Shown piece after piece: positions 1-52,527 of a DNA stretch of 52,527 bases. This DNA is from Dehalococcoidia bacterium (GTDB lineage: Bacteria > Chloroflexota > Dehalococcoidia > GIF9 > AB-539-J10). Below the pieces are notes generated by a model that was not told where the DNA came from, searched no databases, and saw only the letters and a program-made list of their open reading frames with translations. Within the stretch, counting starts at the first letter, position 1; the number at the start of each line of letters is the position of its first letter. The stretch covers positions 1 through 52,527 of the forward strand of contig DATKVL010000107.1 of the NCBI GenBank assembly GCA_035530115.1, written 5' to 3'. The position numbers were made by a program, and so were the translations under genes.

Positions 1-141
1 AATCAAGAAAAGAGGACGTGATACTATGTCAAGGACAGTGAAAATCGAAGATTGTAAGAAGGTAAACTGCTGGGCATTGAGAGAACTAAAATGGGGTGTT
101 CTTTGCATCGCTAAAGAATGCATACACCCAGAGGCTCATAC
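1..141. repeat. Terminal direct repeat copy 1 (exact copy of 52387..52527)
   Basis: Positions 1-141 (aatcaagaaaagaggacgtg...cccagaggctcatac) recur base-for-base as the last 141 nt of the window. Confidence 0.97.
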
Positions 142-181
142 GTCAGAGGAATCCATTAAGAACGGTGGCGATAGGACATGA
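26..181 (+). CDS. Small hypothetical protein (51 aa); its RBS and 5' end lie in the terminal repeat, so the gene bridges the genome junction
   Basis: ATG at 26 preceded by aagaggacg RBS; MSRTVKIEDCKKVNCWALRELKWGVLCIAKECIHPEAH...; stop TGA 179-181 overlaps the next ATG (ATGA). Below the ORF-track length cutoff. Confidence 0.5.
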   Translation: MSRTVKIEDCKKVNCWALRELKWGVLCIAKECIHPEAHTSEESIKNGGDRT

Positions 182-891
182 CACTCAATAAAGCTAAAGG
201 ACGCATGTTCAAGTCCGTGGGCTGGACATGGAACCCAATATGGGGCTGCACTCACGATTGTAAATACTGCTGGGCTAGGGCACTCACTGAGAGATGGGGA
301 AAAGAGTTTCACCCACAGTTCCGAGAAAAATTCCTAGAAGACCCAATGCCAAACGATGAATCCTGGATATTCGTCGGAAGCATGGGTGATGTGTTCTGTG
401 ATGAAGTACCCGACTCTTGGCTATACCAACTAATACTAACCATACTTAGAGACAATTCAAACAACAAGTTCCTACTACAATCCAAGAACCCCCGTCGCTT
501 CCTTGATAAAGATCTTGACCTAGATGCAGTGAAGGAAAAGGTGATTCTAGGTACCACCATTGAGACAAATAGATTAACCCCTTGGACAAAGGCCCCAAGT
601 ACACATGAAAGAGCCTATTGTCTCTCACAGATGAAGCTAAACGGATTCAAAACTTTTCTCAGTTTGGAGCCACTTTCAGACTTCGACTTTGGGGAACTTG
701 CTTCATGGATCATGTCGATACAGCCAGAGGCCATAGAAATAGGTCTAGAGAACTACACAAGCCACACCACAAGACCCACAGATGAAAAAATCTGTCAATT
801 AACAAATTGGCTGGATAAAACATGGTTCGAGTACATTCTAAAAGAAAACGTAGAGTCCATTTGCTGCGCCGAACTAAGGAGGCCCGAATAA
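178..891 (+). CDS. Phage Gp37/Gp68 (DUF5131) family protein with CxxxCxxC motif
   Basis: WTWNPIWGCTHDCKYCWA, IFVGSMGDVF and FLLQSKNPRRF match my recollection of the PF07505/DUF5131 signature. Confidence 0.8.
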   Translation: MTLNKAKGRMFKSVGWTWNPIWGCTHDCKYCWARALTERWGKEFHPQFREKFLEDPMPNDESWIFVGSMGDVFCDEVPDSWLYQLILTILRDNSNNKFLLQSKNPRRFLDKDLDLDAVKEKVILGTTIETNRLTPWTKAPSTHERAYCLSQMKLNGFKTFLSLEPLSDFDFGELASWIMSIQPEAIEIGLENYTSHTTRPTDEKICQLTNWLDKTWFEYILKENVESICCAELRRPE

Positions 892-1523
892 TGAAGTTTG
901 CACAGCCTAAAAACGCGAATTATTATGACCTTGTGAGAACCCCTCACGGTCATATCCCTGCCCCGATGATCAAGTTCTGGTCTTGGCTTCCCATTCCCAT
1001 CAAGGGACAGAGAGATTGGGGAACCTTCCACTGCCCTGTATGTGGTTCACCGAGTTTCTTCAAAACCGGGTATGGCTGTGATGAATGCCAATACGACAAC
1101 GAACAGAAGTGGAAAACCTATCATAATCGAGAGAAAAAGCGTAGGAAGTGGAAACGCCTAGAATATGCAATGCTGCCTCTCCTAGTCTTGATAGGTAAAG
1201 CCTGGTATCTTCCCTCCATCAAATTAACCCTATTCGAACAAAGAGAAAAATACGGCGGCGAGTTCCTATGGGAGCCAGATCCAGAGGAAGTTTACACAGA
1301 CTCAAATTGTGCCATCTGCGGCGACCCAATAACATGGGCCGATGAGATACAAGCCCCAGATCACCCTCAATGCTGCGAAGAACATGGCGACTACCTTGAA
1401 CTCTGCGTTGATTGTTACGAGTATTGGGAAAACCAATCAGACCACAAAGGCTGCATAAGGGCATTCTTCAACAAAAACATTCAGCCCATCGAATACGCTG
1501 AACTCAGGAGGGACACCGAATAA
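891..1523 (+). CDS. Cys-rich (multi CxxC) hypothetical protein
   Basis: In-frame ATG at 891 overlaps previous stop (TAATG) with AGGAGG 8 nt upstream; CPVCG, CDEC, CAICG, CVDC motifs. Track ORF 822..1523 starts inside the upstream gene. Confidence 0.6.
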   Translation: MKFAQPKNANYYDLVRTPHGHIPAPMIKFWSWLPIPIKGQRDWGTFHCPVCGSPSFFKTGYGCDECQYDNEQKWKTYHNREKKRRKWKRLEYAMLPLLVLIGKAWYLPSIKLTLFEQREKYGGEFLWEPDPEEVYTDSNCAICGDPITWADEIQAPDHPQCCEEHGDYLELCVDCYEYWENQSDHKGCIRAFFNKNIQPIEYAELRRDTE

Positions 1524-2032
1524 TCTTCTCAGAGGGCGACCACATAGAGCAGATCAAGGCGGGAACCAAGACACAGACGCGGCGGATCTCAGACAGATAC
1601 GAGGTAGGTAAGCTCTACGCGGTTCAGCCATGCCGAACCTGCAAGGGCATCCCAAACGGTAGAATCTTGATAACCGCTAAACGCCTAGAGGTAAAGATAG
1701 GGCGGCCTCAATGGTGGATGATACTACCAGATGAGGCGGAGGCTGAGGGCGGCTACTCTTCACACGAATATGAGGAACTTTACGAGAAAATGCACCCAGG
1801 CTGGATAGAACGGTGGGCCTACCTTTTTCAGTATTACCCAACTGAGGCAATCGAATTGATAGAAGACGGTGAACTCGATGAGGCCATGACAGTCATGATG
1901 TCCATAGCATCCCAGCAACTTAGGAAAACCAGTGTTTTAAGAAGCGAGTCTGCGGAGCATCCCGACACTGGAGAAGCAGACACACAACCCGTCCCCGCCT
2001 CAAGCGGAAGGGAAAAAGAGGAAAAAACATGA
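1523..2032 (+). CDS. ASCH-domain-like protein; N-terminal half has no canonical start codon (ATC at the TAATG-equivalent position)
   Basis: Frame is open from 1502; IFSEGDHIEQIKAGTKTQTRR...ILPDEAEAEGGYS resembles ASCH; the first ATG/GTG/TTG in frame is TTG 1667 (track ORF 1667..2032), which would delete the conserved N-terminus. Confidence 0.45.
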   Translation: MFSEGDHIEQIKAGTKTQTRRISDRYEVGKLYAVQPCRTCKGIPNGRILITAKRLEVKIGRPQWWMILPDEAEAEGGYSSHEYEELYEKMHPGWIERWAYLFQYYPTEAIELIEDGELDEAMTVMMSIASQQLRKTSVLRSESAEHPDTGEADTQPVPASSGREKEEKT

Positions 2033-2373
2033 ACATGAAAAAAGTAGAACCGCCTAGAAACGAAGTGCTGCTAAAAATATACGACCATGAGAGCCTAGAC
2101 GAAGAATACGAAAACAAGACCAGCATAGAACTTCTTGAGATAATCGACAAGGCACAACTGGCGAAGGAAGGCGAAAAAGTAGACTGGAAGCCAGTCAATA
2201 AGGCAGAGAACGTCTTAATATATCGCCTATCTGGAAACCTTGTAACTGCTTTAAACACCGATTTACGAGAGGAACTAATACGCATAATCGCTAGACAAAA
2301 CGAACTCATAGAAGCATTCCGTAACCATCGCCACGACAAAGACAAGAGCTACACAGAGAAGCCAATCTGGTGA
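2029..2373 (+). CDS. Hypothetical protein
   Basis: ORF track 114 aa; ATGA overlap with upstream stop; tight same-strand packing. Confidence 0.6.
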   Translation: MNMKKVEPPRNEVLLKIYDHESLDEEYENKTSIELLEIIDKAQLAKEGEKVDWKPVNKAENVLIYRLSGNLVTALNTDLREELIRIIARQNELIEAFRNHRHDKDKSYTEKPIW

Positions 2374-2377
2374 TACT

Positions 2378-2623
2378 ATGAACCCCCAATATTTTTTTTG
2401 TACTAACTGCGGTAAAATCCATGAAATATGGAAGAATGATCTACATCATGAACAGTGGGGACTAATCATGCTCTATATAGCTGAAAACACCCCCACCAGC
2501 CTTGAAATCGCCGAAAAGTTTGGGATCCACCGAAGATCAGCCCAATATTATCTTAAAGAGTTCAAAGAGTTGGCTGCGAGCGTGATCAAATCCGTCAACT
2601 CTAAAGGAGAACGAACACAATGA
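2378..2623 (+). CDS. Putative HTH DNA-binding protein with N-terminal CxxC
   Basis: CTNCGK... then TSLEIAEKFGIHRRSAQYYLKEF looks like a helix-turn-helix. Confidence 0.55.
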   Translation: MNPQYFFCTNCGKIHEIWKNDLHHEQWGLIMLYIAENTPTSLEIAEKFGIHRRSAQYYLKEFKELAASVIKSVNSKGERTQ

Positions 2624-2895
2624 AATGTTCAATAGAATACTGTGATCACCCAGAATATGCCGAGGGCGTATGCCTATGGCATTACCCTCTATGGGAAACT
2701 TGGGGATATTCTGGTGGTTATGAGATTTACCAAACTAGAGGACAAGAAGAAGGCAGAAAACAGTTCAAGAAATGGTTAATGCAACAAAGGCACCAGAACA
2801 TAATCGACATTTTCACAGAATATGATTGGAATCTAACTCAGGCAGTCAACGAATCAATGGATTCAGATATTAAGAGGACGATGAAAAATGAGTAA
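2620..2895 (+). CDS. Hypothetical Cys/His-containing protein
   Basis: ORF track 91 aa; ATGA overlap with upstream stop. Confidence 0.55.
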   Translation: MKCSIEYCDHPEYAEGVCLWHYPLWETWGYSGGYEIYQTRGQEEGRKQFKKWLMQQRHQNIIDIFTEYDWNLTQAVNESMDSDIKRTMKNE

Positions 2896-3067
2896 AATGG
2901 ATATTCATAAAATAATCCGTTGGTGGGAAAACGAATTAACAGGCAAAGATCGGACTCGATTGATGGGTTCTTATAAGTGGCATGGAACTGTCCAAGAACG
3001 TCATCAAAAAATTAGAGAAATACATGACTCCGCTAAATCAGATAGTAAGAGGATAGAAATAAAATGA
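2888..3067 (+). CDS. Small hypothetical protein (59 aa)
   Basis: ATG 2888 preceded by aagaggacg; read manually: MSKMDIHKIIRWWENELTGKDRTRL...; stop overlaps next ATG. Confidence 0.4.
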   Translation: MSKMDIHKIIRWWENELTGKDRTRLMGSYKWHGTVQERHQKIREIHDSAKSDSKRIEIK

Positions 3068-3204
3068 CTGATACTGATGGTAAGAAATATCCAGAATGCC
3101 AACCTTCAATGCTTTGTAAATACTGTGATTACGATTTTGAATGTGGGGACATTATGATGGCTGAAAGGACATCCTTAGAGAAACACAGGAAGAGGTCGAT
3201 TTAG
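3064..3204 (+). CDS. Small Cys-rich hypothetical protein (46 aa)
   Basis: ATG 3064 preceded by aagaggata; MTDTDGKKYPECQPSMLCKYCDYDFECGD... Confidence 0.4.
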   Translation: MTDTDGKKYPECQPSMLCKYCDYDFECGDIMMAERTSLEKHRKRSI

Positions 3205-3205
3205 C

Positions 3206-3397
3206 TTGTCAAGAACTATCATAAAAGATGATGATTGGGGGCTATGTCCTGCTGCTAGAGAAGATCCGCTTGGCTGTCCATATGGTGGGGGTTCAAGGTC
3301 TAACTGTACCGATTGTCAAGATTTACCTATATGGTATTTTGATAAAAATAATAGTTCAGAGGAAACCGTAGACGAAACCAAAAAGAGGACGCCCTAA
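3206..3397 (+). CDS. Hypothetical Cys-rich protein
   Basis: ORF track 63 aa, TTG start; C-terminus KKRTP encodes the RBS of the next gene. Confidence 0.5.
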   Translation: MSRTIIKDDDWGLCPAAREDPLGCPYGGGSRSNCTDCQDLPIWYFDKNNSSEETVDETKKRTP

Positions 3398-3738
3398 TGC
3401 CAGCACATTTTGTCTTGAAAAGATATTTAGAAGGGTTTGAGAAGTATGGCGATCTATATGAAGCCATCAAATCAGGTAAAAAGACAGTTGAATATCGTGA
3501 TGCTTCAGATCACTGGTGGAATCGACTTATCGAGAAGAGATCTAGATTACTTGGTCAATTCTACAAAGGAAGAAACATAGTATTTCAAGGCAATCAACTG
3601 AAACACGATAAAGCCGTGTTTGTCGTAGGATACACCAAGTACCCTCGATTAGTAGCCGATGTCACCAAGATCGTTTATCTCTACGATTCAAACCAACTAG
3701 AAACTCACATCACAAACGTAACGGAGGAACTTGGGTAA
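3397..3738 (+). CDS. ASCH-domain-like protein
   Basis: EAIKSGKKTVEYRD...VFVVGYTKYPRLVADVTKI resembles the ASCH/PUA-like G-x-K-T-x-E-x-R pattern. Confidence 0.65.
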   Translation: MPAHFVLKRYLEGFEKYGDLYEAIKSGKKTVEYRDASDHWWNRLIEKRSRLLGQFYKGRNIVFQGNQLKHDKAVFVVGYTKYPRLVADVTKIVYLYDSNQLETHITNVTEELG

Positions 3739-3923
3739 TGCCCCCACTGAAATGTAAATTTACTGAACTTGAATGCACAAAAAACCATGATTGTGATAAT
3801 TGCATCGTTTTCTGGTACGGATACTACAGAGATACTGGGGAAATAGAAAGCAAAGTGAACCCATCCATTAGCTCCCAGCAACTCGGGACCAGAGAATCTA
3901 AAGGAGAAAGGACCGATGCCTAA
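3738..3923 (+). CDS. Small Cys-rich hypothetical protein
   Basis: ORF track 61 aa; TAATG overlap; CKFTELECTKNHDCDNC. Confidence 0.55.
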   Translation: MPPLKCKFTELECTKNHDCDNCIVFWYGYYRDTGEIESKVNPSISSQQLGTRESKGERTDA

Positions 3924-4137
3924 GCTTCCATGCCCTAAATATCCAGAGAAATGTAAAACGGCTCAAAGATGTGGTGTTGACATCGCATCTGGGGCTTGCA
4001 CCTATGACCCTAATATTAAGGGCATGTATAAGAAATGCTGCGTCACAGAAAATACCGAACCACCCGTCATATTGATCAGCTACTCAAAAGAATCCATTTA
4101 CTCCCAGCAATTACGGTCCAAGGAGATGGAAAAATGA
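3916..4137 (+). CDS. Small Cys-rich hypothetical protein
   Basis: ORF track 73 aa; shares a ctcccagcaa-containing 3' segment with the preceding gene. Confidence 0.55.
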   Translation: MPKLPCPKYPEKCKTAQRCGVDIASGACTYDPNIKGMYKKCCVTENTEPPVILISYSKESIYSQQLRSKEMEK

Positions 4138-4487
4138 AAACACGCGAATACAATTTGGAGACCATAGACGACGAAACAGGCGAATACGTCAAATCAGTAA
4201 CTACAGAGACAGACACCATACGCTTCTATCTAGGTCCATTCGGTGAATGGTTCACACCATGCGAAGAGGACCAAGAGAAACTGAAGAAACTACTTGAGAA
4301 GGCTGACCCGCTTTATGTTCTTAAAGAAGCGAATAAGTCAATCAAGTTAGAACGCCACTGGCTAAAAGATGATCATGGATGGAAAGAAATAGAACGCAGA
4401 CAACCAACAATCGACGACTTCAAACGAATCTACGGCTCAGATTGGCAGAAAGTCTATTCTGCATGGCAGGAGGATGACCCCAACTGA
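4134..4487 (+). CDS. Hypothetical protein
   Basis: In-frame ATG 4134 (ATGA overlap, ggagatgg RBS) inside track ORF 4035..4487; MKTREYNLETIDDETGEY... Confidence 0.6.
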   Translation: MKTREYNLETIDDETGEYVKSVTTETDTIRFYLGPFGEWFTPCEEDQEKLKKLLEKADPLYVLKEANKSIKLERHWLKDDHGWKEIERRQPTIDDFKRIYGSDWQKVYSAWQEDDPN

Positions 4488-4576
4488 GCCTTTTTTCCTC
4501 AGACTCAATAAGCGGCATTCAATGGCTTGACCGAGCCGTAGAAAACTTTGATCAAGTATGGCCGATACTAAACAAA

Positions 4577-4858
4577 ATGACGCCCATATCAGATGACCTT
4601 CTATTTGATTTAGCCTTCAAGGAACATTGGAGGCTTCTACAGAACAATTACCCCGACTTTCTATACGGTAAACGAGTGGCGACAACAAAGGAACTTGTGA
4701 ATAAACATTCAAGAGGAAGCAGCTTAATTAGAGCCGCTGGAACAGCTAAAATCCTTGACACCATGCAAGAAGGCGAGACATTGTTTTACTGTGGTGTTGA
4801 GATCACAAAGAGAAACGGCTCCATTATCTCTAAAGAACTTAGGAGAGTGGAAAAATGA
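4577..4858 (+). CDS. Hypothetical protein
   Basis: ORF track 93 aa; follows a T-rich stretch (gccttttttcc) after 4487. Confidence 0.55.
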   Translation: MTPISDDLLFDLAFKEHWRLLQNNYPDFLYGKRVATTKELVNKHSRGSSLIRAAGTAKILDTMQEGETLFYCGVEITKRNGSIISKELRRVEK

Positions 4859-5031
4859 GTCTTAAAGAAGAAGCAAAAACCGTGTTAAACATTCTAATTG
4901 ATGGAATATATCAGCGTCACGGCTCCCAGCCCTATGAAACATTACCAGAACTTGTTGAAGTCTTAGATGAGATAAGAGAGGAGAGACACCAAACACACTA
5001 TAAAATTAAGATGGAGTTCAAAGAAGAATGA
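4855..5031 (+). CDS. Small hypothetical protein (58 aa)
   Basis: ATGA overlap at 4855, aggagagtgg RBS; MSLKEEAKTVLNILIDGIYQRHG... Confidence 0.4.
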   Translation: MSLKEEAKTVLNILIDGIYQRHGSQPYETLPELVEVLDEIREERHQTHYKIKMEFKEE

Positions 5032-5062
5032 CCAGTAACTCAGATACTAAGAGGACGGTGGA

Positions 5063-5506
5063 ATGATGGGGATTAAAGTTAGACATATTGCAGTAGACTT
5101 TGATGGAGTAATATGTCATTATGATGGACACTATGATCCATATAAATTCGGGGAGCCTAATGAAAGCGTAAGGTATTTGCTTGAAGGAATAAAGAAACTT
5201 GGCTATGAAATAGTAATATTCACATGTAGAACTAATGGGCAATGGGAGAATCACGACTACAAGAAAATCAAGGTAGCAATAAAGGAATACCTTGAACATT
5301 ATAATATGCCCTTTGATAAAATCGCCACCCAGATGGATGGAAAGGTATTCGCTACTGCATACATTGATGATAAAGCTATTACTTGGCCTCAGAATCATGT
5401 TTCCCATATTTACGCTAATGAGATATTAACTCAACTCGCTAACTTAGAACCATTAATTCTTGATACATCCATTATCAAACACACTAAACGGATGGAGGTA
5501 GAATGA
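5063..5506 (+). CDS. HAD-superfamily phosphatase / nucleotidase-like protein
   Basis: DFDGV (DxDx[TV] motif I), FTCRT (motif II), YIDDK (motif IV). Confidence 0.75.
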   Translation: MMGIKVRHIAVDFDGVICHYDGHYDPYKFGEPNESVRYLLEGIKKLGYEIVIFTCRTNGQWENHDYKKIKVAIKEYLEHYNMPFDKIATQMDGKVFATAYIDDKAITWPQNHVSHIYANEILTQLANLEPLILDTSIIKHTKRMEVE

Positions 5507-5757
5507 TGAGTAAGCACAGCTACCAAGAAGGCGTGGTTCTCTGCACGGTTGAGGGCAAACGCAGGGCAGTTCATATCAAGATAAACGCCAATAACTTGGT
5601 GGTCTGCCCTGAATGGAAGAAATGCCCGAATCATGGGAAGCCTGACTGTCAGGAAAAACAGATTCATAACGAAATCATAGAGAGAATAAAGAAGAGAAGA
5701 GCCAAAAAGACTTCGCCGAACATCGATGTACTTATGAGGTATTTACTTTCAAGGTGA
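5503..5757 (+). CDS. Hypothetical protein
   Basis: ORF track 84 aa; ATGA overlap. Confidence 0.55.
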   Translation: MMSKHSYQEGVVLCTVEGKRRAVHIKINANNLVVCPEWKKCPNHGKPDCQEKQIHNEIIERIKKRRAKKTSPNIDVLMRYLLSR

Positions 5758-5802
5758 AAAATGAAATGACCCAAGTCGAAACCAAAAAGAGGACATAGAA
5801 AA

Positions 5803-6006
5803 ATGGATAGAGTGTATGATCAATCGAATATAAGGCCCCAAGGTATTCCTGAAGATTCTACTCGGTGTATTGCTGAGGTGGTAGATGAAACTGGCTGGCA
5901 TTTCTATCAATGTAAAAGGAAAAGAGGGTATGGTCCTAACGGTGAATATTGTAAACAACATGCCAAGATAATTGAATCCAGAAGAAAGCAAACAAAGAGG
6001 ACATAA
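5803..6006 (+). CDS. Hypothetical protein
   Basis: ORF track 67 aa; aagaggaca RBS upstream; C-terminus QTKRT encodes next RBS. Confidence 0.55.
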   Translation: MDRVYDQSNIRPQGIPEDSTRCIAEVVDETGWHFYQCKRKRGYGPNGEYCKQHAKIIESRRKQTKRT

Positions 6007-6008
6007 AA

Positions 6009-6623
6009 ATGGAGAAACCAGATGCTACAATAGTTGACTTCACGGCCGGGAACCGTAGTATCTGGACCCTTAAAGATAGCCCACACATACTCTTCTTAGA
6101 TAAAGAACCCGATCTCTCATTGCCCCCTGACCTTCTCTGCGATGCCACTAATACCGATCTCCCCCCAGATTCCAAGTTCTTCGCTGTGTTTGATCCACCA
6201 CATGAATGGGGCAAAAGAAAAAATAGCAGCCTCTTCACCACACCAAACCGAGAAACATGGAACAAGAAATGGCCCTCTCATAGCAGAGAAGCACCGCCGG
6301 TCTATTATGGAGCAGATAAGTACCAAACAAAAACCGAGTTAATGCGATTCATCTACGAAACCCAAAGGGAAATCGCACGAGTCCTAATACCTGGCGGGAT
6401 TCTATTCTTTAAGTGGAGTGAAAACAGCCTAAGCACAAACGAGGTTCTTGAATATCTCCCTCTCTGGGATGTTGCCCTAAGAATCCCCGTAGGATATGCT
6501 GGTAAAACAGCCAAACAATCATACTGGCTTCTAATGATCCAAAAACAAGGGCCATGGCCACAAACAGAGTTATTGGATTTCTTCAAATCCACTAATAGCA
6601 AATCAAAGAGGATAGAGACATGA
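6009..6623 (+). CDS. DNA methyltransferase (N6-adenine/N4-cytosine type, DPPH motif)
   Basis: VDFTAGNRS (motif I-like) followed by FAVFDPPHEW (motif IV DPP[YFWH]) and IPGGILFFKW. Confidence 0.7.
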   Translation: MEKPDATIVDFTAGNRSIWTLKDSPHILFLDKEPDLSLPPDLLCDATNTDLPPDSKFFAVFDPPHEWGKRKNSSLFTTPNRETWNKKWPSHSREAPPVYYGADKYQTKTELMRFIYETQREIARVLIPGGILFFKWSENSLSTNEVLEYLPLWDVALRIPVGYAGKTAKQSYWLLMIQKQGPWPQTELLDFFKSTNSKSKRIET

Positions 6624-6832
6624 GTGAAACTGAATTAAAGAAACTTGTAGAAACCTTCCTTGAAGAGTTCTGGAAGATGAAGCCACTTGAAGATGTGGCA
6701 ATACGTAATCCTCCAAGTAAACATCAACGGAAACTTAGACAGTTAATTGACATGGTTCGGGTATTTGAGGCTAATTATAACTTGAAGTTTTCCGATCCTC
6801 AGAATCTTATCCGTAAATATGAGGGTGCTTAG
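6620..6832 (+). CDS. Hypothetical protein
   Basis: ORF track 70 aa; ATGA overlap. Confidence 0.55.
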   Translation: MSETELKKLVETFLEEFWKMKPLEDVAIRNPPSKHQRKLRQLIDMVRVFEANYNLKFSDPQNLIRKYEGA

Positions 6833-6833
6833 G

Positions 6834-7058
6834 ATGAAAAAAGTAAGAGTTAGAAGGATGGAATGCCCGTTTTGTGATTGGCACACTTGGGGATTTAAAG
6901 ATAATATCCGGCAAACCGATTTTGATAAACTATTGAAAAAAACTGCCGATCATATAAGAGAAGTTCATAATAAACACAGTCCTGAAAGATATGGGAGAAT
7001 GCCATTCATGCCAGATGATTACCCATTAGAAAACGACCTAAAACACGGAGGTGCTTAG
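6834..7058 (+). CDS. Small Zn-ribbon-like protein
   Basis: ATG 6834 in conserved junction gagggtgcttaggATG; MKKVRVRRMECPFCDWHTW... Confidence 0.55.
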   Translation: MKKVRVRRMECPFCDWHTWGFKDNIRQTDFDKLLKKTADHIREVHNKHSPERYGRMPFMPDDYPLENDLKHGGA

Positions 7059-7061
7059 GAT

Positions 7062-7190
7062 TTGTCAAGAACTAAGAAAATACCTGAGTGGGTGCTTTAT
7101 TGGCACGCTTTGGCTTACTTGATAAAACATCCTTGGTTGATTTATCTTTATGATCGTTCAGAGGAAATCCGTAAAGAGGAGGGCGTTTAG
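7062..7190 (+). CDS. Small hypothetical protein (42 aa)
   Basis: TTG 7062 after ggaggtgcttagga junction; ends ...EEGV* in the next conserved junction (gagggcgtttaggatg). Confidence 0.35.
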   Translation: MSRTKKIPEWVLYWHALAYLIKHPWLIYLYDRSEEIRKEEGV

Positions 7191-7191
7191 G

Positions 7192-7431
7192 ATGTCCATA
7201 AGAGAACATCTTGAATCACTGAGAGCCCGTTGCCACATCTGTAATTCTACTCTTAAATTAGATGAAATGGGTTGCCCGAAATGTCCATCATGCGATAAAA
7301 AGTTTTTAGAAGCATCTGATTACGAGGCTTCAGCAGATTGGGCCTTAGAACGCATTGATAATGACTCAGATGAGATATGGGTTCTTGATGCTAAATTAAT
7401 TGACCATAAAGAGGGAGAGCAAGAGGAATGA
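7192..7431 (+). CDS. Small Zn-ribbon protein
   Basis: ATG 7192 in conserved junction; CHICNS...CPKCPSC. Confidence 0.55.
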   Translation: MSIREHLESLRARCHICNSTLKLDEMGCPKCPSCDKKFLEASDYEASADWALERIDNDSDEIWVLDAKLIDHKEGEQEE

Positions 7432-7571
7432 ACAAAATAAAACTAATCTGCGCAGAGTGTGGAGGTAAATGTTTTCACGTTTACCGTGGAAAGGCATCAA
7501 GAAAAATTCATGTTGAATGTATTACATGCGGCTCATCAATCCTAAAAGCGGAGGATGCCAAGGATGGGTAA
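7428..7571 (+). CDS. Small Zn-ribbon protein (47 aa)
   Basis: ATGA overlap at 7428; MNKIKLICAECGGKCFHVYRGKASRKIHVECITCGS... Confidence 0.45.
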   Translation: MNKIKLICAECGGKCFHVYRGKASRKIHVECITCGSSILKAEDAKDG

Positions 7572-7752
7572 ATGCGAGAAATGTGGGTCAGACAACGGTT
7601 CCGGAATCTATTGCACTAGCGAAGAATGTGGGTGTGGTGCATTAAAACATTGGAGTTGCAAATGTGGGCACGTTACGCATTATTTCCATGCGACACGGCT
7701 GGGGCGAGAAGTTCTCCGCATCCTATTAACGGAGGAGTCAAAGGGTGAGTAA
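7564..7752 (+). CDS. Small Cys-rich protein
   Basis: ATG 7564 after gcggaggatgccaagg; MGKCEKCGSDNGSGIYCTSEECGCGALKHWSCKCGH (track ORF starts 7555). Confidence 0.5.
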   Translation: MGKCEKCGSDNGSGIYCTSEECGCGALKHWSCKCGHVTHYFHATRLGREVLRILLTEESKGE

Positions 7753-7936
7753 AAGAACGGTTATAACTAAACCTCATGTTTGCCCCAGATGTGGGAATGA
7801 TGTTCTTGATGAATTACTTGATGGATTGACATATTCAAAGATATTTTGGAGATGCCCAGATTGTCAGTGGGCTACTCCACTTTATCCTTTAGCTAAGTTT
7901 AAAATCCATTATCCGGAGGAGCATAAGGATGAGTGA
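7745..7936 (+). CDS. Small Zn-ribbon protein
   Basis: ORF track 63 aa, GTG start after acggaggag; CPRCGN...CPDC. Confidence 0.55.
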   Translation: MSKRTVITKPHVCPRCGNDVLDELLDGLTYSKIFWRCPDCQWATPLYPLAKFKIHYPEEHKDE

Positions 7937-8165
7937 AAGACACAGGCCCACCAAAGCAAAGGAGAAGCTGAGAATCTACGCCCAGCTTCTCAAGATACCC
8001 GTAGAGCCGCCATGTGATGCCTGCCCCTGGAGGCTTCACCCAGACAGGGTTCAGGGGTGTGATAACTGTGGGTGTGGCTGGATGTACCTCTACAGGGCGG
8101 TGAAGGCATACCAGATTAGGGAGGGCCACGGGGTCCATAAAGCAAACGAGGAAGAGGAGTCCTAA
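7929..8165 (+). CDS. Small Cys-rich protein
   Basis: ORF track 78 aa; ccggaggagcataaggATG junction; CDACPW...CDNCGCG. Confidence 0.55.
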   Translation: MSERHRPTKAKEKLRIYAQLLKIPVEPPCDACPWRLHPDRVQGCDNCGCGWMYLYRAVKAYQIREGHGVHKANEEEES

Positions 8166-8276
8166 GTAGGTACAGGTTGAAGGATTCTCCCCACTCAACC
8201 CATTCATAGATCTTTAAACCATATCCTGACTTCACAAACCATTTTACCGAGAACTGTGAGGACTAAAAGGAACAAA

Positions 8277-8402
8277 ATGGGCAACCTAACCCAGCGTATG
8301 GATGTCCTTGATCTCCTCATAAACTGCCTAACGGAACACGAGAAAACGATAGACGGCCTCATTGATCGCCTAGAGAAAGTCATCGCTGTGATCGAGAGAT
8401 AG
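8277..8402 (+). CDS. Small coiled-coil hypothetical protein (41 aa)
   Basis: ATG 8277 after aaaagga; MGNLTQRMDVLDLLINCLTEHEKTIDGLIDRLEKVIAVIER. Weak; preferred over the antisense track ORF 8204..8425. Confidence 0.3.
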   Translation: MGNLTQRMDVLDLLINCLTEHEKTIDGLIDRLEKVIAVIER

Positions 8403-8424
8403 GCGATGCGCTGAAACCACAACA

Positions 8425-8437
8425 CCTTATTTATATG
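8425..8437 (+). promoter_or_regulatory. TATA box (ccttatttatatg) about 30 nt upstream of ATG 8461; leaderless-type promoter
   Basis: Same CTTAT(A/T)TATA core as the boxes at 13082, 40075, 41439 and 50373, at a similar distance from a start codon. Confidence 0.55.
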
Positions 8438-8460
8438 CTGATGATAACTAATTCAATATA

Positions 8461-8781
8461 ATGAATACACATATCACCCTAATCCTGCTAACCGTCCTCG
8501 GTGCCCTTTTCGTGGCCGTCCTTGGCTGGATAGAATCTGGAGAACCCTTCGACTTCAGGAAATTCGCGGCTAGTATAGGAAGAGCAATACTAGGCGGTTT
8601 CCTTGCAGCTTTAATATTCCGAGACATTGAAAACCCAGACATCTGGATATACCTCGTAGCCCTTTTAACAGGAGCAGGCGTAGATGTCGCAGGCCACCGC
8701 CTCAGTGGGGCCATCAACCAACTCACAAATAATGAAGACTACGGCTACGGTCCCGTTATAATCCGCGATGTCAACGAATAA
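8461..8781 (+). CDS. Integral membrane protein (about 3 TM; holin-like size)
   Basis: ITLILLTVLGALFVAVLGWI, AILGGFLAALIF and IWIYLVALLTGAGV hydrophobic segments; a diverged 3' fragment of a paralog lies at 48188..48250. Confidence 0.7.
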   Translation: MNTHITLILLTVLGALFVAVLGWIESGEPFDFRKFAASIGRAILGGFLAALIFRDIENPDIWIYLVALLTGAGVDVAGHRLSGAINQLTNNEDYGYGPVIIRDVNE

Positions 8782-8832
8782 GTTTAGCCGCCTCCGACAC
8801 CGCGCGAGTGTGGCTCCTAGAGTTGAGTATCA

Positions 8833-9090
8833 ATGCCTCATAAAAGAAGTCGAGACGCCCATATACGGCGAACCGCAGCACGCATCGTCAGCACCCACTC
8901 CCACCGCGACTACGAGAAAGCGGAGGCTATTAACGTCCTCACGCCGGGACAAGTACTCTTCCATCTCATAGAGAAACTGCCCCGACAAAGGATCAACGAT
9001 CTCCTCAAGCATAAAGACATGTTCACGAAAGGCGAGATCCTATCCGATGCGCGCGGCCGGGGATCGCAACAGGCCGTCCCAACCGAGTAA
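8833..9090 (+). CDS. Hypothetical protein
   Basis: ORF track 85 aa; G/C-rich third positions consistent with coding in this GC-rich block; preferred over overlapping 8768..8971. Confidence 0.45.
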   Translation: MPHKRSRDAHIRRTAARIVSTHSHRDYEKAEAINVLTPGQVLFHLIEKLPRQRINDLLKHKDMFTKGEILSDARGRGSQQAVPTE

Positions 9091-9116
9091 CCTGTAGAAC
9101 GGAGAAATGATCGGAA

Positions 9117-9638
9117 ATGACCGACTCTGACCAAAAAGAGACACGGATAACTGCGAAGAAACGAGTCCGAATAGAGAAAGAGTTCGAGGCCATGGGCAGA
9201 GGCATCTGGACCTACGCCGACATAGCGGCAGAGATCGGCGTATCAGAGGTCACTGTCAGGAGAGACATGAAGCACCCCTACGCCTTCAAGTACGTCGAGA
9301 AACTTCAAGAGAGAAGAGGATCTCTCGTAGACCAACTCATAAAAAGACAGATTAATCAAATAGAGAGCGGGGGCGTAACCCCCCACCTCCAGTTGCTCTA
9401 TAGAGGGAAGATGATCGATGGTCTTCTACCCAAGAACGTCATCCAGAAAGTTAGTGGGGAACTTCAACAAAAGATAGAGGTGGAGGGGGTTGAACTCAAA
9501 GGACTTGACGAAGACGCAGTCGGAGCAATCGTTCAGAACTTCATGGACGACGAGGCGAGAAGACTACGTCAACCAGAGCCAGATGCTATACCGGGCGCTA
9601 AAGAACGCCCTGAAGATGGAGTGGATCCCACGGGATAA
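9117..9638 (+). CDS. terS: Terminase small subunit (HTH)
   Basis: Position immediately upstream of and overlapping TerL; YADIAAEIGVSEVTVRRDMK helix-turn-helix. Confidence 0.6.
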   Translation: MTDSDQKETRITAKKRVRIEKEFEAMGRGIWTYADIAAEIGVSEVTVRRDMKHPYAFKYVEKLQERRGSLVDQLIKRQINQIESGGVTPHLQLLYRGKMIDGLLPKNVIQKVSGELQQKIEVEGVELKGLDEDAVGAIVQNFMDDEARRLRQPEPDAIPGAKERPEDGVDPTG

Positions 9639-10911
9639 AGGCAAGAGGCCGTCCGCCAAACAACTGCAGTTCCTTCTGTTGCCTGACTTCGAGGCCTTCT
9701 ACGGAGGCGCAGCTGGCGGCGGCAAATCGGATGCCCTCCTGATGGGTGCCGTCATGTTCTGCCACATACCCAGCTACGCCGCCATCCTATTTAGGAAGAC
9801 CCTGCGGGACCACCAGCTCCCTGAGGGGTTGATTCCACGGGCTCATGAATGGTGGGCGAATAAGGCGAAGTGGAGGGGAGACACCAATACCTACACCTTC
9901 CCCTCAAGCGCCACAGTCACATTCGGCTACATGGATTCACCCCTAGACCACCTCCGATACCAGAGTAGCGCCTACCAGTACGTAGCGTTCGATGAGGTGC
10001 CTCAGCACCGTGAGTTTCAGGTCCGGTACCTGTTCAGCCGGATCAGGCGAACAGAGAAGCTGAAGGACTACAACGTCCCCCTAAGGATGAGGAACGCTGG
10101 CAACCCTGACGGCCCTTACGTGCAATGGGTGAAACGACGCTACGTCGACTACAAGACCGCAGTCGCCCCCTTCATACCCGCGAAGATAGAGGATAATCCC
10201 GGACTCGACAAGGAGACCTATATTAAAAGCCTCATGTACCTCGAACCCGTCACCCGGGCCCGCCTAATGGACGGCAACTGGGACATAAAGGACGTAGGAA
10301 GAATGTTCAGAAGAAGCTGGTTCACAATCCAACTATCCATTCCCTCCGGCTGCCGAGCAATCAGATACTGGGATAAAGCCGCCTCAGAGGAGAGACCGGG
10401 CACGGATCCCTCCTACACCGCCGGTGTCCTCATGGCTATGGACGACGAAGGACGCTTCTACATCCTCGACATCCGGCACACCCGAGGCACACCCAAGACT
10501 ATCGAGGATCTCATAAAGCAGACAGCCGCCCTCGACAGAATGCGGGTTGAAAACGGCGAACTCAGCAGCATCCGAATATACCTGGAGCAGGAGCCCGGCA
10601 GCAGCGGTGTCGATGTCATCGACCACTACACCCGCAAAGTCCTAGTGGGACACGCCTTCTACCCGGACAAGGTGACGGGCTCCAAAGCCGACAGAGCCAC
10701 GCCCCTAAGCAGCACAGCCCAAGCCGGTAACGTCTACCTCGTCCCCGGGATGTGGGATGTAGAAGGCTACCTAGACGAGATGGAGTCATTCCCCGAGGCG
10801 GAGCACAAGGACAGGGCCGACGCCAGCAGCGGGGCTCACAGGATGCTCGCTAAGGGCCGCCGACCGATAGGGGGTTACAGCGTCTACCGTCCCAAGGAGA
10901 TAATGAGATGA
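9583..10911 (+). CDS. terL: Terminase large subunit
   Basis: Walker A YGGAAGGGKSDAL, Walker B-like YVAFDE, C-terminal nuclease-like region. Start uncertain: ATG 9583 or 9616, or TTG 9490 (track) after gaggtggaggggg. Confidence 0.88.
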   Translation: MLYRALKNALKMEWIPRDKGKRPSAKQLQFLLLPDFEAFYGGAAGGGKSDALLMGAVMFCHIPSYAAILFRKTLRDHQLPEGLIPRAHEWWANKAKWRGDTNTYTFPSSATVTFGYMDSPLDHLRYQSSAYQYVAFDEVPQHREFQVRYLFSRIRRTEKLKDYNVPLRMRNAGNPDGPYVQWVKRRYVDYKTAVAPFIPAKIEDNPGLDKETYIKSLMYLEPVTRARLMDGNWDIKDVGRMFRRSWFTIQLSIPSGCRAIRYWDKAASEERPGTDPSYTAGVLMAMDDEGRFYILDIRHTRGTPKTIEDLIKQTAALDRMRVENGELSSIRIYLEQEPGSSGVDVIDHYTRKVLVGHAFYPDKVTGSKADRATPLSSTAQAGNVYLVPGMWDVEGYLDEMESFPEAEHKDRADASSGAHRMLAKGRRPIGGYSVYRPKEIMR

Positions 10912-11087
10912 GCTTCACATTCATAAGTTGCCCTAAATGCGGGGAGGTCATCCACCTTGAACGCATCGGCTCCGCCGGCGTGCCCATGGTCAAGGATAGC
11001 AAGCTCATCAAATGCCTCGCCTGCGGCAAGGTCTTCCGCACCGCCGGGAACACGTGGAAGGAAGAGCACGGACACCTAGAGGATTAG
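10908..11087 (+). CDS. Small Zn-ribbon protein (59 aa)
   Basis: ATGA overlap with terL stop; MSFTFISCPKCGEVIHLERIG...IKCLACGKVF. Confidence 0.5.
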   Translation: MSFTFISCPKCGEVIHLERIGSAGVPMVKDSKLIKCLACGKVFRTAGNTWKEEHGHLED

Positions 11088-11089
11088 AA

Positions 11090-11254
11090 TTGCAGTTCTG
11101 TAAATGCGGGTCCATTATATCCATCGAAGCCTGCCCATCCTGCCCGCCCCAGATATGGACGTGTCCCCAATGCGGAGAGCAGACGCTGGTCGAAGCCGCC
11201 CCCGAGGATCAGTACGCGGACGTGATTAGAAGGTTCAAGGAGAGACAAAGATGA
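11090..11254 (+). CDS. Small Zn-ribbon protein (54 aa)
   Basis: TTG 11090 after gagga; LQFCKCGSIISIEACPSCPPQIWTCPQCGE; the track ORF 11012..11254 start overlaps the previous gene. Confidence 0.5.
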   Translation: MQFCKCGSIISIEACPSCPPQIWTCPQCGEQTLVEAAPEDQYADVIRRFKERQR

Positions 11255-12567
11255 GTAATCCCAACAGGTTCGCCAAGTTCCTGGAAGACGTCTCCACCAG
11301 AGTCATGGGGACACGCCCACCTTACCAGCCCGCCGCCGCGTCGAGACGGATCGAAGGCGAGCGGACGGACTCCTTCTACCTTAATGAACGGGCGAGGTTC
11401 AGGGAGCAGAAGACATCCGATAAGAAAACCAAAGTCACAGGGATCGAAAGCTTCTACACTTGGTATGAGACAGACGGCGTCGTCTTCGCATCCGTCAACG
11501 GATTATCTGAGGCCGCCGTCGGCCAAGGTTATCACACCGCCATCAAGGAGGACGAACCTAAGCAGGCTAAGGAGCTCGTCGACGAGTTCGGCAAGGCCAT
11601 GAACCTCGACGTCCTGCTGCCTAACATCTGCAAGAACATGCTCATCGCCGGGTTCTGCCCCGTCGAGACGAAGATCAACAAAATACCGTCCAAATCCGCC
11701 CTCAAGATCATCCACCCGAAGACCGTCAAGGAAATAGTCCTAAACCAGGACGGCTCGGTAAAGCACCTAATCCAGAAGGCGCAGAACACCGGCGGCGCAG
11801 ACGTCACGATACTCGGAAACACCCTCACCCTCTTCATCCACAACCAGATCGCCAACGACCCCACAGGCACCAGCATCGTAAAACCCGTCGAGTCCCTCCT
11901 CGCCACGAAGAAGACAGCCATATCCAACATCGACAAGATCATAGAGAAACGGATGTTCCCCGACATCATCTGGAAAACCACCCGAGACCCCGCCGGCCTC
12001 AAAGAACTGCTCTCCCAGAAAGAAGTCGACGAAGACCTAGTCCTCGGCTGGCTAGAGGAAGGCGAACTGGCGAACGTCGCCCAGATCATCGAGGTCCGCG
12101 GCAGCACCCGATACGAAGGCTACATTGAACACGTAGACCGCCTCATCTACAAGGGACTCTACGCGCCCGACCTCTACTATTGGAAGGACGCCACCCTCGC
12201 CAGCGCCCGCGAACTCACGGCCATGGTAGACCGCAACATCAACGCCATCCAGCGGAACATGGGCAGAGGCGTGGAAGCAGGGTTCTTCGACCGCCTCATG
12301 GCGGCAAACAAGCTGGAGGCGGAGCCGAAAGCCATCTGGGGCGTTGAGAAGACTGGCGCCGAGGACCTGCAACTTGAGAGCATAGTCGCTACCGCCATAG
12401 AGGTCGGCATGATCGGGCCCAAGCAACTGGCGTTACTTTTGAAGATAATGGGTCTTGACCTCGGCGAGTTGGGTTACGAGGTGCCGCCTGAAGCCCCGGA
12501 GGAAGAGCCCCCAGAGGAGGAGCCTCCTGAAGGGGAGCCTGAAGAAGAACCAGAAGAGGAAAGCTGA
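11251..12567 (+). CDS. Portal protein (putative)
   Basis: 438 aa, directly downstream of the terminase genes, acidic C-terminal tail (EEEPPEEEPPEGEPEEEPEEES); call based on position and size. Confidence 0.65.
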   Translation: MSNPNRFAKFLEDVSTRVMGTRPPYQPAAASRRIEGERTDSFYLNERARFREQKTSDKKTKVTGIESFYTWYETDGVVFASVNGLSEAAVGQGYHTAIKEDEPKQAKELVDEFGKAMNLDVLLPNICKNMLIAGFCPVETKINKIPSKSALKIIHPKTVKEIVLNQDGSVKHLIQKAQNTGGADVTILGNTLTLFIHNQIANDPTGTSIVKPVESLLATKKTAISNIDKIIEKRMFPDIIWKTTRDPAGLKELLSQKEVDEDLVLGWLEEGELANVAQIIEVRGSTRYEGYIEHVDRLIYKGLYAPDLYYWKDATLASARELTAMVDRNINAIQRNMGRGVEAGFFDRLMAANKLEAEPKAIWGVEKTGAEDLQLESIVATAIEVGMIGPKQLALLLKIMGLDLGELGYEVPPEAPEEEPPEEEPPEGEPEEEPEEES

Positions 12568-12574
12568 TTGAATA

Positions 12575-12754
12575 ATGTCTAGATACATCGGTGTCTACAC
12601 TGATCGGGGGATGACAATAGAGCTCCCCGAAATACTCTTAGACGGCAAACTTGTACCGCTCCTCAAACAGGCTGCGACCTACCTCGTCAAGGTAACGGTG
12701 GACACGGACAGCACAGAGGTCGCAATAGTCCTGACATGGTACGAAGTGAGCTAG
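12575..12754 (+). CDS. Small hypothetical protein (59 aa)
   Basis: ATG 12575; MSRYIGVYTDRGMTIELPEILLDGKLVPLLKQ...; abuts the next start. Confidence 0.45.
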   Translation: MSRYIGVYTDRGMTIELPEILLDGKLVPLLKQAATYLVKVTVDTDSTEVAIVLTWYEVS

Positions 12755-13057
12755 TTGAGCCGCCACATTATGATCGGACAGGGAGCCCAGCAACGCGAGA
12801 CCGCCGACCTAACCCGGCGCCTCAAAGGCATCCAGACAAACTACCGGTTCGGCATCATAGACAAGGCAAGGGCCAAGGAGGCGGGCGCCCGAGTCATAGA
12901 AGACCACTACCAGACCCTGCTCAGGCTAACCCGGGGACGCCTCGGCTATTCCTTGGGCCGCCCCGTCACCCTCGCCCCCGAGGATCAGCGCCGCCTAGAC
13001 AGGTGGCGAGACGAAGCCATCAAGGACTGGAACACTATACTGGACGACGTGAAATAA
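12755..13057 (+). CDS. Hypothetical protein
   Basis: ORF track 100 aa (TTG; alternative ATG 12770); the overlapping 12736..13080 frame is Arg/Pro-rich junk. Confidence 0.5.
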   Translation: MSRHIMIGQGAQQRETADLTRRLKGIQTNYRFGIIDKARAKEAGARVIEDHYQTLLRLTRGRLGYSLGRPVTLAPEDQRRLDRWRDEAIKDWNTILDDVK

Positions 13058-13081
13058 CCGAGAAGAAACCCACCAAGTAAA

Positions 13082-13092
13082 CCTTATATAAC
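13082..13092 (+). promoter_or_regulatory. TATA box (ccttatataac) about 27 nt upstream of ATG 13111
   Basis: CTTATATA core; start context ATGGTGAAC resembles the GTGGTGATGAA starts of motif A. Confidence 0.55.
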
Positions 13093-13110
13093 CACGTTGC
13101 ACCCTGTTAT

Positions 13111-13329
13111 ATGGTGAACAGTTTGGGAACAACCAAATATATCAAGGTCTCAGAGGAGACCCACCGAGCTCTGAATGCCCTGAAACGGGGTGGAGAGAGC
13201 AACGACGCAGTGATCCGGCGTCTCATCGTATCCCACGTGAAACCCATCCTCGGCGCACTCACTGAGTGGATGCGGCTCAGTATAGACCCCCTTCTGGCGG
13301 CTGAGGGGTTGAATCAGTCTCCTAATTAA
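13111..13329 (+). CDS. Ribbon-helix-helix / CopG-type antitoxin-like DNA-binding protein
   Basis: KYIKVSEETHRALNALKRGGESNDAVIRRLI matches the archaeal predicted-antitoxin (COG1753-like) RHH pattern. Confidence 0.6.
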   Translation: MVNSLGTTKYIKVSEETHRALNALKRGGESNDAVIRRLIVSHVKPILGALTEWMRLSIDPLLAAEGLNQSPN

Positions 13330-13339
13330 ACAGTGAAAG

Positions 13340-13660
13340 GTGAAGATGATGAAGGCTAAAGGAAGATATACTCCTTGGGTTGGAAGCAACATCTTTATTT
13401 CGAAAGAGGAACTTGAAAAATCCGCAAGAACATTGATAGGTAAACCCGTGAAAGCCAACTTTAAAGAAATAGTTGGAATCATAATTGATGCGGAATATAG
13501 GGATGGAGGCATAGACTACGAAATGGAACTTAATGATCCACGCACAGAATACATGTATCGAGAACGACTTGAAGATAATATCTTTGAAGTTGTTTTTACA
13601 GGCCTCAGTCTTAATGAAGATAAGAGTTTATCCGAAACTAAGATAGGTGAAGATAAGTGA
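13340..13660 (+). CDS. Hypothetical protein; short AT-rich paralog of the N-terminal domain of the 15479..17470 protein
   Basis: SKEELEKSARTLIGKPVKANF versus SDLEEIERSARTLTWRPLNLNHD in the 15479 ORF. Confidence 0.5.
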   Translation: MKMMKAKGRYTPWVGSNIFISKEELEKSARTLIGKPVKANFKEIVGIIIDAEYRDGGIDYEMELNDPRTEYMYRERLEDNIFEVVFTGLSLNEDKSLSETKIGEDK

Positions 13661-14037
13661 CTCGTGAAAAGGATACACGGGAAGCCCCTACGACACCAAC
13701 AGCCGAAAATAAACCATCACCACTAGGATCTGACACTTCATACCCATCTATAATAGAGGCTATAGACATCTACATAGCCCTAGAACACGATAAGAACCAA
13801 ATGATAAAGGATGTATTTCCTAGAGCCCGCACCATACAACCAGAATGGAGTGGGGGAAGCTTCTATGATGCATTAAAAATACTTGGAGAAACGGCACCCT
13901 ACGATCTTGCGATGAAAAGCCAAGACGCACTTCTTCAAACAGTGATTGGAATAGAAAGATACTATGATATAGAAGGCCATGATAACACCGTTGACATTTT
14001 GAATCTAACTAAGCGAATATTACTTTATCATAGTTAA
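13657..14037 (+). CDS. Hypothetical protein
   Basis: ORF track 126 aa (GTG start, overlap with previous stop). Confidence 0.5.
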   Translation: MTREKDTREAPTTPTAENKPSPLGSDTSYPSIIEAIDIYIALEHDKNQMIKDVFPRARTIQPEWSGGSFYDALKILGETAPYDLAMKSQDALLQTVIGIERYYDIEGHDNTVDILNLTKRILLYHS

Positions 14038-14063
14038 CCCACCAAAGAGGTGGAGAAGCATTA

Positions 14064-14405
14064 ATGACCCTATCCCATCTTCACGAATATAATCCGAGGA
14101 CTAGCGACTATTGGCGTTCACCCATCGGGATAGCCCACCGCATAGAGATGCTCAGCCAGAGCTTCACATACCAGATAGTCAACAACAGCCTTATGTTCTA
14201 CGGCTACAGCGCCGGCATAACAAGAGTACGCTGGGCCACAAACCCCGGCGCCTCAAAAACAGGACCATGCGATTACTGTGACTCGCAGAACGGACGCATC
14301 TACCGGAAGGGGCAATTCCTACCGCCCTTGCCAGCTCATAATAAGTGTGTGTGCGGCTGGGAACTCATGTTCGATCCGAAGGAGATACCGAGCTACATAG
14401 TATAA
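14064..14405 (+). CDS. Minor head protein, Mu F / SPP1 gp7-like domain
   Basis: GPCDYCDSQNGRIYRKGQFLPPLPAHNKCVCGWE fits the C-x2-C...G...P-x-H-x-x-C-x-C signature of Phage_Mu_F. Confidence 0.7.
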   Translation: MTLSHLHEYNPRTSDYWRSPIGIAHRIEMLSQSFTYQIVNNSLMFYGYSAGITRVRWATNPGASKTGPCDYCDSQNGRIYRKGQFLPPLPAHNKCVCGWELMFDPKEIPSYIV

Positions 14406-14496
14406 AACTCTATAAACCCCTGGGTCCCCTAAGTGAATGTAGCAGGTACGCCGTCGCCAGTTTTAGTTTTGAGCCTGTAGAGGATAGAAGATATAG

Positions 14497-14730
14497 GTGA
14501 AAACGTTGAATAACGAAGAAGTGTTGAAGATGATCAACAGGCGGATAGACGACCTCTCCAAGTCATACAACGTCCTCAACGATAGCCACCAGAGACTGGA
14601 AAACGGCTTCATCGAGATGAAGACGGAGTGGAGGACCACGAAGAGCTGGGTCAAATTCATATTCGGCACAAGCCTGCTAGGCGCCCTCATAAGCCTGCTG
14701 ACCGTCCTAAGAACGTTCGGGGTGATCTAA
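14497..14730 (+). CDS. Coiled-coil protein with C-terminal TM anchor
   Basis: ORF track 77 aa (GTG); WVKFIFGTSLLGALISLLTVL hydrophobic tail. Confidence 0.55.
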   Translation: MKTLNNEEVLKMINRRIDDLSKSYNVLNDSHQRLENGFIEMKTEWRTTKSWVKFIFGTSLLGALISLLTVLRTFGVI

Positions 14731-15215
14731 TGGTCGACTGCGAGTTCCTCTATCATGAGGTTAAGAAGACCTGCACTAACTGTAGGGGCTGGTTCTGCCT
14801 CTCCCGGGGAAGCCGGAAAAAGCTCCTAGATACGGCGATGTGCACGGACGAGGAGGCGTGGATTGAATGCCCTCGCTACCTTGAAGTCCACCCGGAACTA
14901 GAGCCAGAGGTAGAAGTCATAGAACTGCCGCCCACCGAGGAAGTCATCACCATCACCGGGGTCGACGTGGAAACCATCAGAGTCGTCGTTGAACCCGAGC
15001 CCATAGAAGCACGAGTGCCGACTTCAGTCCCGTCGAGTGACTGCCCCTACCTGGGGCCCATCCCAGAGGGCGAACACGGGTGCTGTGACTACTGGTGTTA
15101 CGCTAAGGACGAGCGGCTTCGAAGCGTTAAAAGCTGTAAGAGCAGGCCGTCGTGGCGAGAGTGTATGCGGCGGCTTAAAGCCGAGAAGGCGGGTGTGAAG
15201 TATGCCTTGGGATGA
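14730..15215 (+). CDS. Cys-rich hypothetical protein
   Basis: ATG 14730 (TAATG overlap) with perfect ggtgatc SD just upstream; MVDCEFLYHEVKKTCTNCRGWFC... Confidence 0.55.
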   Translation: MVDCEFLYHEVKKTCTNCRGWFCLSRGSRKKLLDTAMCTDEEAWIECPRYLEVHPELEPEVEVIELPPTEEVITITGVDVETIRVVVEPEPIEARVPTSVPSSDCPYLGPIPEGEHGCCDYWCYAKDERLRSVKSCKSRPSWRECMRRLKAEKAGVKYALG

Positions 15216-15498
15216 GACGGATGACTACATTCGAAGCGGCCACGGCTCCACGGACTGTGACCGAATGAGAACCAAGACACTGAGCGCCGCCCAAGGTATC
15301 AAGGCCATAATCTGCTTCAAAGGGGACAAGTCCTCAATCCAGAGCTACCTATTCGCAAAGGATAAGGGGTGGACCATGTCGAAGGCGAAGACGTGGTTTA
15401 AAGCCCACAGCGAAAACGTGGAAGAGCAGATCAAATGGATGGATCTGAAAAGCGAGCCGAGACAAAAGGAGGTCTTCATTGGATTCCATACACGTTGA
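15202..15498 (+). CDS. Hypothetical protein
   Basis: ORF track 98 aa. Confidence 0.5.
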   Translation: MPWDETDDYIRSGHGSTDCDRMRTKTLSAAQGIKAIICFKGDKSSIQSYLFAKDKGWTMSKAKTWFKAHSENVEEQIKWMDLKSEPRQKEVFIGFHTR

Positions 15499-17470
15499 CT
15501 TCAAGCGCATCCTAACCGACTTCCTCAGCCTCTTCGGAGAAGCTGGCCGCCGCAAGTACGATGACTTCATAAAACAGTACAGCCTCGATGCGACAAAGTC
15601 CTACGCCTCTCAACTCACCCGAGAATGCCTAAACGGAATATGCGAATCTTTCCAATGGGCGACGCCCCTCATACAATACCTGAAGAAGGACGAGGAAGCC
15701 AAATACTACAAAGTACGAGCCCTCACCGCCACCCTCAGCATGAACGCCAACGACTACAGCGACCTAGAGGAGATCGAACGCAGCGCCCGCACCCTCACAT
15801 GGCGGCCACTCAACCTGAACCACGACCCCCGCCAGATGCTTCCCTTCCCCCAGAACCGCGTCGACTGGGCGGAGTACGAGGACCTAGCCGTCGAAGCCAT
15901 CATACGCATCGACAACGAGCAGGCTGACATCCAGGACAAACTAGACAACGGGGACATAGTCAACCCCAGCATAGAGGGCGAGCCTCGGGGCGGCTACCGC
16001 ACAGAGGACGGACGCAATGTACCGAAGTGGTATAACTTTACCTGTCTCGCCCTCCTAGAGAAAAACGCATCCCTTCCAGGGGTCCCGACGACCATCGGCT
16101 TCGAGCCGCTGTTCCTAAATGAGGCCCTCGGACATAGCCTTGTAGAGAGCCTGAGTATGGAGCAAGAAAAAGAGAAAAACACAATGTCTAACCAAGAAGA
16201 GGTTGAACTCGAAGAGGCGACCGAATACATACTCGCCGAGGCACGGTGGACTAGAGCCTACATCAACGATCTGCCAGACGGCAGCTTCGCCGTAGTCGAG
16301 CCGTGCGCCGACACTCGCAAGGACGCCCGGCACCTGCCTTACAAAGACGCCGCCGGAAAAATAGATCTCCCGCACCTGCGTAACGCCCTGGCCCGTATGG
16401 ACCAGATCATAAGCGTCTGCAACGGAAGCGATGAGGCTCTGCGCCGGAAGGCACGGGCTGAACTGATCCCGCTCGCTAAGAGGCTTCTGCCTAACAGCAA
16501 GTGGGCTCAGGAGAAGACCGTCCAGGAGGCGCTAGCCGAGAAAGGCATACAGGGCATGGACGTCTGCGGCCAATGCAAGTTCTTCACGGACTTGGAGAAC
16601 GTGACCACGGAAGCCCCGGCAGCCCCGGGGAGCGACGCGATCGTGACGCACACCGCCGGAGCCATCGGCCCCGGCATCGGAAACTGCAGCGTCGCCAGAA
16701 GACGCGTAAGGAAGGCCGACTCCGTCTGCACTGACGGGCGGCCTCGAGATCAGCCTACGAACCTGGATAGGACGATTGAAACCATGACCGAGATTAACCT
16801 GAAATCCGAGATAGCGGATCTGAAGAACACCGTCTTACAGGAACGGCAAGCCACCAACGAGGAGCGTCAGAAGAACATCAAAACGCTTCAAGAGATGGTC
16901 GAGAAAGACAACAAGATCGCCAGCCTAACCAAAGACAAGAGCCAGAACACATCCGAGATCAAGCGCCTTAAGGAGGAGCGGCTCCGACTCAGAGAGGAAG
17001 GTGACCGCCAGAAAGAGGATAATACCCGACTGGAGGTCCAGGTAGGGTCTACCGAAAAGGATCTCTCCTTCTACAAGGACGAAAATAAGAGGATCAACGA
17101 ATCCATCGAGGCGACTCGACATACCATCGCAGAGACCAAGGAAGCCCTCACAAAGGCATTGACCAAGACTAACGACGAATCAACGAAACGCGCACAAGCC
17201 GTGCAACAGGCGATCAACGCCGAAACCGACAAGGCACGCGCGATAGAGGAACTCGCCATATCGACCGCCGAGGTCGCCGCCAGGACAAGGGAACTCAGCG
17301 ACTTCGCGATGCGGCTTAACGAGTACGCAAAGAAACAGATCACCGATGGAAAAACCATAGACGAACTGCGGAAGAAACACGGCGACCTAGTCGAGGAATA
17401 CCGGAAACTCAAACAAGACTACAACACATTGAAGGACCGGAAGAAGATCCGGGTCAACGTGAGGACATGA
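15479..17470 (+). CDS. Putative scaffolding protein with an N-terminal globular (protease/DUF2213-like?) domain
   Basis: 663 aa upstream of the MCP; C-terminal ~230 aa is an uninterrupted charged coiled coil (EINLKSEIADLKNTVLQERQ...KLKQDYNTLKDRKK) typical of scaffolds; N-terminal function not established. Confidence 0.5.
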   Translation: MDSIHVDFKRILTDFLSLFGEAGRRKYDDFIKQYSLDATKSYASQLTRECLNGICESFQWATPLIQYLKKDEEAKYYKVRALTATLSMNANDYSDLEEIERSARTLTWRPLNLNHDPRQMLPFPQNRVDWAEYEDLAVEAIIRIDNEQADIQDKLDNGDIVNPSIEGEPRGGYRTEDGRNVPKWYNFTCLALLEKNASLPGVPTTIGFEPLFLNEALGHSLVESLSMEQEKEKNTMSNQEEVELEEATEYILAEARWTRAYINDLPDGSFAVVEPCADTRKDARHLPYKDAAGKIDLPHLRNALARMDQIISVCNGSDEALRRKARAELIPLAKRLLPNSKWAQEKTVQEALAEKGIQGMDVCGQCKFFTDLENVTTEAPAAPGSDAIVTHTAGAIGPGIGNCSVARRRVRKADSVCTDGRPRDQPTNLDRTIETMTEINLKSEIADLKNTVLQERQATNEERQKNIKTLQEMVEKDNKIASLTKDKSQNTSEIKRLKEERLRLREEGDRQKEDNTRLEVQVGSTEKDLSFYKDENKRINESIEATRHTIAETKEALTKALTKTNDESTKRAQAVQQAINAETDKARAIEELAISTAEVAARTRELSDFAMRLNEYAKKQITDGKTIDELRKKHGDLVEEYRKLKQDYNTLKDRKKIRVNVRT

Positions 17471-17481
17471 GGTGATGAGAA

Positions 17482-17898
17482 ATGGCAGCACCAAACTACC
17501 CCGTTGAGGGGCTAATCGGAAAGATAACGCTCGGCGGAACCATCATCGGACACCTGCTCGGTGTAGAGCTGAGCGGCGACCGATCAGTGACACACTACAG
17601 GGCTATGGGGACTTACGACGCCACCACGCTACTCCGCGGCCGTAGGAACTATGAGGGGAGCGCCCGCAAAGCATTCATCTGCGGGGACTTCCTGACGCTG
17701 TTCCGAAACAACTGCGGAACCATAGCAGGCACATTCTACCCCCGCTACGGCCACTGCACAGGCGGCACAGCCGCGTGCGGAACCATAGCAGGCTCACTCA
17801 TCTTCACGGGCTGGCGCCTAACCGGCTGGGAAGCCGAAGCGGAGGCCGCGAAGATCGAAGAGCTAACCTTCGCCATGTACAACGTCAGCCAACCTTAA
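17482..17898 (+). CDS. Hypothetical structural protein (between scaffold and MCP; decoration protein?)
   Basis: ORF track 138 aa; aggtgat SD upstream; function inferred from position only. Confidence 0.45.
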   Translation: MAAPNYPVEGLIGKITLGGTIIGHLLGVELSGDRSVTHYRAMGTYDATTLLRGRRNYEGSARKAFICGDFLTLFRNNCGTIAGTFYPRYGHCTGGTAACGTIAGSLIFTGWRLTGWEAEAEAAKIEELTFAMYNVSQP

Positions 17899-17917
17899 AC
17901 CCCGCTGAAACACCGTC

Positions 17918-17950
17918 CATCCTTCCCCCCCGCCTTTTTATAGGGGATCC
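17918..17950 (+). terminator. C-rich/T5 motif (ccatccttcccccccgcctttttataggggatcc); terminator or TATA-containing promoter upstream of the MCP gene
   Basis: Related copy at 19290..19323 on the other side of the MCP gene; CCCC...T5...GGGG mini-hairpin with oligo-T. Confidence 0.45.
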
Positions 17951-18082
17951 CTGTAGAGTGGAGCTCAAAGTCAAAAGCTGACCGCGCATAAGTGCCTGCG
18001 CGATAAAAATTGTGGCACTCGGCGGACTAAATCGGGCATGCCGCCGTTAAACGCCGCCCACCAAAAAAGGTGATTAAAGAAA

Positions 18083-19273
18083 TTGAGTAAATCCGAAATC
18101 GAATCCCCCATAGAAGTGTCAATCGACACCAAAGGCATGGAAGACAGACTCAACAACAACTTCAACCTCAAGTTCAAGAAGCTAGAGGAGATGCTCACCG
18201 CACAAGAGAAGACAGAGGCTCTCACCGAGAGCGTAGGCGACAACAAGTTCGTCGACTACGACTGGCGTGAAGGCATCGACGAGATGCTCAGAAGCTTCAG
18301 GCCGAGCGACAACATCCGCACCGACGCCTGGCAGGACAGGCGTCCGATCGAGAAGTTAGCCATCCGCACCTACGACGAGAAAACCAAGAAAACCAGCTAT
18401 AAACTATCCGAGAAGCTAGTCGAAACCATCGGAACCATCAGCACGACTACCTGCTGCATCCCCGAGGTGTGGGCCGACAAGATCGAGCGCGACCACGTCT
18501 ACCCGGGCAGCGTCTTCCTAGACGCATGGTTCGTAAGATGGTACGACGACATCAAGGGCAAGCCAGGCGACAAGATCAACATCTGCCGCGTGGCCCCCGC
18601 AGTATGTACCGACCTAACATGCGAGGAACCCGCAACCACGGCACCCGTGGTTACGTGCCCCGCCATCGAACTGCACCACGACGTCTGCGCCACCGCTATC
18701 TGCAAGAACACCATGGAGACCGTGCAGTACGGTCTCGTAGACGCCATCACGGAAGGCCTCGGCAGCTGCCTGCAGGTCTGTGTGGACAACTACTTCTTCG
18801 ACGTCGCCCTCGCCGGCGACAACGCCGGAACACTGACATGCACCGGCCCCATGGCCGGCTCCATAATCGTCGAGGCGATGGGAAGCATGATGGCTGGAAC
18901 TTACAAGCCAGTCAAGATTATCATGCACCCCGTCGTCTGGGCTTCGCTGATGCAGGACACCAACTTCAGCTATGCTAACAGGTTCGGCGCCAGAGACGCC
19001 ATTCTAGGCGGGCGGCTTGAAGAGGCTTACGGCCTCGAAATCAACGTGGCCCCGAAGGGCACGCTGCTCATCGGCGGCGGAACCTACCGGACACTGCTAC
19101 TGGCCAACGGCGCCCTCGCCGGTGCCCTGAAGCACGGGATAACGATCGAGACGGAGTACTCGCCACGCCTCCAGAAGAAGTGGATAATTGCCGACATCAA
19201 GTATGGCGGCACGCGTCTGCACCCTGACGGGATCTTCTGGATCGAGACGGTCGAGTCCCCGTTCTCCTGCTAG
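18083..19273 (+). CDS. Major capsid protein, HK97 fold
   Basis: 396 aa after scaffold-like gene; ggtgat SD 8 nt before TTG start; C-terminal LLLANGALAGALKHGITIETEYSPRLQKKWIIADIKYGG is typical of HK97-family MCPs. Confidence 0.8.
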   Translation: MSKSEIESPIEVSIDTKGMEDRLNNNFNLKFKKLEEMLTAQEKTEALTESVGDNKFVDYDWREGIDEMLRSFRPSDNIRTDAWQDRRPIEKLAIRTYDEKTKKTSYKLSEKLVETIGTISTTTCCIPEVWADKIERDHVYPGSVFLDAWFVRWYDDIKGKPGDKINICRVAPAVCTDLTCEEPATTAPVVTCPAIELHHDVCATAICKNTMETVQYGLVDAITEGLGSCLQVCVDNYFFDVALAGDNAGTLTCTGPMAGSIIVEAMGSMMAGTYKPVKIIMHPVVWASLMQDTNFSYANRFGARDAILGGRLEEAYGLEINVAPKGTLLIGGGTYRTLLLANGALAGALKHGITIETEYSPRLQKKWIIADIKYGGTRLHPDGIFWIETVESPFSC

Positions 19274-19289
19274 CCAACTAGACCAGGCT

Positions 19290-19323
19290 GACCTTCTTTC
19301 CCCCCGGGTTTTTACGGGATAAT
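19290..19323 (+). terminator. C-rich/T5 motif copy 2 (gaccttctttccccccgggtttttacgggataat)
   Basis: Immediately after the MCP stop; CCCG-ggttttta-CGGG hairpin with T5. Confidence 0.45.
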
Positions 19324-19345
19324 AGTTTCATGTATTGATGGAGAT

Positions 19346-21412
19346 ATGAAATTGGAGAAGAGAGAGATCAAAGTAAGTTCAACAAAGAGATTCAAAGGCA
19401 GCGCCCCACCAAACTTCTATTCAAGAGAGTATTTTCTTGAGGGGGAGGGTAGCAACTATGGCAGGGAGCCGTTCGCGCCCTACGACGAGTCGTACCTAAT
19501 AAGAAACCGTGAGCTCGTCAAAAGGATACTATCCGTCGCACCTAGACTAAACACGGTTCTGGTTCTCGGGGCAGCCCGGGGCTACCTGGTCCGTGCCTTC
19601 CGTGAGCGCGGCGTCAACGCCGACGGAGTAGACTTGAGCCGGTGGGCCGTGGAGAACTGCGCCGAAGGCGTCGAGCCCTACATGTATTGGGGCGACGTAT
19701 GCGACCTCAGTAAATGGGTTGACGGGGGGGTTGACCTCGTCGTGGCCCTCGACGTGCTAGAGCATATTCGAGCCCCGGATGATGAAATACCGTATGATGA
19801 ATCGCTCTATAAGGCGCTAGATGAGGCGGTCCGAGTTGGCTGTATGGTGCTGCTTGACGTCCCCATAATGCCCCATGACGATGAGCCCGACCAGAGCCAC
19901 GGCACCGATAAGAGCCACGTAAGCTGCTACTCCAAACACTGGTGGATAAGACAGTTCATGGAGAGGGGTATGGAGCCCTTCGGTCAGCCCAACGAGTACG
20001 CCTATCCAGAGGAGAAGGAGGACTCGCCGTGGCCGGATAAACATGACCACGGCTACACCGTCTGGTTCCGCCGCCCCATCCCCACCCCGACGGCTGAGAA
20101 CATAACGTTAACGCCGGTCGCTAAGGGAAGTCAGGACTTCAAGATTCTGTGGTGGGCTAACGCATTCTTCTGTGGAACCGGGTACGGGGTAGGCACCGCC
20201 GGCGTAGTCTTTGACCTATTAGAACACTATAACGTGCGGAACCTCGCCTTCTACGGGCTTGAAGGAAAAGCAATGGGGTTCAGCACCCCGATAGGCGGTA
20301 CCCCCGTAAAGGGTCGACGCCCACTCATAACGTACCCTAAACGGTTCGACCAGTTCGGGTCGGACGCCGCGAAACTCATCTGCGACCGATGGAAGCCCGA
20401 CATCATGGTCACACTTTTCGACATCTGGATCGACGAGTCACTAAGCCCCATAGGTCCACCGGGTTGGCTGAGCAGCATGCACCCGTACTGGGTGCCGATC
20501 ATACCCGTGGATCATGACCCGATCCCGATGCCCACGTTGGTGCCCGCGAGGAGGGCGTATAAGCCGGTAGCTATGAGCAGGTTCGGGCAGAGGCAGCTTG
20601 AGGCTAACGGCGTCTCCTCAACATACATCCCGCACGGCGTTGAAACATCTGTATTCAAGCCTTCGGAGGACAAAGTGGTGAGTCGGCAGCACCTTCAGGA
20701 CATATCGGTTCCGCTCGTCGCCGGTAAAGCTGAGCCGTGGCCCGAGGACTGCTTCGTCATCGGCAAGGTCGCCGCCAACAAGGACACTAAACGTAAAGGC
20801 TTCGACAAGGACGCCCTGGCTCTAAACATATTCTTCGAGAACAACCCTGACGCTAAGAAGGATACCCGGGTCTTCATGCATACGCTCCCCCGCTTCCCCG
20901 GCGGCTTCAACATAGACCACTGGTACGACATCTGCGGTGTCGCACAATACGTGAAAGTCATAGACGAGTTCTTCTGGTGGCAGGGCTTGACCCCCGAGGA
21001 TATGGCGAAACTCTACGGCGGCTTCGATGTACTATTGAATGCCAGTCGCGGCGAGGGGTTCGGCATACCCATCATCGAAGCAGCCGCCTGCGGGGTGCCG
21101 ACGATAGGAACCAACTTCACGGCCATGCCCGAACTCATAAGAGGGCACGGCTGGCTGGTGGAGAAATATAACCGGGAACTCACGGCGGCGCTCAGTTTCA
21201 TCGCGTCTCCGAGCGAGTACGAGATGGCGCAGCACCTAGAGGATGCCTATAACAACCGCGACAAAACTGCACAATTCGGCGAGGCGTCGAGGAAATTCGC
21301 CCTGAACTACGACTGGCGTAAAGTAATTGTGCCTTTGTGGGTCAACCTCATAGAGGAGATACGGGAGGAGATGCGTCCAAGAACCCTCGCGGAGAGGAGG
21401 ATGATGACATGA
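19346..21412 (+). CDS. Fusion protein: class I SAM-methyltransferase (N-terminal) plus GT-B glycosyltransferase family 1/4-like (C-terminal)
   Basis: VLVLGAARGYL...GVDLS...VVALDVLEHI (MTase motifs I-III); C-terminal DVLLNASRGEGFGIPIIEAAACGVPTIGTNFTAMPELI (E-x7-E GT1 motif). Confidence 0.8.
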   Translation: MKLEKREIKVSSTKRFKGSAPPNFYSREYFLEGEGSNYGREPFAPYDESYLIRNRELVKRILSVAPRLNTVLVLGAARGYLVRAFRERGVNADGVDLSRWAVENCAEGVEPYMYWGDVCDLSKWVDGGVDLVVALDVLEHIRAPDDEIPYDESLYKALDEAVRVGCMVLLDVPIMPHDDEPDQSHGTDKSHVSCYSKHWWIRQFMERGMEPFGQPNEYAYPEEKEDSPWPDKHDHGYTVWFRRPIPTPTAENITLTPVAKGSQDFKILWWANAFFCGTGYGVGTAGVVFDLLEHYNVRNLAFYGLEGKAMGFSTPIGGTPVKGRRPLITYPKRFDQFGSDAAKLICDRWKPDIMVTLFDIWIDESLSPIGPPGWLSSMHPYWVPIIPVDHDPIPMPTLVPARRAYKPVAMSRFGQRQLEANGVSSTYIPHGVETSVFKPSEDKVVSRQHLQDISVPLVAGKAEPWPEDCFVIGKVAANKDTKRKGFDKDALALNIFFENNPDAKKDTRVFMHTLPRFPGGFNIDHWYDICGVAQYVKVIDEFFWWQGLTPEDMAKLYGGFDVLLNASRGEGFGIPIIEAAACGVPTIGTNFTAMPELIRGHGWLVEKYNRELTAALSFIASPSEYEMAQHLEDAYNNRDKTAQFGEASRKFALNYDWRKVIVPLWVNLIEEIREEMRPRTLAERRMMT

Positions 21413-22218
21413 GCGTCATGGTCGGCGTCCCAGTTAAGAACTCGGCGATTTGGCTCGCCCGCTTCCTTGAGCAGCTTGAGAAACTTGAGGACGTGTCCCG
21501 CGTCATATTCAGTTATGGCTTTAGCCGCGACCCTACGCTTAATATCTTACAACAGTATGAGCATGACACTAAGCACCCGACGGAGATAATCGCTGAGCCG
21601 TGGATGCCCGGACCCCTATCCGCCGCTGAGATCGCCCCCGTCTACAAGGACTTCCAGGAGATCATCGGCGAGGAGGGCTGGGAGGAGGAGACCCACTTCC
21701 TGCTTCTCGACGCCGACATAATGCATGCCCCCGCCGACCTGATCCAACGCCTGAAGAAACATGACAAAGACATCATCGCCCCCTTCGTGTGGGTTGACAG
21801 ATCGAACCCCCGCCAGTTCTTCGACATCCACTGCTTCCGAATATATGAACACCGGTTCCACCCCTTCTCGCCACCCGACCCCAACAACGGAGAGCCTTTC
21901 GAGCTAGACAGCGTCGGCAGCTGCTACCTCGCCAAATACGAGCCATTCAAGCTTGTCGACTATGAGAACCCGCACCCACATATACGGTTCTGCGAGAACG
22001 CGTTGAAGGAAGGCTACGAGGTCTGGGCTGACCCAGGCACTGAGGTGCTGCACCTCGACGATATGAAGCTCGGCATAAAGAAGACGGCAATCGAGACGTT
22101 GAGGGGGCAGCCCTTCAACCCACCACCATACATAATGAAGGACGGCACAGTCGTTGACGGCGAGCAGATCGCTAAGGACGCCATCGACGCCTTCGTCTGG
22201 GGGCGAGCACCGAAATGA
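21409..22218 (+). CDS. Glycosyltransferase, GT-A fold (DxD)
   Basis: ATGA overlap; MVGVPVKNSAIWL...HFLLLDADIMH...DSVGSCYL pattern. Confidence 0.6.
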   Translation: MSVMVGVPVKNSAIWLARFLEQLEKLEDVSRVIFSYGFSRDPTLNILQQYEHDTKHPTEIIAEPWMPGPLSAAEIAPVYKDFQEIIGEEGWEEETHFLLLDADIMHAPADLIQRLKKHDKDIIAPFVWVDRSNPRQFFDIHCFRIYEHRFHPFSPPDPNNGEPFELDSVGSCYLAKYEPFKLVDYENPHPHIRFCENALKEGYEVWADPGTEVLHLDDMKLGIKKTAIETLRGQPFNPPPYIMKDGTVVDGEQIAKDAIDAFVWGRAPK

Positions 22219-22379
22219 GGTTCTGTAAATATTGCAACCGGAACGTCCGACCTCATAAAGGCTGGAGCTGGATCGGCTTCATCTTCGGCTTCGGCATATT
22301 CTACCTAATATATTACCTATTGAAGACGCCGTGCTGCCCCATCTGCGGATCCAGACTAGGGCGGCTGAGGCGAGACTAA
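22215..22379 (+). CDS. Small Zn-ribbon/transmembrane protein (54 aa)
   Basis: ATGA overlap; MRFCKYCNRNV...WIGFIFGFGIFYLIYYLL...CCPICGS. Confidence 0.45.
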   Translation: MRFCKYCNRNVRPHKGWSWIGFIFGFGIFYLIYYLLKTPCCPICGSRLGRLRRD

Positions 22380-22380
22380 A

Positions 22381-23193
22381 ATGGCTGTTGAGACCCCGCA
22401 GGTTCACGGCGTGGAGAACCCGGTCTACTCGGTGGTTATCCCCATCCGAGACCGGTGCGGCCACGCCCTCCGTCTCTGCCTGAAAAGCGTGGAACTGCAG
22501 ACGCTTCAACCCCTGGAGCTAATCATAGTCGACTACGGCTCCACCGAGGAAAACCATGAGAAACTGATGAGACTACTCCCAGACTGCACCGTCTACCACT
22601 GTAAGACAGATGCACCCTGGAGCCTCTCCGTCGCCCGAAACATAGGGCTCCGACGGGCCACGGCGAGGACGTCGTGTTCCCTGGATGCCGACCTGATAAT
22701 GGAGCCCCGCGTCCTCGAAGTCGCCCACCGGATACACACCGCCAAACCACGCACCTATATGAGCACCAATGTGACAATCCTAGACTTTGCGGCCGTAGAC
22801 CCCGCCACCCTCACGCTTCCAGAAGACTACGACAAACTAGCTTTAGCACGCTGGACCTTTGGGTCAGAGGGATGGGGCGGCTTCGTGAGCGCCTCCACCG
22901 ATTGGTGGCACGAGTGCCAGGGCTTCGACGAGCGCATGACGGTCTGGGGCTCTGAGGACGTGGATATGTGGAAACGTGCCGCCAGGGCGGGAATGAGTCG
23001 CTACCGGCTCTACGTCGCCGGTGAAGAGGGAACCACCGTATATCACGTGCATCACCCGAGCATACCGGTGAACGCAATTAGGGCTAAAGATAAAAAGGTC
23101 ATAGCGGCCATAAAGCAGAACTCACGGTGGGCTCGAGTCACTAAGGGTGTGAGGCGTAACGACGAAGCCTGGGGGCTGTGGCGTGAAGATTAG
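22381..23193 (+). CDS. Glycosyltransferase family 2
   Basis: YSVVIPIRDR, LIIVDYGST, SLDADLIM (DxD), GFDERMTVWGSEDVDMWKR are canonical GT2 motifs. Confidence 0.85.
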   Translation: MAVETPQVHGVENPVYSVVIPIRDRCGHALRLCLKSVELQTLQPLELIIVDYGSTEENHEKLMRLLPDCTVYHCKTDAPWSLSVARNIGLRRATARTSCSLDADLIMEPRVLEVAHRIHTAKPRTYMSTNVTILDFAAVDPATLTLPEDYDKLALARWTFGSEGWGGFVSASTDWWHECQGFDERMTVWGSEDVDMWKRAARAGMSRYRLYVAGEEGTTVYHVHHPSIPVNAIRAKDKKVIAAIKQNSRWARVTKGVRRNDEAWGLWRED

Positions 23194-24031
23194 CGCCGCC
23201 CTCATCGCCTGGTGTGAGGCGGAGACTATAGACCTCTGCCTTAAATCCCTCAAAGGCCACGCCGACGAGGTCGTGATCTCCGACACAGGTAGCTTCGACG
23301 GAACCGTCGGCAAGGCTCGGGAGTGGCTTGACAGACTAGACTTGCCGGGCGAGGTTTTCAGCGTCACGATTCGAGGGCTCGGTCAGGCCCGCCGGGCAGC
23401 GATAGAGAAATGCACGCATCCGTGGATACAACTGGTAGACGCGAACATCGTCCTCACTGAGGCATTGAAGAAAGAGCTAAGACAGTCTGCTGAGGGAGGG
23501 CGTCCCGGTATGGTTCGCAGCTTAAACCTGATGGGCGACTATGAGCATTACTTCACATCCCTCCCGTTCCATGCTCATCATAACGTATTATTCCCCCGTG
23601 ACGCAATTCGGTGGCGAGATGACTTCGACTACCCTCTTCCAGTCTCGGGGCGAATCCTGCTGAATAATTGGGCAGTGAGCCTCAGCCGGGTAAGGCCGGC
23701 GTGGCGCTACTGGCTCCGAGGTGAGCCCTTCAAACCGGAGACGGGTCGCGAGTGGCGGACGCCGGAGAACCGGCAACTGCAATGGCAATTCTCGGGCGGC
23801 CATCACCCCTCACTCCTGGAGTACGTAGAGGCCGAGGAGGGACTGACCCTTGAGGACGTGAAGCGCATCGCCCCCACCTGGTTCCTAGACCTGTTGCAAC
23901 GCTATGCAGCACCATTAAAGGAGAGTCACCGGCAAGGGCTTCCCGAGGTTATTAGGGAAGAACAGAGAAACCCACGGTACAAGTTGGTCTATGAGGGAGG
24001 TGAAATCGTTGGGCGATGGCCCGAACTCTAA
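23183..24031 (+). CDS. Glycosyltransferase family 2-like
   Basis: EVVISDTGSFDGT resembles the DTGSTDxT motif; GTG start overlaps previous gene. Confidence 0.6.
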   Translation: MKISAALIAWCEAETIDLCLKSLKGHADEVVISDTGSFDGTVGKAREWLDRLDLPGEVFSVTIRGLGQARRAAIEKCTHPWIQLVDANIVLTEALKKELRQSAEGGRPGMVRSLNLMGDYEHYFTSLPFHAHHNVLFPRDAIRWRDDFDYPLPVSGRILLNNWAVSLSRVRPAWRYWLRGEPFKPETGREWRTPENRQLQWQFSGGHHPSLLEYVEAEEGLTLEDVKRIAPTWFLDLLQRYAAPLKESHRQGLPEVIREEQRNPRYKLVYEGGEIVGRWPEL

Positions 24032-24770
24032 TGTAGCTGAATCATCAGGAATCCAATCGTCTAAACCCAAAGTCTCGTTAATAGTGACGAGTCATAACCA
24101 GATTATGTATAGCCAGATGATGTATTCTTCTCTGAAAAAGTACACTCGATACCCCTATGAACTTGTCTGGGTTGATTGTATAAGCACCGATGGAACGAGG
24201 GAGTGGCTTAATTCGGAGCTACACAAGGAAACCGTGAAAGTCTTCGTGCCAAAAATTGGGATAGGCGAGGCGATGAACATCGGCTTCAGTAAATGTAGCA
24301 AAGAAAGCGAATACATTGGTGACTTGGACAATGATTTGATTCTAACAGAAGGTTGGCTTACGAGATTGATCCAGCATATGGAGATGGACAAGAAAATAGC
24401 AGTGTGCCAGGCACTATGGAGTCTCCGTGGAAAAGATCCGGAGAAAATACATGAATTTGCACGGACTATAAAGAATAATAACGGCTTGAAGAAAATGTGG
24501 TGGGTTAATGGGAGCCACACCCTCTTCAGAAGAAGTGCTCTTGAACAAGTTGGACTTTGGAACCCTATTTACTGGATGGGTGAAGATAAGGATATTGGGA
24601 TACGGTTATCAAACGCTGGCTTTAAGAATGTAATTGCTTTGAATACATGTGTTTATCACTTTCAGGGGAGAACTACTAGCGTGATAGAAAAAACTGATCC
24701 AGAATGGAACAAACACAGGATAGAGTCAAAACGTTTATTAGATAAACTGTATGGTTCACGTAAACGGTAG
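23991..24770 (+). CDS. Glycosyltransferase family 2
   Basis: VSLIVTSHNQ, LVWVDCISTDGT, DLDNDLIL (DxD); alternative starts GTG 24000 or TTG 24009; composition turns AT-rich here. Confidence 0.75.
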   Translation: MREVKSLGDGPNSNVAESSGIQSSKPKVSLIVTSHNQIMYSQMMYSSLKKYTRYPYELVWVDCISTDGTREWLNSELHKETVKVFVPKIGIGEAMNIGFSKCSKESEYIGDLDNDLILTEGWLTRLIQHMEMDKKIAVCQALWSLRGKDPEKIHEFARTIKNNNGLKKMWWVNGSHTLFRRSALEQVGLWNPIYWMGEDKDIGIRLSNAGFKNVIALNTCVYHFQGRTTSVIEKTDPEWNKHRIESKRLLDKLYGSRKR

Positions 24771-24787
24771 GCTGGAAAATCGCTGGA

Positions 24788-25882
24788 TTGAATGTAGACT
24801 TGCTAACATATGAAAACGTTCTATCTAGATCCAAGATGAAAAGTGACATAAATAAACACCTGACTCGCCTCTATAAGCTAACTGCCAATATCCCTTTTAA
24901 AGAAAAGGTTGTAGTAGAACTTGGGGTGAGAAGTGGAGAGTCTACAACAGCATTGTTAGCTGCTGTAAACGATACAGGTGGGCGATTAATCAGTGTGGAT
25001 ATAGCAGAATGCAACAAGACTAGAAGACGATTGAAAGGAGAACCCAATTGGTCTTTTATCCATGGAAACGATATAGAGATCATCAAAGAATGGGACAAGC
25101 CAATAGACCACCTATTCATTGATACGAGCCATACCTTTAAACACACTCTTGCAGAACTCCGTGAATGGGGGGACTGGGTTAAAGAAAATGGAATAATGTC
25201 CCTTCACGACACAACTGCACAGAACTATCCTGATCTTATGAAAGCAATAGAAAAATATCTTGAAGAGAATCCAACATTTTTATTTACTAATTATCCCGAG
25301 TGTTTCGGTCTTGGTGTTATACAAAAACAGTCTAATGCTTTACCCAAGGAGTATTGGGAAGCTTGTAGATGGTATTTGAATGATGCTTACGACTTAGATA
25401 TAGATGATAAAACATCTTTTTATCCACAGAGATATTACGAAATTGCTGACGTATTAAAATCATTGGAGCCAAACCCCCAAAAAATATTGGAGGTTGGTTG
25501 CTTAACTGGTTACGGCATCAACATTTTGGAAAGTAGAGGCTTTGAGATCTATGGAATAGAAATTTATGGAAGGGCAATAAGAAAAAGGGTGTCTGATCAC
25601 ATCATTAAGGCTTCAACGGAGACCTTGCCCTTCAGGAACAAAAGTTTTGATGCCGTGATTAGTCTTGGAGTCCTGGAGCATATACACAGATCCGGCTTGG
25701 ATAGGGTCCTCCTTGAAATGGACAGGGTCGGTAAAGCAAACATCCATAGAATACACATGAAAGGTTTTGGTCGGTTTTGGAATCGTTCTTGGCACATAAC
25801 GGTCGAAAACATAGGTTTCTGGAAAACCTTGCTTGAAAAACTTGGGATTGGGGAGCATTGGCACTTGTATCATGAACCTTAA
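24788..25882 (+). CDS. Tandem double SAM-dependent methyltransferase
   Basis: Domain 1: VVVELGVRSGESTTAL...FIDTSHT (Methyltransf_24/O-MTase-like). Domain 2: ILEVGCLTGYGINIL...FDAVISLGVLEHI (Methyltransf_11-like). Confidence 0.75.
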   Translation: MNVDLLTYENVLSRSKMKSDINKHLTRLYKLTANIPFKEKVVVELGVRSGESTTALLAAVNDTGGRLISVDIAECNKTRRRLKGEPNWSFIHGNDIEIIKEWDKPIDHLFIDTSHTFKHTLAELREWGDWVKENGIMSLHDTTAQNYPDLMKAIEKYLEENPTFLFTNYPECFGLGVIQKQSNALPKEYWEACRWYLNDAYDLDIDDKTSFYPQRYYEIADVLKSLEPNPQKILEVGCLTGYGINILESRGFEIYGIEIYGRAIRKRVSDHIIKASTETLPFRNKSFDAVISLGVLEHIHRSGLDRVLLEMDRVGKANIHRIHMKGFGRFWNRSWHITVENIGFWKTLLEKLGIGEHWHLYHEP

Positions 25883-25905
25883 TAATTCTTAGGAGGAAAA
25901 TATTG

Positions 25906-26859
25906 ATGAAATGTCTCGTAACCGGGTCCGTTGGCTTCATTGGAAGCCATCTAGTTAACTACCTGAAATCCAAGGGGCACTGGGTAAGAGGGGCCGACAT
26001 AAAAAGTAGAAGCGATTGCTACCTAGAAACCAAGGAAGACGAGTTTCTACAGATCGATTTGAGGCTCTTCGAGAACGCGGTTTCCGCCCTAACCGACGTT
26101 GACTGGGTCTTCAACTTGGCGGCCGACATGGGGGGCATAGGCTACATCACCGAGTACAACGCCCCGATAATGCATAACAATTCCCTTATCAACCTCAACA
26201 TGCTTAAGGCATCCCGCCTCGCCGATGTGAACCGCTACTTCTTCAGCAGCTCGGCGTGTACCTACAACCGCGACCTCCAAGCGGAACCTCATTCCCCGCC
26301 CCTTAAGGAGAGCAGTGTATTACCGGCCCACCCAGATTCGGCCTACGGGTGGGAAAAGCTGTACGCCGAATTGCTTTGCAAGAGCTACGAACATGACTAC
26401 GGGCTTCCCGTTCGGATTGCCCGATTCCACAATATTTACGGCACCCACGGGACTTACACGGGAGGGCAGGAGAAGTTCCCGGCCGCGGTCTGCAGAAAGG
26501 TGGCCGAGGCTCCTGATGGGGGCTCGATCATTCTCTGGGGTGACGGCAAACAGAGGCGGAGCTACCTCTGGGTGGACGACTGCTGCGAGGGTTTCTACAG
26601 GCTGACTCAAAGCGGTTTCAGTGATCCGGTTAACATCGGCACGAGTCGGAGCGTCGGCGTGGACGAGCTGGCGCACGTGGTTATGGGGATAGCTGGGAAG
26701 AACCTGACGATTGAACACGATCTCTCGAAACCACAGGGTGTCCGAGGAAGGAACGCAGACTTAACCTTGCTTCGCAAGGTTTTGGATTGGGAGCCAAAAG
26801 TCAGTCTTGAAGATGGTATATCTAAACTCTATCACTGGATTGAAGAACGGGTGAATTAA
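25906..26859 (+). CDS. NAD-dependent nucleotide-sugar epimerase, GDP-mannose 3,5-epimerase-like
   Basis: VTGSVGFIGSHL (GxxGxxG); VFNLAADMGGIGYI, FFSSSACTY, SAYGWEKL (YxxxK), RIARFHNIYG, EKFPAAVCRK, WGDGKQRRS and PQGVRGRNAD parallel the plant/bacterial GME sequence as I recall it. Confidence 0.88.
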   Translation: MKCLVTGSVGFIGSHLVNYLKSKGHWVRGADIKSRSDCYLETKEDEFLQIDLRLFENAVSALTDVDWVFNLAADMGGIGYITEYNAPIMHNNSLINLNMLKASRLADVNRYFFSSSACTYNRDLQAEPHSPPLKESSVLPAHPDSAYGWEKLYAELLCKSYEHDYGLPVRIARFHNIYGTHGTYTGGQEKFPAAVCRKVAEAPDGGSIILWGDGKQRRSYLWVDDCCEGFYRLTQSGFSDPVNIGTSRSVGVDELAHVVMGIAGKNLTIEHDLSKPQGVRGRNADLTLLRKVLDWEPKVSLEDGISKLYHWIEERVN

Positions 26860-26875
26860 GAGCTAAAGCTGAACG

Positions 26876-27880
26876 ATGTTATCAGGAAACCCTAAAATGA
26901 AAATCCTGTTTCTAAGACGCCGATGCGAGGGCCTCGTAGGCGCACCAGGAAAGTATCATGAGTTCGAGCAAGCGGTCGGTAAACTAGCAGAATGCCAATG
27001 GGCGGGAGAAGGGTGGCCCCTGCATAAGCCGAACGAGTTCATGAATGAAACCGTGAAACGGGTGATGCCGGACGCCGACTGGGTGTTCGATAGGGACGAC
27101 GGATTCAACCCGCCGAGCAACCGACACTATAAAGTCGGCGCCTTCCTCTCAGATCTACACGGAAAATGGAGTAAAAACATTCAAACCCCACGCGGTTTTG
27201 TGAACTTGATAAACACCGCTGGATACGACGCCGTGTTCCTGAAGTATCTTCACATCTACGGAACCTCGGCGCCTCCAGACCTGTTTCTTAAGAGCCTCAA
27301 TCCCCGCGTATATTTCCTTCCTTGGAGCGTGGACCCAGATAAATTCAAGCCGCTTGAGAAGACGATAGATGCAGCGTTCCTCGGAAGGAAGGGACCCGTT
27401 TACCCGCTTAGAAACAGGTTGTGGAGGGAACTACCCCAATTCTGCGGGGAACGGAGGCTACGGCTGCTTATGAGGGAGCCCCCTAAGCTGGAAAGCTTCA
27501 AGAGAAAAATAAGCGATTACAAGGGGGATAGTCGCTACATTGTCGGTGAAGACTACGAGAAAACGCTAGGGCAGACGAGGATGCTTCTCTTCGGCTCCAG
27601 CAGATACCGTTATGCTATACAGAAATACACGGAGGGCGCAAGCACGGGATGCTTGGTTATGGCTGACGAGCCTAGCGACGCGGCGGCCCTCGGACTCGTA
27701 GATGGCGAAACCTATGTGACCATCACGGCGACCAACTGGAAGCACAAACTGGATTATTACCTGGGTCACCCCTCTGAGGCTGAACGTATAGCGGGCAACG
27801 GCAGACGCTTAATCTTGGAGCGACACACTCATAGGCATCGAGCTGAAGAGTTTCTGAGGAGTTTAGAAGATGGGCTTTAG
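26876..27880 (+). CDS. Glycosyltransferase, CgeB/Glyco_trans_1_2-like
   Basis: C-terminal KYTEGASTGCLVMADEP...GETYVTI...ERIAGNGRRLILERHTHRHRAEEFL resembles the GT1_2 domain; alternative start ATG 26897. Confidence 0.55.
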   Translation: MLSGNPKMKILFLRRRCEGLVGAPGKYHEFEQAVGKLAECQWAGEGWPLHKPNEFMNETVKRVMPDADWVFDRDDGFNPPSNRHYKVGAFLSDLHGKWSKNIQTPRGFVNLINTAGYDAVFLKYLHIYGTSAPPDLFLKSLNPRVYFLPWSVDPDKFKPLEKTIDAAFLGRKGPVYPLRNRLWRELPQFCGERRLRLLMREPPKLESFKRKISDYKGDSRYIVGEDYEKTLGQTRMLLFGSSRYRYAIQKYTEGASTGCLVMADEPSDAAALGLVDGETYVTITATNWKHKLDYYLGHPSEAERIAGNGRRLILERHTHRHRAEEFLRSLEDGL

Positions 27881-27930
27881 AGATGGAGCACGTAGAACCA
27901 TAAAACGGTAACAGGAGAACGTGAGTTAAA

Positions 27931-28602
27931 ATGGCAGCGATTAGATATTGTTCGACCCTAGATGTTAGCATCCTTGGGCAAGTTGAATGGCAGCAACTTG
28001 GCTTCGGATCCATCACCTACTTCAATGACTGGGTGCATGGCACCCTCATCTACAAAGCCATGGACTTCATAGACAACTATTGCCGCCACAACTTTCAGCT
28101 CAACGCGGGAACCATCACAATGGATGGCACGGGAAAGGAGACCCAACACATCCCACCCCACGCCAAAACGACGGGGTTAATGCCACCCCCCTCCTCGGCT
28201 CCATTGACTTCAACGCTTCCCGTCAACCTAATGCCAATCCCTCTCATGGAAATAACGGAAATCAAAATTGAGGGAGTAACACAAACACTAACGAACTTCC
28301 AAACCTATACCGCCCACATCACCCATAGAGACAACGTTTTCGCCCAAGGACGGCAGAACGTCGCGGTCATCGCCACATTCGGCTACGGAACCATTCCACA
28401 CGACATCCAATACGTTTGTGCAGAGTTATGCTCAAACATCATGGCAGACATGATTAGAAGGCGGACACTCGGCGACCTCATAACACCAGTCCTAGAAGGC
28501 GGCGGAAACCTGAACATGCTTTTCAGGTCACCGAAGGTACTCACAGAAAACGAAAAATCGATCTTAAACAAATATCGTTATCACGCGATGGAGATAACCT
28601 GA
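27931..28602 (+). CDS. Head-tail connector (gp6-like adaptor), putative
   Basis: N-terminus YCSTLDVSILGQ...LIYKAMDFIDNYCRHNF fits the gp6-like Y-x-t-x-x-d-l...A-x-x-x-I-x-x-Y-x-x-r-x-F pattern. Confidence 0.5.
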   Translation: MAAIRYCSTLDVSILGQVEWQQLGFGSITYFNDWVHGTLIYKAMDFIDNYCRHNFQLNAGTITMDGTGKETQHIPPHAKTTGLMPPPSSAPLTSTLPVNLMPIPLMEITEIKIEGVTQTLTNFQTYTAHITHRDNVFAQGRQNVAVIATFGYGTIPHDIQYVCAELCSNIMADMIRRRTLGDLITPVLEGGGNLNMLFRSPKVLTENEKSILNKYRYHAMEIT

Positions 28603-29096
28603 TGGCAACGACCACGATCCCAGAGGAGATCATCGCGTCGCTCGCGACGAACTGGGGTTTACTAACGCCCCTTGACGCCGGGCATCTGCATTTTGACGTG
28701 GGTTGGGTGGACCGGAAGCAGCTTAGAGCCACGAACGTGAACGCCCAGATAATCGTCAGCGGCCCGATAGCGTCTCCTATCAGGTATTTCGGATCCGATC
28801 TAGGAGTCGCGCCGGGCACACTGCTTCCGGGGCTGGTCTTGATGAGTTTCCACCGGTACGTGGTGAACGTCTGGGTGCCAATCCCACCGGGCGACGAGAC
28901 GGATACTTGGCGCGACTACGCTGAGCAGATACGGTACGAGGTTGTCCGAATACTGAATGAGGAGAGGACTAACTTCACCTGCACCAAGATAGCTTTCGAG
29001 ATCCCGCTTGACGAGGGCGTAGCGCACCACGAGATGGATGCGTCGCCAAGGATTCTGCGTTACGAAATAACTTTTCAGGTGAATCATGTCAGTTAA
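28602..29096 (+). CDS. Hypothetical neck/tail structural protein
   Basis: ORF track 164 aa, ATGA overlap; its last 10 codons (EITFQVNHVS*) are duplicated at the end of the downstream endonuclease ORF. Confidence 0.5.
   Translation: MATTTIPEEIIASLATNWGLLTPLDAGHLHFDVGWVDRKQLRATNVNAQIIVSGPIASPIRYFGSDLGVAPGTLLPGLVLMSFHRYVVNVWVPIPPGDETDTWRDYAEQIRYEVVRILNEERTNFTCTKIAFEIPLDEGVAHHEMDASPRILRYEITFQVNHVS
29064..29096 (+). repeat. Direct repeat copy 1 (gaaataacttttcaggtgaatcatgtcagttaa)
   Basis: 27/33 identical to 29843..29875; both encode EITFQVNH(V/I)S-stop. Confidence 0.85.
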
Positions 29097-29113
29097 ATGA
29101 GGTACAAGAAACT

Positions 29114-29875
29114 ATGTATAAACAAGGGTTTAAACACTCTGAAGAAACCAAGAGAAAAATGTCCGAGAGTCACCTGAAAAACCCTACACGTTATTGGCTG
29201 GATAAGAAACTATCCGAAGAACATAAAATAAAAATAAGTAATGCCCATAAAGGAAAAACACTATCTAAAGAACACAAACAAAAAATTAGCAGGGTTTTAA
29301 AAGGTATTATTACATGGAATAAAGGGCAAAAAGGAATATACTCAGAGGATCATAGAAGAAAAATAAGTACATCCTCGAAGGGAAACAAACATAATAAGGA
29401 CCGCAAGGCTTCTGAAGATACAAAACGAAGAATGTCGGATGCTCAAAAGAAAATAACTCATTCGGGTAGATTTAAAAAGGGAAACATGCACCGCTATTAT
29501 GAAAAAACATTTTCAGAAGAACATAAAAATAAAATTCGAGAAGCTAGACTAAAACAGGTTTTTCCCCAAAAGGATACTTCTATTGAAGTCGCTATGCAAA
29601 ACGAATTAACCCAACGAGGAATTATTTACGAGAAGCATCTTCCGGTTTGCGGGGTGTGCCAGCCTGACATAGTTTTTCCAGAGAGAAAGATCATTATTCA
29701 ATGCGATGGTGATTACTGGCATAACTTGCCTGAGATGGTCGAGAAGGATAGAAGGCAGGACAAGGCTCTTAGAGCGAATGGGTGGCAGGTTCTTCGTTTC
29801 TGGGAGCACGAAATTAAAGATAATGTTCAAAGATGTGTAGATGAAATAACGTTCCAGGTAAACCATATTAGTTAA
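29114..29875 (+). CDS. Homing endonuclease: six NUMOD3-like repeats plus a Vsr/DUF559-type PD-(D/E)xK nuclease domain
   Basis: Repeats such as GFKHSEETKRKMSESH, KLSEEHKIKISNAHKG and TLSKEHKQKISRVLKG; C-terminal QPDIVFPERKIIIQCDGDYWH...ANGWQVLRFWEHEI. Confidence 0.8.
   Translation: MYKQGFKHSEETKRKMSESHLKNPTRYWLDKKLSEEHKIKISNAHKGKTLSKEHKQKISRVLKGIITWNKGQKGIYSEDHRRKISTSSKGNKHNKDRKASEDTKRRMSDAQKKITHSGRFKKGNMHRYYEKTFSEEHKNKIREARLKQVFPQKDTSIEVAMQNELTQRGIIYEKHLPVCGVCQPDIVFPERKIIIQCDGDYWHNLPEMVEKDRRQDKALRANGWQVLRFWEHEIKDNVQRCVDEITFQVNHIS
29843..29875 (+). repeat. Direct repeat copy 2 (gaaataacgttccaggtaaaccatattagttaa)
   Basis: See 29064..29096; five of the six differences are silent wobble changes and one gives V->I. 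Confidence 0.85.
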
Positions 29876-29891
29876 GTTTGGAGTTGAGACT

Positions 29892-30173
29892 ATGGAGAAA
29901 GTAAGAATCGGAGAAGGTATCCGAAGATACACGTTTGACGAGTTGAAGGAGGAGATGACTGAGGAGGACGCCCTGTTCGCAGGGACCGCCGCCTTCGTCA
30001 TATCTATGAACTGGATCGACTACCAGCGGCTTAAGAAGCATCTGAGCATGATCCCGGAGTTCAGGGTAGTGTACAAGACCTTTTCGACCACCCATCTTCG
30101 AATCGTCAAAGTAGAGCAGTACGACGAATATCTTTTATGGCGGAAAAATAAGGAGAATAAAGATGGAATATAA
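29892..30173 (+). CDS. Hypothetical structural-module protein
   Basis: ORF track 93 aa; GC-rich except the last ~40 nt, which are AT-rich like the downstream HNH gene. Confidence 0.5.
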   Translation: MEKVRIGEGIRRYTFDELKEEMTEEDALFAGTAAFVISMNWIDYQRLKKHLSMIPEFRVVYKTFSTTHLRIVKVEQYDEYLLWRKNKENKDGI

Positions 30174-30861
30174 TAGCGAGTTCATTCAAAAACTAATTGA
30201 AAGACCGATGTTCAGTGTACTAGAAGAGGCTTATAATATACGGGATAGACAGAGTGCAGTTTGTCGTTATTGGGCATACACAGAATCAGAAAAGACGCAT
30301 CGACAAAAGCTACAAAAACAATATTATTTAGAAAATAGAAACAAAATATTAAAACAAAAGAAAGAATACTGCCAGAAAAACAAGGTCAAAAGACTAAGCA
30401 AGGCAAAGGAATATTATTTAGAGAATAGAGATAAAATAAAGAATTATCAAAAACAACACCGCGAAGAAAACGAACCTAGACTTCTTCAAGAGTCAAGAGA
30501 TCGTTATCAGAAAAATAGAGATAGAAATTTACTTTACGCAAAGAAGCGACACCAAATGAATAAAGAAACGGATAATAAAAAATCAAGGAATCGTCGCAAA
30601 GAGATGCGTTTAGAGATCTTAAAAATTCTAGGCGGCGAATGTCAAAGATGTGGTATTACCGATCATCGAGTTTTACAAATAGATCACGTATGTGGTGGTG
30701 GAAAAAAGGAACTCAAAAAAGGTGGAAATTACCACGTAATGAAAAACATTATTAAAAACCCAGAATGCAAACATAAATACCAGTTATTATGTGCAAACTG
30801 CAACTGGATAAAAAGGCATGAAAATAAAGAGTATCAAAAAGGACGAATTAGAGATAACTAG
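30163..30861 (+). CDS. HNH homing endonuclease
   Basis: CQRCGITDHRVLQIDHV...YQLLCANCNWIKRHEN (HNH motif); N-terminal YYLENRxKI repeats; AT-rich island. Confidence 0.85.
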   Translation: MEYNSEFIQKLIERPMFSVLEEAYNIRDRQSAVCRYWAYTESEKTHRQKLQKQYYLENRNKILKQKKEYCQKNKVKRLSKAKEYYLENRDKIKNYQKQHREENEPRLLQESRDRYQKNRDRNLLYAKKRHQMNKETDNKKSRNRRKEMRLEILKILGGECQRCGITDHRVLQIDHVCGGGKKELKKGGNYHVMKNIIKNPECKHKYQLLCANCNWIKRHENKEYQKGRIRDN

Positions 30862-30879
30862 AGTGGAGGAAACATAGAG

Positions 30880-31437
30880 ATGAATGAAATAGGTGACCTA
30901 GATCTATCAGAGGAACAGCTTAAGCGTAAGCTTAAGACAATGAAAACCCAGCCAAAGGAAAAGGAGAAACCAGAGGCCCCTAAGAAGAAGACGCGTGCAG
31001 AGGAAAACATTGAGCGGGAGGCGAGGCTTGAGGGCGCCGTGGATACGGAGGAGAATGAAGAGTCCGCCGACACAGCGGCGCAACTATCCATCCGCGACCG
31101 GTTGATGCGGCGAACCGAGAAGACGGTGTTCAAGACGGTGTTCAGGGATGACCTCGGTGACTTCGCCGTTGAGACCCGGCTGATGACGAGCAGTGAACGC
31201 AGCGACGCGTTGAGGATGAACCAGATGCTTGGGCAGGGTCGGGAGGATCTTTCTAAATACGATGAAGCCATCAAAGGACTGAAGGAGCTTGCCGCGGAGA
31301 TATGTGTGACGCCGGGGCTGGACGAGTACCTGAGATCAGGTGACGTCGGCGACGACGTCGTCGTCGCGATGGTGCTGAGAAGCGTCTACGGGACCCTGGA
31401 AAAGGTGGGGGAAGCCACATCCTTTCGCAAGGAGTAA
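30880..31437 (+). CDS. Hypothetical protein (possible tail assembly chaperone)
   Basis: ORF track 185 aa; Lys/Glu-rich N-terminus; a downstream ORF overlaps in the +1 frame. Confidence 0.45.
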   Translation: MNEIGDLDLSEEQLKRKLKTMKTQPKEKEKPEAPKKKTRAEENIEREARLEGAVDTEENEESADTAAQLSIRDRLMRRTEKTVFKTVFRDDLGDFAVETRLMTSSERSDALRMNQMLGQGREDLSKYDEAIKGLKELAAEICVTPGLDEYLRSGDVGDDVVVAMVLRSVYGTLEKVGEATSFRKE

Positions 31438-31453
31438 TGTCGGCCAGTTCTAT

Positions 31454-31597
31454 ATGGAGCTATGCAGCGTCACCGGTATGACTCTCCGCGAGCTCGGGGA
31501 GCTTCGACGGGTGGATCCTGAGCAATATGCGTTCCTTGAGGAAGGCCTTGCGGAGCGTAATAGGCGTATCATTCAGAGCCGTAGGAGTAGAAGATAA
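31454..31597 (+). CDS. Small hypothetical protein (47 aa), or the frameshift extension of 30880..31437
   Basis: MELCSVTGMTLRELGELRRVDPEQYAFLEEGLAERNRRIIQSRRSRR; its frame is open from 31379, overlapping the upstream ORF. Confidence 0.35.
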   Translation: MELCSVTGMTLRELGELRRVDPEQYAFLEEGLAERNRRIIQSRRSRR

Positions 31598-31600
31598 GCG

Positions 31601-32017
31601 ATGAGTCTCAGATTTTCTATAAAATGGGATAACCTCGACAACTACAGTAGATACCTAGCTTCAGATATGCCTCAGGCATTCGAGGAATCCGTCGTGGAGG
31701 CTCTGGATAAGGGTGCTGACGCCGCACGGGATCGGGCTAAGGAACTTGTCGCTGTTGACACGGGGTCACTACAGAAGAGCATCCGTAAAGAACGCCACGC
31801 GTGGCCCGCAGGTAACATCACTTACGTGGGGATCAGGGCAGGCGGCTATGTGGTGAACCCGAAGACTAAGCGGCTCGTCGACTATGCGATTTATGTTGAG
31901 TATGGCACAAGCAGGCAAAGGCCACAGCCATACATGAGGCCGGCGATCATATGGGCATCCAAGCAGATCGAGGGAAACTTCTGGAAGGCGTTAAGCAGGC
32001 GAGTAAAAGTTGAGTGA
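31601..32017 (+). CDS. HK97 gp10-family neck/tail-completion protein
   Basis: VAVDTGSLQKSIRKE...DYAIYVEYGTSRQRPQPYMRPAI matches the TIGR01725-type pattern (vDTG-L-x-S...YA-x-x-vEyGT...P-pfm-pA). Confidence 0.75.
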   Translation: MSLRFSIKWDNLDNYSRYLASDMPQAFEESVVEALDKGADAARDRAKELVAVDTGSLQKSIRKERHAWPAGNITYVGIRAGGYVVNPKTKRLVDYAIYVEYGTSRQRPQPYMRPAIIWASKQIEGNFWKALSRRVKVE

Positions 32018-34373
32018 AGGACCGATAATCACTGGCCGTTTGCGGCTTAAGGATGAGACAGGTAAGACACTGGACTCGCTTAGAGGTAAAATAGGGTCAG
32101 TCTTCGGCATCATAGCGAAGAGCGTCATGGTCGCCGGCGCCGCCGCCGTGACGGGGATGGGGTTATCCATCAAAGCGGCTGCCGACTTCGAGGAAGCCCT
32201 CACCAGAATCATAGCGGCGTCAGGTAAGACCGGTGAGGAGGCGAAGAACCTTGAAACCGCTTTATCTGACGCAGCCAAGGCGGCGGGCCCCGAGTTCGGG
32301 ATAAGCGCGACGAACGCCGTAGTCGCCCTAGAGGCCCTCGTGAAGGCGGGTCTTGAGGGAGAGGAGGCCATAACAGCGCTTCAGGGGGCGCTGCAGCTCG
32401 CGGCTCTCGAAGGAATGGGTACTGCTGAAGCCTCCAACATGCTCGTATCGGCGATGACGATGTTCGGCCTCGAAGCTGAGGACGCAACCCACATAATCGA
32501 CATGTTCTCGGCTGCCGCTGACGCAGGCATAGACGCCGCAGGGGGCTATGCGGCGGGCCTCTCAAACGTAGGGGCCACGGCTAACGCCATGGGACTCAGC
32601 ATGGAGGAGACGATGGCTGCCCTTGTGCAACTTGACAAAACGTTCGGCGGTGCCCAGGAGTCCGGGACATTCCTCAACCGCATGCTTCTTGACATGACTT
32701 CGAAGGCGGACAAGGCAGGACTCGAACTCTATAATGTGGACGGCTCGATGAGGAGTCTGGACGACATCATGGGGCAGGTTCGTGAGGTCTTACAGGGATT
32801 CGGAGATGACCAGAAGGCAGTCAACGAGTGGCTGGGGCAGTTCGACATGCGAGCCCAGAAAGCCATCCTCGGTCTCGCTGGCTATGATGAAAGCATCTAC
32901 GAGACTCAGAGAGACCTTGAGCAGATGCGGTCGGCGCAGGATAAAGTCAACTTGGTTCTCGACACGTTTGCGGGGCGTATGAAGATAGCGGGGTCTCGCA
33001 TCCAGGTGATGGCTGTGAGTCTAGGGGAGCGGCTGATGCCTTACGCCCTCGGCGTGTTAACCGTATTTGAGGACTGGATGCCAGTGATCAGCGACCTTAT
33101 CGACGACTTCGCCACCTTCGCAACTAAGATTTTTGATGTGGCGGGCGCCCTCGCGGAGGGCGACTGGGACGCAGCGTTCAGAATCATAGAGGAAATCTAC
33201 AGCGGCATATCAAGCAAATTCGTGGAGTGGTTTAACGAGATCGATTGGGATGGGGTGTGGGCTAAAGCCAGGGCGTTCCTCGGAACCCTCTACGAGAGAT
33301 TCATGGGTTGGGCTGGGGACATAGCGTCCTTCTTCATCGCTTGGTGGGGCAAGATTGACTGGATCGCCGTATGGAGTGGACTTCAAACCTTCACTGAGGG
33401 TCTATTCGATACGATCAAAGGGTGGGCCGGCGACATCGCCACGTTCTTCGTTGACTGGTGGGACGCCACAGACTGGGACGAGGTGTGGGGCGGCCTGAAA
33501 AGATACGTCACTTATCTATGGGATAAAGTCGCGGGATGGGCCGGGGACATAAGCACCGCCTTCCTCAACTGGTTCGGAACCGTTAACTGGTCAACCGTCT
33601 TCGGCGGACTAAGCGACTGGATGGACGCTTTCTGGGGTTGGCTCTTCGGCAAGGCGGTGCCGGACATAGAAACGGCTTTCACTGAATGGGTGGGCACGGT
33701 CGACTGGTCCGCCGTCTTCAAGAGCCTGGGATCGTTTGCCGTTAACCTTCCCTTATGGATATTTGAGCAGATCAGTAAAGCCCCTCAAAACATCGGGTAC
33801 TATATAGGCGAGCATATTAGAGAAACAGATTGGCGTGAGGTCTTCAGTGCCATCGGGGACGGGATCGTTGACACTCTTAAGGGCGCCGCGGACACGTTCC
33901 TTGACTGGATGCCAGACTGGCTTAAGGAACTGCTCGGCCTCAAGAAAATAGAGGTTCCTGCACAGCCTAAACCGCCTGCGCCAACACCCCCCGCGCCGAC
34001 ACCGCCAAGAGATGGAGACAGAGATGGGGCGCCAACGCCTCCTGCACCAGCACCGCCCGTACCAACGCCCCCAGCGCCGACGCCACCCACACCATACATT
34101 CCGGAGGGTCCGTGGGGCGGCGCCGAGAGGTTCGCAGTCCAACACGGATTCGAGGGTATGGTGACGAAGCCGACTCATTTCCTCGCCGGCGAAGCTGGGT
34201 CCGAGTACGTGAGCGTCACGCCCCGGGGTGCCCTGGCGGAGCGAGGGAGTGGCGACATCAACATCAATGTGACTGTGGGGTCTATGGAGTCATCGGAGGA
34301 TGCGAGGCGTTACGCCGTCGAGTTCGCTGATGAGGCCGTGAGGGAGCTTAGAAAGAGGGGGGTTACCATGTGA
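32010..34373 (+). CDS. Tail tape measure protein (TP901-family core)
   Basis: 787 aa; FEEALTRIIAASGKTGEE...ATNAVVALEALVKAGL...ASNMLVSAMTMFGL core; W-rich 38-aa tandem repeats; C-terminal FLAGEAGSEYVSVTP motif. Confidence 0.85.
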   Translation: MSEGPIITGRLRLKDETGKTLDSLRGKIGSVFGIIAKSVMVAGAAAVTGMGLSIKAAADFEEALTRIIAASGKTGEEAKNLETALSDAAKAAGPEFGISATNAVVALEALVKAGLEGEEAITALQGALQLAALEGMGTAEASNMLVSAMTMFGLEAEDATHIIDMFSAAADAGIDAAGGYAAGLSNVGATANAMGLSMEETMAALVQLDKTFGGAQESGTFLNRMLLDMTSKADKAGLELYNVDGSMRSLDDIMGQVREVLQGFGDDQKAVNEWLGQFDMRAQKAILGLAGYDESIYETQRDLEQMRSAQDKVNLVLDTFAGRMKIAGSRIQVMAVSLGERLMPYALGVLTVFEDWMPVISDLIDDFATFATKIFDVAGALAEGDWDAAFRIIEEIYSGISSKFVEWFNEIDWDGVWAKARAFLGTLYERFMGWAGDIASFFIAWWGKIDWIAVWSGLQTFTEGLFDTIKGWAGDIATFFVDWWDATDWDEVWGGLKRYVTYLWDKVAGWAGDISTAFLNWFGTVNWSTVFGGLSDWMDAFWGWLFGKAVPDIETAFTEWVGTVDWSAVFKSLGSFAVNLPLWIFEQISKAPQNIGYYIGEHIRETDWREVFSAIGDGIVDTLKGAADTFLDWMPDWLKELLGLKKIEVPAQPKPPAPTPPAPTPPRDGDRDGAPTPPAPAPPVPTPPAPTPPTPYIPEGPWGGAERFAVQHGFEGMVTKPTHFLAGEAGSEYVSVTPRGALAERGSGDININVTVGSMESSEDARRYAVEFADEAVRELRKRGVTM
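33228..33737 (+). repeat. About 4.5 in-frame tandem repeats of 114-117 nt (38-39 aa, W-x-x-x-I/V-D/N-W...GWAGDI...) inside the tape measure gene
   Basis: Unit starts at 33228, 33342, 33456, 33570 and 33687, each beginning TGG; WFNEIDWDGVW / WWGKIDWIAVW / WWDATDWDEVW / WFGTVNWSTVF / WVGTVDWSAVF. Confidence 0.85.
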
Positions 34374-36847
34374 TCGGGAAGATCAAGATCGAAGGCGTCG
34401 AGAAGCCGCACATGGGCCAGTTGAATGTTGAATGGGACGTCAGTACCCTCGACAGCTTTAGGGCTACGCTCCGCGTGGCCGAGGACTTGGCCGGATACGC
34501 TGAGGCCACGATCGAGCGAGACAACATCGAAATATTCGGCGGGCGGATTCAGACCCCGAAAATACGCTTCGGCGCCGAGGGGACGGGTATGACCGTGGAG
34601 GGCTACGACTACACGATTATGCTCCAGGACTACCTGACGCCCGCTCAGAGCATCGTAGACAAGACGACGGCGGCCGCCCTCGCCCTCATATTAACTAACT
34701 GGCCGCACGCCATAGCCCCAATAGATGGGGCTTTCGCCTACATATCGCAGCTAGAGGAATGGGAGACGAGCCTAGAGTTCCTCAGGGACATCGAGCTTTA
34801 CACCGACACCTGCATCGAGTTTGCCATTACCGACCCCGAGATAAACAACGAGTTTCGCACGGGAACCATCCAGTCATACAGTGCAGGGGGGCTGCATAAC
34901 TGCTTCTTCTACGACGGGACGACGCAGCGGTTCTACATATTCTACCGGGAAGGCGGCGACATCTGCTACGACCGCAGCGTCGATGGCGTAACATGGACAC
35001 GGGTGGTCACCCCATACGCCTGCCCGTCCAACCACTTCAGCGTGGCCTGGCATGACAACAAAGTTTACCTCTTCTTTGAGGGTGCTGCGAACGTCACTGA
35101 CCTCTACAGGGGCACGATAAACGACCCGGATGGTGTGATTAACTTCGTTTGGAGAGATGGAGACATATTTGCGAACCCGAATGCGATGAGGTTCGGCCCC
35201 GTCTGGGGCAACGAAGGACATATCTGGGTGGTCGAGGAAGTTGCGAATGGTCGGGCGTGGGAGTCTGAAGACGACGGGGCGAGTTGGAACGCCAGATTCG
35301 TGGGTCCGGCAGACCACAACCTTTGGGGAGTAGTCCCTAGAAGGATTCTGTATGGTGCCGGCGACATGATCGGCTTCGTATTGAATGATGTTGTCGATGA
35401 TTTGGAGGAGTGGCTGTATGATAAGTCGGTGCCCTCATTCACACGCACCAGAAAGATTTGTGATACCACCGGCGACATAGACGCGCTGCAGGCCACGGTA
35501 AGCCACCACTATTACAACCCTTGGGTCTGCTTTCGCGACGGAACCACGATCTATGTTTACAGCCTTTTTGGAGCAGTATGGAGCAGTCGGTACTCTGGCA
35601 CAGTTGGAGATTATGATGGTAGCTTCAGCTTCTGCTGCGACGCAGGTGAAGCGGCTTACCTGATCTATAACCAACCAGCCGGGTCCTTTGTCATTAAGTT
35701 GGGAGGGGCGGGTGATGTTACTTGGCCAGTAACATCCACTTATATGTGGTATCCCTCCGGCACAATTTTTGGAGGATCTAACCCCTTCGCGGAGGAAGGA
35801 GACTTAGGGGTTTTCTTCTGTGCATTAGACTCAGACGCTGACGGTTGGTTCATACTCTTCCCGCCGACGGGGATAAGGCTCCACGAGTTCTCCAATTCCG
35901 GGTCGTTCCGAGCGGACGCCGTTACCACTAGCGGGGTTCAATGGGGGCTACTTACCTCTGAAAACATTGAGGTCCTCGACGACTGGAGCATCCTCGATAA
36001 TGCTAACGTGTTGCTCCTCGACGGCATCGAGACGACCTACGACCTGCACTACGACGGCAGCTTGGACCCGGCTGAGAACGTTGTCAAGGTCAAATGTGAT
36101 TTGTACCGTCTTGTTGCCCAACAGCCATACGTTTCGGCCTTCGCTATTTCGGAGCGCCTTGACGAGGTTACTATGGACACGGACTATGAGGACTGCTTCA
36201 TAGGCGTCTCAAGGCTCGCCGATCTCGCTGGTGCCGAGTTCTGGGTGGAGAAGGCCGGTGGCGTCTACACGCTTTACTTCTCAACTCGGCGGGGTAGTGA
36301 CAAGTCCAACCTTGTGGTGCTGAAAAGTGCCAAGACGGCGGACTACCCCACTGTTGAGCCGAATATAAAGTTTCTGGAGAATACCTTTGACTGGGACCGA
36401 TACGCGAACTGCATAAAGGTGATCGGCGGAACCGTGGACGGAGTCCGAGTCGAGGGAACGGTGAAGGATCCCACGGAGATCGCCGCCTTCGGCCAGGAAG
36501 TCTGGAAGACGCTTCGGGACGCCGACATACTTACGGTGAGCATGGCGGTACAGCGGGGTTACATTGAGCTTCAGAGACGGAATGCTGTGTCGCTTCGCAT
36601 CACGGGGCGTTTCCTCGACGAGTATGATCCGAAGGATATAGAGATCGGTGACAGCGTGACCCTTGTGGCCGAGTGGGATGATGGCGCCCTGAAGATCTCT
36701 GGCTCTCACAGGATCATCCAGCTTTCAAGGGATTACGGCGCGGACGGTGAACAGGTAAGCGCCTCGTTTAGCAACCAGATGAAGGCGGCTGAGTATTGGG
36801 CTTATATGAGCAAGACGGCCACTCTTGAGCGGTGGTTCACAGCGTAG
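34370..36847 (+). CDS. Large distal tail/baseplate protein with an internal Asp-box (BNR) beta-propeller-like insertion
   Basis: 825 aa directly after the TMP; Asp-boxes SVDGVTW (34976..34996) and SEDDGASW (35264..35287); N- and C-terminal parts resemble siphovirus distal tail proteins (positional inference). Confidence 0.6.
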   Translation: MIGKIKIEGVEKPHMGQLNVEWDVSTLDSFRATLRVAEDLAGYAEATIERDNIEIFGGRIQTPKIRFGAEGTGMTVEGYDYTIMLQDYLTPAQSIVDKTTAAALALILTNWPHAIAPIDGAFAYISQLEEWETSLEFLRDIELYTDTCIEFAITDPEINNEFRTGTIQSYSAGGLHNCFFYDGTTQRFYIFYREGGDICYDRSVDGVTWTRVVTPYACPSNHFSVAWHDNKVYLFFEGAANVTDLYRGTINDPDGVINFVWRDGDIFANPNAMRFGPVWGNEGHIWVVEEVANGRAWESEDDGASWNARFVGPADHNLWGVVPRRILYGAGDMIGFVLNDVVDDLEEWLYDKSVPSFTRTRKICDTTGDIDALQATVSHHYYNPWVCFRDGTTIYVYSLFGAVWSSRYSGTVGDYDGSFSFCCDAGEAAYLIYNQPAGSFVIKLGGAGDVTWPVTSTYMWYPSGTIFGGSNPFAEEGDLGVFFCALDSDADGWFILFPPTGIRLHEFSNSGSFRADAVTTSGVQWGLLTSENIEVLDDWSILDNANVLLLDGIETTYDLHYDGSLDPAENVVKVKCDLYRLVAQQPYVSAFAISERLDEVTMDTDYEDCFIGVSRLADLAGAEFWVEKAGGVYTLYFSTRRGSDKSNLVVLKSAKTADYPTVEPNIKFLENTFDWDRYANCIKVIGGTVDGVRVEGTVKDPTEIAAFGQEVWKTLRDADILTVSMAVQRGYIELQRRNAVSLRITGRFLDEYDPKDIEIGDSVTLVAEWDDGALKISGSHRIIQLSRDYGADGEQVSASFSNQMKAAEYWAYMSKTATLERWFTA

Positions 36848-36864
36848 ACATGAGGTGAATTGAT

Positions 36865-37287
36865 GTGACACAGATCGGCGTAGCTGTAGTGGATATTCCG
36901 GAGGAGTATCGTTACAGTCAGTACGGGGTGGTCCTGGGGGGCGCCGTGGACCGGGACGAGGATCTGCATAGCATGAGGGAGCTCTTCGCCCTATGCCGGA
37001 CGGGCACGGCAATACATAACATTCCGGGGCGGCGTCCCATTGGAGAGGATATGGACGAGGAGCTGCGCAACACGCAGTACGTGCAGTTCAGCCATGGCGA
37101 CCGCCCGATAACAGGCTGGTATCTGCTCAGGAGCTTCAGCCTCTTCCAGGACGAGACACCCATGGGTGCCGACCGCGCCACCTATGCCTTCACCGTGGAC
37201 CTATTCTTCCTCGGAACCGTCGCCTATTACGTAGCGGGCTTTGCGTTGAAGGACCTCGAAGCAGCAGTCTCGGATTGGGGGATATAG
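36865..37287 (+). CDS. Hypothetical tail component
   Basis: ORF track 140 aa (GTG after aggtga). Confidence 0.5.
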   Translation: MTQIGVAVVDIPEEYRYSQYGVVLGGAVDRDEDLHSMRELFALCRTGTAIHNIPGRRPIGEDMDEELRNTQYVQFSHGDRPITGWYLLRSFSLFQDETPMGADRATYAFTVDLFFLGTVAYYVAGFALKDLEAAVSDWGI

Positions 37288-37351
37288 ATGGCTGATTACT
37301 TCCACACAATGTCATATGGGAAGGAAGAATCGTTAAAGGAGTTGAAATGAC

Positions 37352-40039
37352 ATGCCGATGGCGGAAATAGGTTTACCTGTCTCAAGTCAGAACCTGAAAA
37401 TAACTCATAACGGCGTCGACTATAACCTCGTCGAATCCGTTTTCACGGCTCCGGCGGTGGCGAGCACTCGTATAGAAGCCAGGTCGAGCAATGCCGTTGA
37501 CAACACGCAGAACCTTGTGGTATATGGCATAGTAGCCGGAGCCCCAGTCTCAGAGAGCTTCGCGCTTAACGGCACCACATGGGTGAATGGAGCCCTGGAC
37601 TTCACCGAGGTCTTCGAGGCCTACCTAGACGCTGTCTGTGCGGGCACCGTCTCGATCAGGGATAGCACCGCCGTCGTCCTCGGAACGATAGCCATCGGCC
37701 GTCGGGTGCTCAGCCCCGACGTATTCAAGCGTGTCGGCAAGGACGGCAACGAGGTTATCCTGCCGCTCTGCGGGGGCTGCGAGTTCGTCGGCGAGGTCCT
37801 TGAGGGCCAATTTAAGAAGGACTGGGACGCCGACATAGTCACCTTCACGGCACGGATCAATGGCGTGGTCACGGGCATGCTGGAGATGGGCGGCGAATCT
37901 GACTCCGATGGCACCTTGAGATATGGCTGGATCAACAACCATCACCCCTTTGTTCTGATGAACAAGGCGGAGCTAACGGTTGAGCTGGAGATCCCGACGG
38001 CGGACACCACTACGCCAACTTATGACATATACTTCGAGTTCTACATACGAGACCAGAAGGAGTTAACCACACCGTCAAATGATCCAAACTTCATCATGGT
38101 ACGACACTTCGTAGACCAGAACGGCCTAATTCTGCAGCTATACAAGGAGGTGGGCGGCGTCAACACGCTTCTGTGGGACGGTTCCACCGCAGACGGCGAC
38201 AGCATCTTCAGCACCACCGCCGACCAGTTCTGGATATTCCGATTCGTCTTCCACGACGGCCACGCCGGCGAGGCGGCCCCGGCGGATGACAGGCACATGC
38301 ACGTCTACGCTAAGCACGGCGCCAGCCGGGCGACCGCTGAGGCGGCGACGGAGGAGGAACTCTATGACACCGTTGGCACCCAGGCGAGCCCCTACGACAT
38401 AAGCGATCTGCTCTTCAAGGTGGGCTACCCGGCGTATCAGATCATAACTGCAAACGAGATATGGTTCGGCGATTCGGTGGGCTCCGGCCTTGAGGCGATA
38501 AGCACTTACCTGCGCACCAGTTACCCCGCCCTCTTCGCGTTGAAGTACGACTTCACGGACGCGGACTATGGGGATGGGGATGTGTGTCTCTACGATGGAG
38601 ATCCGGCGTTAGCGACTTCACAGCGTGTTTACGATGAAGATCACGAATTCGCGTCTGATGCTTACTTACAAAACGGTTTGTTGAGGCTTCACGTAGATGC
38701 GGGTGTTGATGGACTGAAACTATATTATTGGACGGGGGCAGTATGGGCTCAACCAGTTAAAACCATAAATATGGCTCTCGAAACGGACGTCATCTCTTTA
38801 AGGTATGTTCATCTACTTGGGGTGAATCAGGTTTCCCCCGAAAAAACAAGTATACGGCTAAAGTTCACGGAGACAGCGGTTAACAATAATAATTTTTATA
38901 TAATTATGACCATATCGCTTCAGAGGGGAAAATGGTCTTTAGAATGTATCATCACCAACATTCAACCAGAACAACCCACCCAAATTGGAAACTTATCGAA
39001 CATTCCTAAAATGAGGTGGGGATATGTTGGAGATGGTAAAATTGGTGACGAGGATGTATCTGTATCTGGAACAAATACCACGTTCACAGACAACTTTTTA
39101 TTAATATTTGATGATGGTGACGCCGTTGTTTTCACGGTATCTATGAACAAAAAACCAAATAGTGCCCCCTTAAGATTTATTACTTCTACTGGTGGTCTGC
39201 TTGTGGCGGATGCCTTCAGCCCCGCAACAGCATTAGAAAACACATTCTGGTTATCATTAACTCCGTTCCCTCTTGTCGCTAATCTCTTCAAGGAAGCTGA
39301 GGACGCTACGCTGGGCGCTGGGGCGGCGAGGCTGTTCGGGGAGCCGGCGGTTGGGTCAGCGAACTTGCAGGCGTTCAGCGCGGGGGCGGATGTGGGCAAC
39401 GTGTTGACGATCATCGGCGACGTGGGCGGCGTCAGGACGACGGACACGATCACGCTGAACGGCGTCGCCGTGGTTCCCGGCACGGAGGACTTCGACCGCG
39501 TCTACATATTGAAACTAGCCCCGGCGGCGGGTAACAACGTGACGGTGCAGGACAGCCTCGGCAACCCCATACACATCATACCCGCAGGGACGACCCTCGT
39601 GAGTAATTGCGTGATACTGGACGCTATAACCGAGTACGTCCGATACAACTTCACTGCTGGCACCGACCTGCCCGCTGGAAGGTACTTCGCCTTCTTCCGT
39701 GTGGCGGATCAGTTCCAGGTGGCGGACGACATAGCGTTGAGGGTCACCAACGCTACGGATGGTGAGCAGCGGGGCGAGCAGAACAGCGAGTTCACCGTCA
39801 CTGCGCCTGCGGCGTCTGCGTATGGGTACTATGGGGAGGTCTTCGACATACTTGAGGAGGACGTGGCGGGGCTGAATACCATAGGTATGGTGGTGACGAA
39901 AGACACGGGCGGCGGCAACGAAATCTACGTCGACTACTTCCTCTGTATTCCCATCGGAGACGGACGCGATTGGCCGGGTGACCTTGCCCACGCAGCCCTG
40001 CGCACCTTCACGAAGCCGAGGCGCCTCTACGTCCGCTGA
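37352..40039 (+). CDS. Tail fibre / receptor-binding protein (putative), compositionally mosaic
   Basis: 895 aa, last gene of the tail module; duplicated ~65-aa domain near both ends; AT-rich internal segment ~38590..39285. Confidence 0.55.
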   Translation: MPMAEIGLPVSSQNLKITHNGVDYNLVESVFTAPAVASTRIEARSSNAVDNTQNLVVYGIVAGAPVSESFALNGTTWVNGALDFTEVFEAYLDAVCAGTVSIRDSTAVVLGTIAIGRRVLSPDVFKRVGKDGNEVILPLCGGCEFVGEVLEGQFKKDWDADIVTFTARINGVVTGMLEMGGESDSDGTLRYGWINNHHPFVLMNKAELTVELEIPTADTTTPTYDIYFEFYIRDQKELTTPSNDPNFIMVRHFVDQNGLILQLYKEVGGVNTLLWDGSTADGDSIFSTTADQFWIFRFVFHDGHAGEAAPADDRHMHVYAKHGASRATAEAATEEELYDTVGTQASPYDISDLLFKVGYPAYQIITANEIWFGDSVGSGLEAISTYLRTSYPALFALKYDFTDADYGDGDVCLYDGDPALATSQRVYDEDHEFASDAYLQNGLLRLHVDAGVDGLKLYYWTGAVWAQPVKTINMALETDVISLRYVHLLGVNQVSPEKTSIRLKFTETAVNNNNFYIIMTISLQRGKWSLECIITNIQPEQPTQIGNLSNIPKMRWGYVGDGKIGDEDVSVSGTNTTFTDNFLLIFDDGDAVVFTVSMNKKPNSAPLRFITSTGGLLVADAFSPATALENTFWLSLTPFPLVANLFKEAEDATLGAGAARLFGEPAVGSANLQAFSAGADVGNVLTIIGDVGGVRTTDTITLNGVAVVPGTEDFDRVYILKLAPAAGNNVTVQDSLGNPIHIIPAGTTLVSNCVILDAITEYVRYNFTAGTDLPAGRYFAFFRVADQFQVADDIALRVTNATDGEQRGEQNSEFTVTAPAASAYGYYGEVFDILEEDVAGLNTIGMVVTKDTGGGNEIYVDYFLCIPIGDGRDWPGDLAHAALRTFTKPRRLYVR

Positions 40040-40074
40040 GAACAGAGCAAGGAACCGACCAACCCACAAGAACC

Positions 40075-40116
40075 CTTATATATTGTTACCCGTACCCCAA
40101 TGTGGTGATGAATACG
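40075..40116 (+). promoter_or_regulatory. Motif A copy 1: TATA box plus conserved leaderless start (cttatatattgttacccgtaccccaatgtggtgatgaatacg)
   Basis: 38/42 identical to 41439..41480; TATA 26 nt upstream of GTG 40102. Confidence 0.7.
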
Positions 40117-40482
40117 ACAAAAACGCAAATTATGAAGCGCGGTTTACTATTTTTAACCGTTTTCCTAATCACATTAGGAACCATATCAATGGCGCTTCCG
40201 TCAGATAGCCAACTCAGCGAAGTCATTGGATACATCGAGGAATGCCGGGACATACACATATTATGGGTTGATTACCTCACCGAGAATAGCGAATTTGACT
40301 CCTCCCAAGTCGGCGATGTTCAATGGCACCAGGAATGGGTTGAACGATACAACGAAACCCTTGACATCCTGTATGATACGCGCCGTCTAGCCCAGCTGGT
40401 TAACCCGTTCTCCCTTCCCTGGACGCCGAGCGACCGTATATCTGCCTCCCTGATTCTGGCAGCCTCGACCAGCCAACCTTAA
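40102..40482 (+). CDS. Secreted/membrane-anchored hypothetical protein
   Basis: ORF track 126 aa; signal-peptide-like MKRGLLFLTVFLITLGTISMALP. Confidence 0.6.
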   Translation: MVMNTTKTQIMKRGLLFLTVFLITLGTISMALPSDSQLSEVIGYIEECRDIHILWVDYLTENSEFDSSQVGDVQWHQEWVERYNETLDILYDTRRLAQLVNPFSLPWTPSDRISASLILAASTSQP

Positions 40483-40500
40483 AGACGGATAGTTTCTGAC

Positions 40501-40560
40501 CATATTCACCTACGCGTCAGGGGGCTCCTTGTCACGCCCCAAAACCTAATAAAAATAGAT
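40501..40560 (+). repeat. Motif B copy 1: conserved hairpin element (…gtcaGGGGCtccttgtcacGCCCCaaaacc…) followed by an A-rich tract
   Basis: 35/44 identity over the core with 41346..41407; GGGGC/GCCCC stem. Confidence 0.65.
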
Positions 40561-40642
40561 ATTCTAGGCACCATGAAGCAGCACCTTCATACACACAATG
40601 GATTTAAAAACATCTCCCCCCTCCTTCTTTAATTGATGAAAG

Positions 40643-41344
40643 TTGAGTGAAGAGAACCCTATCTGCAGGATCACGAAGCTAGAACATCCCTATACCATGC
40701 CCATCGACGGAGATCTCCAGATTGGAATCGAGTACAATAACACTAGCGTAGAGGGACCAACGTTCTACAGGACGAGAAAGCCTGGCACCTGGGACTTTAA
40801 AATGATGGCGGACATACCCAGCCACAGCCCAGGGGAACTGCATGGAGGCCATACCTACTATGCCGTTCCAAAAGGTCACCTGATCCTTCAGGTCGAGGTG
40901 GGACACGGCACATGGCTTAACCCGATAAAGATCACGGACACCAAGATGATAATCATCCTGCACCCCGACTATCCCGCACCCGATCCAAGCGACACGAAGG
41001 TCATCGTTGACATCGTTACGCCCCCTAAGATGTGGCCTGTAACGCAACGATTCTGGGCGGAGCCTGGATCAACCATAATGGCGGCTTGGATCTACGACAA
41101 CCGAGAAGGGGAACATGCGTGGAGGGTTAAATACAGCCGTACAACTTCCGTTGACATAGGCGTGGTGCCTCTGGACTGGGTTGTGAACGGTGCACCTTTC
41201 GGATCATCATCTGAGGTGTACGAGATCGCCCCAGGGGAGACACATGTGATCGAGGTTAAGGCATCAACACCTGCCGACTACGAACCCAAACTCATTAACT
41301 TCAGAGTGATACCCGTCAACCCAGAGCTTGTGACACCTATCTAG
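40643..41344 (+). CDS. Hypothetical protein (beta-rich)
   Basis: ORF track 233 aa (TTG start). Confidence 0.55.
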   Translation: MSEENPICRITKLEHPYTMPIDGDLQIGIEYNNTSVEGPTFYRTRKPGTWDFKMMADIPSHSPGELHGGHTYYAVPKGHLILQVEVGHGTWLNPIKITDTKMIIILHPDYPAPDPSDTKVIVDIVTPPKMWPVTQRFWAEPGSTIMAAWIYDNREGEHAWRVKYSRTTSVDIGVVPLDWVVNGAPFGSSSEVYEIAPGETHVIEVKASTPADYEPKLINFRVIPVNPELVTPI

Positions 41345-41345
41345 G

Positions 41346-41407
41346 CACATTCACCCAAGGGTCAAGGGGCTTTTTGTCACACCCCAACAGGCAGTAAAAA
41401 ATAAAGG
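41346..41407 (+). repeat. Motif B copy 2 (…gtcaaGGGGCtttttgtcacaCCCCaacagg…)
   Basis: See 40501..40560; starts 2 nt after the stop of 40643..41344. Confidence 0.65.
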
Positions 41408-41438
41408 GCGTATTTACCCACCATATTTTTATGAAAGA

Positions 41439-41480
41439 CTTATATATTGTTACCCGTACCCTTGTGTGGTGATGAAAACG
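41439..41480 (+). promoter_or_regulatory. Motif A copy 2 (cttatatattgttacccgtacccttgtgtggtgatgaaaacg)
   Basis: TATA 26 nt upstream of GTG 41466; drives the RHH gene. Confidence 0.7.
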
Positions 41481-41645
41481 CCGAAACCAGGTTTTAAACA
41501 AATCACCCTTTCCGAGGAACTTAAGGATCAAATCCAGAGCAGAGCTAGAGCCGAGGGGTTGACTATGCCTGACTTACTCCGGAAGCTTCTCGAAACAAAC
41601 TACCCAGATTACCCTGCTCCGGCGGGGGAGGAGAAAGAAAAATGA
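41466..41645 (+). CDS. Ribbon-helix-helix (CopG/Arc-type) regulator
   Basis: Below the track cutoff; (VV)MKTPKPGFKQITLSEELKDQIQSRARAEGLTMPDLLRKLLETNYP...; start is GTG 41466 or ATG 41472. Confidence 0.65.
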   Translation: MVMKTPKPGFKQITLSEELKDQIQSRARAEGLTMPDLLRKLLETNYPDYPAPAGEEKEK

Positions 41646-41767
41646 GCAAGGAGACAAGGTGCCGTGTCTGTGGTCGTCTGCTCACTGTCCCTGAGAGCGT
41701 GGATCGTGGGATAGGGCCCGTCTGTTGGGCACGCCTCAAGGCGAAAAACGGGGAGGCTGATGTATGA
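41642..41767 (+). CDS. Small Zn-binding protein (41 aa), DUF6011-like CxxCGRxL...GxGPxC motif
   Basis: ATGA overlap; MSKETRCRVCGRLLTVPESVDRGIGPVCWARLKAKNGEADV. Confidence 0.5.
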   Translation: MSKETRCRVCGRLLTVPESVDRGIGPVCWARLKAKNGEADV

Positions 41768-42336
41768 TGGTCGAGTACAGGACGGTTAGCATCCCGAAGC
41801 CCCTCGCCGACGACGTCACAGCGCTCATGGAGGAGGTTGGGTACTGGCCGAGCCTCAGCGCCTTCGCCCAGGATGCCATCATCGCAAAGCTCAGGTCTTG
41901 CCGCGCGATGCAGAAGGCCACCAAAGAGAAAGCCGAGGATCATGCCCCGAATCCGGACCCAGGTGTCTGGAAGGAGCTCGTCAACATGGGTCAAGATACT
42001 GAGAGTCAGATGGACCCTAATGAATTATGCCCTAAAGGGTGGGCTTGGTGTATCGGAGACTGTGACTTCCGTCCAGATAATGGTAACTGTGACGACTGTG
42101 GTGAGTCTCTTGCCCCCTGTATGAAGGAGGCTAATGGGCTGATGGATGCGGAGCAAAGGACACATAAGTCTATCAAGTACACCAGAACCGTTCTCCCAAG
42201 CATCCTGCGTAACCCTCTTGCCCTCATAGCGATGTATGTTAATGACGTGGACCCAGATGACCTTCAGGACAAGGGGTACGACATCCTTGAGTACCTAGAG
42301 AAGACAACACCCGAGGAGGTTGAGGACGATGGTTGA
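41764..42336 (+). CDS. RHH-domain protein with a Cys-rich C-terminal extension
   Basis: RTVSIPKPLADDVTALMEEVGYWPSLSAFAQDAIIAKL (RHH-like); later CPKGWAWCIGDCDFRPDNGNCDDCG. Confidence 0.55.
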   Translation: MMVEYRTVSIPKPLADDVTALMEEVGYWPSLSAFAQDAIIAKLRSCRAMQKATKEKAEDHAPNPDPGVWKELVNMGQDTESQMDPNELCPKGWAWCIGDCDFRPDNGNCDDCGESLAPCMKEANGLMDAEQRTHKSIKYTRTVLPSILRNPLALIAMYVNDVDPDDLQDKGYDILEYLEKTTPEEVEDDG

Positions 42337-43147
42337 TGAGGACAGGTCCCTAGCAAACACTGAACAGTTGGCACTCGCCATCCCTATGATGCCCATCGAG
42401 GAACTTACGAAGCTGACGAACTACGTCGCCCAGGTCAAGGAGACCCTGATGACGAAGAACAAGGACTACTTCATCCAAGGAAACAAGCAATACACAGCCC
42501 GCAGCGGATTCGCCAAACTCGCCCAAGGCTTCGACCTGAGCGACGAGATACTATTGGAGAAGGAGATATACCAGGATGGCCGTTTCTACGGGTTCAACTA
42601 CACTGTCTGCGTCTATAACCGACTGGGCAGGAGATCTACTGGAGTCGGCAGCTGCACCATCGATGAGCCGAACCTGATCCACCATAAGGATCGTCCCTAC
42701 CATGACGTCCGATCCATAGCCTTCACCCGGGCTTGGAACCGCGCCGTCAGTAACTTCGTGGGGTCAGCCGATGTCAGCGCCGAGGAGATGAGTCTAGGCC
42801 CAGAGTTTGACACCCCACAAAGAAAAGCACCGGAAGACGCAGTCAGGGTTCAAGACTTCATGAAGCCCGTCGAGCTAAAGCTGCCGGAGTGGCTGCTCGC
42901 TGACGAATTGAACCGTGCAGAGGATTCATGGGACCAAGCCAAGGAGATGACTGAGGGCTGGATGAAGGCGGCGGGCTTCAACCTAGACGACTTTGAGGTG
43001 AAGTCGGACACCGTGAAGATCACCGTGAAACCCATAAAGGCAATCCCAGCGGAGGCAATGCCGGACATAACCGGCGTCATGCTCGCAGCAGGCTTCATAC
43101 AACGCAACAGGATATTCCGGCTGAATAGAAAGGACGTGATCGGATGA
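42329..43147 (+). CDS. Hypothetical protein (possible single-strand annealing/recombination protein)
   Basis: ATG 42329, 8 nt after gaggaggt; ...YTARSGFAKLAQGFDLS...GRRSTGVGSC...IAFTRAWNRAVSNFVG vaguely resembles SSAP cores; weak. Confidence 0.4.
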   Translation: MVDEDRSLANTEQLALAIPMMPIEELTKLTNYVAQVKETLMTKNKDYFIQGNKQYTARSGFAKLAQGFDLSDEILLEKEIYQDGRFYGFNYTVCVYNRLGRRSTGVGSCTIDEPNLIHHKDRPYHDVRSIAFTRAWNRAVSNFVGSADVSAEEMSLGPEFDTPQRKAPEDAVRVQDFMKPVELKLPEWLLADELNRAEDSWDQAKEMTEGWMKAAGFNLDDFEVKSDTVKITVKPIKAIPAEAMPDITGVMLAAGFIQRNRIFRLNRKDVIG

Positions 43148-43368
43148 TGAAGGTAGTTAAACGGATCAGAGTCAACGCCCGGCTGCCTGACTACGAAGGC
43201 AAGTACCGGGACGAGATCACTCAGGAGTTCACCATAGAGCTTGAGGAAGAAAACGACATACTTGACGCCCTTATTGACAGGGTGAACGACGGGATGGCTA
43301 TCCAGTTGGGTACAATGCTTAAAAAGATCGATGAACTGGGTGGCCGTGACTACACGGAGGCGACCTAA
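43144..43368 (+). CDS. Hypothetical protein
   Basis: ORF track 74 aa, ATGA overlap. Confidence 0.5.
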   Translation: MMKVVKRIRVNARLPDYEGKYRDEITQEFTIELEEENDILDALIDRVNDGMAIQLGTMLKKIDELGGRDYTEAT

Positions 43369-43369
43369 A

Positions 43370-43570
43370 ATGGGTGAGCAGAAAATAACTCCGAAGTGCC
43401 CTAGATGCGGCGAGACTACCAACCAATATCTGCGGGGTTGGGAGGAGGGTTACATGAAGTACCGGTGTGGGCATTGTAAGAAATCGTACAAGGTGATGGA
43501 AGATGGGGAGGACATAGTCAAGTCGAGCCAGCTAGGCTTCCAGATAAACGACAAGGAGGCGAATCCATGA
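43370..43570 (+). CDS. Zn-ribbon protein
   Basis: ATG 43370 inside track ORF 43331..43570; CPRCGETTNQ...YRCGHCKKSY. Confidence 0.55.
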   Translation: MGEQKITPKCPRCGETTNQYLRGWEEGYMKYRCGHCKKSYKVMEDGEDIVKSSQLGFQINDKEANP

Positions 43571-43689
43571 GTTCTCTAGACTTCAACAAGGTTGACAGAG
43601 TCATCGTTGACTTGAGGAAGATCAGGGAACTCAAATACCAGAGTTTGCGCCGCCTCGGTAAACTGCTGAACAGGAAACGGCTACCATGA
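43567..43689 (+). CDS. Small hypothetical protein (40 aa)
   Basis: ATGA overlap; MSSLDFNKVDRVIVDLRKIRELKYQSLRRLGKLLNRKRLP. Confidence 0.3.
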   Translation: MSSLDFNKVDRVIVDLRKIRELKYQSLRRLGKLLNRKRLP

Positions 43690-43702
43690 AGGAGGCTGAG
43701 GG

Positions 43703-43885
43703 GTGATAATCACACAGGCCCTCCTGCAGCGACACCAAGGCACTATGCTCTGCAAAGGCTGCGGCGAACCTCTAAAGGAAGGCGAGAACGTTGCGCGACG
43801 TCGCGTAAACAGCCGAGCCCGGTATTTTCACTGGGGCTGCATCTACACAGAGGCGCGTGAGACGGCCGAGGAGGCTGAGGGCTGA
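43703..43885 (+). CDS. Small Cys-containing protein
   Basis: ORF track 60 aa (GTG after ggaggctgagg); CKGCGE...HWGC. Confidence 0.5.
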   Translation: MIITQALLQRHQGTMLCKGCGEPLKEGENVARRRVNSRARYFHWGCIYTEARETAEEAEG

Positions 43886-44193
43886 TGAGAGTAAAGAGCG
43901 TGTCAGACCTCGCCTTTAAAGCACTTGATTTTCTCACCGAGGATGAAGATGAACTCTGGGTGGCCCACATCGTATTCGACGGCCAGGCCAAGGAGACAGG
44001 CAAAATCCAAAAAATTATGAAACAAGACTGCGGGAACTCATACGACTCCGTCCAGCGAACACTGAAACGGCTTGTTGAGAAAGGAATCATCATCCGGGTA
44101 CTTCAAGGCAAATATGAGCCAAACCTGGGGATGCTACTTCCCAAGATGATTGATCTCCTTGAAGCAGAGCAAGAGGCTGAGGGCGTTGAGTGA
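43885..44193 (+). CDS. Winged-helix DNA-binding protein
   Basis: GKIQKIMKQDCGNSYDSVQRTLKRLVEKGIIIRVLQGKY. Confidence 0.55.
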   Translation: MRVKSVSDLAFKALDFLTEDEDELWVAHIVFDGQAKETGKIQKIMKQDCGNSYDSVQRTLKRLVEKGIIIRVLQGKYEPNLGMLLPKMIDLLEAEQEAEGVE

Positions 44194-44455
44194 TCTCGGA
44201 CCCGTCTCTCAGGCTATCCTGGACTACATTCAGGAACGCCCCCAACCCATCGAGATATTCCGGATGATCCACGCCGTCTCCAAGGTAACGAAGACTTCTC
44301 ACTCAAGTAAATGGTATTTCCGTCAACTCGTGGGGCTCCACATCGAGGGCCGCATAGAGGCGTCGATGGTTAGGCAAGGTGACAAGCTGGGCATCAGGTG
44401 GCGACGCCTACCGGAGTTTAAAGAGGCAGAGGGAGAGGTAGGTAAAAGTGAGTGA
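44186..44455 (+). CDS. Winged-helix-like protein
   Basis: TTG 44186 inside track ORF 44150..44455; LSDLGPVSQAILDYIQERPQPIEIFRMIHAV... Confidence 0.45.
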   Translation: MSDLGPVSQAILDYIQERPQPIEIFRMIHAVSKVTKTSHSSKWYFRQLVGLHIEGRIEASMVRQGDKLGIRWRRLPEFKEAEGEVGKSE

Positions 44456-44467
44456 GAGTGCACTCTG

Positions 44468-44540
44468 ATCATTTATTTATATCAACCATTATTTTTATGA
44501 CAATCCATTTAATCAGATAAAAATAAATATATCTACGAAT
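44468..44540. other. AT-rich tract with imperfect inverted A/T repeats; candidate replication origin
   Basis: atcatttatttatatcaaccattatttttatgacaatccatttaatcagataaaaataaatatatc; largest intergenic gap (44456..44658), directly upstream of the wHTH + MCM genes. Confidence 0.4.
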
Positions 44541-44580
44541 CATCCATACTTGGTGCGGTGATCGACATGTATAGGGAAGA

Positions 44581-44657
44581 TTATGCTCCCTCTTCCCTAA
44601 CCCACCAACCCATCAATTTTATATAATAGGGAACCCTCATCCCATTTGGGAGCATAA
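44581..44657. promoter_or_regulatory. 10-bp perfect inverted repeat (TTATGCTCCC ... GGGAGCATAA) bracketing a TATA box (ttttatataata, 44617..44628)
   Basis: Arms at 44581..44590 and 44648..44657; the right arm abuts TTG start 44659. Confidence 0.6.
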
Positions 44658-44658
44658 G

Positions 44659-45282
44659 TTGAATGATCAGGTCCAGTTACAGGACACGCGTAGCCTGACG
44701 GAAAACCTCACTGAAATACTTCTTTCTCTTTCTAGACTAGAAAAAGAAAGTAGTAGTAATAGTAGTAATGTATTCGGCGAGGACGTGAATCGAGCGAAGT
44801 GCCTCATGGCTGCGTATCTCTTACCTGGGGGCGGATGCCTGCAATACATTCTTGAGCGGAAGGCATTCACGATCCCCATAGTGGCCTCCTCCACAGGGGT
44901 TGAAATCAACCTCATCTACAGTGTCGTGGGGAGACTTGTCAGAGGCGGCGTGGCTTATGAACGTTACAGGGTTGGGGGCCAAGGTAGACCTGCCAATCTG
45001 TATGCATTGTACGATGCCTCTGATAGTCAGGTGGTGGAGGCGGCCAACCTCTACAGGGACGCAAACACTGAACACGTTAAGCGTCTTGACGACTATCTGG
45101 TAGATCATGACTACAAAGAGGTAGCGGAGGAAGCTGTGAAGTACCTCAATGAGGAGGGGCAATTAGGTTCGTGGACTCTGGTTAACCTGTTAGCGGTTAA
45201 GCGGATATACGACGATGACGCGTTGCTTGAGGTGCGGCGCATCGTGGCTTCTATGGGATACACCATTGTGGAGGGAGCCTGA
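44659..45282 (+). CDS. Winged-helix protein upstream of MCM (possible origin-binding or regulatory protein)
   Basis: ORF track 207 aa; IYSVVGRLVRGGVAYERYRVGGQGRPANLYAL looks like a wHTH wing. Confidence 0.55.
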   Translation: MNDQVQLQDTRSLTENLTEILLSLSRLEKESSSNSSNVFGEDVNRAKCLMAAYLLPGGGCLQYILERKAFTIPIVASSTGVEINLIYSVVGRLVRGGVAYERYRVGGQGRPANLYALYDASDSQVVEAANLYRDANTEHVKRLDDYLVDHDYKEVAEEAVKYLNEEGQLGSWTLVNLLAVKRIYDDDALLEVRRIVASMGYTIVEGA

Positions 45283-47537
45283 TGGACGCCCTGGACTTGG
45301 ACATGGAACCACTCCGCGAATACCTAACAGGCTGCGGGGCTGTGCCCCCGTTGGATGCAGCCACCATGCGGCTCGACGGGAGCCTAGTGATCAACCTCAC
45401 GGACCTCTACCAGTATAGCACCGAACTCGTGGAGCGCCTAGTCAGTGACACAGATAAAACTCTGTTGGATGTCTCATACCACGTTAAGGAGTTGCTGACG
45501 ATGCGTGTCCCCGAGTTGATCAGGGACCACCCGGTGGAGGTTCATCTAGTCGGGCATCCCGACCAGGAGACTCCCCTTCGGAGTCTACGCAGCCACATGA
45601 TAGGCAGCCTTGCGTCAACGTCCGGCATTGTTGTCAAGATCACGCAAACGGAGCCGAAGATCAGGGAAGCCTATTATATCTGTCAGAAGTGTGGGCAGGG
45701 CATTAGAGTCCCCCAGAAGATGCAGTACAGAAGCGAGCCGTTAGATAGGTGCGATAACTGTAAGGGGAAAAACTGGGTACTCGATCCATCACACAGCGTA
45801 TTCGAGGACATTCAGTTGCTGAAGCTGCAGGAGGCGCCTGAAAGCCTTCCCTCGGGGCAGATGCCTCGCACATTCACCTACGAACTCAGGGGATTGCTCT
45901 GTGGACGTGTCAACGCGGGTGACCGGATTAGGATCACTGCGGTTATCGACGCGGCTATGGCGGGAAAGAGCAGCCCTGAACGCAGACTAGAGATGTATGG
46001 GCGCTGCTTTGGCTTCGGGTATCTAGCCGAAGATGCGGAAGACCTGGAGTGCAGCACCGAGGACGCGCAGAGTTTCAGTGATATGGCTAAGAGGCAGGAT
46101 ATGTTCGCCGCCGTCACCGATAGCGTCGCCCCCAGCATCTACGGGCTCAGGGAGGAAAAGCAGTGCGTCGCCGCCTACCTGATGGGTGGGGAAGCCAAGG
46201 AGATGGAGGATGTCCGCATAAGAGGCGACATAAGCGTCCTACTCATCGGTGACCCTGGTTTGGCGAAGAGTCAACTACTTAAGTTCGCCTCTAAAGCCAG
46301 CCCACGGGGACTCTACACCACAGGCAGGGGCAGCAGTGCCGCAGGTCTCACGGCGGCGGTGGTCAAGGATAAGGACATCGGATACAGCCTTGAGGCGGGC
46401 GCCCTAGTTCTGGCTGACAGGGGGCATGTATCCATCGATGAGATCGAGAAAATGGAAGAGAACGACAGACGCGCCATACACCCCGCCATGGAACAACAAA
46501 TAGTGCCGATCAACAAGGGCGGCATCAACACGACTCTTAACGCACGATGTGGGATATTGGGGGCTGGGAACCCTAAGGATGGGAGGTATAACCCATACCT
46601 TACCGTGGTTCAGAATATCAATCTCGAAGAGACCATACTGAACAGGTTTGACTTAATACGAGTGATGAAGGATCAGCCAAACGAGGAGCGAGACGCAGCT
46701 CTAGCAGATCACCTGCTGAGAGTGCATCGCGGTGAGCAAGTTCAGTCACCTCTCACTCTCAGAGAACTCCGAAAATACGTGGCATATTGCAGAAAACACA
46801 TACACCCTGAGGTACCCCCGACAGTGGGTCAGCAACTTAAGGAATATTACTTAGGTCTCCGACGCACCAAGGAAGGCGACATAGGGGATCCCAAGCAACC
46901 TACCATCATGATCACTCCCCGACAATTCGAATCATGCATACGGGTCACCGAAGCCGTGGCCCGATCCAGGCTCCACGAGGTAGCCACAGAGGACGACGCC
47001 CTCACCGCTCTGGGAATCATCGAGGCAAGCATGGAGCAAGTAGGCGTAGACCCCACCACAGGGGAACGCAACATAGACAGCTGGATGACGGGGAAGCCTA
47101 AAGGGTTACATCAGAAGCTGGAGTTGCTTCGTAACATCATATATGAGATGCAGTGCGAAGCCACTGACGGGCATTGTGACTACCAGACGATGCTGCAGCG
47201 GGTGACCGAGAAGGGGCTCTTCAAGGTATCCGAGCTAAGGAAATTCGTTGAGCAGCTGCTCCTCGAGGATGCGTCAGAGCCTGTGACGGGGAAACTACGG
47301 ATACTTAAGCCGATGGGGTACACGGGGAAGGCGCGGAGCCTCAAGGGTCAGCTACAGAAGACGCTGCAACTGATAGGGGAGATGAGCACTATAGAAAGCG
47401 GTGTCAAGGACGACGACCTGTATGAGGCGTTGCAGGGTCAGGGCGTGACGCGGTCAGAGGCCGCCAAACTAGTAAGCGTACTCATGAAGGATGGCACCAT
47501 ATTCAGCCCCCGCCCAGGCATATATCGCCGCACATAA
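45282..47537 (+). CDS. mcm: MCM replicative helicase
   Basis: Zn motif CQKCG...CDNCKG; Walker A LLIGDPGLAKSQLL; Walker B HVSIDEIEKM; sensor/arginine finger CGILGAGNP...NRFDLI; C-terminal wH region. Confidence 0.95.
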   Translation: MDALDLDMEPLREYLTGCGAVPPLDAATMRLDGSLVINLTDLYQYSTELVERLVSDTDKTLLDVSYHVKELLTMRVPELIRDHPVEVHLVGHPDQETPLRSLRSHMIGSLASTSGIVVKITQTEPKIREAYYICQKCGQGIRVPQKMQYRSEPLDRCDNCKGKNWVLDPSHSVFEDIQLLKLQEAPESLPSGQMPRTFTYELRGLLCGRVNAGDRIRITAVIDAAMAGKSSPERRLEMYGRCFGFGYLAEDAEDLECSTEDAQSFSDMAKRQDMFAAVTDSVAPSIYGLREEKQCVAAYLMGGEAKEMEDVRIRGDISVLLIGDPGLAKSQLLKFASKASPRGLYTTGRGSSAAGLTAAVVKDKDIGYSLEAGALVLADRGHVSIDEIEKMEENDRRAIHPAMEQQIVPINKGGINTTLNARCGILGAGNPKDGRYNPYLTVVQNINLEETILNRFDLIRVMKDQPNEERDAALADHLLRVHRGEQVQSPLTLRELRKYVAYCRKHIHPEVPPTVGQQLKEYYLGLRRTKEGDIGDPKQPTIMITPRQFESCIRVTEAVARSRLHEVATEDDALTALGIIEASMEQVGVDPTTGERNIDSWMTGKPKGLHQKLELLRNIIYEMQCEATDGHCDYQTMLQRVTEKGLFKVSELRKFVEQLLLEDASEPVTGKLRILKPMGYTGKARSLKGQLQKTLQLIGEMSTIESGVKDDDLYEALQGQGVTRSEAAKLVSVLMKDGTIFSPRPGIYRRT

Positions 47538-47571
47538 TCTGTAGGAGAGAACCAAAGGAGGAACACCAGAA

Positions 47572-47886
47572 ATGACTACAAACATGCAATCGACTAGCCT
47601 GGAGGTCTTCTTCGGGGAGGTGCTTCCTAGTCTCAGTGAGAGACAGGGACAAGTCCTCGACATATTCCTAGAGAACCCGATACTTGATTTCACAAACATG
47701 GAGCTCGCCGAGGAGTTGGGGTGGAGCATCAACCGAGTTACGCCCAGAGTCTACGAACTACGTGGCGAAGGCAAACACAATCCTCTCAAACATAATCCGG
47801 TGCTCATAGAGAGCCGCCGACGCGAATGCCTGGTTACAGGACGAAAAGCCATCGCCTGGGCTTTCAACCCAGATAGGGGGAGATAA
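47572..47886 (+). CDS. Winged-helix DNA-binding protein
   Basis: LSERQGQVLDIFLENPILDFTNMELAEELGWSINRVTPRVYELRGEG. Confidence 0.6.
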   Translation: MTTNMQSTSLEVFFGEVLPSLSERQGQVLDIFLENPILDFTNMELAEELGWSINRVTPRVYELRGEGKHNPLKHNPVLIESRRRECLVTGRKAIAWAFNPDRGR

Positions 47887-47887
47887 T

Positions 47888-48085
47888 GTGCAATCTCGGC
47901 CTTACAATAATAATCACAGGTGTCCTGACTGCGGTGAATGGCTAAAGAGGGAAACCCCGAACGGAAGGTATAACTGCAATAACCCGACGTGCCCTGTGAT
48001 CTATGTGAGGTTCTCACGTGTGGCGCCTCAGTACAAGATCACGAGGATAAACAGGGCCGCCGTGCTCGACATGACGTTTAAATGA
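47888..48085 (+). CDS. Zn-ribbon protein
   Basis: ORF track 65 aa (GTG); CPDCGEWL...YNCNNPTCP. Confidence 0.55.
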   Translation: MQSRPYNNNHRCPDCGEWLKRETPNGRYNCNNPTCPVIYVRFSRVAPQYKITRINRAAVLDMTFK

Positions 48086-48099
48086 CCCAAGACCTTGGT

Positions 48100-48126
48100 C
48101 CCGCCCGGAGTTTGACGATGGGCGGG
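48100..48126 (+). terminator. Hairpin CCCGCCC-N13-GGGCGGG after the last gene of the GC-rich block
   Basis: 7-bp perfect stem read directly; no adjacent T-run, so its function is uncertain. Confidence 0.3.
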
Positions 48127-48187
48127 TATGACTTTCTAAGACCAAATAGGTATGGGTAACTGGTGAAATGTTGTTCGGTGAAATTGA

Positions 48188-48250
48188 CGAGGGGCAGGCA
48201 TAGATGTGACAGGCCACCGGCTCAGCGGAGTCTACAACAAAGTCAAATAA
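48188..48250 (+). pseudogene. 3' remnant of a paralog of the 8461..8781 membrane-protein gene
   Basis: ggggcaggcatagatgtgacaggccaccggctcagcgg versus ggagcaggcgtagatgtcgcaggccaccgcctcagtgg (8671..); RGAGIDVTGHRLSGVYNKVK* versus TGAGVDVAGHRLSGAINQL; in-frame TGA immediately upstream. Confidence 0.65.
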
Positions 48251-48313
48251 GGCTTATATGCCCCTTTTTAAATACAAAACCTTAATAACGATAAAACCTA
48301 GAATATAATTACA

Positions 48314-48454
48314 ATGACAAAAAGACAAATAGCCATTGAAGATGAAACATGGATGTCACTAAACCAGTTAAAGGAACCCGGAGACACATTTGACGAAGTT
48401 ATCAAAAAACTGCTAACCTTCTGGTGGAAGAAAAACGAGGAGGGAGAGCCATGA
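48314..48454 (+). CDS. Small RHH/antitoxin-like protein (46 aa)
   Basis: MTKRQIAIEDETWMSLNQLKEPGDTFDEVIKKLLTFWW parallels the N-terminus of the 13111 RHH protein; the antisense track ORF 48298..48573 is rejected. Confidence 0.5.
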   Translation: MTKRQIAIEDETWMSLNQLKEPGDTFDEVIKKLLTFWWKKNEEGEP

Positions 48455-48561
48455 AAGAATTTCCCCGGAAAGAACTTCCCCAAGAATTTCTGATAGAGGC
48501 AACTAGACTCCTGCGACAGATCAATGAGGAGAGGAGGAAAAATGAGCGAATACAATCGTAA
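48451..48561 (+). CDS. Small hypothetical protein (36 aa)
   Basis: ATGA overlap; MKEFPRKELPQEFLIEATRLLRQINEERRKNERIQS. Confidence 0.3.
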   Translation: MKEFPRKELPQEFLIEATRLLRQINEERRKNERIQS

Positions 48562-49408
48562 GGAGTCTACCAAGATCGTGGGTGAGTTATACCCGGTTCT
48601 TGTGGCTAAGGATGGTCAGGTGATTGACGGTTTTCACAGGTTGGAGGATAATCCTGACTGGAAGACTGAGACGCTTGAACACATCGACTCTGAGGAGAAG
48701 CTGTTGTTGGCTAGGGCTATATCGAACTGGCATAGACGAGAGATTCCAAGAACGGAAAAGGAAAAATGGATTAACGGGCTGGCAAAAATCTACCAAAAAC
48801 AAGGACTAAAGATCAAAGGTAGTTTTCCTTTCAAAAACGAAATAGTCGAGAAGCTTGTGGAAGTAACAGCGTTAACACAACAGACTGTAAACAAGTACCT
48901 TGTCTACGAGTTTAAACAACCAGAAAAAGAATCACTTGCGCAAAAAAAGAAACCTACGATTCCCGCTTCTCAGCGGATTGAAACCGCACTTGGCTCAGAC
49001 TATGTTGAACGCCATGAAACCGAGGTCCTAGAGAAAGCATTGAAAGACCCTGACTTCATCGTGAAGGCAATCGAGAAAGCACCTGAGGTACTGTCACCCA
49101 AACGAGTAACTGTAGTGGATCGGCAGGGCTACCATAAGCCAACCATCGAGAGGACCGCGAAGAGAGAGGTAAGAGAGCGGGCCAAGGAAACCGAGGAAGA
49201 GCGTGAAACCTTCAAAGCTTCGCCTGCGATGAGAGACAAGTCACGGCTACTTAAGGCATGGCGATCACTAAGCGTCATACTAGCCTCATCAAAGGATTTG
49301 GTATGCCCCATCTGCGGCGGAGAAGCTGAGGCTATCCTAAGATGCCAAAAATGTGGTGAGATCCCATTATCAGAAGCACAGAGAATAGCACAGGAGGCGG
49401 TACAATGA
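48542..49408 (+). CDS. ParB-like nuclease-domain protein with a C-terminal Zn ribbon
   Basis: ATG 48542 after gaggagga; LVAKDGQVIDGFHRL (ParB N-terminal DG-x-HR motif); C-terminal CPICGGEAEAILRCQKCGE. Confidence 0.7.
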   Translation: MSEYNRKESTKIVGELYPVLVAKDGQVIDGFHRLEDNPDWKTETLEHIDSEEKLLLARAISNWHRREIPRTEKEKWINGLAKIYQKQGLKIKGSFPFKNEIVEKLVEVTALTQQTVNKYLVYEFKQPEKESLAQKKKPTIPASQRIETALGSDYVERHETEVLEKALKDPDFIVKAIEKAPEVLSPKRVTVVDRQGYHKPTIERTAKREVRERAKETEEERETFKASPAMRDKSRLLKAWRSLSVILASSKDLVCPICGGEAEAILRCQKCGEIPLSEAQRIAQEAVQ

Positions 49409-50235
49409 GCTACCTTGAAGCCCTAAACAAAAGGATTCCATCATACCCCTCTATCATCCCAAGAGAGTTTAACTTCATACGCGCCCTAGAACACATCCCA
49501 GACATCATGCCAAAGGCTAAAATAGTCGGAGCCACCGCAATAGCAAGCTCATCCGAGGAAATGAAACGAAGAACGGTTAAAACTGGAACAGACATCGTTT
49601 CAACCGTCAACAGAAACATGTTCAAACCCGACATAGAAGAACCGGGAACCGATTCACCCCTTGATATAGCTATTACTGGAAAAGAACTTGTTGAACAAGC
49701 CACCGAACACAACCCAGATGTCAACACCTGGACAGTAAAATCATTAGCCCTCGTCACGAAGCCTCTCATATCACATGAAAACTTTGACACATTGGATAGC
49801 ATAGTGAGAACCCTTAACGCACATAAGACCCTCGGAAGGAGCGCGGGGTTTACAGGCGTAATGAACCCCTACTACGAAACAAGACACCTGCTACAACAAA
49901 TGGGGCTATGGAGTAAAAAGGTAAGGGCCTCATATCGACCAAGATCAGTCTTGAAAACACATAAAATAATCGGTAAAACAGATGAAAGGTTTAACATAGG
50001 TTACGACACCCTTTTCTCCGAAACCTCTATTGCACAAAAATATTTCACCGAAGCTACAAGAAAAAACTCTAGGTTACTTGACGTAGGCATCCCAGAGCCA
50101 ATAATAAACCAAACCAATGGAGAACAGCTATTAGGTGAAACAGGCGCCATTGTATTCGCCCTAATGAAAAACAGTCAACGAATCGCAGCAGTTCTAGGAC
50201 CAGACATCCCCATCTACACATTTTCAAGGGAATAA
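49405..50235 (+). CDS. Hypothetical protein
   Basis: ORF track 276 aa, ATGA overlap. Confidence 0.6.
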   Translation: MSYLEALNKRIPSYPSIIPREFNFIRALEHIPDIMPKAKIVGATAIASSSEEMKRRTVKTGTDIVSTVNRNMFKPDIEEPGTDSPLDIAITGKELVEQATEHNPDVNTWTVKSLALVTKPLISHENFDTLDSIVRTLNAHKTLGRSAGFTGVMNPYYETRHLLQQMGLWSKKVRASYRPRSVLKTHKIIGKTDERFNIGYDTLFSETSIAQKYFTEATRKNSRLLDVGIPEPIINQTNGEQLLGETGAIVFALMKNSQRIAAVLGPDIPIYTFSRE

Positions 50236-50259
50236 CACCCCCCTCTTTTTTCTAAAGTT

Positions 50260-50313
50260 GACGGTAGGGGGTGGTGACGAAACGACCAAGATAAAGGTAG
50301 TTACCCCTCCGTC
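50260..50313 (+). other. Imperfect hairpin (GACGGtAGGGG ... CCCCTCCGTC) containing a TATA-less copy of GTGGTGACGAAACG
   Basis: Stem arms at 50260..50270 and 50304..50313; the GTGGTGACGAAACG copy at 50271..50284 opens only a 7-codon ORF. Confidence 0.4.
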
Positions 50314-50372
50314 AGTACCTATCTGGGTTAGGAGTATAAAGAGATTTCACCTCAAAACAGATCACCCAAAGT

Positions 50373-50415
50373 TTTATATATTTATTACCCGTACTTCACT
50401 GTGGTGACGAAGACG
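50373..50415 (+). promoter_or_regulatory. Motif A copy 3 (tttatatatttattacccgtacttcactgtggtgacgaagacg)
   Basis: About 35/42 identity plus 1 indel to copies 1 and 2; TATA ~27 nt upstream of GTG 50401. Confidence 0.65.
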
Positions 50416-50607
50416 GCTAACCAGAAATACCCCTCCTGTATCGGCGAGATGTACGAGCTGGGCGAGAAGTACATGGCCTCCAACTGCATGGGTTGCAGGG
50501 CCTTCAACGACTGCAGCGGGATAGGCGGCGGAGTCGAGACCACTAAGGCGAGCGTCCTGATCCCTGAGGAGCCCTCCACATGGGGCGAGATCCATTCGAG
50601 GTGGTGA
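50401..50607 (+). CDS. Small Cys-rich hypothetical protein
   Basis: ORF track 68 aa, GTG start within motif A; the antisense ORFs here are rejected. Confidence 0.55.
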   Translation: MVTKTANQKYPSCIGEMYELGEKYMASNCMGCRAFNDCSGIGGGVETTKASVLIPEEPSTWGEIHSRW

Positions 50608-50658
50608 AGATGGCTAAACTTAACTTGGTTGTCATCATACATAAAGTAGTCAAAGAAG

Positions 50659-50862
50659 ATGAAAACGAAAATGAAGGAAAAAGTGAAAGGCAAGTTCTAC
50701 GGTGACGACCCCCAAACACTACAGATAATCGGGGACCGCATCAGAAACGAGTTTGCCCCCGGCTGTAGCGTAAGCACACCGCTACCCACCGAAAAGGGCG
50801 ACTATCATATCCTGGTGAGCATCTTCACCACGACCCAAAACACATCTGAAAGGAGGACATGA
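50659..50862 (+). CDS. Hypothetical protein
   Basis: ORF track 67 aa; C-terminus SERRT encodes the next RBS. Confidence 0.5.
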   Translation: MKTKMKEKVKGKFYGDDPQTLQIIGDRIRNEFAPGCSVSTPLPTEKGDYHILVSIFTTTQNTSERRT

Positions 50863-50866
50863 GAAG

Positions 50867-51058
50867 ATGGAAAAAATATCCCGCTTTAAGGAAGATCTAC
50901 TAAAGGAAAAACTATGGATAGAATTAGGGAAACCACATCTCCCCTGCGATGATTACCATAATTGTTTAAACTGCATCCGAAAACCAAAATGCCCCATTGA
51001 AATTGAGTGGAAAAAACGTCAATCCATTAACACCCATGAAAGGAGGACAACAGAATGA
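50867..51058 (+). CDS. Small Cys-rich hypothetical protein
   Basis: ORF track 63 aa; aggaggaca RBS. Confidence 0.55.
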   Translation: MEKISRFKEDLLKEKLWIELGKPHLPCDDYHNCLNCIRKPKCPIEIEWKKRQSINTHERRTTE

Positions 51059-51474
51059 ACCTACGTTGTTTGCTAGGCTTCCACGCCTGGTTCTACTATG
51101 ATGAGTTCGGTACATTTGATTGTGATCGCCGCATCTGTCGAAGGTGCGGAAAAATAGAGAGCACATACTTGAACCCAGCCATGTTTAGCATAGATGTATA
51201 TGAGCCATGCGGGTTTGCCTCAAAAGAACAGAAATCACAGATCTTAGACCCGAAATACCAGATCAAAAAATATCAAGCGGCCCTAGATGAACTTATCGAG
51301 AAAAATAAGGAAAGACAACAATTTGAAAAACTATACCCAAACACTACACCAGAATTAACACGAAGTTCCTCAGAGTTGAATTTTCTGGAACGAAAAATAA
51401 TGGCAGATTACAACCAGAAAATCACCGAATTATCCATTGTTACCCATGCCAAGAGGACGGAGGAAACACAATGA
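51055..51474 (+). CDS. Hypothetical protein (N-terminal CxxC pair)
   Basis: ORF track 139 aa; ATGA overlap. Confidence 0.55.
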   Translation: MNLRCLLGFHAWFYYDEFGTFDCDRRICRRCGKIESTYLNPAMFSIDVYEPCGFASKEQKSQILDPKYQIKKYQAALDELIEKNKERQQFEKLYPNTTPELTRSSSELNFLERKIMADYNQKITELSIVTHAKRTEETQ

Positions 51475-51689
51475 AAAAACCCTTTTCGATACTGGATCTA
51501 GTCTGCGACGAGGAAGGAAACCTCGTCAAGACAGAGATTCATGAATACATTAAGAACTTAGAAGGAATAATCCAGAAGGTCAAGATCTGGTTAAATGGTC
51601 TAGGTTACTCAATGAGCCCTGAAACCTTCATCGAGAAGCGATACGAACTTGAATGCATCCTCGAAGGTAGGGAGTACGATCCAGAATGA
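51471..51689 (+). CDS. Hypothetical protein
   Basis: ORF track 72 aa; ATGA overlap. Confidence 0.55.
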   Translation: MKKPFSILDLVCDEEGNLVKTEIHEYIKNLEGIIQKVKIWLNGLGYSMSPETFIEKRYELECILEGREYDPE

Positions 51690-51726
51690 CCATTAACCCC
51701 AACGCCAAGAGGACGGATGGAGAACA

Positions 51727-52047
51727 ATGAGTCTAAAAGAAAAAATATTATCTGAAATGGTATTCCCCAATGAAATAATAGATCAAGCTAGAGAGACATT
51801 CAAAGCACTCCCATCAGAGAAAAAATCCGTACTACGATATGAGTACATAGTTGAGAGACTTGAAAGACAACGCCTATGGAATCTGGTTGCAGAACTCAAG
51901 AAAACTATCCTTGAATGTGACAATAATTACGATCATGATAACATGGACGAAATGGACGCCTTAGAACACTTCCAGAAATACCATGAGATACTGATGTCCA
52001 TTATCTCCACTCCAGAGAATAAACAGGAGGTAAAGATCGTTGGATGA
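51727..52047 (+). CDS. Hypothetical protein
   Basis: ORF track 106 aa; aagaggacgg RBS. Confidence 0.55.
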   Translation: MSLKEKILSEMVFPNEIIDQARETFKALPSEKKSVLRYEYIVERLERQRLWNLVAELKKTILECDNNYDHDNMDEMDALEHFQKYHEILMSIISTPENKQEVKIVG

Positions 52048-52213
52048 AGATATACCTAAAGTCTGCTATTACTGCGGAGATCCACTCGACTATGTGCCGA
52101 GTTGCCCTAACCAGTTAGATGAGGATCGTCCTCTGATAAAGTGGGTCTGCCGAGCCTGTTGGATGGAAAGACATGTTGACAAATCCATTAGATACACGGG
52201 GGTAAGGACATAA
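52040..52213 (+). CDS. Small Zn-finger protein (57 aa)
   Basis: TTG 52040; LDEDIPKVCYYCGDPLDYVPSCPNQLDEDRPLIKWVCRACW...; stop overlaps next ATG (TAATG). Confidence 0.45.
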   Translation: MDEDIPKVCYYCGDPLDYVPSCPNQLDEDRPLIKWVCRACWMERHVDKSIRYTGVRT

Positions 52214-52407
52214 TGGTGGCTACCTGTGACTTTTGTGACAACCCAGCATATAATACAATAACTATGTTCGGGGTAAAACGACTAAGACAACCAGGCGTCC
52301 TTCTTTGTAGAGAACATGATGAGGAATTTCAAGAAAAACTCGTTAAGCTAGTTAATGGTTACTTGGAGAAACGTAAATCCATTAAGAATCAAGAAAAGAG
52401 GACGTGA
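52213..52407 (+). CDS. Small Cys-containing hypothetical protein
   Basis: ORF track 64 aa; its C-terminus NQEKRT lies in the terminal repeat and encodes the RBS of the junction gene. Confidence 0.55.
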   Translation: MVATCDFCDNPAYNTITMFGVKRLRQPGVLLCREHDEEFQEKLVKLVNGYLEKRKSIKNQEKRT

Positions 52408-52527
52408 TACTATGTCAAGGACAGTGAAAATCGAAGATTGTAAGAAGGTAAACTGCTGGGCATTGAGAGAACTAAAATGGGGTGTTCTTTGCATCGCTAA
52501 AGAATGCATACACCCAGAGGCTCATAC
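52387..52527. repeat. Terminal direct repeat copy 2 (exact copy of 1..141)
   Basis: Same 141 nt as the window start; unique genome length 52,386 bp. Confidence 0.97.

What the first reader, a model, noticed from the sequence alone, without database searches (positions are those of the whole stretch)
1..52527. Strongly bimodal base composition: a GC-rich backbone with an AT-rich early block and at least four AT-rich islands
By eye and by spot counts, the late and replication genes (about 8.4-24.0, 25.9-29.1, 30.9-38.6 and 39.3-48.2 kb) are GC-rich, with 36/60 G+C at 18601-18660. The early block (48.25 kb through the junction to 8.2 kb) is AT-rich, as are islands at ~13.33-14.04, ~24.03-25.90, ~29.10-30.87 and ~38.59-39.29 kb (15/60 at 29221-29280; 17/60 at 2881-2940). 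The two compartments also use different RBS flavours: AAGAGGAC in the early block and GGTGAT/GGAGGT in the backbone. This pattern suggests modular recombination between viral lineages, or hosts, of different GC content.
Basis: seen in the sequence. Interest (0 to 1): 0.6.

Follow-up and report, generated by a model that had tools for sequence, protein, structure and literature searches.

The report
GC-mosaic genome of an uncultivated virus
This complete 52.4-kb tailed-virus genome really is a patchwork of a conserved GC-rich core and AT-rich add-on pieces (a 12-kb block of small genes, two homing-endonuclease genes, sugar-modifying genes, a swapped tail-protein domain), which is the familiar mosaic way such viruses evolve and not an assembly error.

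Summary

The contig is not a chimera. It carries a 141-bp terminal overlap, and the same 52,386-bp circle was assembled at 99.97-100% identity in at least 10 samples by three pipelines, crossing every boundary.

Relatives (TerL 82-86% aa) keep the GC-rich core but lack nearly every AT-rich piece:
- the 1-kb island at 13.06-14.06 kb
- the NUMOD3/Vsr-like endonuclease cassette at 29064-29842
- the HNH endonuclease gene at 30163-30861
- the whole ~12.5-kb small-gene block, where the relative G1 has 1.6 kb between the same anchor genes.

Genes unique to one lineage have lower GC3 in all three larger genomes. Homologues of two AT-rich modules sit in AT-rich contigs elsewhere. The tail-protein island is an exchangeable domain cassette.

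The RBS claim is half right. AAGAGGAC is specific to the block; GGAGG/GGTGA is not specific to the backbone.

The virus is probably archaeal and mis-binned into a Dehalococcoidales MAG.

This is a new member of a known kind (lambda-type segmental GC, morons, homing endonucleases), of modest interest. This scan has seen similar compositional islands in other phages.

The parts
1..141 (.). Assembly overlap. It is identical to 52387-52527, so the unique circle is 52,386 bp.
   Evidence: Exact 141-nt terminal direct repeat. Other assemblies give rotated 52,527-bp contigs (MEGAHIT k141) and 52,513-bp contigs (JGI; 52,386+127).
48233..52527 (+). First part of the AT-rich small-gene block (GC 0.44/0.41). 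It opens with TATA-like boxes near 48267 and a conserved gene pair 48524-49408 / 49405-50235. It contains a GC-rich blip at 50388-50614 (ORF 50401-50607 behind a TATA box at 50373).
   Evidence: HMM. No block gene is shared with relatives G1, G2 or G3. The gene pair has 63-78% aa homologues on 42-47% GC contigs with unrelated neighbours.
1..8483 (+). Second part of the same block, continuous through the circular junction. It holds about 25 small + strand ORFs (DUF5131 protein 178-891; the rest unknown) and has GC-rich blips at 1253-2012 and 7913-8136. It ends at the TATA-like box at 8430, before ORF 8461.
   Evidence: In G1 the anchor homologues of 47572-47886 and 8461-8781 are 1.6 kb apart, against about 13 kb here.
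13058..14063 (+). Island 1, a moron-like 1-kb insertion. It has a TATA-like box at 13083, ORF 13111-13329 (GC 0.54), and AT-rich ORFs 13340-13660 and 13657-14037 (GC 0.37/0.41). No family matches.
   Evidence: In G1 and G2 the homologues of 12755-13057 and 14064-14405 are adjacent or overlapping. HMM segment 13309-14093. No Pfam or PHROG hit.
24009..25882 (+). Island 2: a GT2 glycosyltransferase (23991/24009-24770) plus a tandem double methyltransferase (24788-25882), GC 0.42/0.39, inside the capsid-proximal glycosylation cluster.
   Evidence: Pfam. No orthologue in G1 or G2. 62-70% aa homologues occur as an AT-rich GT2-MTase fusion next to a GC-richer epimerase on a 44% GC contig, L198; L199 also carries a homologue.
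29064..29842 (+). Island 3a, a homing-endonuclease cassette. It carries an AT-recoded copy of the last 33 nt of structural gene 28602-29096, followed by the NUMOD3 + Vsr/DUF559-type endonuclease ORF (29114-29875). That ORF ends in the original 3' end of the structural gene (29843-29875).
   Evidence: Pfam and PHROG. 27/33 nt duplicate, EITFQVNHVS vs EITFQVNHIS. The distal copy keeps the codons seen in relative L200 (ACG TTC ... AAC). The cassette is absent in G1, G2 and L200.
29892..30173 (+). Conserved backbone gene (93 aa, GC3 0.64) lying between the two endonuclease insertions.
   Evidence: Homologues in G1, G2 and L200 (47-64% aa).
30163..30861 (+). Island 3b: a free-standing HNH endonuclease gene (232 aa, GC 0.33, the most AT-rich gene).
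   Evidence: PHROG 4234/2255 HNH endonuclease. Weak hit to a Streptomyces phage HNH/EndoVII. Absent in G1, G2 and L200, where the flanking homologues abut.
38612..39241 (+). Island 4: an in-frame AT-rich middle-domain cassette (aa ~421-630) of the 895-aa tail protein, ORF 37352-40039. GC3 is 0.38 against 0.75-0.77 in the flanks.
   Evidence: The segment is homologous to the same segment in five relatives. It is AT-rich in L139 and L140 but not in G1, L196 or L197. Discordant identities (L140-L196 71% in the N-part vs 41% in the cassette; G1-L196 44% vs 73%) show the domain is exchanged.
44443..44774 (.). AT-rich (0.36), mostly non-coding control region ahead of the replication genes (44659-45282 and MCM helicase 45282-47537). 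It runs about 115 nt into the first of these ORFs. It contains TATA-like boxes (44476, 44618) and AT-rich inverted repeats. Candidate promoter or origin, not an import.
   Evidence: HMM; sequence and repeats; MCM domains.
8484..13308 (+). GC-rich backbone (0.56): small ORFs, large terminase 9490-10911, putative portal 11251-12567.
   Evidence: Homologues in G1, G2 and G3.
14094..24023 (+). GC-rich backbone (0.57): head genes, major capsid protein 18083-19273, MTase-GT1 fusion 19346-21412, further glycosyltransferases.
   Evidence: 69-85% aa homologues in G1.
26061..29059 (+). GC-rich backbone (0.53): epimerase 25903-26859 (its first ~150 nt are still AT-rich), GT 26876-27880, head-tail adaptor 27931-28602, gene 28602-29096.
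30970..38627 (+). GC-rich backbone (0.57): tail completion protein, tape measure 32010-34373, tail proteins.
39189..48232 (+). GC-rich backbone (0.54-0.55), except 44443-44774: C-terminal part of the tail protein, regulators (wHTH 43885-44193), MCM helicase module.

Best explanation
The window is the complete, circularly assembled genome (52,386 bp) of an uncultivated tailed virus, probably of an archaeon.

Its composition is bimodal because it is a mosaic. The core covers packaging, head, tail, regulators and the MCM replication module, at about 53-57% GC and GC3 about 0.67. Most of it is shared with relatives; the MCM module itself is not. Into this core, lineage-specific modules of about 37-44% GC (GC3 about 0.41) have been inserted or swapped at gene and domain boundaries.

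The AT-rich modules are of the kinds known to move between viruses:
(a) a ~12.5-kb hyperplastic block of about 40 small genes between the replication and packaging modules
(b) two free-standing homing-endonuclease genes
(c) a promoter-bearing moron-like insert in the head module
(d) two glycan-modifying genes inside a variable glycosylation cluster
(e) an in-frame middle-domain cassette of a tail protein.

They come from, and are exchanged with, a pool of AT-richer mobile DNA present in the same habitats, and they have not been homogenised to the core's composition.

One extra AT-rich stretch (44443-44774) is simply control DNA upstream of the replication genes, mostly non-coding.

Shown here: the steps, the continuity of the assembly, presence/absence against relatives, cassette discordance among homologues, and AT-rich contexts of homologues. 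Inferred: the direction of transfer, the donor identity, the timing, and the 'early' expression of the block.
For: Steps and bimodality.

Not an artefact: the 141-bp overlap. In addition, 99.97-100% identical contigs from ENA MEGAHIT (five samples, different rotations), JGI (52,513 bp, two samples) and Logan contigs together cross every boundary and the junction.

Insertions against relatives G1, G2 and L200 (TerL 82-86% aa): island 1, the endonuclease cassette, the HNH gene and the whole block are absent between conserved neighbours.

Endonuclease insertion scar: a 33-nt duplicated, AT-recoded gene end. The distal copy keeps the relative's codons.

Shared vs lineage-specific genes, GC3: 0.646 vs 0.485 (p=1.7e-6) here, 0.662 vs 0.588 in G1 (p=0.004) and 0.672 vs 0.581 in G2 (p=0.007). 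The relatives carry their own AT segments at other positions, 14-15% of their length.

Signature: the block and the islands resemble each other (delta*=34) and differ from the backbone (84-88; within-backbone 21-39). CpG rho is 0.73/0.81 vs 0.99. All three codon positions and the non-coding DNA shift (0.405 vs 0.515).

AT-rich homes of homologues: the gene pair 48524-50235 on 42-47% GC contigs; GT2/MTase on a 44% GC contig.

Tail cassette exchange.

Composition does not follow function class. The MCM and regulator genes are GC-rich, while a structural domain and the glycan enzymes are AT-rich.
Against: No donor sequence closer than 78% aa (block pair) or 46% (tail cassette) was found, so transfer into this lineage is inferred from absence in relatives and from context.

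For the window's own tail cassette there is no discordance signal. It is about as divergent from every homologue as its flanks are.

The same cassettes are AT-rich in homologues of only 37-46% (tail) and 57-70% (GT2/MTase) aa identity, next to GC-richer neighbours. That is as well explained by long-term maintenance of low GC as by repeated import.

Several lineage-specific genes are GC-rich (MCM, the 825-aa tail protein and others).

All identical assemblies appear to come from a single project.
Confidence: 0.75

Rival explanations
1. In-situ divergence, not import. The whole genome shares one history. Core and late genes are held at high GC3 by translational selection, or by recombination-linked bias, because they are highly expressed and conserved. 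Weakly selected accessory genes drift to low GC under the universal GC-to-AT mutation bias.
For: The lower GC3 of lineage-specific genes is family-wide. All AT compartments share one signature. The same domains or genes are AT-rich in distant homologues. Structural genes of lambda and many other phages show elevated GC3 and codon adaptation (PMC2266997).
Against: Steps coincide with insertion boundaries defined by relatives, and with a duplication scar. Non-structural genes (MCM, regulators) are GC-rich, while part of a structural tail protein is AT-rich. Non-coding DNA follows the compartment. Homologues of AT modules sit in wholly AT-rich contigs. An in-frame 0.38-vs-0.76 GC3 step inside one ORF is hard to produce by expression level.
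Confidence: 0.15
2. Function-driven AT-richness. The block and islands are kept AT-rich because the DNA or RNA itself needs it. Possible reasons are easy melting and dense promoters for first-expressed genes, binding of a silencing or regulatory protein, or slow translation through rare codons to fold a tail-protein domain.
For: The 44443-44774 segment is clearly of this kind: mostly non-coding, with TATA-like boxes and AT-rich inverted repeats. A junction element is confined to the block. The AT-rich state of the tail middle domain recurs in 3 of 6 homologues.
Against: TATA-like boxes are rare inside the block: none lies between 50.66 kb and 8.16 kb, apart from one inside a gene. Three of six homologues have a GC-normal middle domain, so low GC is not required for that fold. 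Homing-endonuclease genes and a moron-like insert have no obvious need for AT-rich DNA. Junctions show no stable RNA structure.
Confidence: 0.07
3. Assembly chimera joining fragments of a GC-rich and an AT-rich genome.
For: It is a metagenomic contig in a contaminated bin (7% contamination, 529 contigs). The bin also holds a 41% GC phage contig.
Against: The same circle was recovered at 99.97-100% identity by three assemblers in at least 10 samples, with different rotation points. One boundary pair lies inside an intact 895-aa ORF whose homologues are collinear. Genes overlap or abut across boundaries. No similarity to the 41% GC contig was found.
Confidence: 0.01

Closest known systems
Segmental GC distribution of coliphage lambda (GC-rich structural left arm, AT-richer central b region and right arm) and non-random GC3 landscapes of phages (Lucks et al. 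2008, PMC2266997)
   Same: A GC3-rich block of packaging, head and tail genes stands against AT-richer non-structural or accessory DNA. The steps are far beyond random expectation. Recombination between phages of different composition is the standard candidate explanation.
   Different: Here replication and regulatory genes belong to the GC-rich compartment. The AT-rich DNA is one 12.5-kb block plus small islands defined by presence/absence against relatives. The virus is probably archaeal and the host is unknown, so codon adaptation cannot be scored.
Morons and low-GC regions of genomic plasticity in lambdoid and Mu-like phages (Hendrix/Juhala concept; Cazares et al. 2014, PMC4378225)
   Same: Extra DNA sits between genes that are adjacent in relatives, with deviating, lower GC (64% vs 46% in the Mu-like phages). 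Island 1 even has its own promoter-like box.
   Different: No terminator was identified. No lysogeny context is known. The functions of the two AT-rich ORFs are unknown.
Free-standing homing-endonuclease genes of phages (for example the seg and mob genes of T4-type phages; HNH and NUMOD3-containing families)
   Same: Endonuclease ORFs are inserted between, or into the end of, conserved genes. They are patchily present among relatives and AT-rich relative to the flanks. One has a duplicated, recoded copy of the interrupted gene end.
   Different: The nuclease fold of the first gene is Vsr/DUF559-like with NUMOD3 repeats, not GIY-YIG or classic HNH. Cleavage and homing are untested.
Tail-fibre / receptor-binding-protein domain mosaicism in tailed phages
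   Same: There is in-frame exchange of a middle domain between homologous genes, with conserved flanks and discordant identities among homologues.
   Different: The exchanged cassette exists in AT-rich and GC-normal versions in GC-rich backbones. Receptor-binding function is not shown.
Hyperplastic regions with PeSL (promoter-early stem-loop) cassettes in T4-type phages
   Same: An array of many small, lineage-specific genes is joined by a short repeated junction sequence.
   Different: The junction element here (TCCATTA-N11-AAGAGGAC-N5-12-ATG) has no promoter-like box and no stable stem-loop. It looks like a Shine-Dalgarno region with conserved flanks.

Membership tests
Moron (Hendrix/Juhala sense): island 1, 13058-14063 | Extra DNA between two genes that are adjacent in related phages | tested here: met
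   Homologues of 12755-13057 and 14064-14405 abut in G1 and G2.
Moron (Hendrix/Juhala sense): island 1, 13058-14063 | Own promoter and terminator | tested here: inconclusive
   A TATA-like box at 13083 lies 28 nt before ATG 13111. No terminator was looked for or seen. Promoter activity is untested.
Moron (Hendrix/Juhala sense): island 1, 13058-14063 | Nucleotide composition different from the neighbours | tested here: met
   GC 0.37-0.41 vs 0.51-0.52 in the flanking 300 bp.
Free-standing homing-endonuclease genes (29114-29875; 30163-30861) | Recognisable homing-type nuclease and DNA-binding domains | tested here: met
   NUMOD3 x4 plus Vsr/DUF559/MTES_1575. PHROG homing endonuclease and HNH endonuclease families.
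Free-standing homing-endonuclease genes (29114-29875; 30163-30861) | Sporadic presence at a locus that is uninterrupted in close relatives | tested here: met
   Both are absent in G1, G2 and L200, which have conserved neighbours. A related AT-rich endonuclease sits at a different locus in G1.
Free-standing homing-endonuclease genes (29114-29875; 30163-30861) | Cleavage of the endonuclease-free allele and gene conversion | not testable with these tools
   Needs enzyme assays or co-infection crosses. Only the 33-nt recoded duplication is seen.
Tail-protein domain cassette exchange (38612-39241) | In-frame homologous segment whose relationships disagree with those of the flanks | tested here: met
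   Met among homologues only (L140-L196 71% vs 41%; G1-L196 44% vs 73%). For the window's own copy the only signal is the GC3 step (0.38 vs 0.76).
PeSL-type cassette arrays of T4-like hyperplastic regions (block 50.85-6.6 kb) | Each small gene flanked by an early promoter plus stem-loop repeat | tested here: not met
   The junction repeat has no TATA-like box. Eight junctions fold no better than shuffles, with z from -0.6 to +0.9 and one at -2.0.
Archaeal tailed viruses (host domain of this virus) | Hallmark genes closest to those of archaeal viruses; archaeal-type promoters | tested here: met
   All 19 MCM matches among 50,697 phage/virus records are archaeal viruses. The best TerL match is Methanobacterium psiM2, 40.8%. 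Five TATA-like boxes lie 27-31 nt before start codons. No host link such as a CRISPR spacer or provirus was found.
Chimeric contig | Junctions not reproduced in independent assemblies | tested here: not met
   Every boundary is reproduced at 99.97-100% identity by three pipelines. Reads were not available.

The most novel reading that the evidence does not exclude
The low GC of the exchangeable modules is not a transient mark of recent import. It is a maintained property of a cassette pool shared by these (probably archaeal) viruses. The same tail domain and the same glycan genes stay AT-rich next to GC-rich neighbours in homologues that are only 40-77% identical. The small-gene block uses a dedicated ~26-nt junction element (TCCATTA-N11-AAGAGGAC). 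The element is found in both coding and non-coding junctions, and it could serve as a common translation and recombination linker for cassette shuffling. That would be an archaeal-virus analogue of the T4 PeSL system.
Probability: 0.12. Interest if true: 0.6.

Novelty: new member of a known kind. Interest (0 to 1): 0.3.

Why it matters
The finding gives a clean, well-delimited example of how a tailed virus, probably archaeal, is assembled from a conserved core plus mobile AT-rich modules. It includes base-pair-level insertion boundaries for a homing-endonuclease cassette and a demonstrably exchangeable tail-protein domain.

It has three practical uses:
- It flags which ~17 kb of this genome is flexible cargo, where host-takeover, anti-defence and host-range functions are most likely to be found.
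- It warns that composition-based binning put this virus into a bacterial MAG.
- It shows that GC steps in viral contigs need not mean chimeras.

It does not reveal a new kind of mechanism.

Tried and rejected
I replaced it with exact-protein look-ups of independent assemblies.
- Megablast of core and block against 50,697 phage records: no match.
- Pattern searches of IMG/VR for relatives of block proteins 48524-49408 and 6009-6623 and of the tail cassette: nothing.
- Scan of IMG/VR for the junction element TCCATTA-N11-AAGAGGAC: 49 single hits, which I judge (not computed) to be about the chance level, and no multi-copy carrier. AAGAGGAC is not enriched in relatives.
- Paralogy among block proteins as the source of the shared C-terminal SIxxxxKRT tails: rejected, since there is no significant all-against-all similarity. 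The element also occurs in non-coding junctions.
- The co-binned 41% GC phage contig C109 as donor of the AT-rich DNA: no protein or DNA similarity, and its signature is distant (delta* 104-122).
- The Dehalococcoidales MAG as host: no capsid homologue in 400 genomes of the class; same-genus genomes are 1.3-1.7 Mb against 2.47 Mb for this bin; no spacer-like matches. The only link is a 70% identical wHTH gene on contig C476, itself a mobile-element-like contig.
- Proviruses with a related terminase in GTDB species genomes: none.
- tRNAs: none.
- Stable RNA hairpins at junctions: none.

Full report
**What the window is.** The window is one whole contig (C107) of a 2.47-Mb, 529-contig MAG. Its first and last 141 bases are identical, so the unique sequence is a 52,386-bp circle at 50.7% GC. 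All convincing genes lie on the + strand. From 8.4 kb onward the gene order is:
- large terminase 9490-10911, putative portal, head genes, major capsid protein 18083-19273
- an ~8.5-kb glycosylation/methylation cluster, connector genes
- tape measure 32010-34373, tail proteins including an 895-aa protein (37352-40039), small regulators
- an MCM helicase (45282-47537)
- about 40 small ORFs running through the junction to 8.2 kb.

**Observation.**
- GC in 300-bp windows has SD 0.076, against 0.029 for a homogeneous sequence.
- A two-component mixture (0.429 and 0.558) beats one component on BIC.
- A two-state HMM returns AT segments 48233-50387, 50615-1252, 2013-7912, 8137-8483, 13309-14093, 24024-26060, 29060-30969 and 38628-39188.
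- It adds one more segment, 44443-44774.

The difference is largest at third codon positions (0.408 vs 0.672). It is also present at first and second positions and in non-coding DNA (0.405 vs 0.515). The AT-rich block and the islands share a dinucleotide signature (delta* 34) that differs from the backbone (84-88, against 21-39 within the backbone). The main contrast is CpG depletion, 0.73/0.81 vs 0.99.

The RBS remark is half right. AAGAGGAC-like motifs precede 13/33 block genes and 1/49 others (p=1.3e-5). Canonical GGAGG/GGTGA cores are equally frequent in both compartments.

**Not a chimera.** As a substitute I used exact-protein look-ups. These found the same genome in many independent assemblies:
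- 52,527-bp MEGAHIT contigs from five ENA samples, with different rotation points
- 52,513-bp JGI contigs from two samples (52,386 + 127)
- 1-11-kb Logan and JGI contigs.

All are 99.97-100% identical to the window, and together they span every GC boundary and the 52527/1 junction. One boundary pair lies inside an intact ORF whose homologues are collinear.

**Relatives.** IMG/VR holds relatives with 82-86% identical large terminase. I fetched three of them: G1 (52.4 kb), G2 (40 kb) and G3 (19 kb). They share the GC-rich core at 45-85% aa identity. Against them:
- (i) The homologues of 12755-13057 and 14064-14405 abut in G1 and G2, so 13058-14063 is a 1-kb insertion here. It starts with a TATA-like box 28 nt before ATG 13111.
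- (ii) G2 has homologues of 28602-29096, 29892-30173 and 30880-31437 back to back. G1 and L200 have only an unrelated 81-aa ORF at the first junction. So the 29.1-30.9 kb 'island' is two insertions. One is a NUMOD3 + Vsr/DUF559-type endonuclease and the other an HNH endonuclease.
- (iii) The first insertion has a scar. The last 33 nt of the structural gene (29064-29096) are repeated at the end of the endonuclease ORF (29843-29875): 27/33 identical, peptides EITFQVNHVS and EITFQVNHIS. The distal copy keeps the codons seen in relative L200 (ACG TTC ... AAC). The proximal copy is AT-shifted (ACT TTT ... AAT). The cassette 29064-29842 therefore arrived with its own recoded gene end. The HMM boundary (29060) falls exactly there.
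- (iv) In G1 the homologues of 47572-47886 and 8461-8781 are 1.6 kb apart. Here they are about 13 kb apart. None of the block's ~33 called genes has a homologue in G1, G2 or G3.
- (v) G1 also lacks the MCM module. That module is GC-rich here, so not all variable DNA is AT-rich.

Across the three larger genomes, lineage-specific genes have lower GC3 than shared genes: 0.485 vs 0.646, p=1.7e-6; 0.588 vs 0.662, p=0.004; 0.581 vs 0.672, p=0.007. G1 and G2 carry their own AT segments at other positions, 14-15% of their length against 33% here.

**Where homologues of the AT-rich genes live.**
- The gene pair 48524-49408 / 49405-50235 has 63-78% identical homologues on five short contigs. These contigs are 42-47% GC and their neighbours are unrelated and also AT-rich. 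Two of them come from the same metagenomes that yielded the GC-rich relatives.
- The GT2 and double-methyltransferase genes of island 2 have 62-70% identical homologues on a 44% GC contig (L198), where they form an AT-rich GT2-MTase fusion. That fusion sits next to a GC-richer, 77% identical epimerase and further AT-rich glycan genes.
- A second contig (L199) has the methyltransferase and the epimerase in swapped order.

**The tail-protein island.** Residues ~421-630 have GC3 0.38, against 0.75-0.77 in the flanks. The segment aligns with the same segment of five homologues.
- It is AT-rich in L139 (0.36) and L140 (0.34).
- It is not AT-rich in G1 (0.54), L196 (0.61) or L197 (0.81).
- L140 and L196 are 71% identical in the N-terminal part but 41% in this segment.
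- G1 and L196 are 44% and 73% identical respectively.

So this domain is exchanged as a cassette. L140 has a second AT-rich segment near its C-terminus. For the window's own copy, the GC3 step is the only sign of exchange.

**The fifth AT-rich segment.** 44443-44774 is mainly the 203-bp intergenic gap 44456-44658 ahead of the replication genes, and it runs about 115 nt into ORF 44659-45282. It contains TATA-like boxes and AT-rich inverted repeats. I read it as a promoter or origin region, not imported DNA.

**Host.** The MAG's RpoB is bacterial and closest to Dehalococcoidales. The virus, however, looks archaeal:
- All 19 MCM matches among 50,697 phage/virus records are archaeal viruses.
- The best terminase match is Methanobacterium phage psiM2.
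- Five TATA-like boxes lie 27-31 nt before start codons, as expected for leaderless archaeal transcripts.
- No capsid homologue occurs in 400 Dehalococcoidia genomes, and same-genus genomes are 1.3-1.7 Mb.

I take the bin assignment to be an error (about 0.8). Which compartment is 'host-like' therefore cannot be judged.

**Interpretation.** The best-supported reading is ordinary viral mosaicism. The GC-rich core is largely conserved. AT-rich modules of the mobile kinds were inserted at gene or domain boundaries and exchanged with an AT-richer pool. These modules are homing endonucleases, a moron-like unit, glycan-cluster genes, a tail-domain cassette and a hyperplastic small-gene block.

This is the situation described for lambda's GC3 halves and for morons (PMC2266997), and for low-GC plasticity regions of Mu-like phages (PMC4378225). 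Earlier notes of this scan list comparable islands in other phages.

The main rival is in-situ divergence under different selection. It is weakened by the insertion boundaries, the scar, the GC-rich non-structural genes and the compartment-following non-coding DNA. It is not excluded, because the same cassettes are AT-rich in quite distant homologues.

**Junction element (side observation bearing on the RBS claim).** About 12 gene junctions between 50.85 and 6.6 kb share aa(T)TCCATTA-N11-AAGAGGAC-N5-12-ATG with fixed 11-nt spacing.
- Where the upstream ORF reads through the element, it ends in S-I-x4-K-R-T.
- In three junctions (5049, 5787, 51707) the element is non-coding.
- The proteins are not paralogues.

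So the conservation is at the nucleic-acid level. The element has no TATA-like box and no stable fold, and it was not found as a multi-copy element in IMG/VR.

**Verdict.** This is a new member of a known kind, of modest interest.

Noticed in passing
about 12 junctions between window 50851 and 6613, e.g. 52378-52403 (= 52378-17 through the junction), 5034-5056, 5995-6002, 6588-6613, 51023-51048, 51433-51458, 51689-51714: There is a repeated junction element aa(T)TCCATTA-N11-AAGAGGAC-N5-12-ATG with fixed spacing. It is confined to the AT-rich block and always on the + strand. When translated it gives unrelated small proteins a common C-terminal S-I-x4-K-R-T tail. Three copies are non-coding. 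It shows no stable RNA fold and was not seen as a multi-copy element in IMG/VR. It may be a translation-coupling or regulator-binding site, or a recombination linker.
   Followed up: partly
whole window; MAG contig C46 (L032): The virus is probably archaeal: MCM homologues occur only in archaeal viruses, the best terminase match is Methanobacterium psiM2, and TATA-like boxes lie 27-31 nt before start codons. It sits in a Dehalococcoidales (bacterial) bin that is about 0.8 Mb larger than same-genus genomes. This is a likely binning error.
   Followed up: partly
window 29064-29096 and 29843-29875: The endonuclease cassette carries an AT-recoded duplicate of the last 33 nt of the interrupted structural gene. 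The endonuclease ORF terminates in the original gene end, whose codons match relative L200.
   Followed up: yes
window 40075-40116, 41439-41480, 50373-50415; also 8430, 13083, 44618, 48267: TATA-like boxes (C/TTTATATA) lie 27-31 nt upstream of GTG/ATG starts. Three of them are embedded in a conserved ~42-nt element (TTATATAtTGTTACCCGTAC...GTGGTGA). This suggests leaderless archaeal-type transcription units. No such box lies between 50.66 and 8.16 kb except one inside a gene.
   Followed up: partly
window 44443-44774: An AT-rich (36% GC) region, mostly non-coding, with inverted repeats (ATTTATTTATATC / GATAAAAATAAAT; a 19-nt hairpin at 44717-44755). It lies directly upstream of the 207-aa protein and MCM helicase genes and is a candidate replication origin or promoter.
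   Followed up: partly
window 43885-44193; MAG contig C476:16055-16378: The winged-helix regulator has a 70% identical homologue, with 89% nt identity over 90 nt, on another contig of the bin. That contig looks like a mobile element: ParA-like ATPase, DNA methyltransferase, DUF5131-like protein.
   Followed up: partly
L198:1186-2637 versus window 23991-25882: The GT2 and the first methyltransferase domain are separate genes here but one fused 483-aa protein in a 62-70% identical homologue. The neighbouring epimerase is 77% identical, and it is GC-richer than its neighbours in both the window and L198.
   Followed up: partly
window 44476-48088 (contigs L129, L130 from JGI 3300030714/3300030717, and several Logan SRR85545xx contigs): Several short independent contigs cover only the replication unit and end within a few bases of the stop codon at 48085. 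They may be transcript assemblies (metatranscriptomes) that delimit an operon. The library type could not be checked.
   Followed up: no
L140:~3500-4000 (homologue of window residues 743-857 of ORF 37352-40039): One homologue of the tail protein has a second AT-rich segment (GC3 0.20-0.35) in its C-terminal part, where the window's copy is GC-rich. This is further evidence of segment-wise mosaicism in this gene family.
   Followed up: partly

What the first reader, a model, noticed from the sequence alone, without database searches (positions are those of the whole stretch)
19346..27880. Nine-gene glycosylation/methylation island embedded in the structural operon between the capsid and connector genes
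Directly after the MCP gene, nine consecutive + strand genes fill about 8.5 kb, roughly one sixth of the genome. They encode an MTase-GT1 fusion and four GT-A/GT2-like enzymes (DxD motifs LLLDADIM, SLDADLIM, DNDLIL; SDTGSFDGT). They also encode a 54-aa Zn-ribbon/TM protein, a tandem double methyltransferase, a GDP-mannose-3,5-epimerase-like SDR and a CgeB-like GT. Because the cluster sits inside the late morphogenesis module, I infer that the virus builds its own methylated, probably L-hexose-containing glycan. The target could be the virion (capsid or tail) or host surface glycans. Virus-encoded glycosylation machinery is established for chloroviruses, and glycosylated capsids are known for some archaeal viruses. 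To my knowledge a combined sugar-nucleotide conversion, multi-GT and multi-MTase pathway in a tailed archaeal virus is not a described system.
Basis: partly seen in the sequence, partly recalled or inferred. Interest (0 to 1): 0.82.

Follow-up and report, generated by a model that had tools for sequence, protein, structure and literature searches.

The report
Capsid-linked sugar-coating gene island, archaeal virus
A complete 52-kb tailed virus of archaea spends one sixth of its genome, wedged between its capsid gene and its head-tail joining gene, on soluble enzymes that make and methylate sugars. Relatives keep the same slot and the same first two enzymes but swap almost everything else, which points to a strain-specific sugar coat on the virus particle; the target has not been shown.

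Summary
Window 19346-27880 carries eight enzyme genes that Pfam supports, plus one unverified 54-aa ORF. All lie on the + strand and are tightly packed, directly after an HK97-fold capsid gene and directly before a head-tail adaptor.

The enzymes are:
- a methyltransferase-GT4 fusion;
- an Anp1-like GT-A;
- three GT2 enzymes;
- a double methyltransferase;
- a GDP-mannose 3,5-epimerase (E 7e-91 to the plant enzyme);
- a CgeB-like GT.

It is not an assembly chimera: 14 contigs from at least six samples carry the same order.

In 15 related genomes (capsid protein 35-86% identical) the island always sits in this slot. Where both ends are held it is 6.1-13.7 kb long. Only the GT4 is universal, the Anp1-like GT is in 13, and 47 of 59 gene clusters occur in one genome only. 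No island has a flippase, polymerase, oligosaccharyltransferase or other multi-pass membrane protein. The genome has no recognisable hydroxymethylase, TET-like dioxygenase or integrase.

Distant relatives of the same GT4 lie between the capsid and adaptor genes in bacterial phages (phiPsal1, Mae-JY09) and in the head-gene block (after portal and presumed capsid genes) of a podovirus-like lineage.

Best reading (about 0.55): glycosylation of head proteins in the cytoplasm, as shown for mycobacteriophages and chloroviruses. I rate it a new variant of a known kind.

The parts
18083..19273 (+). Major capsid protein (HK97 fold), left border of the island and candidate acceptor. It has invariant cysteines C180, C202, C207 and C229, and an invariant E182-P183 followed by a Thr-rich stretch.
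   Evidence: phrog_544 at 3.6e-4. AF2 model with Foldseek PDB top hits that are phage capsid proteins, including Che8 and HFTV1, at E 1e-15 to 1e-11. 96 homologues. Alignments.
19346..21412 (+). G1: fusion of a class I SAM methyltransferase (aa about 50-175) with a retaining GT4-type GT-B glycosyltransferase (aa about 262-688, EX7E motif E570-E578). It is the only island gene present in all 15 related genomes.
   Evidence: Pfam. phrog_2170 at 3e-30 and phrog_27380 at 1e-17. Invariant residues. AF2 pLDDT 89.5; best PDB match is 3oy2, a chlorovirus NY-2A glycosyltransferase, at E 1.2e-15. Synteny.
21409..22218 (+). G2: Anp1/GT62-like GT-A glycosyltransferase with DxD motif LLLDADIM. It is the second conserved core gene, present in 13 of 15 genomes.
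   Evidence: Pfam Anp1 at 4.9e-10. The start at 21409 is supported by relatives and public gene calls. tblastn and clustering.
22215..22379 (+). G3: possible 54-aa gene with two CxxC pairs and one hydrophobic segment. It is specific to this lineage and unverified.
   Evidence: Translation. KD scan. No homologue in relatives. Not called in public annotation of the same contig.
22381..23193 (+). G4: GT2 plus Glyco_transf_7C glycosyltransferase (DxD SLDADLIM), shared with the three closest relatives.
   Evidence: Pfam. Chondroitin synthase 2z87 at 5.8e-13. Clustering.
23183..24031 (+). G5: GT2-like glycosyltransferase, shared only with one relative, where it is duplicated.
   Evidence: Pfam GT2 at 3.5e-10. 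phrog_13126..
23991..24770 (+). G6: GT2 glycosyltransferase (DNDLIL), GC 0.42, unique to this genome among the 15. Public gene callers give a 253-aa product, six residues shorter, so their start lies just downstream of 23991.
   Evidence: Pfam GT2 at 2.1e-15. GC. Clustering. Gene calls.
24788..25882 (+). G7: two methyltransferase domains in tandem (Methyltransf_24/rhamnosyl-O-MT-CmcI-like, then Methyltransf_11). GC 0.39, unique to this genome.
   Evidence: Pfam. GC. Clustering. Found with the same neighbours on 14 contigs.
25903..26859 (+). G8: GDP-mannose 3,5-epimerase. The motifs that hold the catalytic Cys, Tyr, Lys and Lys are conserved (SSAC, YGxEK, GGxEK).
   Evidence: PDB 8sg0 at 2.3e-92 and 2c59 at 6.8e-91; the next family is at 1e-30. 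Residue alignment. phrog_540 at 2e-77.
26876..27880 (+). G9: Glyco_trans_1_2 (CgeB-like) glycosyltransferase, shared with one relative at 52% identity.
   Evidence: Pfam at 1.3e-12..
27931..28602 (+). Head-tail adaptor, right border of the island. It is conserved at the right border in nine related loci from eight different viruses.
   Evidence: phrog_442 at 4.7e-6. Homologues 30-61% identical at the island end in L006, L014, L027-L031 and L033-L035.

Best explanation
This is a late-expressed glycan-building island that works in the cytoplasm, and its most likely substrate is the virus's own head, either the capsid protein or a head-associated protein.

Shown:
- Eight soluble enzymes are encoded in one co-directional, overlapping gene string with the capsid and adaptor genes.
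- One enzyme is a GDP-mannose 3,5-epimerase.
- Six are glycosyltransferases.
- There are three SAM-methyltransferase domains.
- The slot and the first two enzymes are conserved across the virus family, while the rest is replaced from genome to genome.

Inferred mechanism:
1. Host GDP-mannose is partly converted by G8 to GDP-L-galactose or GDP-L-gulose.
2. The universal GT4 (G1), probably with the Anp1-like GT (G2), lays down a conserved inner sugar or sugars directly on a Ser/Thr of a head protein, without a lipid carrier.
3. G4, G5, G6 and G9 extend the chain.
4. The G1 methyltransferase domain and the two G7 domains O-methylate sugar hydroxyls.

The variable outer genes in relatives include deoxy-amino-sugar pathways, B12-radical-SAM enzymes, acyl-, formyl- and pyruvyl-transferases. 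They would give each strain a different outer glycan, comparable to O-antigen serotypes. Plausible benefits are particle stability, adhesion, or evasion of recognition.
For: 1. Position. Capsid, island, adaptor, with overlapping or nearly touching genes. The same slot is used in all 15 related genomes, with capsid identity from 86% down to 35%. Island length is 6.1-13.7 kb.
2. All eight enzymes lack TM segments. Among 132 island ORFs from 16 loci, none has more than two TM-like segments, so there is no Wzx, Wzy, AglB or polyprenol-phosphate transferase. The Pfam census shows only soluble sugar-pathway families.
3. The GT4 clade itself is linked to head genes in unrelated tailed viruses with very different host envelopes:
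   - phiPsal1 (actinobacterial host): capsid, GT4, SAM methyltransferase, GT2, neck.
   - Microcystis phage Mae-JY09: capsid, hypothetical, GT4, three hypotheticals, adaptor.
   - Five of five podovirus-like contigs, in the head-gene block after the portal and presumed capsid genes; an adaptor gene is recognised downstream in three.
   The capsid is what these viruses share.
4. No close G1 or capsid homologue was found in 185,579 species-representative genomes; the only matches were two weak partial ones (26-30% identity) to single G1 domains.
5. Precedent. Corndog has a methyltransferase plus three GTs in its head operon, and those enzymes are reported to modify capsid and tail tube (PMC11600133 citing Freeman 2023). 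The best structural match of G1 is a chlorovirus GT.
6. Several G1 homologues carry inteins. By my own knowledge, inteins typically sit in conserved, important viral genes.
7. One conserved core with 47 of 59 clusters found in a single genome fits diversifying selection on an exposed product.
Against: - No glycan, acceptor or expression data exist; everything is inferred from sequence and synteny.
- The capsid protein has no long Ser/Thr-rich tail. The candidate site (the EP-x-T-T loop) lies in a low-confidence part of the model (pLDDT about 60), so its exposure is unknown.
- There is no sequence homology to the mycobacteriophage enzymes.
- Soluble GT2 and GT4 enzymes also act on dolichol-linked intermediates at the cytoplasmic face in archaeal N-glycosylation. 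The absence of membrane proteins therefore does not exclude use of the host's flippase and AglB.
- The host assignment rests on MCM similarity of only 42-44%.
Confidence: 0.55

Rival explanations
1. The virus remodels the host envelope. Its enzymes alter the host's lipid-linked (dolichol) oligosaccharide or S-layer glycan, using the host's own flippase and oligosaccharyltransferase. This would mask receptors, blocking superinfection or stopping progeny from sticking to debris.
For: - GT2 and GT4 enzymes, sugar-nucleotide enzymes and methyltransferases are the usual content of cell-surface glycan loci.
- O-antigen-like hypervariability would also fit an arms race at the cell surface.
- Archaeal Agl glycosyltransferases are soluble or peripheral too (my own knowledge).
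Against: - The island lies inside the late head module, not beside an integrase or in a moron position, and no integrase is recognisable in the genome.
- No initiating phosphoglycosyltransferase, flippase, polymerase or OST occurs in any of 16 loci.
- The same GT4 clade sits in the head-gene block of phages of Actinobacteria and Cyanobacteria and of a podovirus-like lineage, whose envelopes have nothing in common with an archaeal S-layer.
Confidence: 0.2
2. The target is viral DNA. The glycosyltransferases attach sugars to hydroxymethylated bases of the viral genome, as in T4 and the clusters of Pyle et al. 2023, to evade restriction.
For: - Phage GT-A and GT-B enzymes related to LPS and teichoic-acid enzymes glycosylate 5hmC.
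- Pyle et al. report that such clusters can neighbour structural genes, and that epimerases and second GTs occur in them (bioRxiv 10.1101/2023.12.21.572611).
Against: - Pfam scans of the large ORFs and of 56 further ORFs of the window found no thymidylate-synthase-like hydroxymethylase, no cytosine-C5 methyltransferase and no TET/JBP-type dioxygenase.
- None of these families is among the 25 most frequent of the 52 Pfam families matched in relatives' islands; the other 27 families were not shown.
- Six GTs plus amino-sugar, pyruvyl and formyl chemistry is far more than known DNA glycans need.
- The strict capsid-to-adaptor slot is not explained.
Confidence: 0.07
3. The island has some other product or acceptor. 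It might make a free or lipid-bound polysaccharide or a small glycoconjugate, or it might glycosylate tail or fibre proteins or host proteins rather than the head.
For: - The acceptor is unknown.
- In mycobacteriophages the tail tube is modified as well.
- A PMC11706807 passage proposes tail glycosylation for one archaeal virus.
Against: In every lineage examined, the GT4 clade is linked to the capsid gene rather than to tail or fibre genes.
Confidence: 0.15
4. The island is an artefact: host or foreign DNA joined to a virus contig by misassembly.
For: GC drops to 0.39-0.42 in G6-G7 against about 0.57 around them.
Against: - The identical gene order, including both GC junctions, occurs on 14 contigs from at least six samples (five Logan sequencing-run assemblies and one ENA metagenome assembly).
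- The exact G1 protein is seen on 9 contigs.
- Synteny holds in 15 related genomes.
- Low-GC patches occur elsewhere in this genome as well, in the early genes and the homing endonuclease genes.
Confidence: 0.01

Closest known systems
Mycobacteriophage virion glycosylation cassettes (Corndog gp35-38; Che8, Myrna)
   Same: - Phage-encoded methyltransferase plus several glycosyltransferases inside the head-gene block (Corndog record).
- Reported to modify capsid and tail tube subunits (PMC11600133 citing Freeman et al. 2023).
- Soluble enzymes with no export machinery.
   Different: - No detectable sequence homology.
- Corndog's cassette lies upstream of the capsid gene, is about 2.8 kb and has no sugar-nucleotide enzymes.
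- Here the island is 6-14 kb, lies between capsid and adaptor, has GME and other nucleotide-sugar pathways, and is hypervariable between relatives.
- The host is archaeal.
Chlorovirus (PBCV-1/NY-2A) capsid-protein glycosylation machinery
   Same: - Virus-encoded cytoplasmic GTs that build an atypical methylated glycan on the capsid protein.
- A multidomain GT-methyltransferase protein (A064R) and virus-encoded GDP-sugar enzymes. Both points are from my own knowledge, not tested here.
- The best structural neighbour of G1 is the NY-2A glycosyltransferase 3oy2.
   Different: - Chloroviruses are eukaryotic giant viruses with a double-jelly-roll capsid.
- Their genes are dispersed rather than in one slot.
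- They use GDP-mannose 4,6-dehydratase and GMER rather than GME.
- The margin of 3oy2 over cellular GT4s is small (1.2e-15 against 4.4e-14).
Capsid-to-adaptor GT4 cassettes in deposited bacterial phages (Pontimonas phage phiPsal1 MG835450; Microcystis phage Mae-JY09 PP395641)
   Same: - Homologous GT4 (32-35% identity, E 1e-34) in the same syntenic slot.
- phiPsal1 also has a SAM methyltransferase and a GT2.
   Different: - They hold three to five genes and no sugar-nucleotide enzymes.
- The methyltransferase is not fused to the GT4.
- Their function was never discussed: the phiPsal1 paper states the phage 'will not be further discussed' (PMC6106888).
O-antigen, capsule and archaeal Agl surface-glycan loci
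   Same: The same enzyme families, and the same pattern of a conserved core with a hypervariable remainder.
   Different: These islands lack the initiating phosphoglycosyltransferase, the flippase, the polymerase and the oligosaccharyltransferase. They are viral and lie in a head operon.
Megavirinae fibril glycosylation gene clusters
   Same: Clade-specific clusters that encode rare-sugar synthesis plus GTs to decorate the virion (my own knowledge, not tested here).
   Different: They belong to giant eukaryotic viruses, and the decorated structure is a fibril layer. No homology was examined.

Membership tests
GDP-mannose 3,5-epimerase (extended SDR) | Full-length similarity to characterised GMEs, clearly above other SDR sugar enzymes | tested here: met
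   8sg0 at 2.3e-92 and 2c59 at 6.8e-91 over residues 2-317. The next family (GDP-fucose synthase) is at 1e-30.
GDP-mannose 3,5-epimerase (extended SDR) | Catalytic Cys, Tyr-x3-Lys and second Lys (AtGME C145, Y174, K178, K217; numbering from memory), and an N-terminal GxxGxxG | tested here: met
   SSAC, AYGWEK and GGQEK align with SSAC, AYGLEK and GGREK of 2c59, and GSVGFIG is at the N-terminus.
GDP-mannose 3,5-epimerase (extended SDR) | Converts GDP-D-mannose to GDP-L-galactose or GDP-L-gulose | not testable with these tools
   Needs an enzyme assay.
Retaining GT4-type GT-B glycosyltransferase (G1 C-terminal part) | Two-Rossmann GT-B fold and EX7E motif | tested here: met
   AF2 pLDDT 89.5. 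Foldseek hits are GT4 enzymes with TM (target) 0.7-0.76. E570 and E578 are invariant in 33 homologues.
Phage virion-glycosylation cassette (mycobacteriophage type) | Phage-encoded GTs plus a methyltransferase inside the structural gene block | tested here: met
   for the window; the Corndog layout is.
Phage virion-glycosylation cassette (mycobacteriophage type) | Sequence homology to the Corndog enzymes | tested here: not met
   tblastn of all island proteins against the Corndog locus gave no hit at 1e-3.
Phage virion-glycosylation cassette (mycobacteriophage type) | Glycans shown on capsid or tail tube subunits | not testable with these tools
   Needs mass spectrometry of particles or co-expressed proteins.
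Lipid-carrier surface-glycan locus (Wzx/Wzy, ABC or AglB dependent) | Initiating polyprenol-phosphate sugar transferase, flippase or ABC transporter, and polymerase or oligosaccharyltransferase (multi-pass membrane proteins) | tested here: not met
   No ORF with more than two TM-like segments among 132 island ORFs from 16 loci. None of these families appears in the Pfam results. Only 25 of the 52 families in the census were shown.
DNA sugar-hypermodification cluster (5hmC/5hmU plus GT) | Thymidylate-synthase-like hydroxymethylase, or cytosine methyltransferase plus 5mYOX/TET dioxygenase, in the genome | tested here: not met
   Pfam scans of essentially all window ORFs found none. The criterion is taken from the Pyle et al. 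preprint.
Serotype-converting prophage module (Gtr/Oac type) | Temperate phage with the module beside integrase/att, and membrane GtrA/GtrB/Gtr(type) or an acyltransferase | tested here: not met
   No integrase was recognised. The enzymes are soluble. The position is mid head-module.
Chlorovirus-type capsid glycosylation | Soluble virus GTs, a GT-methyltransferase multidomain protein and virus GDP-sugar enzymes | tested here: met
   The similarity is functional and architectural only.
Chlorovirus-type capsid glycosylation | Glycan attached to the major capsid protein | not testable with these tools
   No particles or proteomics are available.

The most novel reading that the evidence does not exclude
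An undescribed family of tailed viruses of (probably) Bathyarchaeia coats its HK97-type head with a virus-made, methylated, rare-sugar glycan. The inner part is fixed by a universal methyltransferase-GT4 and an Anp1-like GT. The outer part is swapped between strains through a capsule-locus-like hypervariable island of 6-14 kb. These would be true 'virion serotypes', and the same GT4 clade would mark an ancient head-glycosylation module shared by tailed viruses of archaea and bacteria.
Probability: 0.4. Interest if true: 0.78.

Novelty: new variant of a known kind. Interest (0 to 1): 0.6.

Why it matters
Virion glycosylation in tailed viruses was shown only recently, and in small cassettes (mycobacteriophages).

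Here an environmental archaeal virus lineage devotes 12-23% of its genome to sugar chemistry at one fixed site next to the capsid gene. Its content turns over like an O-antigen locus. If the product sits on the capsid, several things would follow:
- Virus particles in sediments would carry strain-specific glycan coats, which bears on adsorption, particle stability and recognition.
- The G1-type GT4 would be a usable marker for finding head-glycosylating viruses of both bacteria and archaea in metagenomes.
- The islands would be a source of soluble, carrier-independent enzymes for rare and methylated sugars.

It also gives a testable handle, because the capsid protein can be co-expressed with G1 and G2 without needing to culture the host.

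Tried and rejected
- Capsid protein against 50,697 deposited phage genomes: no match, so no cultured relative.
- Scans of species-representative genomes with capsid and G1 profiles: no provirus and no close cellular homologue, only two weak partial matches (26-30% identity) to single G1 domains. The host could therefore not be fixed by integration.
- tRNA search: none.
- Adaptor identity by PDB sequence profile: nothing. It rests on PHROG and synteny.
- PDB sequence searches for G2 (no hit), G4 (chondroitin synthase only) and G1 (generic GT4): no donor or acceptor specificity could be inferred.
- NCBIfam: all GT and methyltransferase hits were far below the curated cut-offs, so no equivalog names.
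- PADLOC: only generic methyltransferase-domain hits, so not a defence system.
- Fetching the right end of the island in the closest 52.4-kb relative failed, both with the adaptor and with the tape-measure-like protein.
- The Freeman 2023 paper is not held. Its findings are cited second-hand.
- The weak SunS (S-glycosyltransferase) hit of G5, together with the cysteine-rich capsid protein, was considered as a hint of S-glycosylation. I rejected it as unsupported (E 8.6e-4 against a cut-off of 350 bits).
- Described Bathyarchaeia tailed viruses (Fuxivirus at 32 kb; Kunpengvirus with integrase and PolB) do not match this genome, and that paper mentions no such island.

Full report
**1. What is there**

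The window is a complete virus genome. Its first 141 bases repeat exactly at the end, so the unique length is 52,386 bp. Almost all genes are on the + strand.

The late block reads as follows:
- large terminase, 9490-10911 (Terminase_6N/6C);
- a weak portal match, 11251-12567;
- a 663-aa coiled-coil protein;
- a 138-aa protein;
- the capsid gene, 18083-19273;
- the island, 19346-27880;
- a head-tail adaptor, 27931-28602 (phrog_442 at 4.7e-6);
- two low-GC homing-endonuclease-like genes;
- a Neck1/HK97-gp10-like gene (phrog_5 at 3e-20);
- a PhageMin_Tail protein.

I confirmed the capsid gene independently. A 68-sequence alignment gave an AF2 model (pLDDT 66) whose best PDB matches are all HK97-fold phage capsid proteins, at E 1e-15 to 1e-11. 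They include mycobacteriophage Che8 and the archaeal virus HFTV1.

**2. The island genes**

- G1 has invariant SAM-binding-type residues and an invariant EX7E motif. Its model is confident (pLDDT 89.5) and has a methyltransferase domain followed by a GT-B fold. The best PDB neighbour is a chlorovirus NY-2A glycosyltransferase, closely followed by MshA and BshA.
- G8 is a GDP-mannose 3,5-epimerase in all but assay. It is about 50% identical to the plant enzyme, sixty orders of magnitude better than any other SDR family, and its catalytic motifs align.
- All eight enzymes are predicted soluble.
- The 54-aa ORF fits the gap between G2 and G4 exactly. It is not called in public annotation and is missing in all relatives. 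I keep it as 'possible'.
- G2 starts at 21409, not at the upstream GTG.

**3. Not an artefact**

The exact G7 protein occurs on 14 contigs from at least six samples (five Logan sequencing-run assemblies and one ENA metagenome assembly). Its neighbours are the same on both sides, and this includes the GC drop in G6-G7. That removes the chimera objection.

**4. What kind of virus**

- TerL is closest to Methanobacterium phage psiM2, at 41% identity.
- The genome encodes an MCM helicase. All of its nearest named archaeal relatives are Bathyarchaeia/MCG, at 42-44% identity.
- The capsid protein has no match in deposited phage genomes, and no relative was found in species-representative genomes.
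- The lineage differs from the Bathyarchaeia tailed viruses already described.
- The contig is filed in NCBI under a Dehalococcoidia MAG, which looks like misbinning.

**5. Comparative anatomy: the main result**

I fetched related loci through the capsid protein and through G1. This gave 15 distinct genomes, with capsid identity from 86% down to 35%.
- Wherever the upstream sequence is held, the capsid gene is directly followed by the G1 homologue.
- Where the right end is held, the adaptor homologue closes the island 6.1 to 13.7 kb further on.
- I clustered 116 island ORFs of at least 100 aa. G1 is in all 15 genomes. G2 is in 11 by clustering and 13 by tblastn. 47 of the 59 clusters occur in a single genome.
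- The variable part holds 16 SDR epimerase/dehydratases, 15 GT2, 7 DegT aminotransferases, 5 B12-radical-SAM enzymes, 5 hexapeptide acyltransferases and FkbM methyltransferases. It also holds single instances of pyruvyl transferase, MurB-like reductase, formyltransferase, UDP-glucose dehydrogenase and nucleotidyltransferase.
- G6, G7 and G8 of the window are unique among these genomes. G6 and G7 have foreign GC, so they look like a recent acquisition.
- Several G1 homologues are split by inteins.

**6. The GT4 clade outside this family**

G1 has only 81 detectable homologues in 5.8 billion proteins. The species-representative genomes gave no close homologue, only two weak partial matches (26-30% identity) to single G1 domains.

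The more distant, GT4-only members (30-35% identity) again sit in the head-gene block:
- Five of five contigs examined belong to a podovirus-like lineage. There the GT4 follows the portal and presumed capsid genes and lies next to an FkbM methyltransferase; an SU10-type adaptor gene is recognised downstream in three of the five.
- In Pontimonas phage phiPsal1 the order is capsid, GT4, SAM methyltransferase, GT2, neck.
- In Microcystis phage Mae-JY09 the GT4 lies between the capsid and adaptor genes.

The hosts range from an archaeon to an actinobacterium and a cyanobacterium. What stays constant is the HK97-type head.

**7. Mechanism**

The best-supported reading is direct glycosylation of a head protein in the cytoplasm. 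The evidence is:
- late co-expression, implied by the gene layout;
- soluble enzymes only;
- no lipid-carrier or export machinery in any island;
- linkage of this GT4 clade to head genes across lineages;
- the experimental precedents in mycobacteriophages and, from my own knowledge, chloroviruses.

Which residue is modified is unknown. An invariant C-x-E-P followed by a Thr-rich stretch (residues 180-190) is a candidate. It lies in a low-confidence loop of the model, so this is speculation.

**8. Rivals**

- Remodelling of host surface glycans remains possible, because archaeal Agl enzymes are also soluble. It fits poorly with the head-module position, the absence of an integrase and the cross-domain distribution of the GT4.
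- DNA glycosylation is a real, recently described use of phage GTs. The required hydroxymethylase, or the methyltransferase/TET pair, is not detectable anywhere in the genome.
- Misassembly is excluded.

**9. Novelty and score**

Virus-encoded glycosylation of virions is known, and GT genes beside capsid genes have been remarked in marine archaeal tailed viruses (PMC11706807). A three-gene version of this cassette is deposited without comment in a bacterial phage.

I found no description of the following points in the searches I could run:
- the scale, at 12-23% of the genome;
- full nucleotide-sugar pathways, including GME, in the island;
- one fixed slot;
- a two-gene conserved core with O-antigen-like turnover of the rest;
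- occurrence in an undescribed archaeal virus lineage.

I rate it a new variant of a known kind, with interest 0.6. It is robust and striking, but the acceptor is inferred and the general phenomenon has precedents.

Noticed in passing
window 1-141 and 52387-52527: Exact 141-bp repeat at both ends, typical of a circular contig from a k=141 assembler. The window is a complete 52,386-bp genome.
   Followed up: yes
window 1-8000, 23991-25882, 29114-30861, 48000-52527: Two GC regimes. Early genes, G6-G7 and two endonuclease genes are at GC 0.33-0.45, while the late genes are at 0.55-0.60. This suggests mosaic origin or recent imports.
   Followed up: partly
window 29114-29875 and 30163-30861: Two homing-endonuclease-like genes (NUMOD3+Vsr/DUF559, and HNH), both very low in GC, are inserted in the neck module between the adaptor and Neck1 genes.
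   Followed up: no
L010 2280-5657; proteins P0231, P0250, P0252, P0294; L012 1-728: Inteins (Hint/LAGLIDADG) interrupt the G1-type glycosyltransferase in several relatives. In L010 the methyltransferase is a separate gene. A terminase intein occurs in the podovirus-like lineage.
   Followed up: partly
window 18083-19273 (also 17482-17898): The capsid protein is unusually cysteine-rich, with four invariant cysteines (C180, C202, C207, C229) across 68 homologues. The small upstream protein is also Cys/Gly/Thr-rich. Disulfide or other cross-linking of the head is possible.
   Followed up: no
window 45282-47537: MCM helicase whose nearest named cellular relatives are Bathyarchaeia. The identical contig is deposited in NCBI under a Dehalococcoidia MAG, apparently a misbinned virus.
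   Followed up: partly
L043 5718-6011; L044 4259-6011: In the podovirus-like lineage, GroES (and in one case also GroEL) genes lie immediately upstream of the G1-like GT4 in the head module.
   Followed up: no
window 31601-34373: No tail-tube or tail-chaperone gene is recognisable between the Neck1/gp10-like gene and the PhageMin_Tail protein, which overlap. The tail type of this virus is unclear.
   Followed up: no
L023 17271-18491, L029 16869-18065, L032 14381-15679 and others: B12-binding radical SAM enzymes recur in five relatives' islands. One possibility is C-methylation or another radical modification of sugars.
   Followed up: no
L024 10001-21992 plus L014 1-9997 (IMGVR_UViG_3300031565_000029): This is the largest island seen, about 13.7 kb of a 59-kb genome. 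It holds duplicated GT2 genes, pyruvyl transferase, a MurB-like reductase and a 4,6-dehydratase, cupin and DegT set, which is typical of 3-amino-3,6-dideoxyhexose synthesis.
   Followed up: partly
window 178-891: A DUF5131 (phage Gp37/Gp68 family) protein is the only recognisable early gene besides MCM.
   Followed up: no

What the first reader, a model, noticed from the sequence alone, without database searches (positions are those of the whole stretch)
25906..26859. Virus-encoded GDP-mannose 3,5-epimerase-like enzyme (L-sugar nucleotide synthesis)
The 317-aa SDR has GxxGxxG and YxxxK motifs. It also shares a long series of blocks with GDP-mannose 3,5-epimerase as I remember it: VFNLAADMGGIGYI, FFSSSACTY, LKES, YGWEKL, RIARFHNIYG, GGQEKFPAAVCRK, WGDGKQRRS, DPVNIGT and PQGVRGRNAD. 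GME makes GDP-L-galactose and GDP-L-gulose. A viral copy next to glycosyltransferases implies L-hexoses in the glycan product, which is rare for viruses.
Basis: partly seen in the sequence, partly recalled or inferred. Interest (0 to 1): 0.65.

Follow-up and report, generated by a model that had tools for sequence, protein, structure and literature searches.

The report
Archaeal virus GDP-mannose 3,5-epimerase gene
A tailed virus that probably infects Bathyarchaeia archaea carries a real GDP-mannose 3,5-epimerase gene, the enzyme that makes activated L-galactose and L-gulose, inside a swappable sugar-tailoring module next to its capsid gene; the enzyme family is well known and similar genes already sit in cyanophage genomes, so this is a new member of a known kind, not a new kind of thing.

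Summary

- **Family:** the protein matches solved GDP-mannose 3,5-epimerases (GME/GM35E) at E 1e-92 (312 bits), against 110 bits for the next family. It is 46% identical to Arabidopsis GME. All eight defining residues are conserved, including the Cys/Lys acid-base pair and the Arg that separate GME from GDP-fucose synthase. It falls in the GME clade with 100% bootstrap. The model superposes on GME crystal structures at TM 0.95. dN/dS is about 0.1.
- **Virus:** the window is a complete 52.5-kb tailed-virus genome with an MCM helicase and a psiM2-like terminase. The nearest cellular MCM and GME are both from Bathyarchaeota.
- **Context:** the gene lies in an 8.5-kb cassette of about seven glycosyltransferase and three methyltransferase domains, between the capsid and head-tail adaptor genes. 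A GT2 + GME + two-methyltransferase module recurs in relatives. Sister viruses carry other sugar-tailoring genes in the same slot.
- **Not new:** GME-type genes occur in about 37 cyanophage records, and one (S-SCSM1 ORF123) is published as GME.
- **Untested:** activity, which product is used, and the glycan's acceptor.

The parts
25906..26859 (+). GDP-mannose 3,5-epimerase (GM35E/GME) family gene, 317 aa. Key residues: NAD motif G7/G10/G13; triad S116/Y147/K151; acid C118; base K190; R282 (lowers the Cys pKa); R218 (diphosphate contact); N176.
23991..24770 (+). GT2 glycosyltransferase, the conserved partner of the epimerase. Orthologues at 51-57% identity lie directly upstream of GME in L005, L006, L016 and L107. 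It is the candidate transferase for the GME product (inferred). GC is low (0.418).
24788..25882 (+). Fused double SAM-methyltransferase (Methyltransf_24/CmcI-like N-terminal half plus Methyltransf_11 C-terminal half). Its two halves match two separate genes downstream of GME in L016 (63% and 58%). GC 0.394. Candidate sugar O-methyltransferases (inferred).
26876..27880 (+). Glyco_trans_1_2-like glycosyltransferase, the last gene of the cassette. Homologous genes close the cassette in sister viruses L019 (52% identity) and L020 (same Pfam family).
19346..24031 (+). Conserved 5' part of the glycosylation cassette: a methyltransferase-GT4 fusion (19346-21412), an Anp1/GT2-like GT (21337-22218), a GT2 (22381-23193) and a GT2 (23183-24031). 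The first three are shared at 57-80% identity with sister viruses L017, L019 and L020; L018, cut off inside the first gene, shows only that one (74%).
18083..19273 (+). Major capsid protein, immediately upstream of the cassette. Weak PHROG major-head match; 72-78% identical in sister viruses.
27931..28602 (+). Head-tail adaptor, immediately downstream of the cassette.
45282..47537 (+). MCM replicative helicase (OB, P-loop and lid domains). It marks the genome as an archaeal virus. The nearest named cellular relatives are Bathyarchaeota (42-44%).
9490..10911 (+). Large terminase. The best match among deposited phage records is Methanobacterium virus psiM2 (40.8%).

Best explanation
[quoted passage not shown] By analogy with characterised plant and bacterial GM35Es, the steps would be as follows. 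Tightly bound NAD+ with Tyr147/Lys151/Ser116 oxidises C4 of host-supplied GDP-D-mannose. Cys118 and Lys190 then deprotonate and reprotonate C5 and C3, with Arg282 lowering the Cys pKa. [quoted passage not shown] The adjacent conserved GT2 pulls one of these products into a glycan, and the two co-inherited methyltransferase domains probably O-methylate it. The module is one interchangeable 'tailoring' unit at the 3' end of a capsid-adjacent, all-soluble glycosylation cassette. Its most likely acceptor is a virion protein. Shown here: family membership, residue conservation, fold, purifying selection, viral context, module conservation and slot variability. Inferred: catalytic activity, which product is used, methylation of the sugar, and the acceptor.
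For: Sequence: phmmer against PDB gives GME 8sg0/2c59 at E 2.8e-92 to 8.5e-91 (312-308 bits), with the next family (GDP-fucose synthase) at 110 bits. Identity to AtGME is 46.2% over 312 aa. All eight residues named as defining in PMC8787198 are conserved: S143/C145/Y174/K178/N203/K217/R243/R306 map to S116/C118/Y147/K151/N176/K190/R218/R282. The C/K/R triplet separates the family from Fcl (C/H/K), Gmd (E/F/L) and GalE (T/G/Y), and it is invariant in 118 relatives. Tree and fold: the GME clade has 100% bootstrap. The AF2 model has pLDDT 93.9, and the top 14 PDB fold hits are all GME at TM 0.93-0.95, rmsd 1.6-1.9 A. Selection: dN/dS is 0.09-0.13 against L107. Virus: terminase, capsid, adaptor, tape measure and MCM genes are present. 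The identical 52,527-bp contig was assembled in several samples with different start points. Origin: the nearest cellular GME is on a Bathyarchaeota chromosome (64%), followed by Thermoproteota (52%); the nearest named MCMs are Bathyarchaeota. Module: GT2 orthologues abut GME in L005, L006, L016 and L107, and both methyltransferase halves are found in L016. Slot: sister viruses keep the cassette position and its 5' genes but swap the 3' genes. Acceptor: no cassette protein has a transmembrane helix and no flippase or polymerase was seen. Genes are tightly packed and co-oriented with the structural genes.
Against: No biochemical data exist for this or any viral GME. Substrate nucleotide specificity (GDP) was not tested residue by residue beyond R218 and N176. 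The GM35E equilibrium favours GDP-mannose and includes GDP-D-altrose, so an L-sugar in the final glycan is not guaranteed. The partner GT2 has no solved homologue or specific family, so its donor is unknown. The GT2 and methyltransferase genes have a very different GC (0.39-0.42) from the epimerase (0.54), so in this genome the 'module' is compositionally mosaic. The acceptor is unknown: the capsid protein has only one N-x-S/T sequon and no Ser/Thr-rich C-terminal tail. Archaeal N-glycan assembly on dolichol phosphate also uses soluble or peripheral GTs, so a host-surface target is not excluded. Host assignment rests on gene similarity only; there is no CRISPR spacer evidence.
Confidence: 0.8

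Rival explanations
1. The protein is a true GME-clade enzyme, but the cassette remodels the host cell surface (S-layer N-glycan or a lipid-linked glycan) during infection, for example to block superinfection, as serotype-converting phages do and as has been proposed for cyanophage 'LPS' genes. In this reading it does not decorate the virion.
For: Cyanophage GME, epimerase and GT genes are interpreted in the literature as host cell-wall modification genes. The nearest cellular GME (Bathyarchaeota L014/L027) sits in a cell-envelope glycan cluster with GT4s and UDP-GlcNAc 2-epimerases. The GT2 has a weak GtrB-like PHROG hit (E 1.3e-4). The capsid protein has few sequons.
Against: The cassette always sits between the capsid and head-tail adaptor genes, co-oriented with them, in the window and in four sister viruses. 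There are no membrane-spanning proteins, flippase or polyprenyl-phosphate transferase. No integrase was seen among the ORFs scanned, so a lysogenic-conversion lifestyle has no support.
Confidence: 0.25
2. The enzyme is a GME-family paralogue with a shifted specificity. It might be a C5-only epimerase that makes GDP-L-gulose alone, as proposed for BlmG-type enzymes and Thermoplasma L-gulose lipids, or it might act on another GDP-sugar such as a GDP-heptose or a GDP-6-deoxyhexose.
For: The window group forms its own 100%-supported subclade, 46% identical to the characterised plant enzymes and distinct from the plant/cyanophage group. GME homologues are thought to supply L-gulose in bleomycin and archaeal lipid biosynthesis. 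No characterised enzyme lies within this subclade.
Against: Every catalytic and substrate-contact residue named for GM35E is conserved. The blocks around them are near-identical to AtGME. The bacterial MfGM35E, at a similar distance (about 50%) from plant enzymes, has canonical activity.
Confidence: 0.15
3. The protein is not GME but another extended SDR: UDP-glucose 4-epimerase, GDP-L-fucose synthase or a 4,6-dehydratase. These are the names databases mostly give its viral homologues.
For: Pfam hits are only the generic Epimerase and GDP_Man_Dehyd families. The best NCBIfam hit is GDP-L-fucose synthase. Cyanophage homologues are mostly labelled UDP-glucose 4-epimerase.
Against: All NCBIfam scores are far below cut-off: Fcl 132 against 500, GalE 81 against 262. 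The base is Lys, not the His of Fcl. R282 is Arg, not Lys. The Glu of dehydratases is absent. Identity to E. coli Fcl, GalE, Gmd and RfbB is 23-29%. The GME clade has 100% bootstrap. Fold hits to GME are 13 orders of magnitude better. The GME review notes that such misannotations are common.
Confidence: 0.02

Closest known systems
Plant GDP-mannose 3,5-epimerase (Arabidopsis GME, PDB 2C59/2C54; Myrciaria dubia 8SG0)
   Same: 46-47% identity over the whole catalytic core. The NAD motif, the Ser/Tyr/Lys triad, the Cys/Lys acid-base pair, and Arg306, Arg243 and Asn203 equivalents are all the same. The fold superposes at TM 0.95.
   Different: It lacks the plant N-terminal (~28 aa) and C-terminal (~35 aa) extensions. 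It has the canonical GxxGxxG where AtGME has GxxGxxA. It is not linked to ascorbate synthesis. It is encoded by a virus within a glycan cassette.
Methylacidiphilum fumariolicum MfGM35E, the only characterised prokaryotic GME (PMC6678494)
   Same: A short prokaryotic form with the GxxGxxG motif, the same catalytic residues and about 50% identity to plant enzymes. Its presumed role is supplying L-sugars for surface glycans.
   Different: It is bacterial and chromosomal.
Cyanophage GME-type genes (Synechococcus phage S-SCSM1 ORF123 / QFG06381.1; S-SSM7 gp253; P-TIM68, S-CAM9, S-PRM1 and others)
   Same: Virus-encoded, with the same C/K/R signature, and next to glycosyltransferases and methyltransferases. 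S-SCSM1 ORF123 is published as GME by annotation only.
   Different: Only 41-47% identical. They form a separate clade that groups with plant GMEs and never with the window group (0 of 200 bootstraps), so the acquisition was independent. They occur in large T4-like myoviruses of bacteria, in auxiliary-gene islands with GMD, GDP-fucose synthase and fucosyltransferases, and not next to the capsid gene.
Bathyarchaeota chromosomal GME (OY970072.1, locus L014/L027)
   Same: The closest cellular homologue (64%), with the same residues, in a glycan-biosynthesis neighbourhood.
   Different: It is not paired with the viral-type GT2 (no tblastn hit). It is cellular, not viral.
Mycobacteriophage virion glycosylation cassettes (Che8, Corndog, Myrna; Freeman et al. 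2023, cited from my own knowledge because the paper was not held)
   Same: Phage-encoded soluble glycosyltransferases, with methyltransferases in some, are encoded with the structural genes and decorate capsid and tail proteins. This is the closest functional analogy for the cassette as a whole.
   Different: Those are bacterial viruses with no nucleotide-sugar epimerase of the GME type, as far as I know. Virion glycosylation is demonstrated there but only inferred here.

Membership tests
GDP-mannose 3,5-epimerase (GM35E/GME, EC 5.1.3.18) | Extended-SDR fold with an N-terminal glycine-rich NAD+ motif (GxxGxxG/A) | tested here: met
   G7/G10/G13 are present. Pfam Epimerase E 2e-47. AF2 model pLDDT 93.9 with a Rossmann plus substrate domain.
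GDP-mannose 3,5-epimerase (GM35E/GME, EC 5.1.3.18) | Ser/Tyr/Lys triad for C4 oxidation and reduction (AtGME S143, Y174, K178) | tested here: met
   S116, Y147 and K151 align to these residues and are invariant in 118 relatives.
GDP-mannose 3,5-epimerase (GM35E/GME, EC 5.1.3.18) | Catalytic acid Cys (C145) paired with catalytic base Lys (K217; His in GDP-fucose synthase) | tested here: met
   C118 and K190. E. coli Fcl and the S-SCSM1 GDP-fucose synthase have His at this column; Gmd has Phe and GalE has Gly.
GDP-mannose 3,5-epimerase (GM35E/GME, EC 5.1.3.18) | Arg that acidifies the catalytic Cys (R306; Lys in GMER), the diphosphate-binding Arg (R243) and the conserved Asn (N203) | tested here: met
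   R282, R218 and N176. Criteria are from PMC8787198.
GDP-mannose 3,5-epimerase (GM35E/GME, EC 5.1.3.18) | Phylogenetic placement with characterised GMEs, excluding GMER, GalE, GMD and RmlB | tested here: met
   NJ tree with 200 bootstraps: GME clade 100%. Bit score 312 against 110 for the next family. Top 14 fold hits are all GME.
GDP-mannose 3,5-epimerase (GM35E/GME, EC 5.1.3.18) | [quoted passage not shown] | not testable with these tools
   This needs recombinant enzyme with HPLC or NMR. No viral or archaeal member has been characterised, as far as the searched literature shows.
GDP-L-fucose synthase (GMER/Fcl) | Cys acid with His base and a Lys that acidifies the Cys; NCBIfam NF047922 cut-off of 500 bits | tested here: not met
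   Lys and Arg occupy the two diagnostic columns. The score is 132 bits against a 500-bit cut-off. Identity to E. coli Fcl is 28.5%.
UDP-glucose 4-epimerase (GalE) | No additional acid-base pair; TIGR01179 cut-off of 262 bits | tested here: not met
   81 bits against 262. GalE has Thr/Gly/Tyr at the three diagnostic columns. Identity is 25.6%.
Virion glycosylation cassette (mycobacteriophage type) | Glycosyltransferase genes embedded in the structural gene block and co-oriented with it | tested here: met
   The cassette lies between the capsid (18083-19273) and adaptor (27931-28602) genes in the window and in sister viruses.
Virion glycosylation cassette (mycobacteriophage type) | Glycan demonstrably attached to capsid or tail proteins | not testable with these tools
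   This needs purified virions and glycoproteomics. The capsid sequence offers no decisive signal.

The most novel reading that the evidence does not exclude
Tailed viruses of Bathyarchaeia carry a capsid-adjacent glycosylation cassette with a conserved core and a hypervariable 3' slot for tailoring genes. In this virus the slot holds a mobile GT2 + GME + double-methyltransferase module, which would cap a virion-attached glycan with O-methylated L-galactose or L-gulose. If so, this would be the first L-hexose (non-6-deoxy) virion glycan. It would also be the first case of an archaeal virus making its own rare nucleotide sugar to diversify its surface, with module swapping between viruses as the route of diversification.
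Probability: 0.25. Interest if true: 0.65.

Novelty: new member of a known kind. Interest (0 to 1): 0.42.

Why it matters
[quoted passage not shown] Only plant enzymes and one bacterial enzyme have been characterised, and the GME review explicitly calls for archaeal homologues. A viral copy under purifying selection shows that some archaeal viruses invest in making a rare activated sugar themselves and do not rely only on host glycans. Its position in a swappable module next to the capsid gene gives a concrete, testable model for how virion or host-surface glycans diversify in an uncultured, globally abundant archaeal lineage. It also exposes an annotation gap. NCBIfam and Pfam have no GME-specific model, so dozens of viral GME-type genes are labelled 'UDP-glucose 4-epimerase' or 'NAD-dependent epimerase'. 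The Cys/Lys/Arg triplet used here corrects that quickly.

Tried and rejected
- **Biopython bootstrap:** timed out. I replaced it with numpy Kimura distances and NJ.
- **Support value:** the GME node had no value because of rooting. I recomputed it as rooted monophyly over 200 replicates.
- **dN/dS against L005, L006, L016 and L027:** synonymous sites were saturated, so there was no value. I solved this with the closer relative L107.
- **Literature:** the phrase search for 'GDP-mannose 3,5-epimerase' with phage failed on comma syntax or found nothing; the term 'GM35E' worked. Freeman et al. 2023 on mycobacteriophage virion glycosylation is not held, so that comparison rests on my own knowledge. 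The giant-virus glycan review has no mention of L-galactose or L-gulose. The Bathyarchaeia virus paper has no mention of an epimerase.
- **Partner proteins:** PDB and NCBIfam searches for the GT2 and the methyltransferase gave no specific function.
- **BFVD viral fold library:** only generic SDRs at 23% identity or less, which was uninformative.
- **Other scans:** the tRNA scan found none. N-x-S/T sequon density and C-terminal tails of structural proteins gave no clear glycosylation signal.
- **Rejected hypotheses:** GalE, GMER and dehydratase identity (residues, scores, tree); assembly chimera (the identical contig was assembled repeatedly); pseudogene (dN/dS about 0.1).
Full report
**1. Observation**

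The + strand ORF at 25906-26859 translates cleanly to 317 aa. A TTG one codon upstream (25903) is the mechanical ORF start. Public gene calls on identical contigs start at the ATG at 25906. The GxxGxxG motif (G7/G10/G13) and the YxxxK motif (Y147/K151) are present.

**2. Identity of the protein**

- Pfam sees only the generic Epimerase and GDP_Man_Dehyd families.
- NCBIfam has no GME model. Its best hit, GDP-L-fucose synthase, scores 132 bits against a 500-bit cut-off, and GalE scores 81 against 262.
- Against all PDB sequences, the five best hits are GDP-mannose 3,5-epimerases (8SG0, 2C59 and its mutants) at E 2.8e-92 to 5.8e-90 (312-305 bits). The next family, GDP-fucose synthase, scores 110 bits.

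The GM35E review (PMC8787198) names the features that separate GM35E from its neighbours:
- the Ser/Tyr/Lys triad (S143, Y174, K178);
- a catalytic Cys (C145);
- a catalytic Lys (K217; His in GDP-fucose synthase);
- an Arg that acidifies the Cys (R306; Lys in GDP-fucose synthase);
- the diphosphate-binding R243 and N203.

Mapping through the alignment gives S116, C118, Y147, K151, N176, K190, R218 and R282. All are conserved, at 46.2% overall identity.

I aligned the protein with E. coli Fcl, Gmd, GalE, RfbB and RfbD, taken from the annotated K-12 genome. The three diagnostic columns read as follows:

| Family | Diagnostic columns |
|---|---|
| Window protein, plant GMEs, 118 metagenomic relatives, cyanophage homologues | C/K/R |
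| Fcl | C/H/K |
| Gmd | E/F/L |
| GalE | T/G/Y |

A neighbour-joining tree puts the protein inside a GME clade with 100% support over 200 replicates. An AlphaFold2 model (pLDDT 93.9) has GME crystal structures as its 14 best PDB fold matches (TM 0.93-0.95, rmsd 1.6-1.9 A, E about 1e-40). The first non-GME hit is at E 6e-28. Against its closest relative (L107, 87% aa identity), dN/dS is 0.09-0.13, so the gene is under purifying selection.

**3. What carries it**

The window encodes these virus genes:
- a large terminase (9490-10911);
- a capsid protein (18083-19273);
- a head-tail adaptor (27931-28602);
- an HK97-gp10-like protein;
- a tape measure protein (32010-34373).

So it is a tailed virus. 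It also encodes a full MCM helicase (45282-47537; OB, P-loop and lid domains). The terminase's best match among 50,697 deposited phage records is Methanobacterium virus psiM2 (40.8%). Beyond a handful of viral relatives at 68-73%, the MCM's nearest named homologues are Bathyarchaeota MCMs at 42-44%. The nearest cellular GME is on a Bathyarchaeota chromosome (OY970072.1, 64%), followed by a Thermoproteota MAG (52%) and then bacteria at 50% or less. Two independent genes therefore point to an archaeal virus, probably of Bathyarchaeia. This host assignment is an inference; no spacer match was available.

The identical 52,527-bp contig has been assembled in several samples with different start coordinates. 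That fits a complete, circularly permuted genome and rules out a chimeric assembly. The published survey of Bathyarchaeia viruses mentions an MCM-encoding tailed virus and a glycosyltransferase in a spindle virus, but no epimerase.

**4. Neighbourhood**

An 8.5-kb co-oriented, tightly packed block lies between the capsid and adaptor genes:

| Coordinates | Gene |
|---|---|
| 19346-21412 | methyltransferase-GT4 fusion |
| 21337-22218 | Anp1/GT2-like GT |
| 22381-23193 | GT2 |
| 23183-24031 | GT2 |
| 23991-24770 | GT2 |
| 24788-25882 | fused double methyltransferase (Methyltransf_24/CmcI-like + Methyltransf_11) |
| 25906-26859 | the epimerase |
| 26876-27880 | Glyco_trans_1_2-like GT |

None of these proteins has a predicted transmembrane helix. 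No flippase, polymerase or polyprenyl-phosphate transferase was seen, and neither was any GDP-mannose synthesis gene. The substrate must therefore come from the host.

**5. A conserved module in a variable slot**

The GT2 at 23991-24770 has orthologues at 51-57% identity immediately upstream of the GME gene in four other contigs: L005, L006, L016 and L107. The two halves of the fused methyltransferase match two separate genes just downstream of GME in L016, at 63% and 58%. GT2 + GME + two methyltransferases therefore travel together. In the window the methyltransferases are fused and sit between the GT2 and GME.

Sister viruses with 72-78% identical capsids (L017-L020) keep the cassette in the same place. 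They share its first genes at 57-80% identity (L018, cut off inside the first gene, shows only that one). Their 3' parts differ:
- L019 has no GME. It carries extra GT2s, a polysaccharide pyruvyl transferase and a MurB-like protein.
- L020 has a formyltransferase, a methyltransferase, a GalE/UXS-like SDR (29% identical to the GME; best PDB hits are UDP-sugar enzymes) and a B12-radical-SAM enzyme.

The GT2 and methyltransferase genes have GC 0.39-0.42. The epimerase has 0.54 and the conserved cassette genes about 0.57, so the region is compositionally mosaic. I read this as a conserved core-glycan machinery plus an interchangeable tailoring slot, with the GME module as one of its variants. The architecture is shown; its functional meaning is inferred.

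**6. Mechanism**

By homology with AtGME and MfGM35E, the steps would be:
1. NAD+ with Tyr147/Lys151/Ser116 oxidises C4 of GDP-D-mannose.
2. Cys118 and Lys190 exchange protons at C5 and C3, with Arg282 lowering the Cys pKa.
3. C4 is reduced again.

[quoted passage not shown] The irreversible transferase step decides which species is consumed. The co-inherited GT2 is the obvious candidate for that step, and the methyltransferases are candidates for O-methylating the transferred sugar. None of this was or could be tested here.

The acceptor is unknown. Three features favour a virion protein, as in mycobacteriophage virion glycosylation (my own knowledge; the paper is not held):
- the fixed position inside the structural gene block;
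- the absence of membrane proteins;
- the lack of an integrase among the scanned ORFs.

The capsid sequence gives no decisive signal. Remodelling of the host surface remains a serious rival, and it is the usual reading of cyanophage glycan genes.

**7. Comparison with what is known**

The enzyme family is well characterised in plants and in one bacterium. It is not new to viruses. A tblastn of deposited phage genomes finds about 37 records, all cyanomyoviruses or marine single-cell virus contigs, at 41-47% identity, with a sharp drop to 31% after them. S-SSM7 gp253, S-SCSM1 ORF123 and two IMG/VR contigs share the C/K/R signature. S-SCSM1 ORF123 is annotated in GenBank as GDP-mannose-3',5'-epimerase, next to GMD, GDP-fucose synthase and fucosyltransferase genes. 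It is described as such in print, by annotation only (PMC9602691). Most others are labelled UDP-glucose 4-epimerase or generic epimerase, which is the misannotation the GME review warns about.

In the tree, the cyanophage/IMG-VR group clusters with plant GMEs (100%) and never with the window's group (0 of 200 replicates). The archaeal-virus copy is therefore an independent acquisition, most simply from the Bathyarchaeia host lineage. I found no report of a GME in an archaeal virus and no mention of L-galactose or L-gulose in the giant-virus glycan review. No viral GME has been assayed.

**8. Verdict**

The finding is real and the functional call is correct at the family level with high confidence. 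It is a new member of a known enzyme family, in a new type of carrier (an archaeal tailed virus), and embedded in a modular, capsid-adjacent glycosylation cassette. The claim that the glycan contains L-hexoses is plausible but unproven. Viral GME genes are uncommon but already on record. Interest is moderate. The enzyme itself is unsurprising to a specialist. The swappable tailoring slot next to the capsid gene in viruses of an uncultured archaeal class is the more interesting lead.

Noticed in passing
L005 10001-11800 (logan SRR22302370_4422, 90-kb contig): A NUMOD3/HNH endonuclease ORF (10993-11763) overlaps the 3' end of that contig's GME gene. The GME there has a 24-aa non-homologous tail, and an orphan second copy of the GME C-terminus (SVLNWEPEISLEEGMTKLYYWVKSRQ) lies just downstream. 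This looks like the footprint of a homing-endonuclease insertion into the epimerase gene.
   Followed up: partly
window 29114-29875 and 30163-30861: Two low-GC ORFs (0.37 and 0.33, against about 0.57 for the structural genes) interrupt the head-completion and tail genes. One is a NUMOD3 + Vsr/DUF559 endonuclease and the other a Cys-rich, very basic ORF. They are probably free-standing homing endonucleases.
   Followed up: partly
window 45282-47537: A full-length MCM helicase with an extra C-terminal DUF7218-like tail. The viral clade is at 68-73% identity (P0134-P0138, on 37-72-kb contigs) and Bathyarchaeota MCMs are at 42-44%.
   Followed up: partly
L020 16174-20691 and L019 17559-21065 (IMG/VR sister viruses): In place of the GME module, L020 carries a formyltransferase, a methyltransferase, a GalE/UXS-like SDR and a B12-binding radical-SAM enzyme. 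L019 carries extra GT2s, a polysaccharide pyruvyl transferase and a MurB-like FAD protein. The 3' end of the cassette is therefore a hypervariable sugar-tailoring slot.
   Followed up: partly
window 24788-25882 versus L016 10317-11417: The window's double methyltransferase is a fusion, in reversed order, of two genes that are separate and lie downstream of GME in L016 (63% and 58% identity). This is gene fusion plus rearrangement within the module.
   Followed up: yes
tree of GME homologues (window, L001, L002, L012, L013, PDB fragments): Plant GMEs group with the cyanophage/IMG-VR GME clade at 100% bootstrap, apart from the archaeal/metagenomic clade that contains the window protein. This may bear on the origin of plant GME, but it rests on a small NJ tree.
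   Followed up: no
whole window (1-52527): Contigs of exactly 52,527 bp carrying this gene at different offsets were assembled from several ENA and JGI samples. This indicates a complete, circularly permuted genome seen repeatedly. No tRNA genes were found.
   Followed up: partly
window 15479-17470: A 663-aa ORF upstream of the capsid gene has an unannotated N-terminal half and a long coiled-coil, Lys/Glu-rich C-terminal half (weak crescentin-rod hit). It is 82% conserved in sister viruses and may be a scaffold or protease-scaffold fusion.
   Followed up: no
window 32010-34373: The tape measure protein carries a proline-rich PAPTPP-type repeat stretch near its C-terminus.
   Followed up: no
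window 18083-19273: The capsid protein has a Cys- and Thr-rich central segment (for example TISTTTCCIPEVW and CTDLTCEEPATTAPVVTCPAIELHHDVCATAICKNT) and ends in Cys. It has only one N-x-S/T sequon. Whether the Thr-rich segment is an O-glycosylation site is unknown.
   Followed up: no
window 178-891: A DUF5131 (phage Gp37/Gp68-like) protein lies at the left end. The left arm (2-8 kb) and right end (48-52 kb) have GC 0.40-0.45, against 0.51-0.58 for most of the 8-48 kb stretch between them.
   Followed up: no

What the first reader, a model, noticed from the sequence alone, without database searches (positions are those of the whole stretch)
29064..29875. Homing-endonuclease insertion that duplicates, and synonymously recodes, the 3' end of the upstream structural gene
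The structural gene 28602..29096 ends with EITFQVNHVS-stop. The NUMOD3 + Vsr-like endonuclease ORF 18 nt downstream ends with EITFQVNHIS-stop. The two 33-nt segments (29064..29096 and 29843..29875) are 27/33 identical, and five of the six differences are silent wobble changes (one gives V->I). The whole endonuclease gene is an AT-rich island. I read this as the scar of intronless homing into the 3' end of the gene. The element brought a recoded gene end, which is possibly cleavage-resistant, and the original end is now fused in frame to the endonuclease C-terminus.
Basis: partly seen in the sequence, partly recalled or inferred. Interest (0 to 1): 0.68.

Follow-up and report, generated by a model that had tools for sequence, protein, structure and literature searches.

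The report
Homing endonuclease with duplicated gene end
A selfish endonuclease gene has inserted at the end of a phage neck-protein gene, and the last ten codons of that gene are now present on both sides of it, an arrangement known from fungal mitochondria that I did not find described for phages.

Summary
Bases 29064-29096 and 29843-29875 are a 27/33 direct repeat, and no such pair appeared in 20 shuffles of the window. Five of the six differences are silent (p about 0.001-0.004).

The peptide ...EIT[FI]QV[DN]H[MV]S ends gene A (28602-29096) and nearly all of its 23 metagenomic homologues. Gene A has a tail-terminator-like fold. The tail therefore belongs to gene A, not to the endonuclease.

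The ORF 29114-29875 is an intact endonuclease of the EDxHD (Vsr-like, I-Bth0305I) family with four NUMOD3 repeats. Its GC3 is 0.34, against 0.72 for gene A. Relatives such as L001 (90% aa identity) have one tail copy, then 15 nt, then the next gene. That is the empty site.

Endonuclease homologues end in CVDxI plus a variable tail. Here the sequence CVDEI runs straight into TFQVNHIS, so the join lies at a GAAATA microhomology.

Which copy is native cannot be resolved at this locus. A sister locus, L107, has a related endonuclease at the other end of gene A. There the downstream copy is identical to the native junction and the upstream copy is recoded.

The HNH gene at 30163-30861 has a similar but shorter flanking duplication. 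The architecture matches the fungal mitochondrial 'mobile ORF plus C-terminal duplication' hybrids. Cleavage resistance is untested.

The parts
27931..28602 (+). Head-tail adaptor gene (223 aa), upstream neighbour. Its stop overlaps the ATG of gene A.
   Evidence: PHROG 442 head-tail adaptor, E=4.7e-6. Synteny adaptor - gene A - g93 is conserved in 19 loci.
28602..29096 (+). Gene A (164 aa), a neck protein with a tail-terminator-like fold. This is the host gene whose 3' end is duplicated.
   Evidence: No Pfam or PHROG hit. 23 homologues. AlphaFold model pLDDT 81.5. Foldseek hits: P74-26 neck 9oab_Fa E=6e-6, lambda gpU 3fz2 E=1e-4, T5 p142. Residues 151-163 form the C-terminal beta strand.
29064..29096 (+). 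Repeat copy 1: the last 10 codons plus stop of gene A (EITFQVNHVS*). It is the functional gene end. It carries ACT TTT where all relatives with Thr-Phe have ACG TTC.
   Evidence: GC3 is 0.30 against 0.72 for the body of gene A.
29097..29113 (+). 17-nt spacer with a GAGG ribosome-binding site for the endonuclease. It may be a diverged copy of the native A|g93 spacer (12/20, p=0.03).
29114..29875 (+). Free-standing homing endonuclease gene (253 aa). It has an N-terminal region with four NUMOD3 repeats and a C-terminal Vsr-like EDxHD nuclease domain (about residues 142-248). The last 8-10 codons and the stop are host-derived.
   Evidence: Pfam. PDB 3r3p (I-Bth0305I) E=1.5e-4. E158, D185 and H203 invariant and D212 in at least 90% of 34 homologues. 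Nuclease-domain pLDDT 93-98. 978 homologues, the nearest at 50% identity.
29843..29875 (+). Repeat copy 2: EITFQVNHIS* fused in frame after the endonuclease's CVD. It is contiguous with the native downstream intergenic sequence.
29876..29891 (+). Native A|g93 intergenic spacer with the g93 ribosome-binding site (gTTTGGAGTTGAGACT). L001 has TTTGGAGTTGAGAAC.
29892..30173 (+). g93, the conserved downstream gene. Its own 3' end is altered by the second insertion.
30138..30150 (+). Upstream copy (TGGCGGAAAAATA, W R K N) of the short duplication that flanks the HNH gene.
30163..30861 (+). Second inserted endonuclease gene (HNH, 232 aa), the most AT-rich island in the window. It is absent from L001, L002, L004 and L007.
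   Evidence: PHROG 4234 and 2255 HNH endonuclease. G+C 0.33, GC3 0.28. Empty sites shown.
30858..30887 (+). Retained native g93 tail (LEWRKHRDE*), out of frame with the HNH gene. Its stop overlaps the g185 ATG as in relatives. It contains the downstream copy TGGAGGAAACATA (30864-30876).

Best explanation
[quoted passage not shown] The phage genome is a circular assembly of about 52.4 kb.

The insert lies between two diverged copies of the gene's last 10 codons plus stop. The upstream copy completes the neck protein, whose final beta strand it encodes. The downstream copy replaces the endonuclease's own variable C-terminal tail and supplies its stop codon. It also keeps the native intergenic region and ribosome-binding site of the next gene intact.

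Inferred origin: the endonuclease cut an empty allele near the TAC|GAG boundary. The broken end on the gene A side was repaired by homology from a diverged donor that already carried the endonuclease gene after its own gene A end, which gave copy 1. The other end joined illegitimately at a GA(A/G)ATA microhomology between the endonuclease's native ...CVDEI codons and the recipient's ...YEIT codons. That retained the recipient's own end as copy 2.

Inferred consequences: the contiguous target is split. The synonymous divergence of the copies would both hinder cleavage of the phage's own genome and hinder loss of the insert by repeat recombination.

Shown: the insertion, the duplication, the host origin of the tail, the in-frame fusion, and the synonymous pattern. 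Inferred: cleavage, the repair pathway, polarity at this locus, and immunity.
For: Empty sites: L001 has gene A, then 15 nt, then g93. Nine relatives have a single tail copy.

The tail is conserved in nearly all of gene A's 23 homologues and forms the terminal beta strand of a tail-terminator-like fold.

Endonuclease homologues share ...CVDxI followed by tails of about 1-18 residues with little conservation. The window endonuclease switches to the gene A tail exactly after CVDEI.

The repeat is far beyond chance, with 5 silent changes to 1 conservative change. Composition is foreign: GC3 0.34 against 0.72. The endonuclease looks intact, with catalytic E158, D185, H203 and D212 spaced 27/18/9, against 26/17/9 in I-Bth0305I.

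Copy 2 keeps ACG TTC and native downstream DNA, while copy 1 has ACT TTT, seen in no relative.

Sister locus L107: a NUMOD3-Vsr endonuclease gene (38% identical) lies between the adaptor and gene A. Its last codons plus the stop/start overlap match the native junction of the endonuclease-free relative L006 over 23 nt. The adaptor's new end is recoded: 4 silent and 3 conservative changes, and a changed stop.

The same design flanks the HNH gene at 30163-30861 and an unrelated endonuclease gene in L050/L077.

Precedents: one-sided homing with microhomology junctions in T4 (PMC2988022), and fungal mitochondrial hybrids (PMC3630166).
Against: Polarity is unresolved at this locus. Copies 1 and 2 are equally distant from L001 (22/30 and 21/30). 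Both share GAA, CAT, AGT and TAA, a combination seen in no relative. Both have low GC3 (0.30 and 0.40). This would fit import of both copies together.

No donor and no close relative of this endonuclease was found; the nearest is 50% identical. All 20 contigs that carry it are essentially the same genome. The four loci fetched are identical to the window over the 26-33 kb stretch they cover, so there are no population variants.

No cleavage data exist. Among 75 viral loci with homologous endonuclease genes, only the L050 lineage shows a comparable flanking repeat, so this is not a general family trait.
Confidence: 0.6

Rival explanations
1. The whole unit (copy 1, endonuclease gene, copy 2) arose earlier in an AT-richer relative. 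It entered this lineage as one cassette by ordinary two-sided homing or homologous recombination, so neither copy is this genome's original end.
For: Both copies share GAA, CAT, AGT and TAA against every sampled relative, which all use TCN for the final Ser. Both have endonuclease-like GC3, 0.30 and 0.40 against 0.72 and 0.645 in the flanking genes. Both show more silent differences from L001 (6/10 and 5/9 codons) than the gene body does (35/137), with p=0.03 and p=0.06.
Against: The flanks immediately outside the repeat closely match L001: 18/18 upstream and 13/13 downstream. Co-conversion tracts would then have to end exactly at the repeat edges. Ten codons give little statistical power. At L107 the downstream copy is clearly native.
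Confidence: 0.25
2. An in-situ duplication of the gene end, caused by slippage, unequal exchange, or fill-in of a staggered cut as in a target-site duplication. This happened before or during insertion of the endonuclease gene, and the copies then diverged in place.
For: The direct repeats sit exactly at the insert boundaries. L105 and L108 carry an 11-nt tandem duplication (GC[A/G]GAGATAAC) at the adaptor|A junction with no endonuclease gene. So small junction duplications do arise in this family.
Against: The copies differ at 5 of 9 same-residue codons, about twice the window-L001 rate of 26%. Yet L001 lacks the insert. Neutral divergence of the unconstrained copy would not stay synonymous (p about 0.002). 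Duplication lengths differ among cases (33, about 13, about 18-23, 30 nt), which argues against a fixed stagger. EDxHD enzymes leave 2-nt overhangs (PMC3239194).
Confidence: 0.12
3. A chance resemblance, convergent endonuclease tail, or assembly chimera.
For: Endonuclease homologues often have a loosely similar ...EIxxx[VL]N tail, for example P0072 CVDEITLNLN. PDB 3r3p ends ...FWVTHIS.
Against: Nucleotide identity is 27/33 including the AGT Ser codon, which no relative uses, and the TAA stop. Twenty shuffles gave no such pair. None of 119 other homologues matches more than 4/10 tail residues. The same protein is carried on 20 contigs, and the four fetched loci (ENA, Logan, JGI) are identical to the window.
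Confidence: 0.01

Closest known systems
Fungal mitochondrial mobile-ORF 'gene hybrids' with carboxy-terminal duplication. Examples: Allomyces macrogynus atp6 (Paquin, Laforest and Lang 1994), Glomus atp6/atp9/cox2/nad3 (PMC3630166), Rhizopus atp9, Mortierella cox2.
   Same: The order is gene core, inserted C-terminal copy, endonuclease ORF, native C-terminal copy. The copies diverge in nucleotides but stay conserved in amino acids. [quoted passage not shown] The accepted interpretation is endonuclease-driven transfer from a diverged donor.
   Different: The host here is a tailed-phage genome, not mtDNA. The endonuclease is EDxHD/Vsr-like, not one of the families usual in fungal mitochondria. 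The duplication is only 33 nt. The native copy is used as the endonuclease's own C-terminus and stop, not left as a pseudogene. Polarity is not proven at this locus.
EDxHD (Vsr-like) homing endonucleases: I-Bth0305I (PMC3239194), phage Hef, and the free-standing Vsr-like genes in 'fractured genes' (PMC2677866).
   Same: C-terminal Vsr-like nuclease domain with E/D/H/D catalytic residues, N-terminal NUMOD repeats, and occurrence in phage and metagenomic DNA. In Dassa et al. the invading element's 5' end supplies the upstream gene's stop, and the endonuclease's 3' end overlaps the downstream gene by 6-69 bp.
   Different: There is no intron (no Rfam hit) and no split intein. The host gene is not broken but completed by a duplicated end. 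The repeats are NUMOD3 rather than NUMOD2-like. Sequence similarity to I-Bth0305I is only E=1.5e-4.
Intronless homing of T4 seg/mob endonuclease genes, and 'one-sided' illegitimate double-strand-break repair (Parker, Belisle and Belfort 1999, as reviewed in PMC2988022).
   Same: A free-standing endonuclease gene between conserved genes that is variably present among relatives. The proposed route into a new site is homology on one side and microhomology on the other.
   Different: T4 seg/mob genes sit in intergenic regions. The T4 review searched here has no mention of duplication. Activity here is unproven.
Aeromonas phage Aeh1 mobE insertion that splits nrdA (Friedrich et al. 2007, from memory; referred to in PMC2677866).
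   Same: A free-standing phage endonuclease gene inserted within coding sequence without an intron, with host function preserved.
   Different: There the gene is split into two polypeptides. Here the gene stays whole through duplication of its end.

Membership tests
EDxHD (Vsr-like, I-Bth0305I-type) homing endonucleases | C-terminal nuclease domain homologous to Vsr | tested here: met
   Pfam Vsr E=1.8e-8, DUF559 4e-10, MTES_1575 6e-10. phmmer against PDB: Vsr 1cw0 E=2e-5, I-Bth0305I 3r3p E=1.5e-4. Nuclease-domain model pLDDT 93-98.
EDxHD (Vsr-like, I-Bth0305I-type) homing endonucleases | Conserved catalytic residues E...D...H...D | tested here: met
   E158, D185 and H203 are invariant and D212 is present in at least 90% of 34 homologues. 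Spacing is 27/18/9, against E170/D196/H213/D222 (26/17/9) in I-Bth0305I. The mapping is by spacing and alignment, not by structural superposition.
EDxHD (Vsr-like, I-Bth0305I-type) homing endonucleases | N-terminal NUMOD-type DNA-binding repeats | tested here: met
   NUMOD3 E=1e-16, 4 stretches. I-Bth0305I has NUMOD2-like motifs, so the repeat subtype differs.
EDxHD (Vsr-like, I-Bth0305I-type) homing endonucleases | Site-specific cleavage of the allele that lacks the gene, next to the insertion site | not testable with these tools
   This needs purified protein and empty-site substrates. A 15-bp pseudo-palindrome, CGTTA-CGAGA-TAACG, spans the insertion boundary in L001, L003, L006 and L010. 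It is not statistically significant and is not present in all relatives.
Free-standing homing endonuclease gene (intronless homing) | Presence/absence polymorphism at the same position between conserved genes in related genomes | tested here: met
   Absent from L001, L002, L004-L008, L010 and L011-L018 at the A|g93 junction. Present in the window. Foreign composition.
Free-standing homing endonuclease gene (intronless homing) | Not embedded in a self-splicing intron or intein | tested here: met
   No Rfam match at E<=1 over 28400-31200. Gene A is complete upstream of the ORF.
Mobile endonuclease ORF with C-terminal duplication (Allomyces atp6 type) | Endonuclease ORF flanked by two copies of the host gene's 3' coding end | tested here: met
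   29064-29096 and 29843-29875, 27/33 nt and 9/10 aa.
Mobile endonuclease ORF with C-terminal duplication (Allomyces atp6 type) | The upstream (inserted) copy is foreign and the downstream copy matches close relatives | tested here: inconclusive
   Against L001, the copies score 22/30 and 21/30. Copy 2 keeps ACG TTC as in relatives with Thr-Phe, and copy 1 does not. Both have low GC3. The feature is met at sister locus L107, where the downstream copy matches native L006 over 23 nt and the upstream copy differs at 10 of 24 nt.
Mobile endonuclease ORF with C-terminal duplication (Allomyces atp6 type) | The copies diverge in nucleotides but stay conserved in protein | tested here: met
   Six nt differences and one conservative aa change, p=0.001-0.004.
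Transposon-type target-site duplication | Fixed-length, initially identical direct repeats generated by a staggered cut, with a transposase and terminal inverted repeats | tested here: not met
   The copies are 18% diverged. Duplication lengths differ among the four cases seen (33, about 13, about 18-23, 30 nt). There is no transposase domain. EDxHD enzymes leave 2-nt overhangs. Terminal inverted repeats were not searched for.

The most novel reading that the evidence does not exclude
In this phage family, endonuclease genes without introns may travel as 'gene-end replacement cassettes'. Each would carry a synonymously recoded copy of the upstream gene's last codons on its 5' side. Each would insert inside the coding sequence and read through the displaced native end as its own C-terminus and stop. 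This would be a third way, besides introns and inteins, for a homing endonuclease to occupy a conserved coding target in an essential virion gene. The recoding would give self-immunity and protect against loss by repeat recombination. The adaptor|A (L107), A|g93 (window) and g93|g185 (window HNH) junctions would be three independent instances.
Probability: 0.3. Interest if true: 0.65.

Novelty: new member of a known kind. Interest (0 to 1): 0.45.

Why it matters
Free-standing phage homing endonuclease genes are usually described as sitting in intergenic DNA and cutting a neighbouring gene. This locus and its sister cases show that they can insert within the last codons of essential virion genes. 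Function is kept through a short duplicated and recoded gene end. That is the solution known from fungal mitochondria.

The locus leaves a readable footprint of how an intron-less endonuclease gene enters a new site: homology on one side and a microhomology join on the other. It also gives a concrete pair of near-identical sequences for testing target recognition and self-immunity of an uncharacterised EDxHD enzyme.

For annotation, the last residues of such endonucleases, and sometimes of their neighbours, can be chimeric.

Tried and rejected
**Searches for relatives that returned little or nothing**
- GenBank phages: no DNA match (blastn over 6 kb) and no protein match (tblastn with gene A).
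- IMG/VR with gene A alone found nothing. With the alignment it found only L104, which is the same contig as L010.
- GTDB genomes gave no relative.
- No close relative of the endonuclease exists among 5.8 billion proteins; the nearest is 50% identical. The donor could therefore not be found.
- The four fetched loci that carry the endonuclease are identical to the window, so there is no within-population polymorphism to use.

**Checks on the locus that were negative or too weak to use**
- RNA structure around both repeat copies and the empty site: z-scores are positive, so nothing is there.
- No group I intron or other Rfam family.
- The promoter and terminator scan gave nothing at the junctions. 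Promoter-like hits were 8 against 4.0 +/- 1.9 expected, and all lie inside the AT-rich ORFs.
- I tested whether the tail is unusually diverged from L001. Per-30-nt identity is within the range seen elsewhere in the gene. The excess at the codon level is marginal, p=0.03 and p=0.06. I did not rely on it.
- I tested whether the repeat extends through the spacer to the ATG. The result was 12/20, p=0.03, which is only suggestive.
- GGAGATAAC lies at the adaptor end, and the related GA(G/A)ATAAC opens the gene A tail. It is not over-represented in the window: 17 matches against 13.5 +/- 3.5 expected.
- The pseudo-palindrome at the empty-site boundary occurs in only 4 of 9 relatives, and one such match is expected by chance in a region this size.

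**Hypothesis rejected**
- I considered that the tail is native to the endonuclease and was copied to gene A. I rejected this because nearly all gene A homologues carry the tail, including those without the endonuclease gene, while the endonuclease homologues do not.
Full report
**1. The observation**

The sequence is as described.
- Gene A (28602-29096, 164 aa) ends ...RILRYEITFQVNHVS*.
- After a 17-nt spacer, an ORF of 253 aa (29114-29875) ends ...CVDEITFQVNHIS*.
- The two 33-nt segments, 29064-29096 and 29843-29875, are 27/33 identical (family D5). Five differences are silent and one gives V->I.
- Pairs of this quality within 1.5 kb occur five times in the window and not once in 20 shuffles.
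- Six random substitutions leave at most one amino-acid change with p=0.001-0.004.
- The ORF has four NUMOD3 stretches (E=1e-16) and a Vsr/DUF559 nuclease domain.
- It is an AT-rich island: G+C is 0.28-0.39 over most of it against 0.507 for the genome. GC3 is 0.34 against 0.72 for gene A.

**2. Whose tail is it?**

Gene A has 23 metagenomic homologues down to 33% identity. The complete ones above about 60% identity all end ...RILRYEIT[FI]QV[DN]H[MV]S or a close variant. The more distant ones keep a recognisable RYEI[TS]-type tail.

An AlphaFold model (pLDDT 81.5) has a tail-terminator or neck fold. The Foldseek hits are P74-26 neck 9oab_Fa at E=6e-6, lambda gpU, and T5 p142. Residues 151-163 form the C-terminal beta strand. 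The tail is therefore a native and structurally important part of gene A.

The endonuclease has 978 homologues, the nearest at 50% identity. They share ...D[VA]xxCVDxI and then have tails of about 1-18 residues with little conservation. None of 119 other homologues matches the window's tail at more than 4 of 10 positions.

The window protein follows this family through CVDEI and then continues with TFQVNHIS. The crossover therefore lies in or just after GAA ATA. That sequence is shared by the endonuclease's own D-E-I codons and by gene A's Y-E-I codons.

Some homologues have loosely similar tails (CVDEITLNLN, CIAKIVFEVN). Patchy similarity may have helped the join. It may also explain why the model places the borrowed tail as a continuation of the C-terminal helix.

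**3. The empty site**

L001 (JGI Ga0311295_1218558) is the closest relative, with gene A 90% identical in protein and 86% in DNA. It reads ...CTGCGTTAC GAGATAACGTTCCAGGTGAATCACGTATCA TAG TTTGGAGTTGAGAACATGGAG... So gene A is followed by 15 nt and then the homologue of g93.

In the window the same upstream sequence leads into copy 1. The same downstream sequence (gTTTGGAGTTGAGACTATGGAG) follows copy 2. The insert is 779 bp, counting one repeat copy.

Across 19 related loci the order adaptor - gene A - g93 is conserved. No locus other than the window has two tail copies.

The junction is a general hot spot. L002 and L004 carry a 74-aa ORF there. L005, L006 and L010 carry a 167-aa ORF, followed in L010 by a 262-aa ORF.

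**4. What the endonuclease is**

phmmer against the PDB finds E. coli Vsr and the catalytic domain of I-Bth0305I (3r3p, E=1.5e-4). I-Bth0305I is the prototype of the EDxHD family (PMC3239194).

E158, D185 and H203 are invariant and D212 is nearly invariant among homologues. Their spacing is 27/18/9, against 26/17/9 for E170, D196, H213 and D222 of I-Bth0305I.

There is no Rfam hit over 28400-31200, so there is no group I intron. The gene is free-standing and intact, and by these criteria it is a member of that family. Activity is untested.

**5. Which copy is original?**

The two copies are equally distant from L001 (22/30 and 21/30).
- Both share GAA, CAT, AGT (Ser) and TAA, a combination seen in no relative. 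Every relative uses a TCN Ser codon, and most have GAG.
- Copy 2 keeps ACG TTC, found in all relatives with Thr-Phe at that position. Copy 1 has ACT TTT.
- Both have low GC3, 0.30 and 0.40.
- Silent differences from L001 are somewhat enriched in both: 6/10 and 5/9 codons against 35/137 in the gene body, with p=0.03 and p=0.06.
- The copies differ from each other at 5 of 9 same-residue codons. That is about twice the window-L001 rate.

In-place neutral drift of a recent duplication does not fit. The pattern is what is seen between alleles of related phages.

Two readings remain:
- One-sided repair, in which copy 1 comes from the donor and copy 2 is native.
- Import of an already duplicated cassette.

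**6. A sister case that settles polarity elsewhere**

In L107 (Logan SRR25638247_2337) a 288-aa NUMOD3-Vsr endonuclease, 38% identical to the window's, sits between the adaptor and gene A.

L006 lacks the endonuclease gene at this junction, and its gene A is 90% identical to L107's in DNA. Its native junction is TAT CAC GCG GCG GAG ATA ACT TAA TGG CGT A.

The L107 endonuclease ends ATG ATA GTG GCG GAG ATA ACT TAA TGG CGT A. This is identical over 23 nt, including the TAATG stop/start overlap with gene A.

The adaptor's new end is TTT CAT GCA ATG GAA GTC ACA TAG. It has four silent changes, three conservative replacements and a different stop.

There the upstream copy is clearly the foreign, recoded one, and the native end is fused to the endonuclease.

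**7. More instances**

- The HNH gene at 30163-30861 is the most AT-rich island in the window and is absent from L001, L002, L004 and L007. It is preceded by g93 with an altered end (...LLWRKNKENKDGI*). It is followed, out of frame, by the native g93 end LEWRKHRDE*. The stop of that remnant overlaps the g185 ATG as in relatives. The duplicated core is TGGCGGAAAAATA / TGGAGGAAACATA.
- I screened 75 IMG/VR loci with homologous endonuclease genes. One lineage, L050/L077, has a comparable flanking repeat. It is 30 nt long and contains the upstream gene's stop and the downstream gene's ribosome-binding site, and the second copy lies inside the endonuclease's last codons.
- The design is therefore recurrent but not universal.

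**8. Mechanism**

Homing alone does not create a duplication. The best fit has four steps:
- The endonuclease cuts an empty allele near the left repeat boundary.
- The gene A side invades a diverged donor that carries the endonuclease gene.
- Synthesis proceeds through the donor's gene end and the endonuclease gene.
- The other end is captured at the GAAATA microhomology.

This is 'one-sided' illegitimate repair, as shown for T4 introns (Parker et al. 1999, via PMC2988022).

The outcome keeps gene A whole, keeps the g93 translation signals, and splits the former contiguous site. Divergence of the repeats would also slow loss of the insert by recombination. The longest perfect match between them is 8 nt.

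All mechanistic steps are inferred.

**9. Comparison with known systems**

The order gene core - inserted C-terminus - endonuclease ORF - native C-terminus is the architecture of fungal mitochondrial mobile-ORF hybrids. Examples are Allomyces atp6 and Glomus atp6/atp9/cox2/nad3. The shared features include nucleotide divergence with protein conservation, and in some cases an ORF in phase with the host gene parts (PMC3630166).

Dassa et al. noted that free-standing Vsr-like and GIY-YIG elements supply the stop of the upstream gene and overlap the downstream gene (PMC2677866).

Literature searches found no description of such a gene-end duplication for a phage endonuclease gene. The library is incomplete.

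I file this as a new member of a known kind.

**10. Context**

The first and last 141 nt of the window are identical. A contig of the same length from another assembly starts 11,120 bases away. The window is therefore a complete circular assembly of about 52.4 kb. One source labels it a Dehalococcoidia MAG. It encodes a terminase, neck proteins and a tape-measure protein, so it is a tailed-phage genome.

Noticed in passing
window 30100-30900 (HNH ORF 30163-30861; repeats 30138-30150 and 30864-30876; remnant 30858-30887): A second inserted endonuclease gene (HNH) has the same design. g93 gets a new end, and the native g93 end (LEWRKHRDE*) is kept after the HNH stop, overlapping the g185 start. 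The HNH protein's own last residues (...RIRDN*) also resemble the native g93 end (...RNRDE*).
   Followed up: partly
L107 1058-1924 (with 1034-1057 and 1901-1931): A related phage carries a different NUMOD3-Vsr endonuclease gene between the adaptor and gene A. Its last codons are the native adaptor end, identical to L006 over 23 nt. The adaptor itself ends in a recoded copy.
   Followed up: yes
L105 about 2520-2556; L108 about 1298-1334: An 11-nt tandem duplication (GC[A/G]GAGATAAC twice) lies at the adaptor|gene A junction with no endonuclease gene. It changes the adaptor end to ...AEITRR*. It could be slippage, a resistance mutation in a target site, or a footprint of a lost insert.
   Followed up: no
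L050 2290-2944; L077 2110-2751: In an unrelated viral lineage, a 201-aa NUMOD3-Vsr endonuclease gene is flanked by a 30-nt duplication of the upstream gene's stop plus the intergenic ribosome-binding site. The second copy forms the endonuclease's last codons and overlaps the next gene's ATG.
   Followed up: partly
window 1-141 and 52387-52527: The window ends overlap by exactly 141 nt, and another assembly of identical length starts elsewhere. So this is a complete circular phage genome of about 52.4 kb, although one source labels it a Dehalococcoidia MAG.
   Followed up: partly
L002 822-1046; L004; L005 1246-1749; L006 667-1170; L010 4527-5815: The gene A|g93 junction is a general insertion hot spot. 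Other relatives carry a 74-aa ORF there, or a 167-aa ORF (followed in L010 by a 262-aa ORF). None of these has a tail duplication.
   Followed up: partly
window 23991-27880: Sugar-modification genes sit inside the structural module just upstream of the adaptor. They are a GT2 glycosyltransferase, a double methyltransferase, an NAD-dependent epimerase-like ORF (family named from the gene table), and a GT1-like protein. Relatives have a similar block (L003, L105). This suggests virion or host-surface glycan modification.
   Followed up: no
PDB 3r3p chain A, C-terminus, versus window 29843-29872: The catalytic-domain construct of I-Bth0305I ends ...QKFWVTHIS. This matches the window endonuclease's borrowed tail EITFQVNHIS at 6 of 9 positions. 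No closer homologue shows this, so it is probably coincidence, but it is unexplained.
   Followed up: partly
L001 843-857 (CGTTACGAGATAACG); equivalent to window 29058-29072: In some alleles without the endonuclease gene (L001, L003, L006, L010), a 15-bp pseudo-palindrome CGTTA-CGAGA-TAACG is centred on the insertion boundary. One half-site is changed in copy 1, and the other half is replaced in copy 2. It is a candidate target for a dimeric EDxHD enzyme but is not statistically significant.
   Followed up: partly
window 50839-52403 and 40075-40122 / 41439-41486: Repeated intergenic motifs. One family of about 35 nt (...CCATT[AG][AT][CT]ACCCATG..AAGAGGAC) has 4-5 copies before small ORFs near the window end. 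A 48-nt pair (88% identical) begins CTTATATATTGTTACCCGTACCC. These are probably regulatory or promoter repeats.
   Followed up: no
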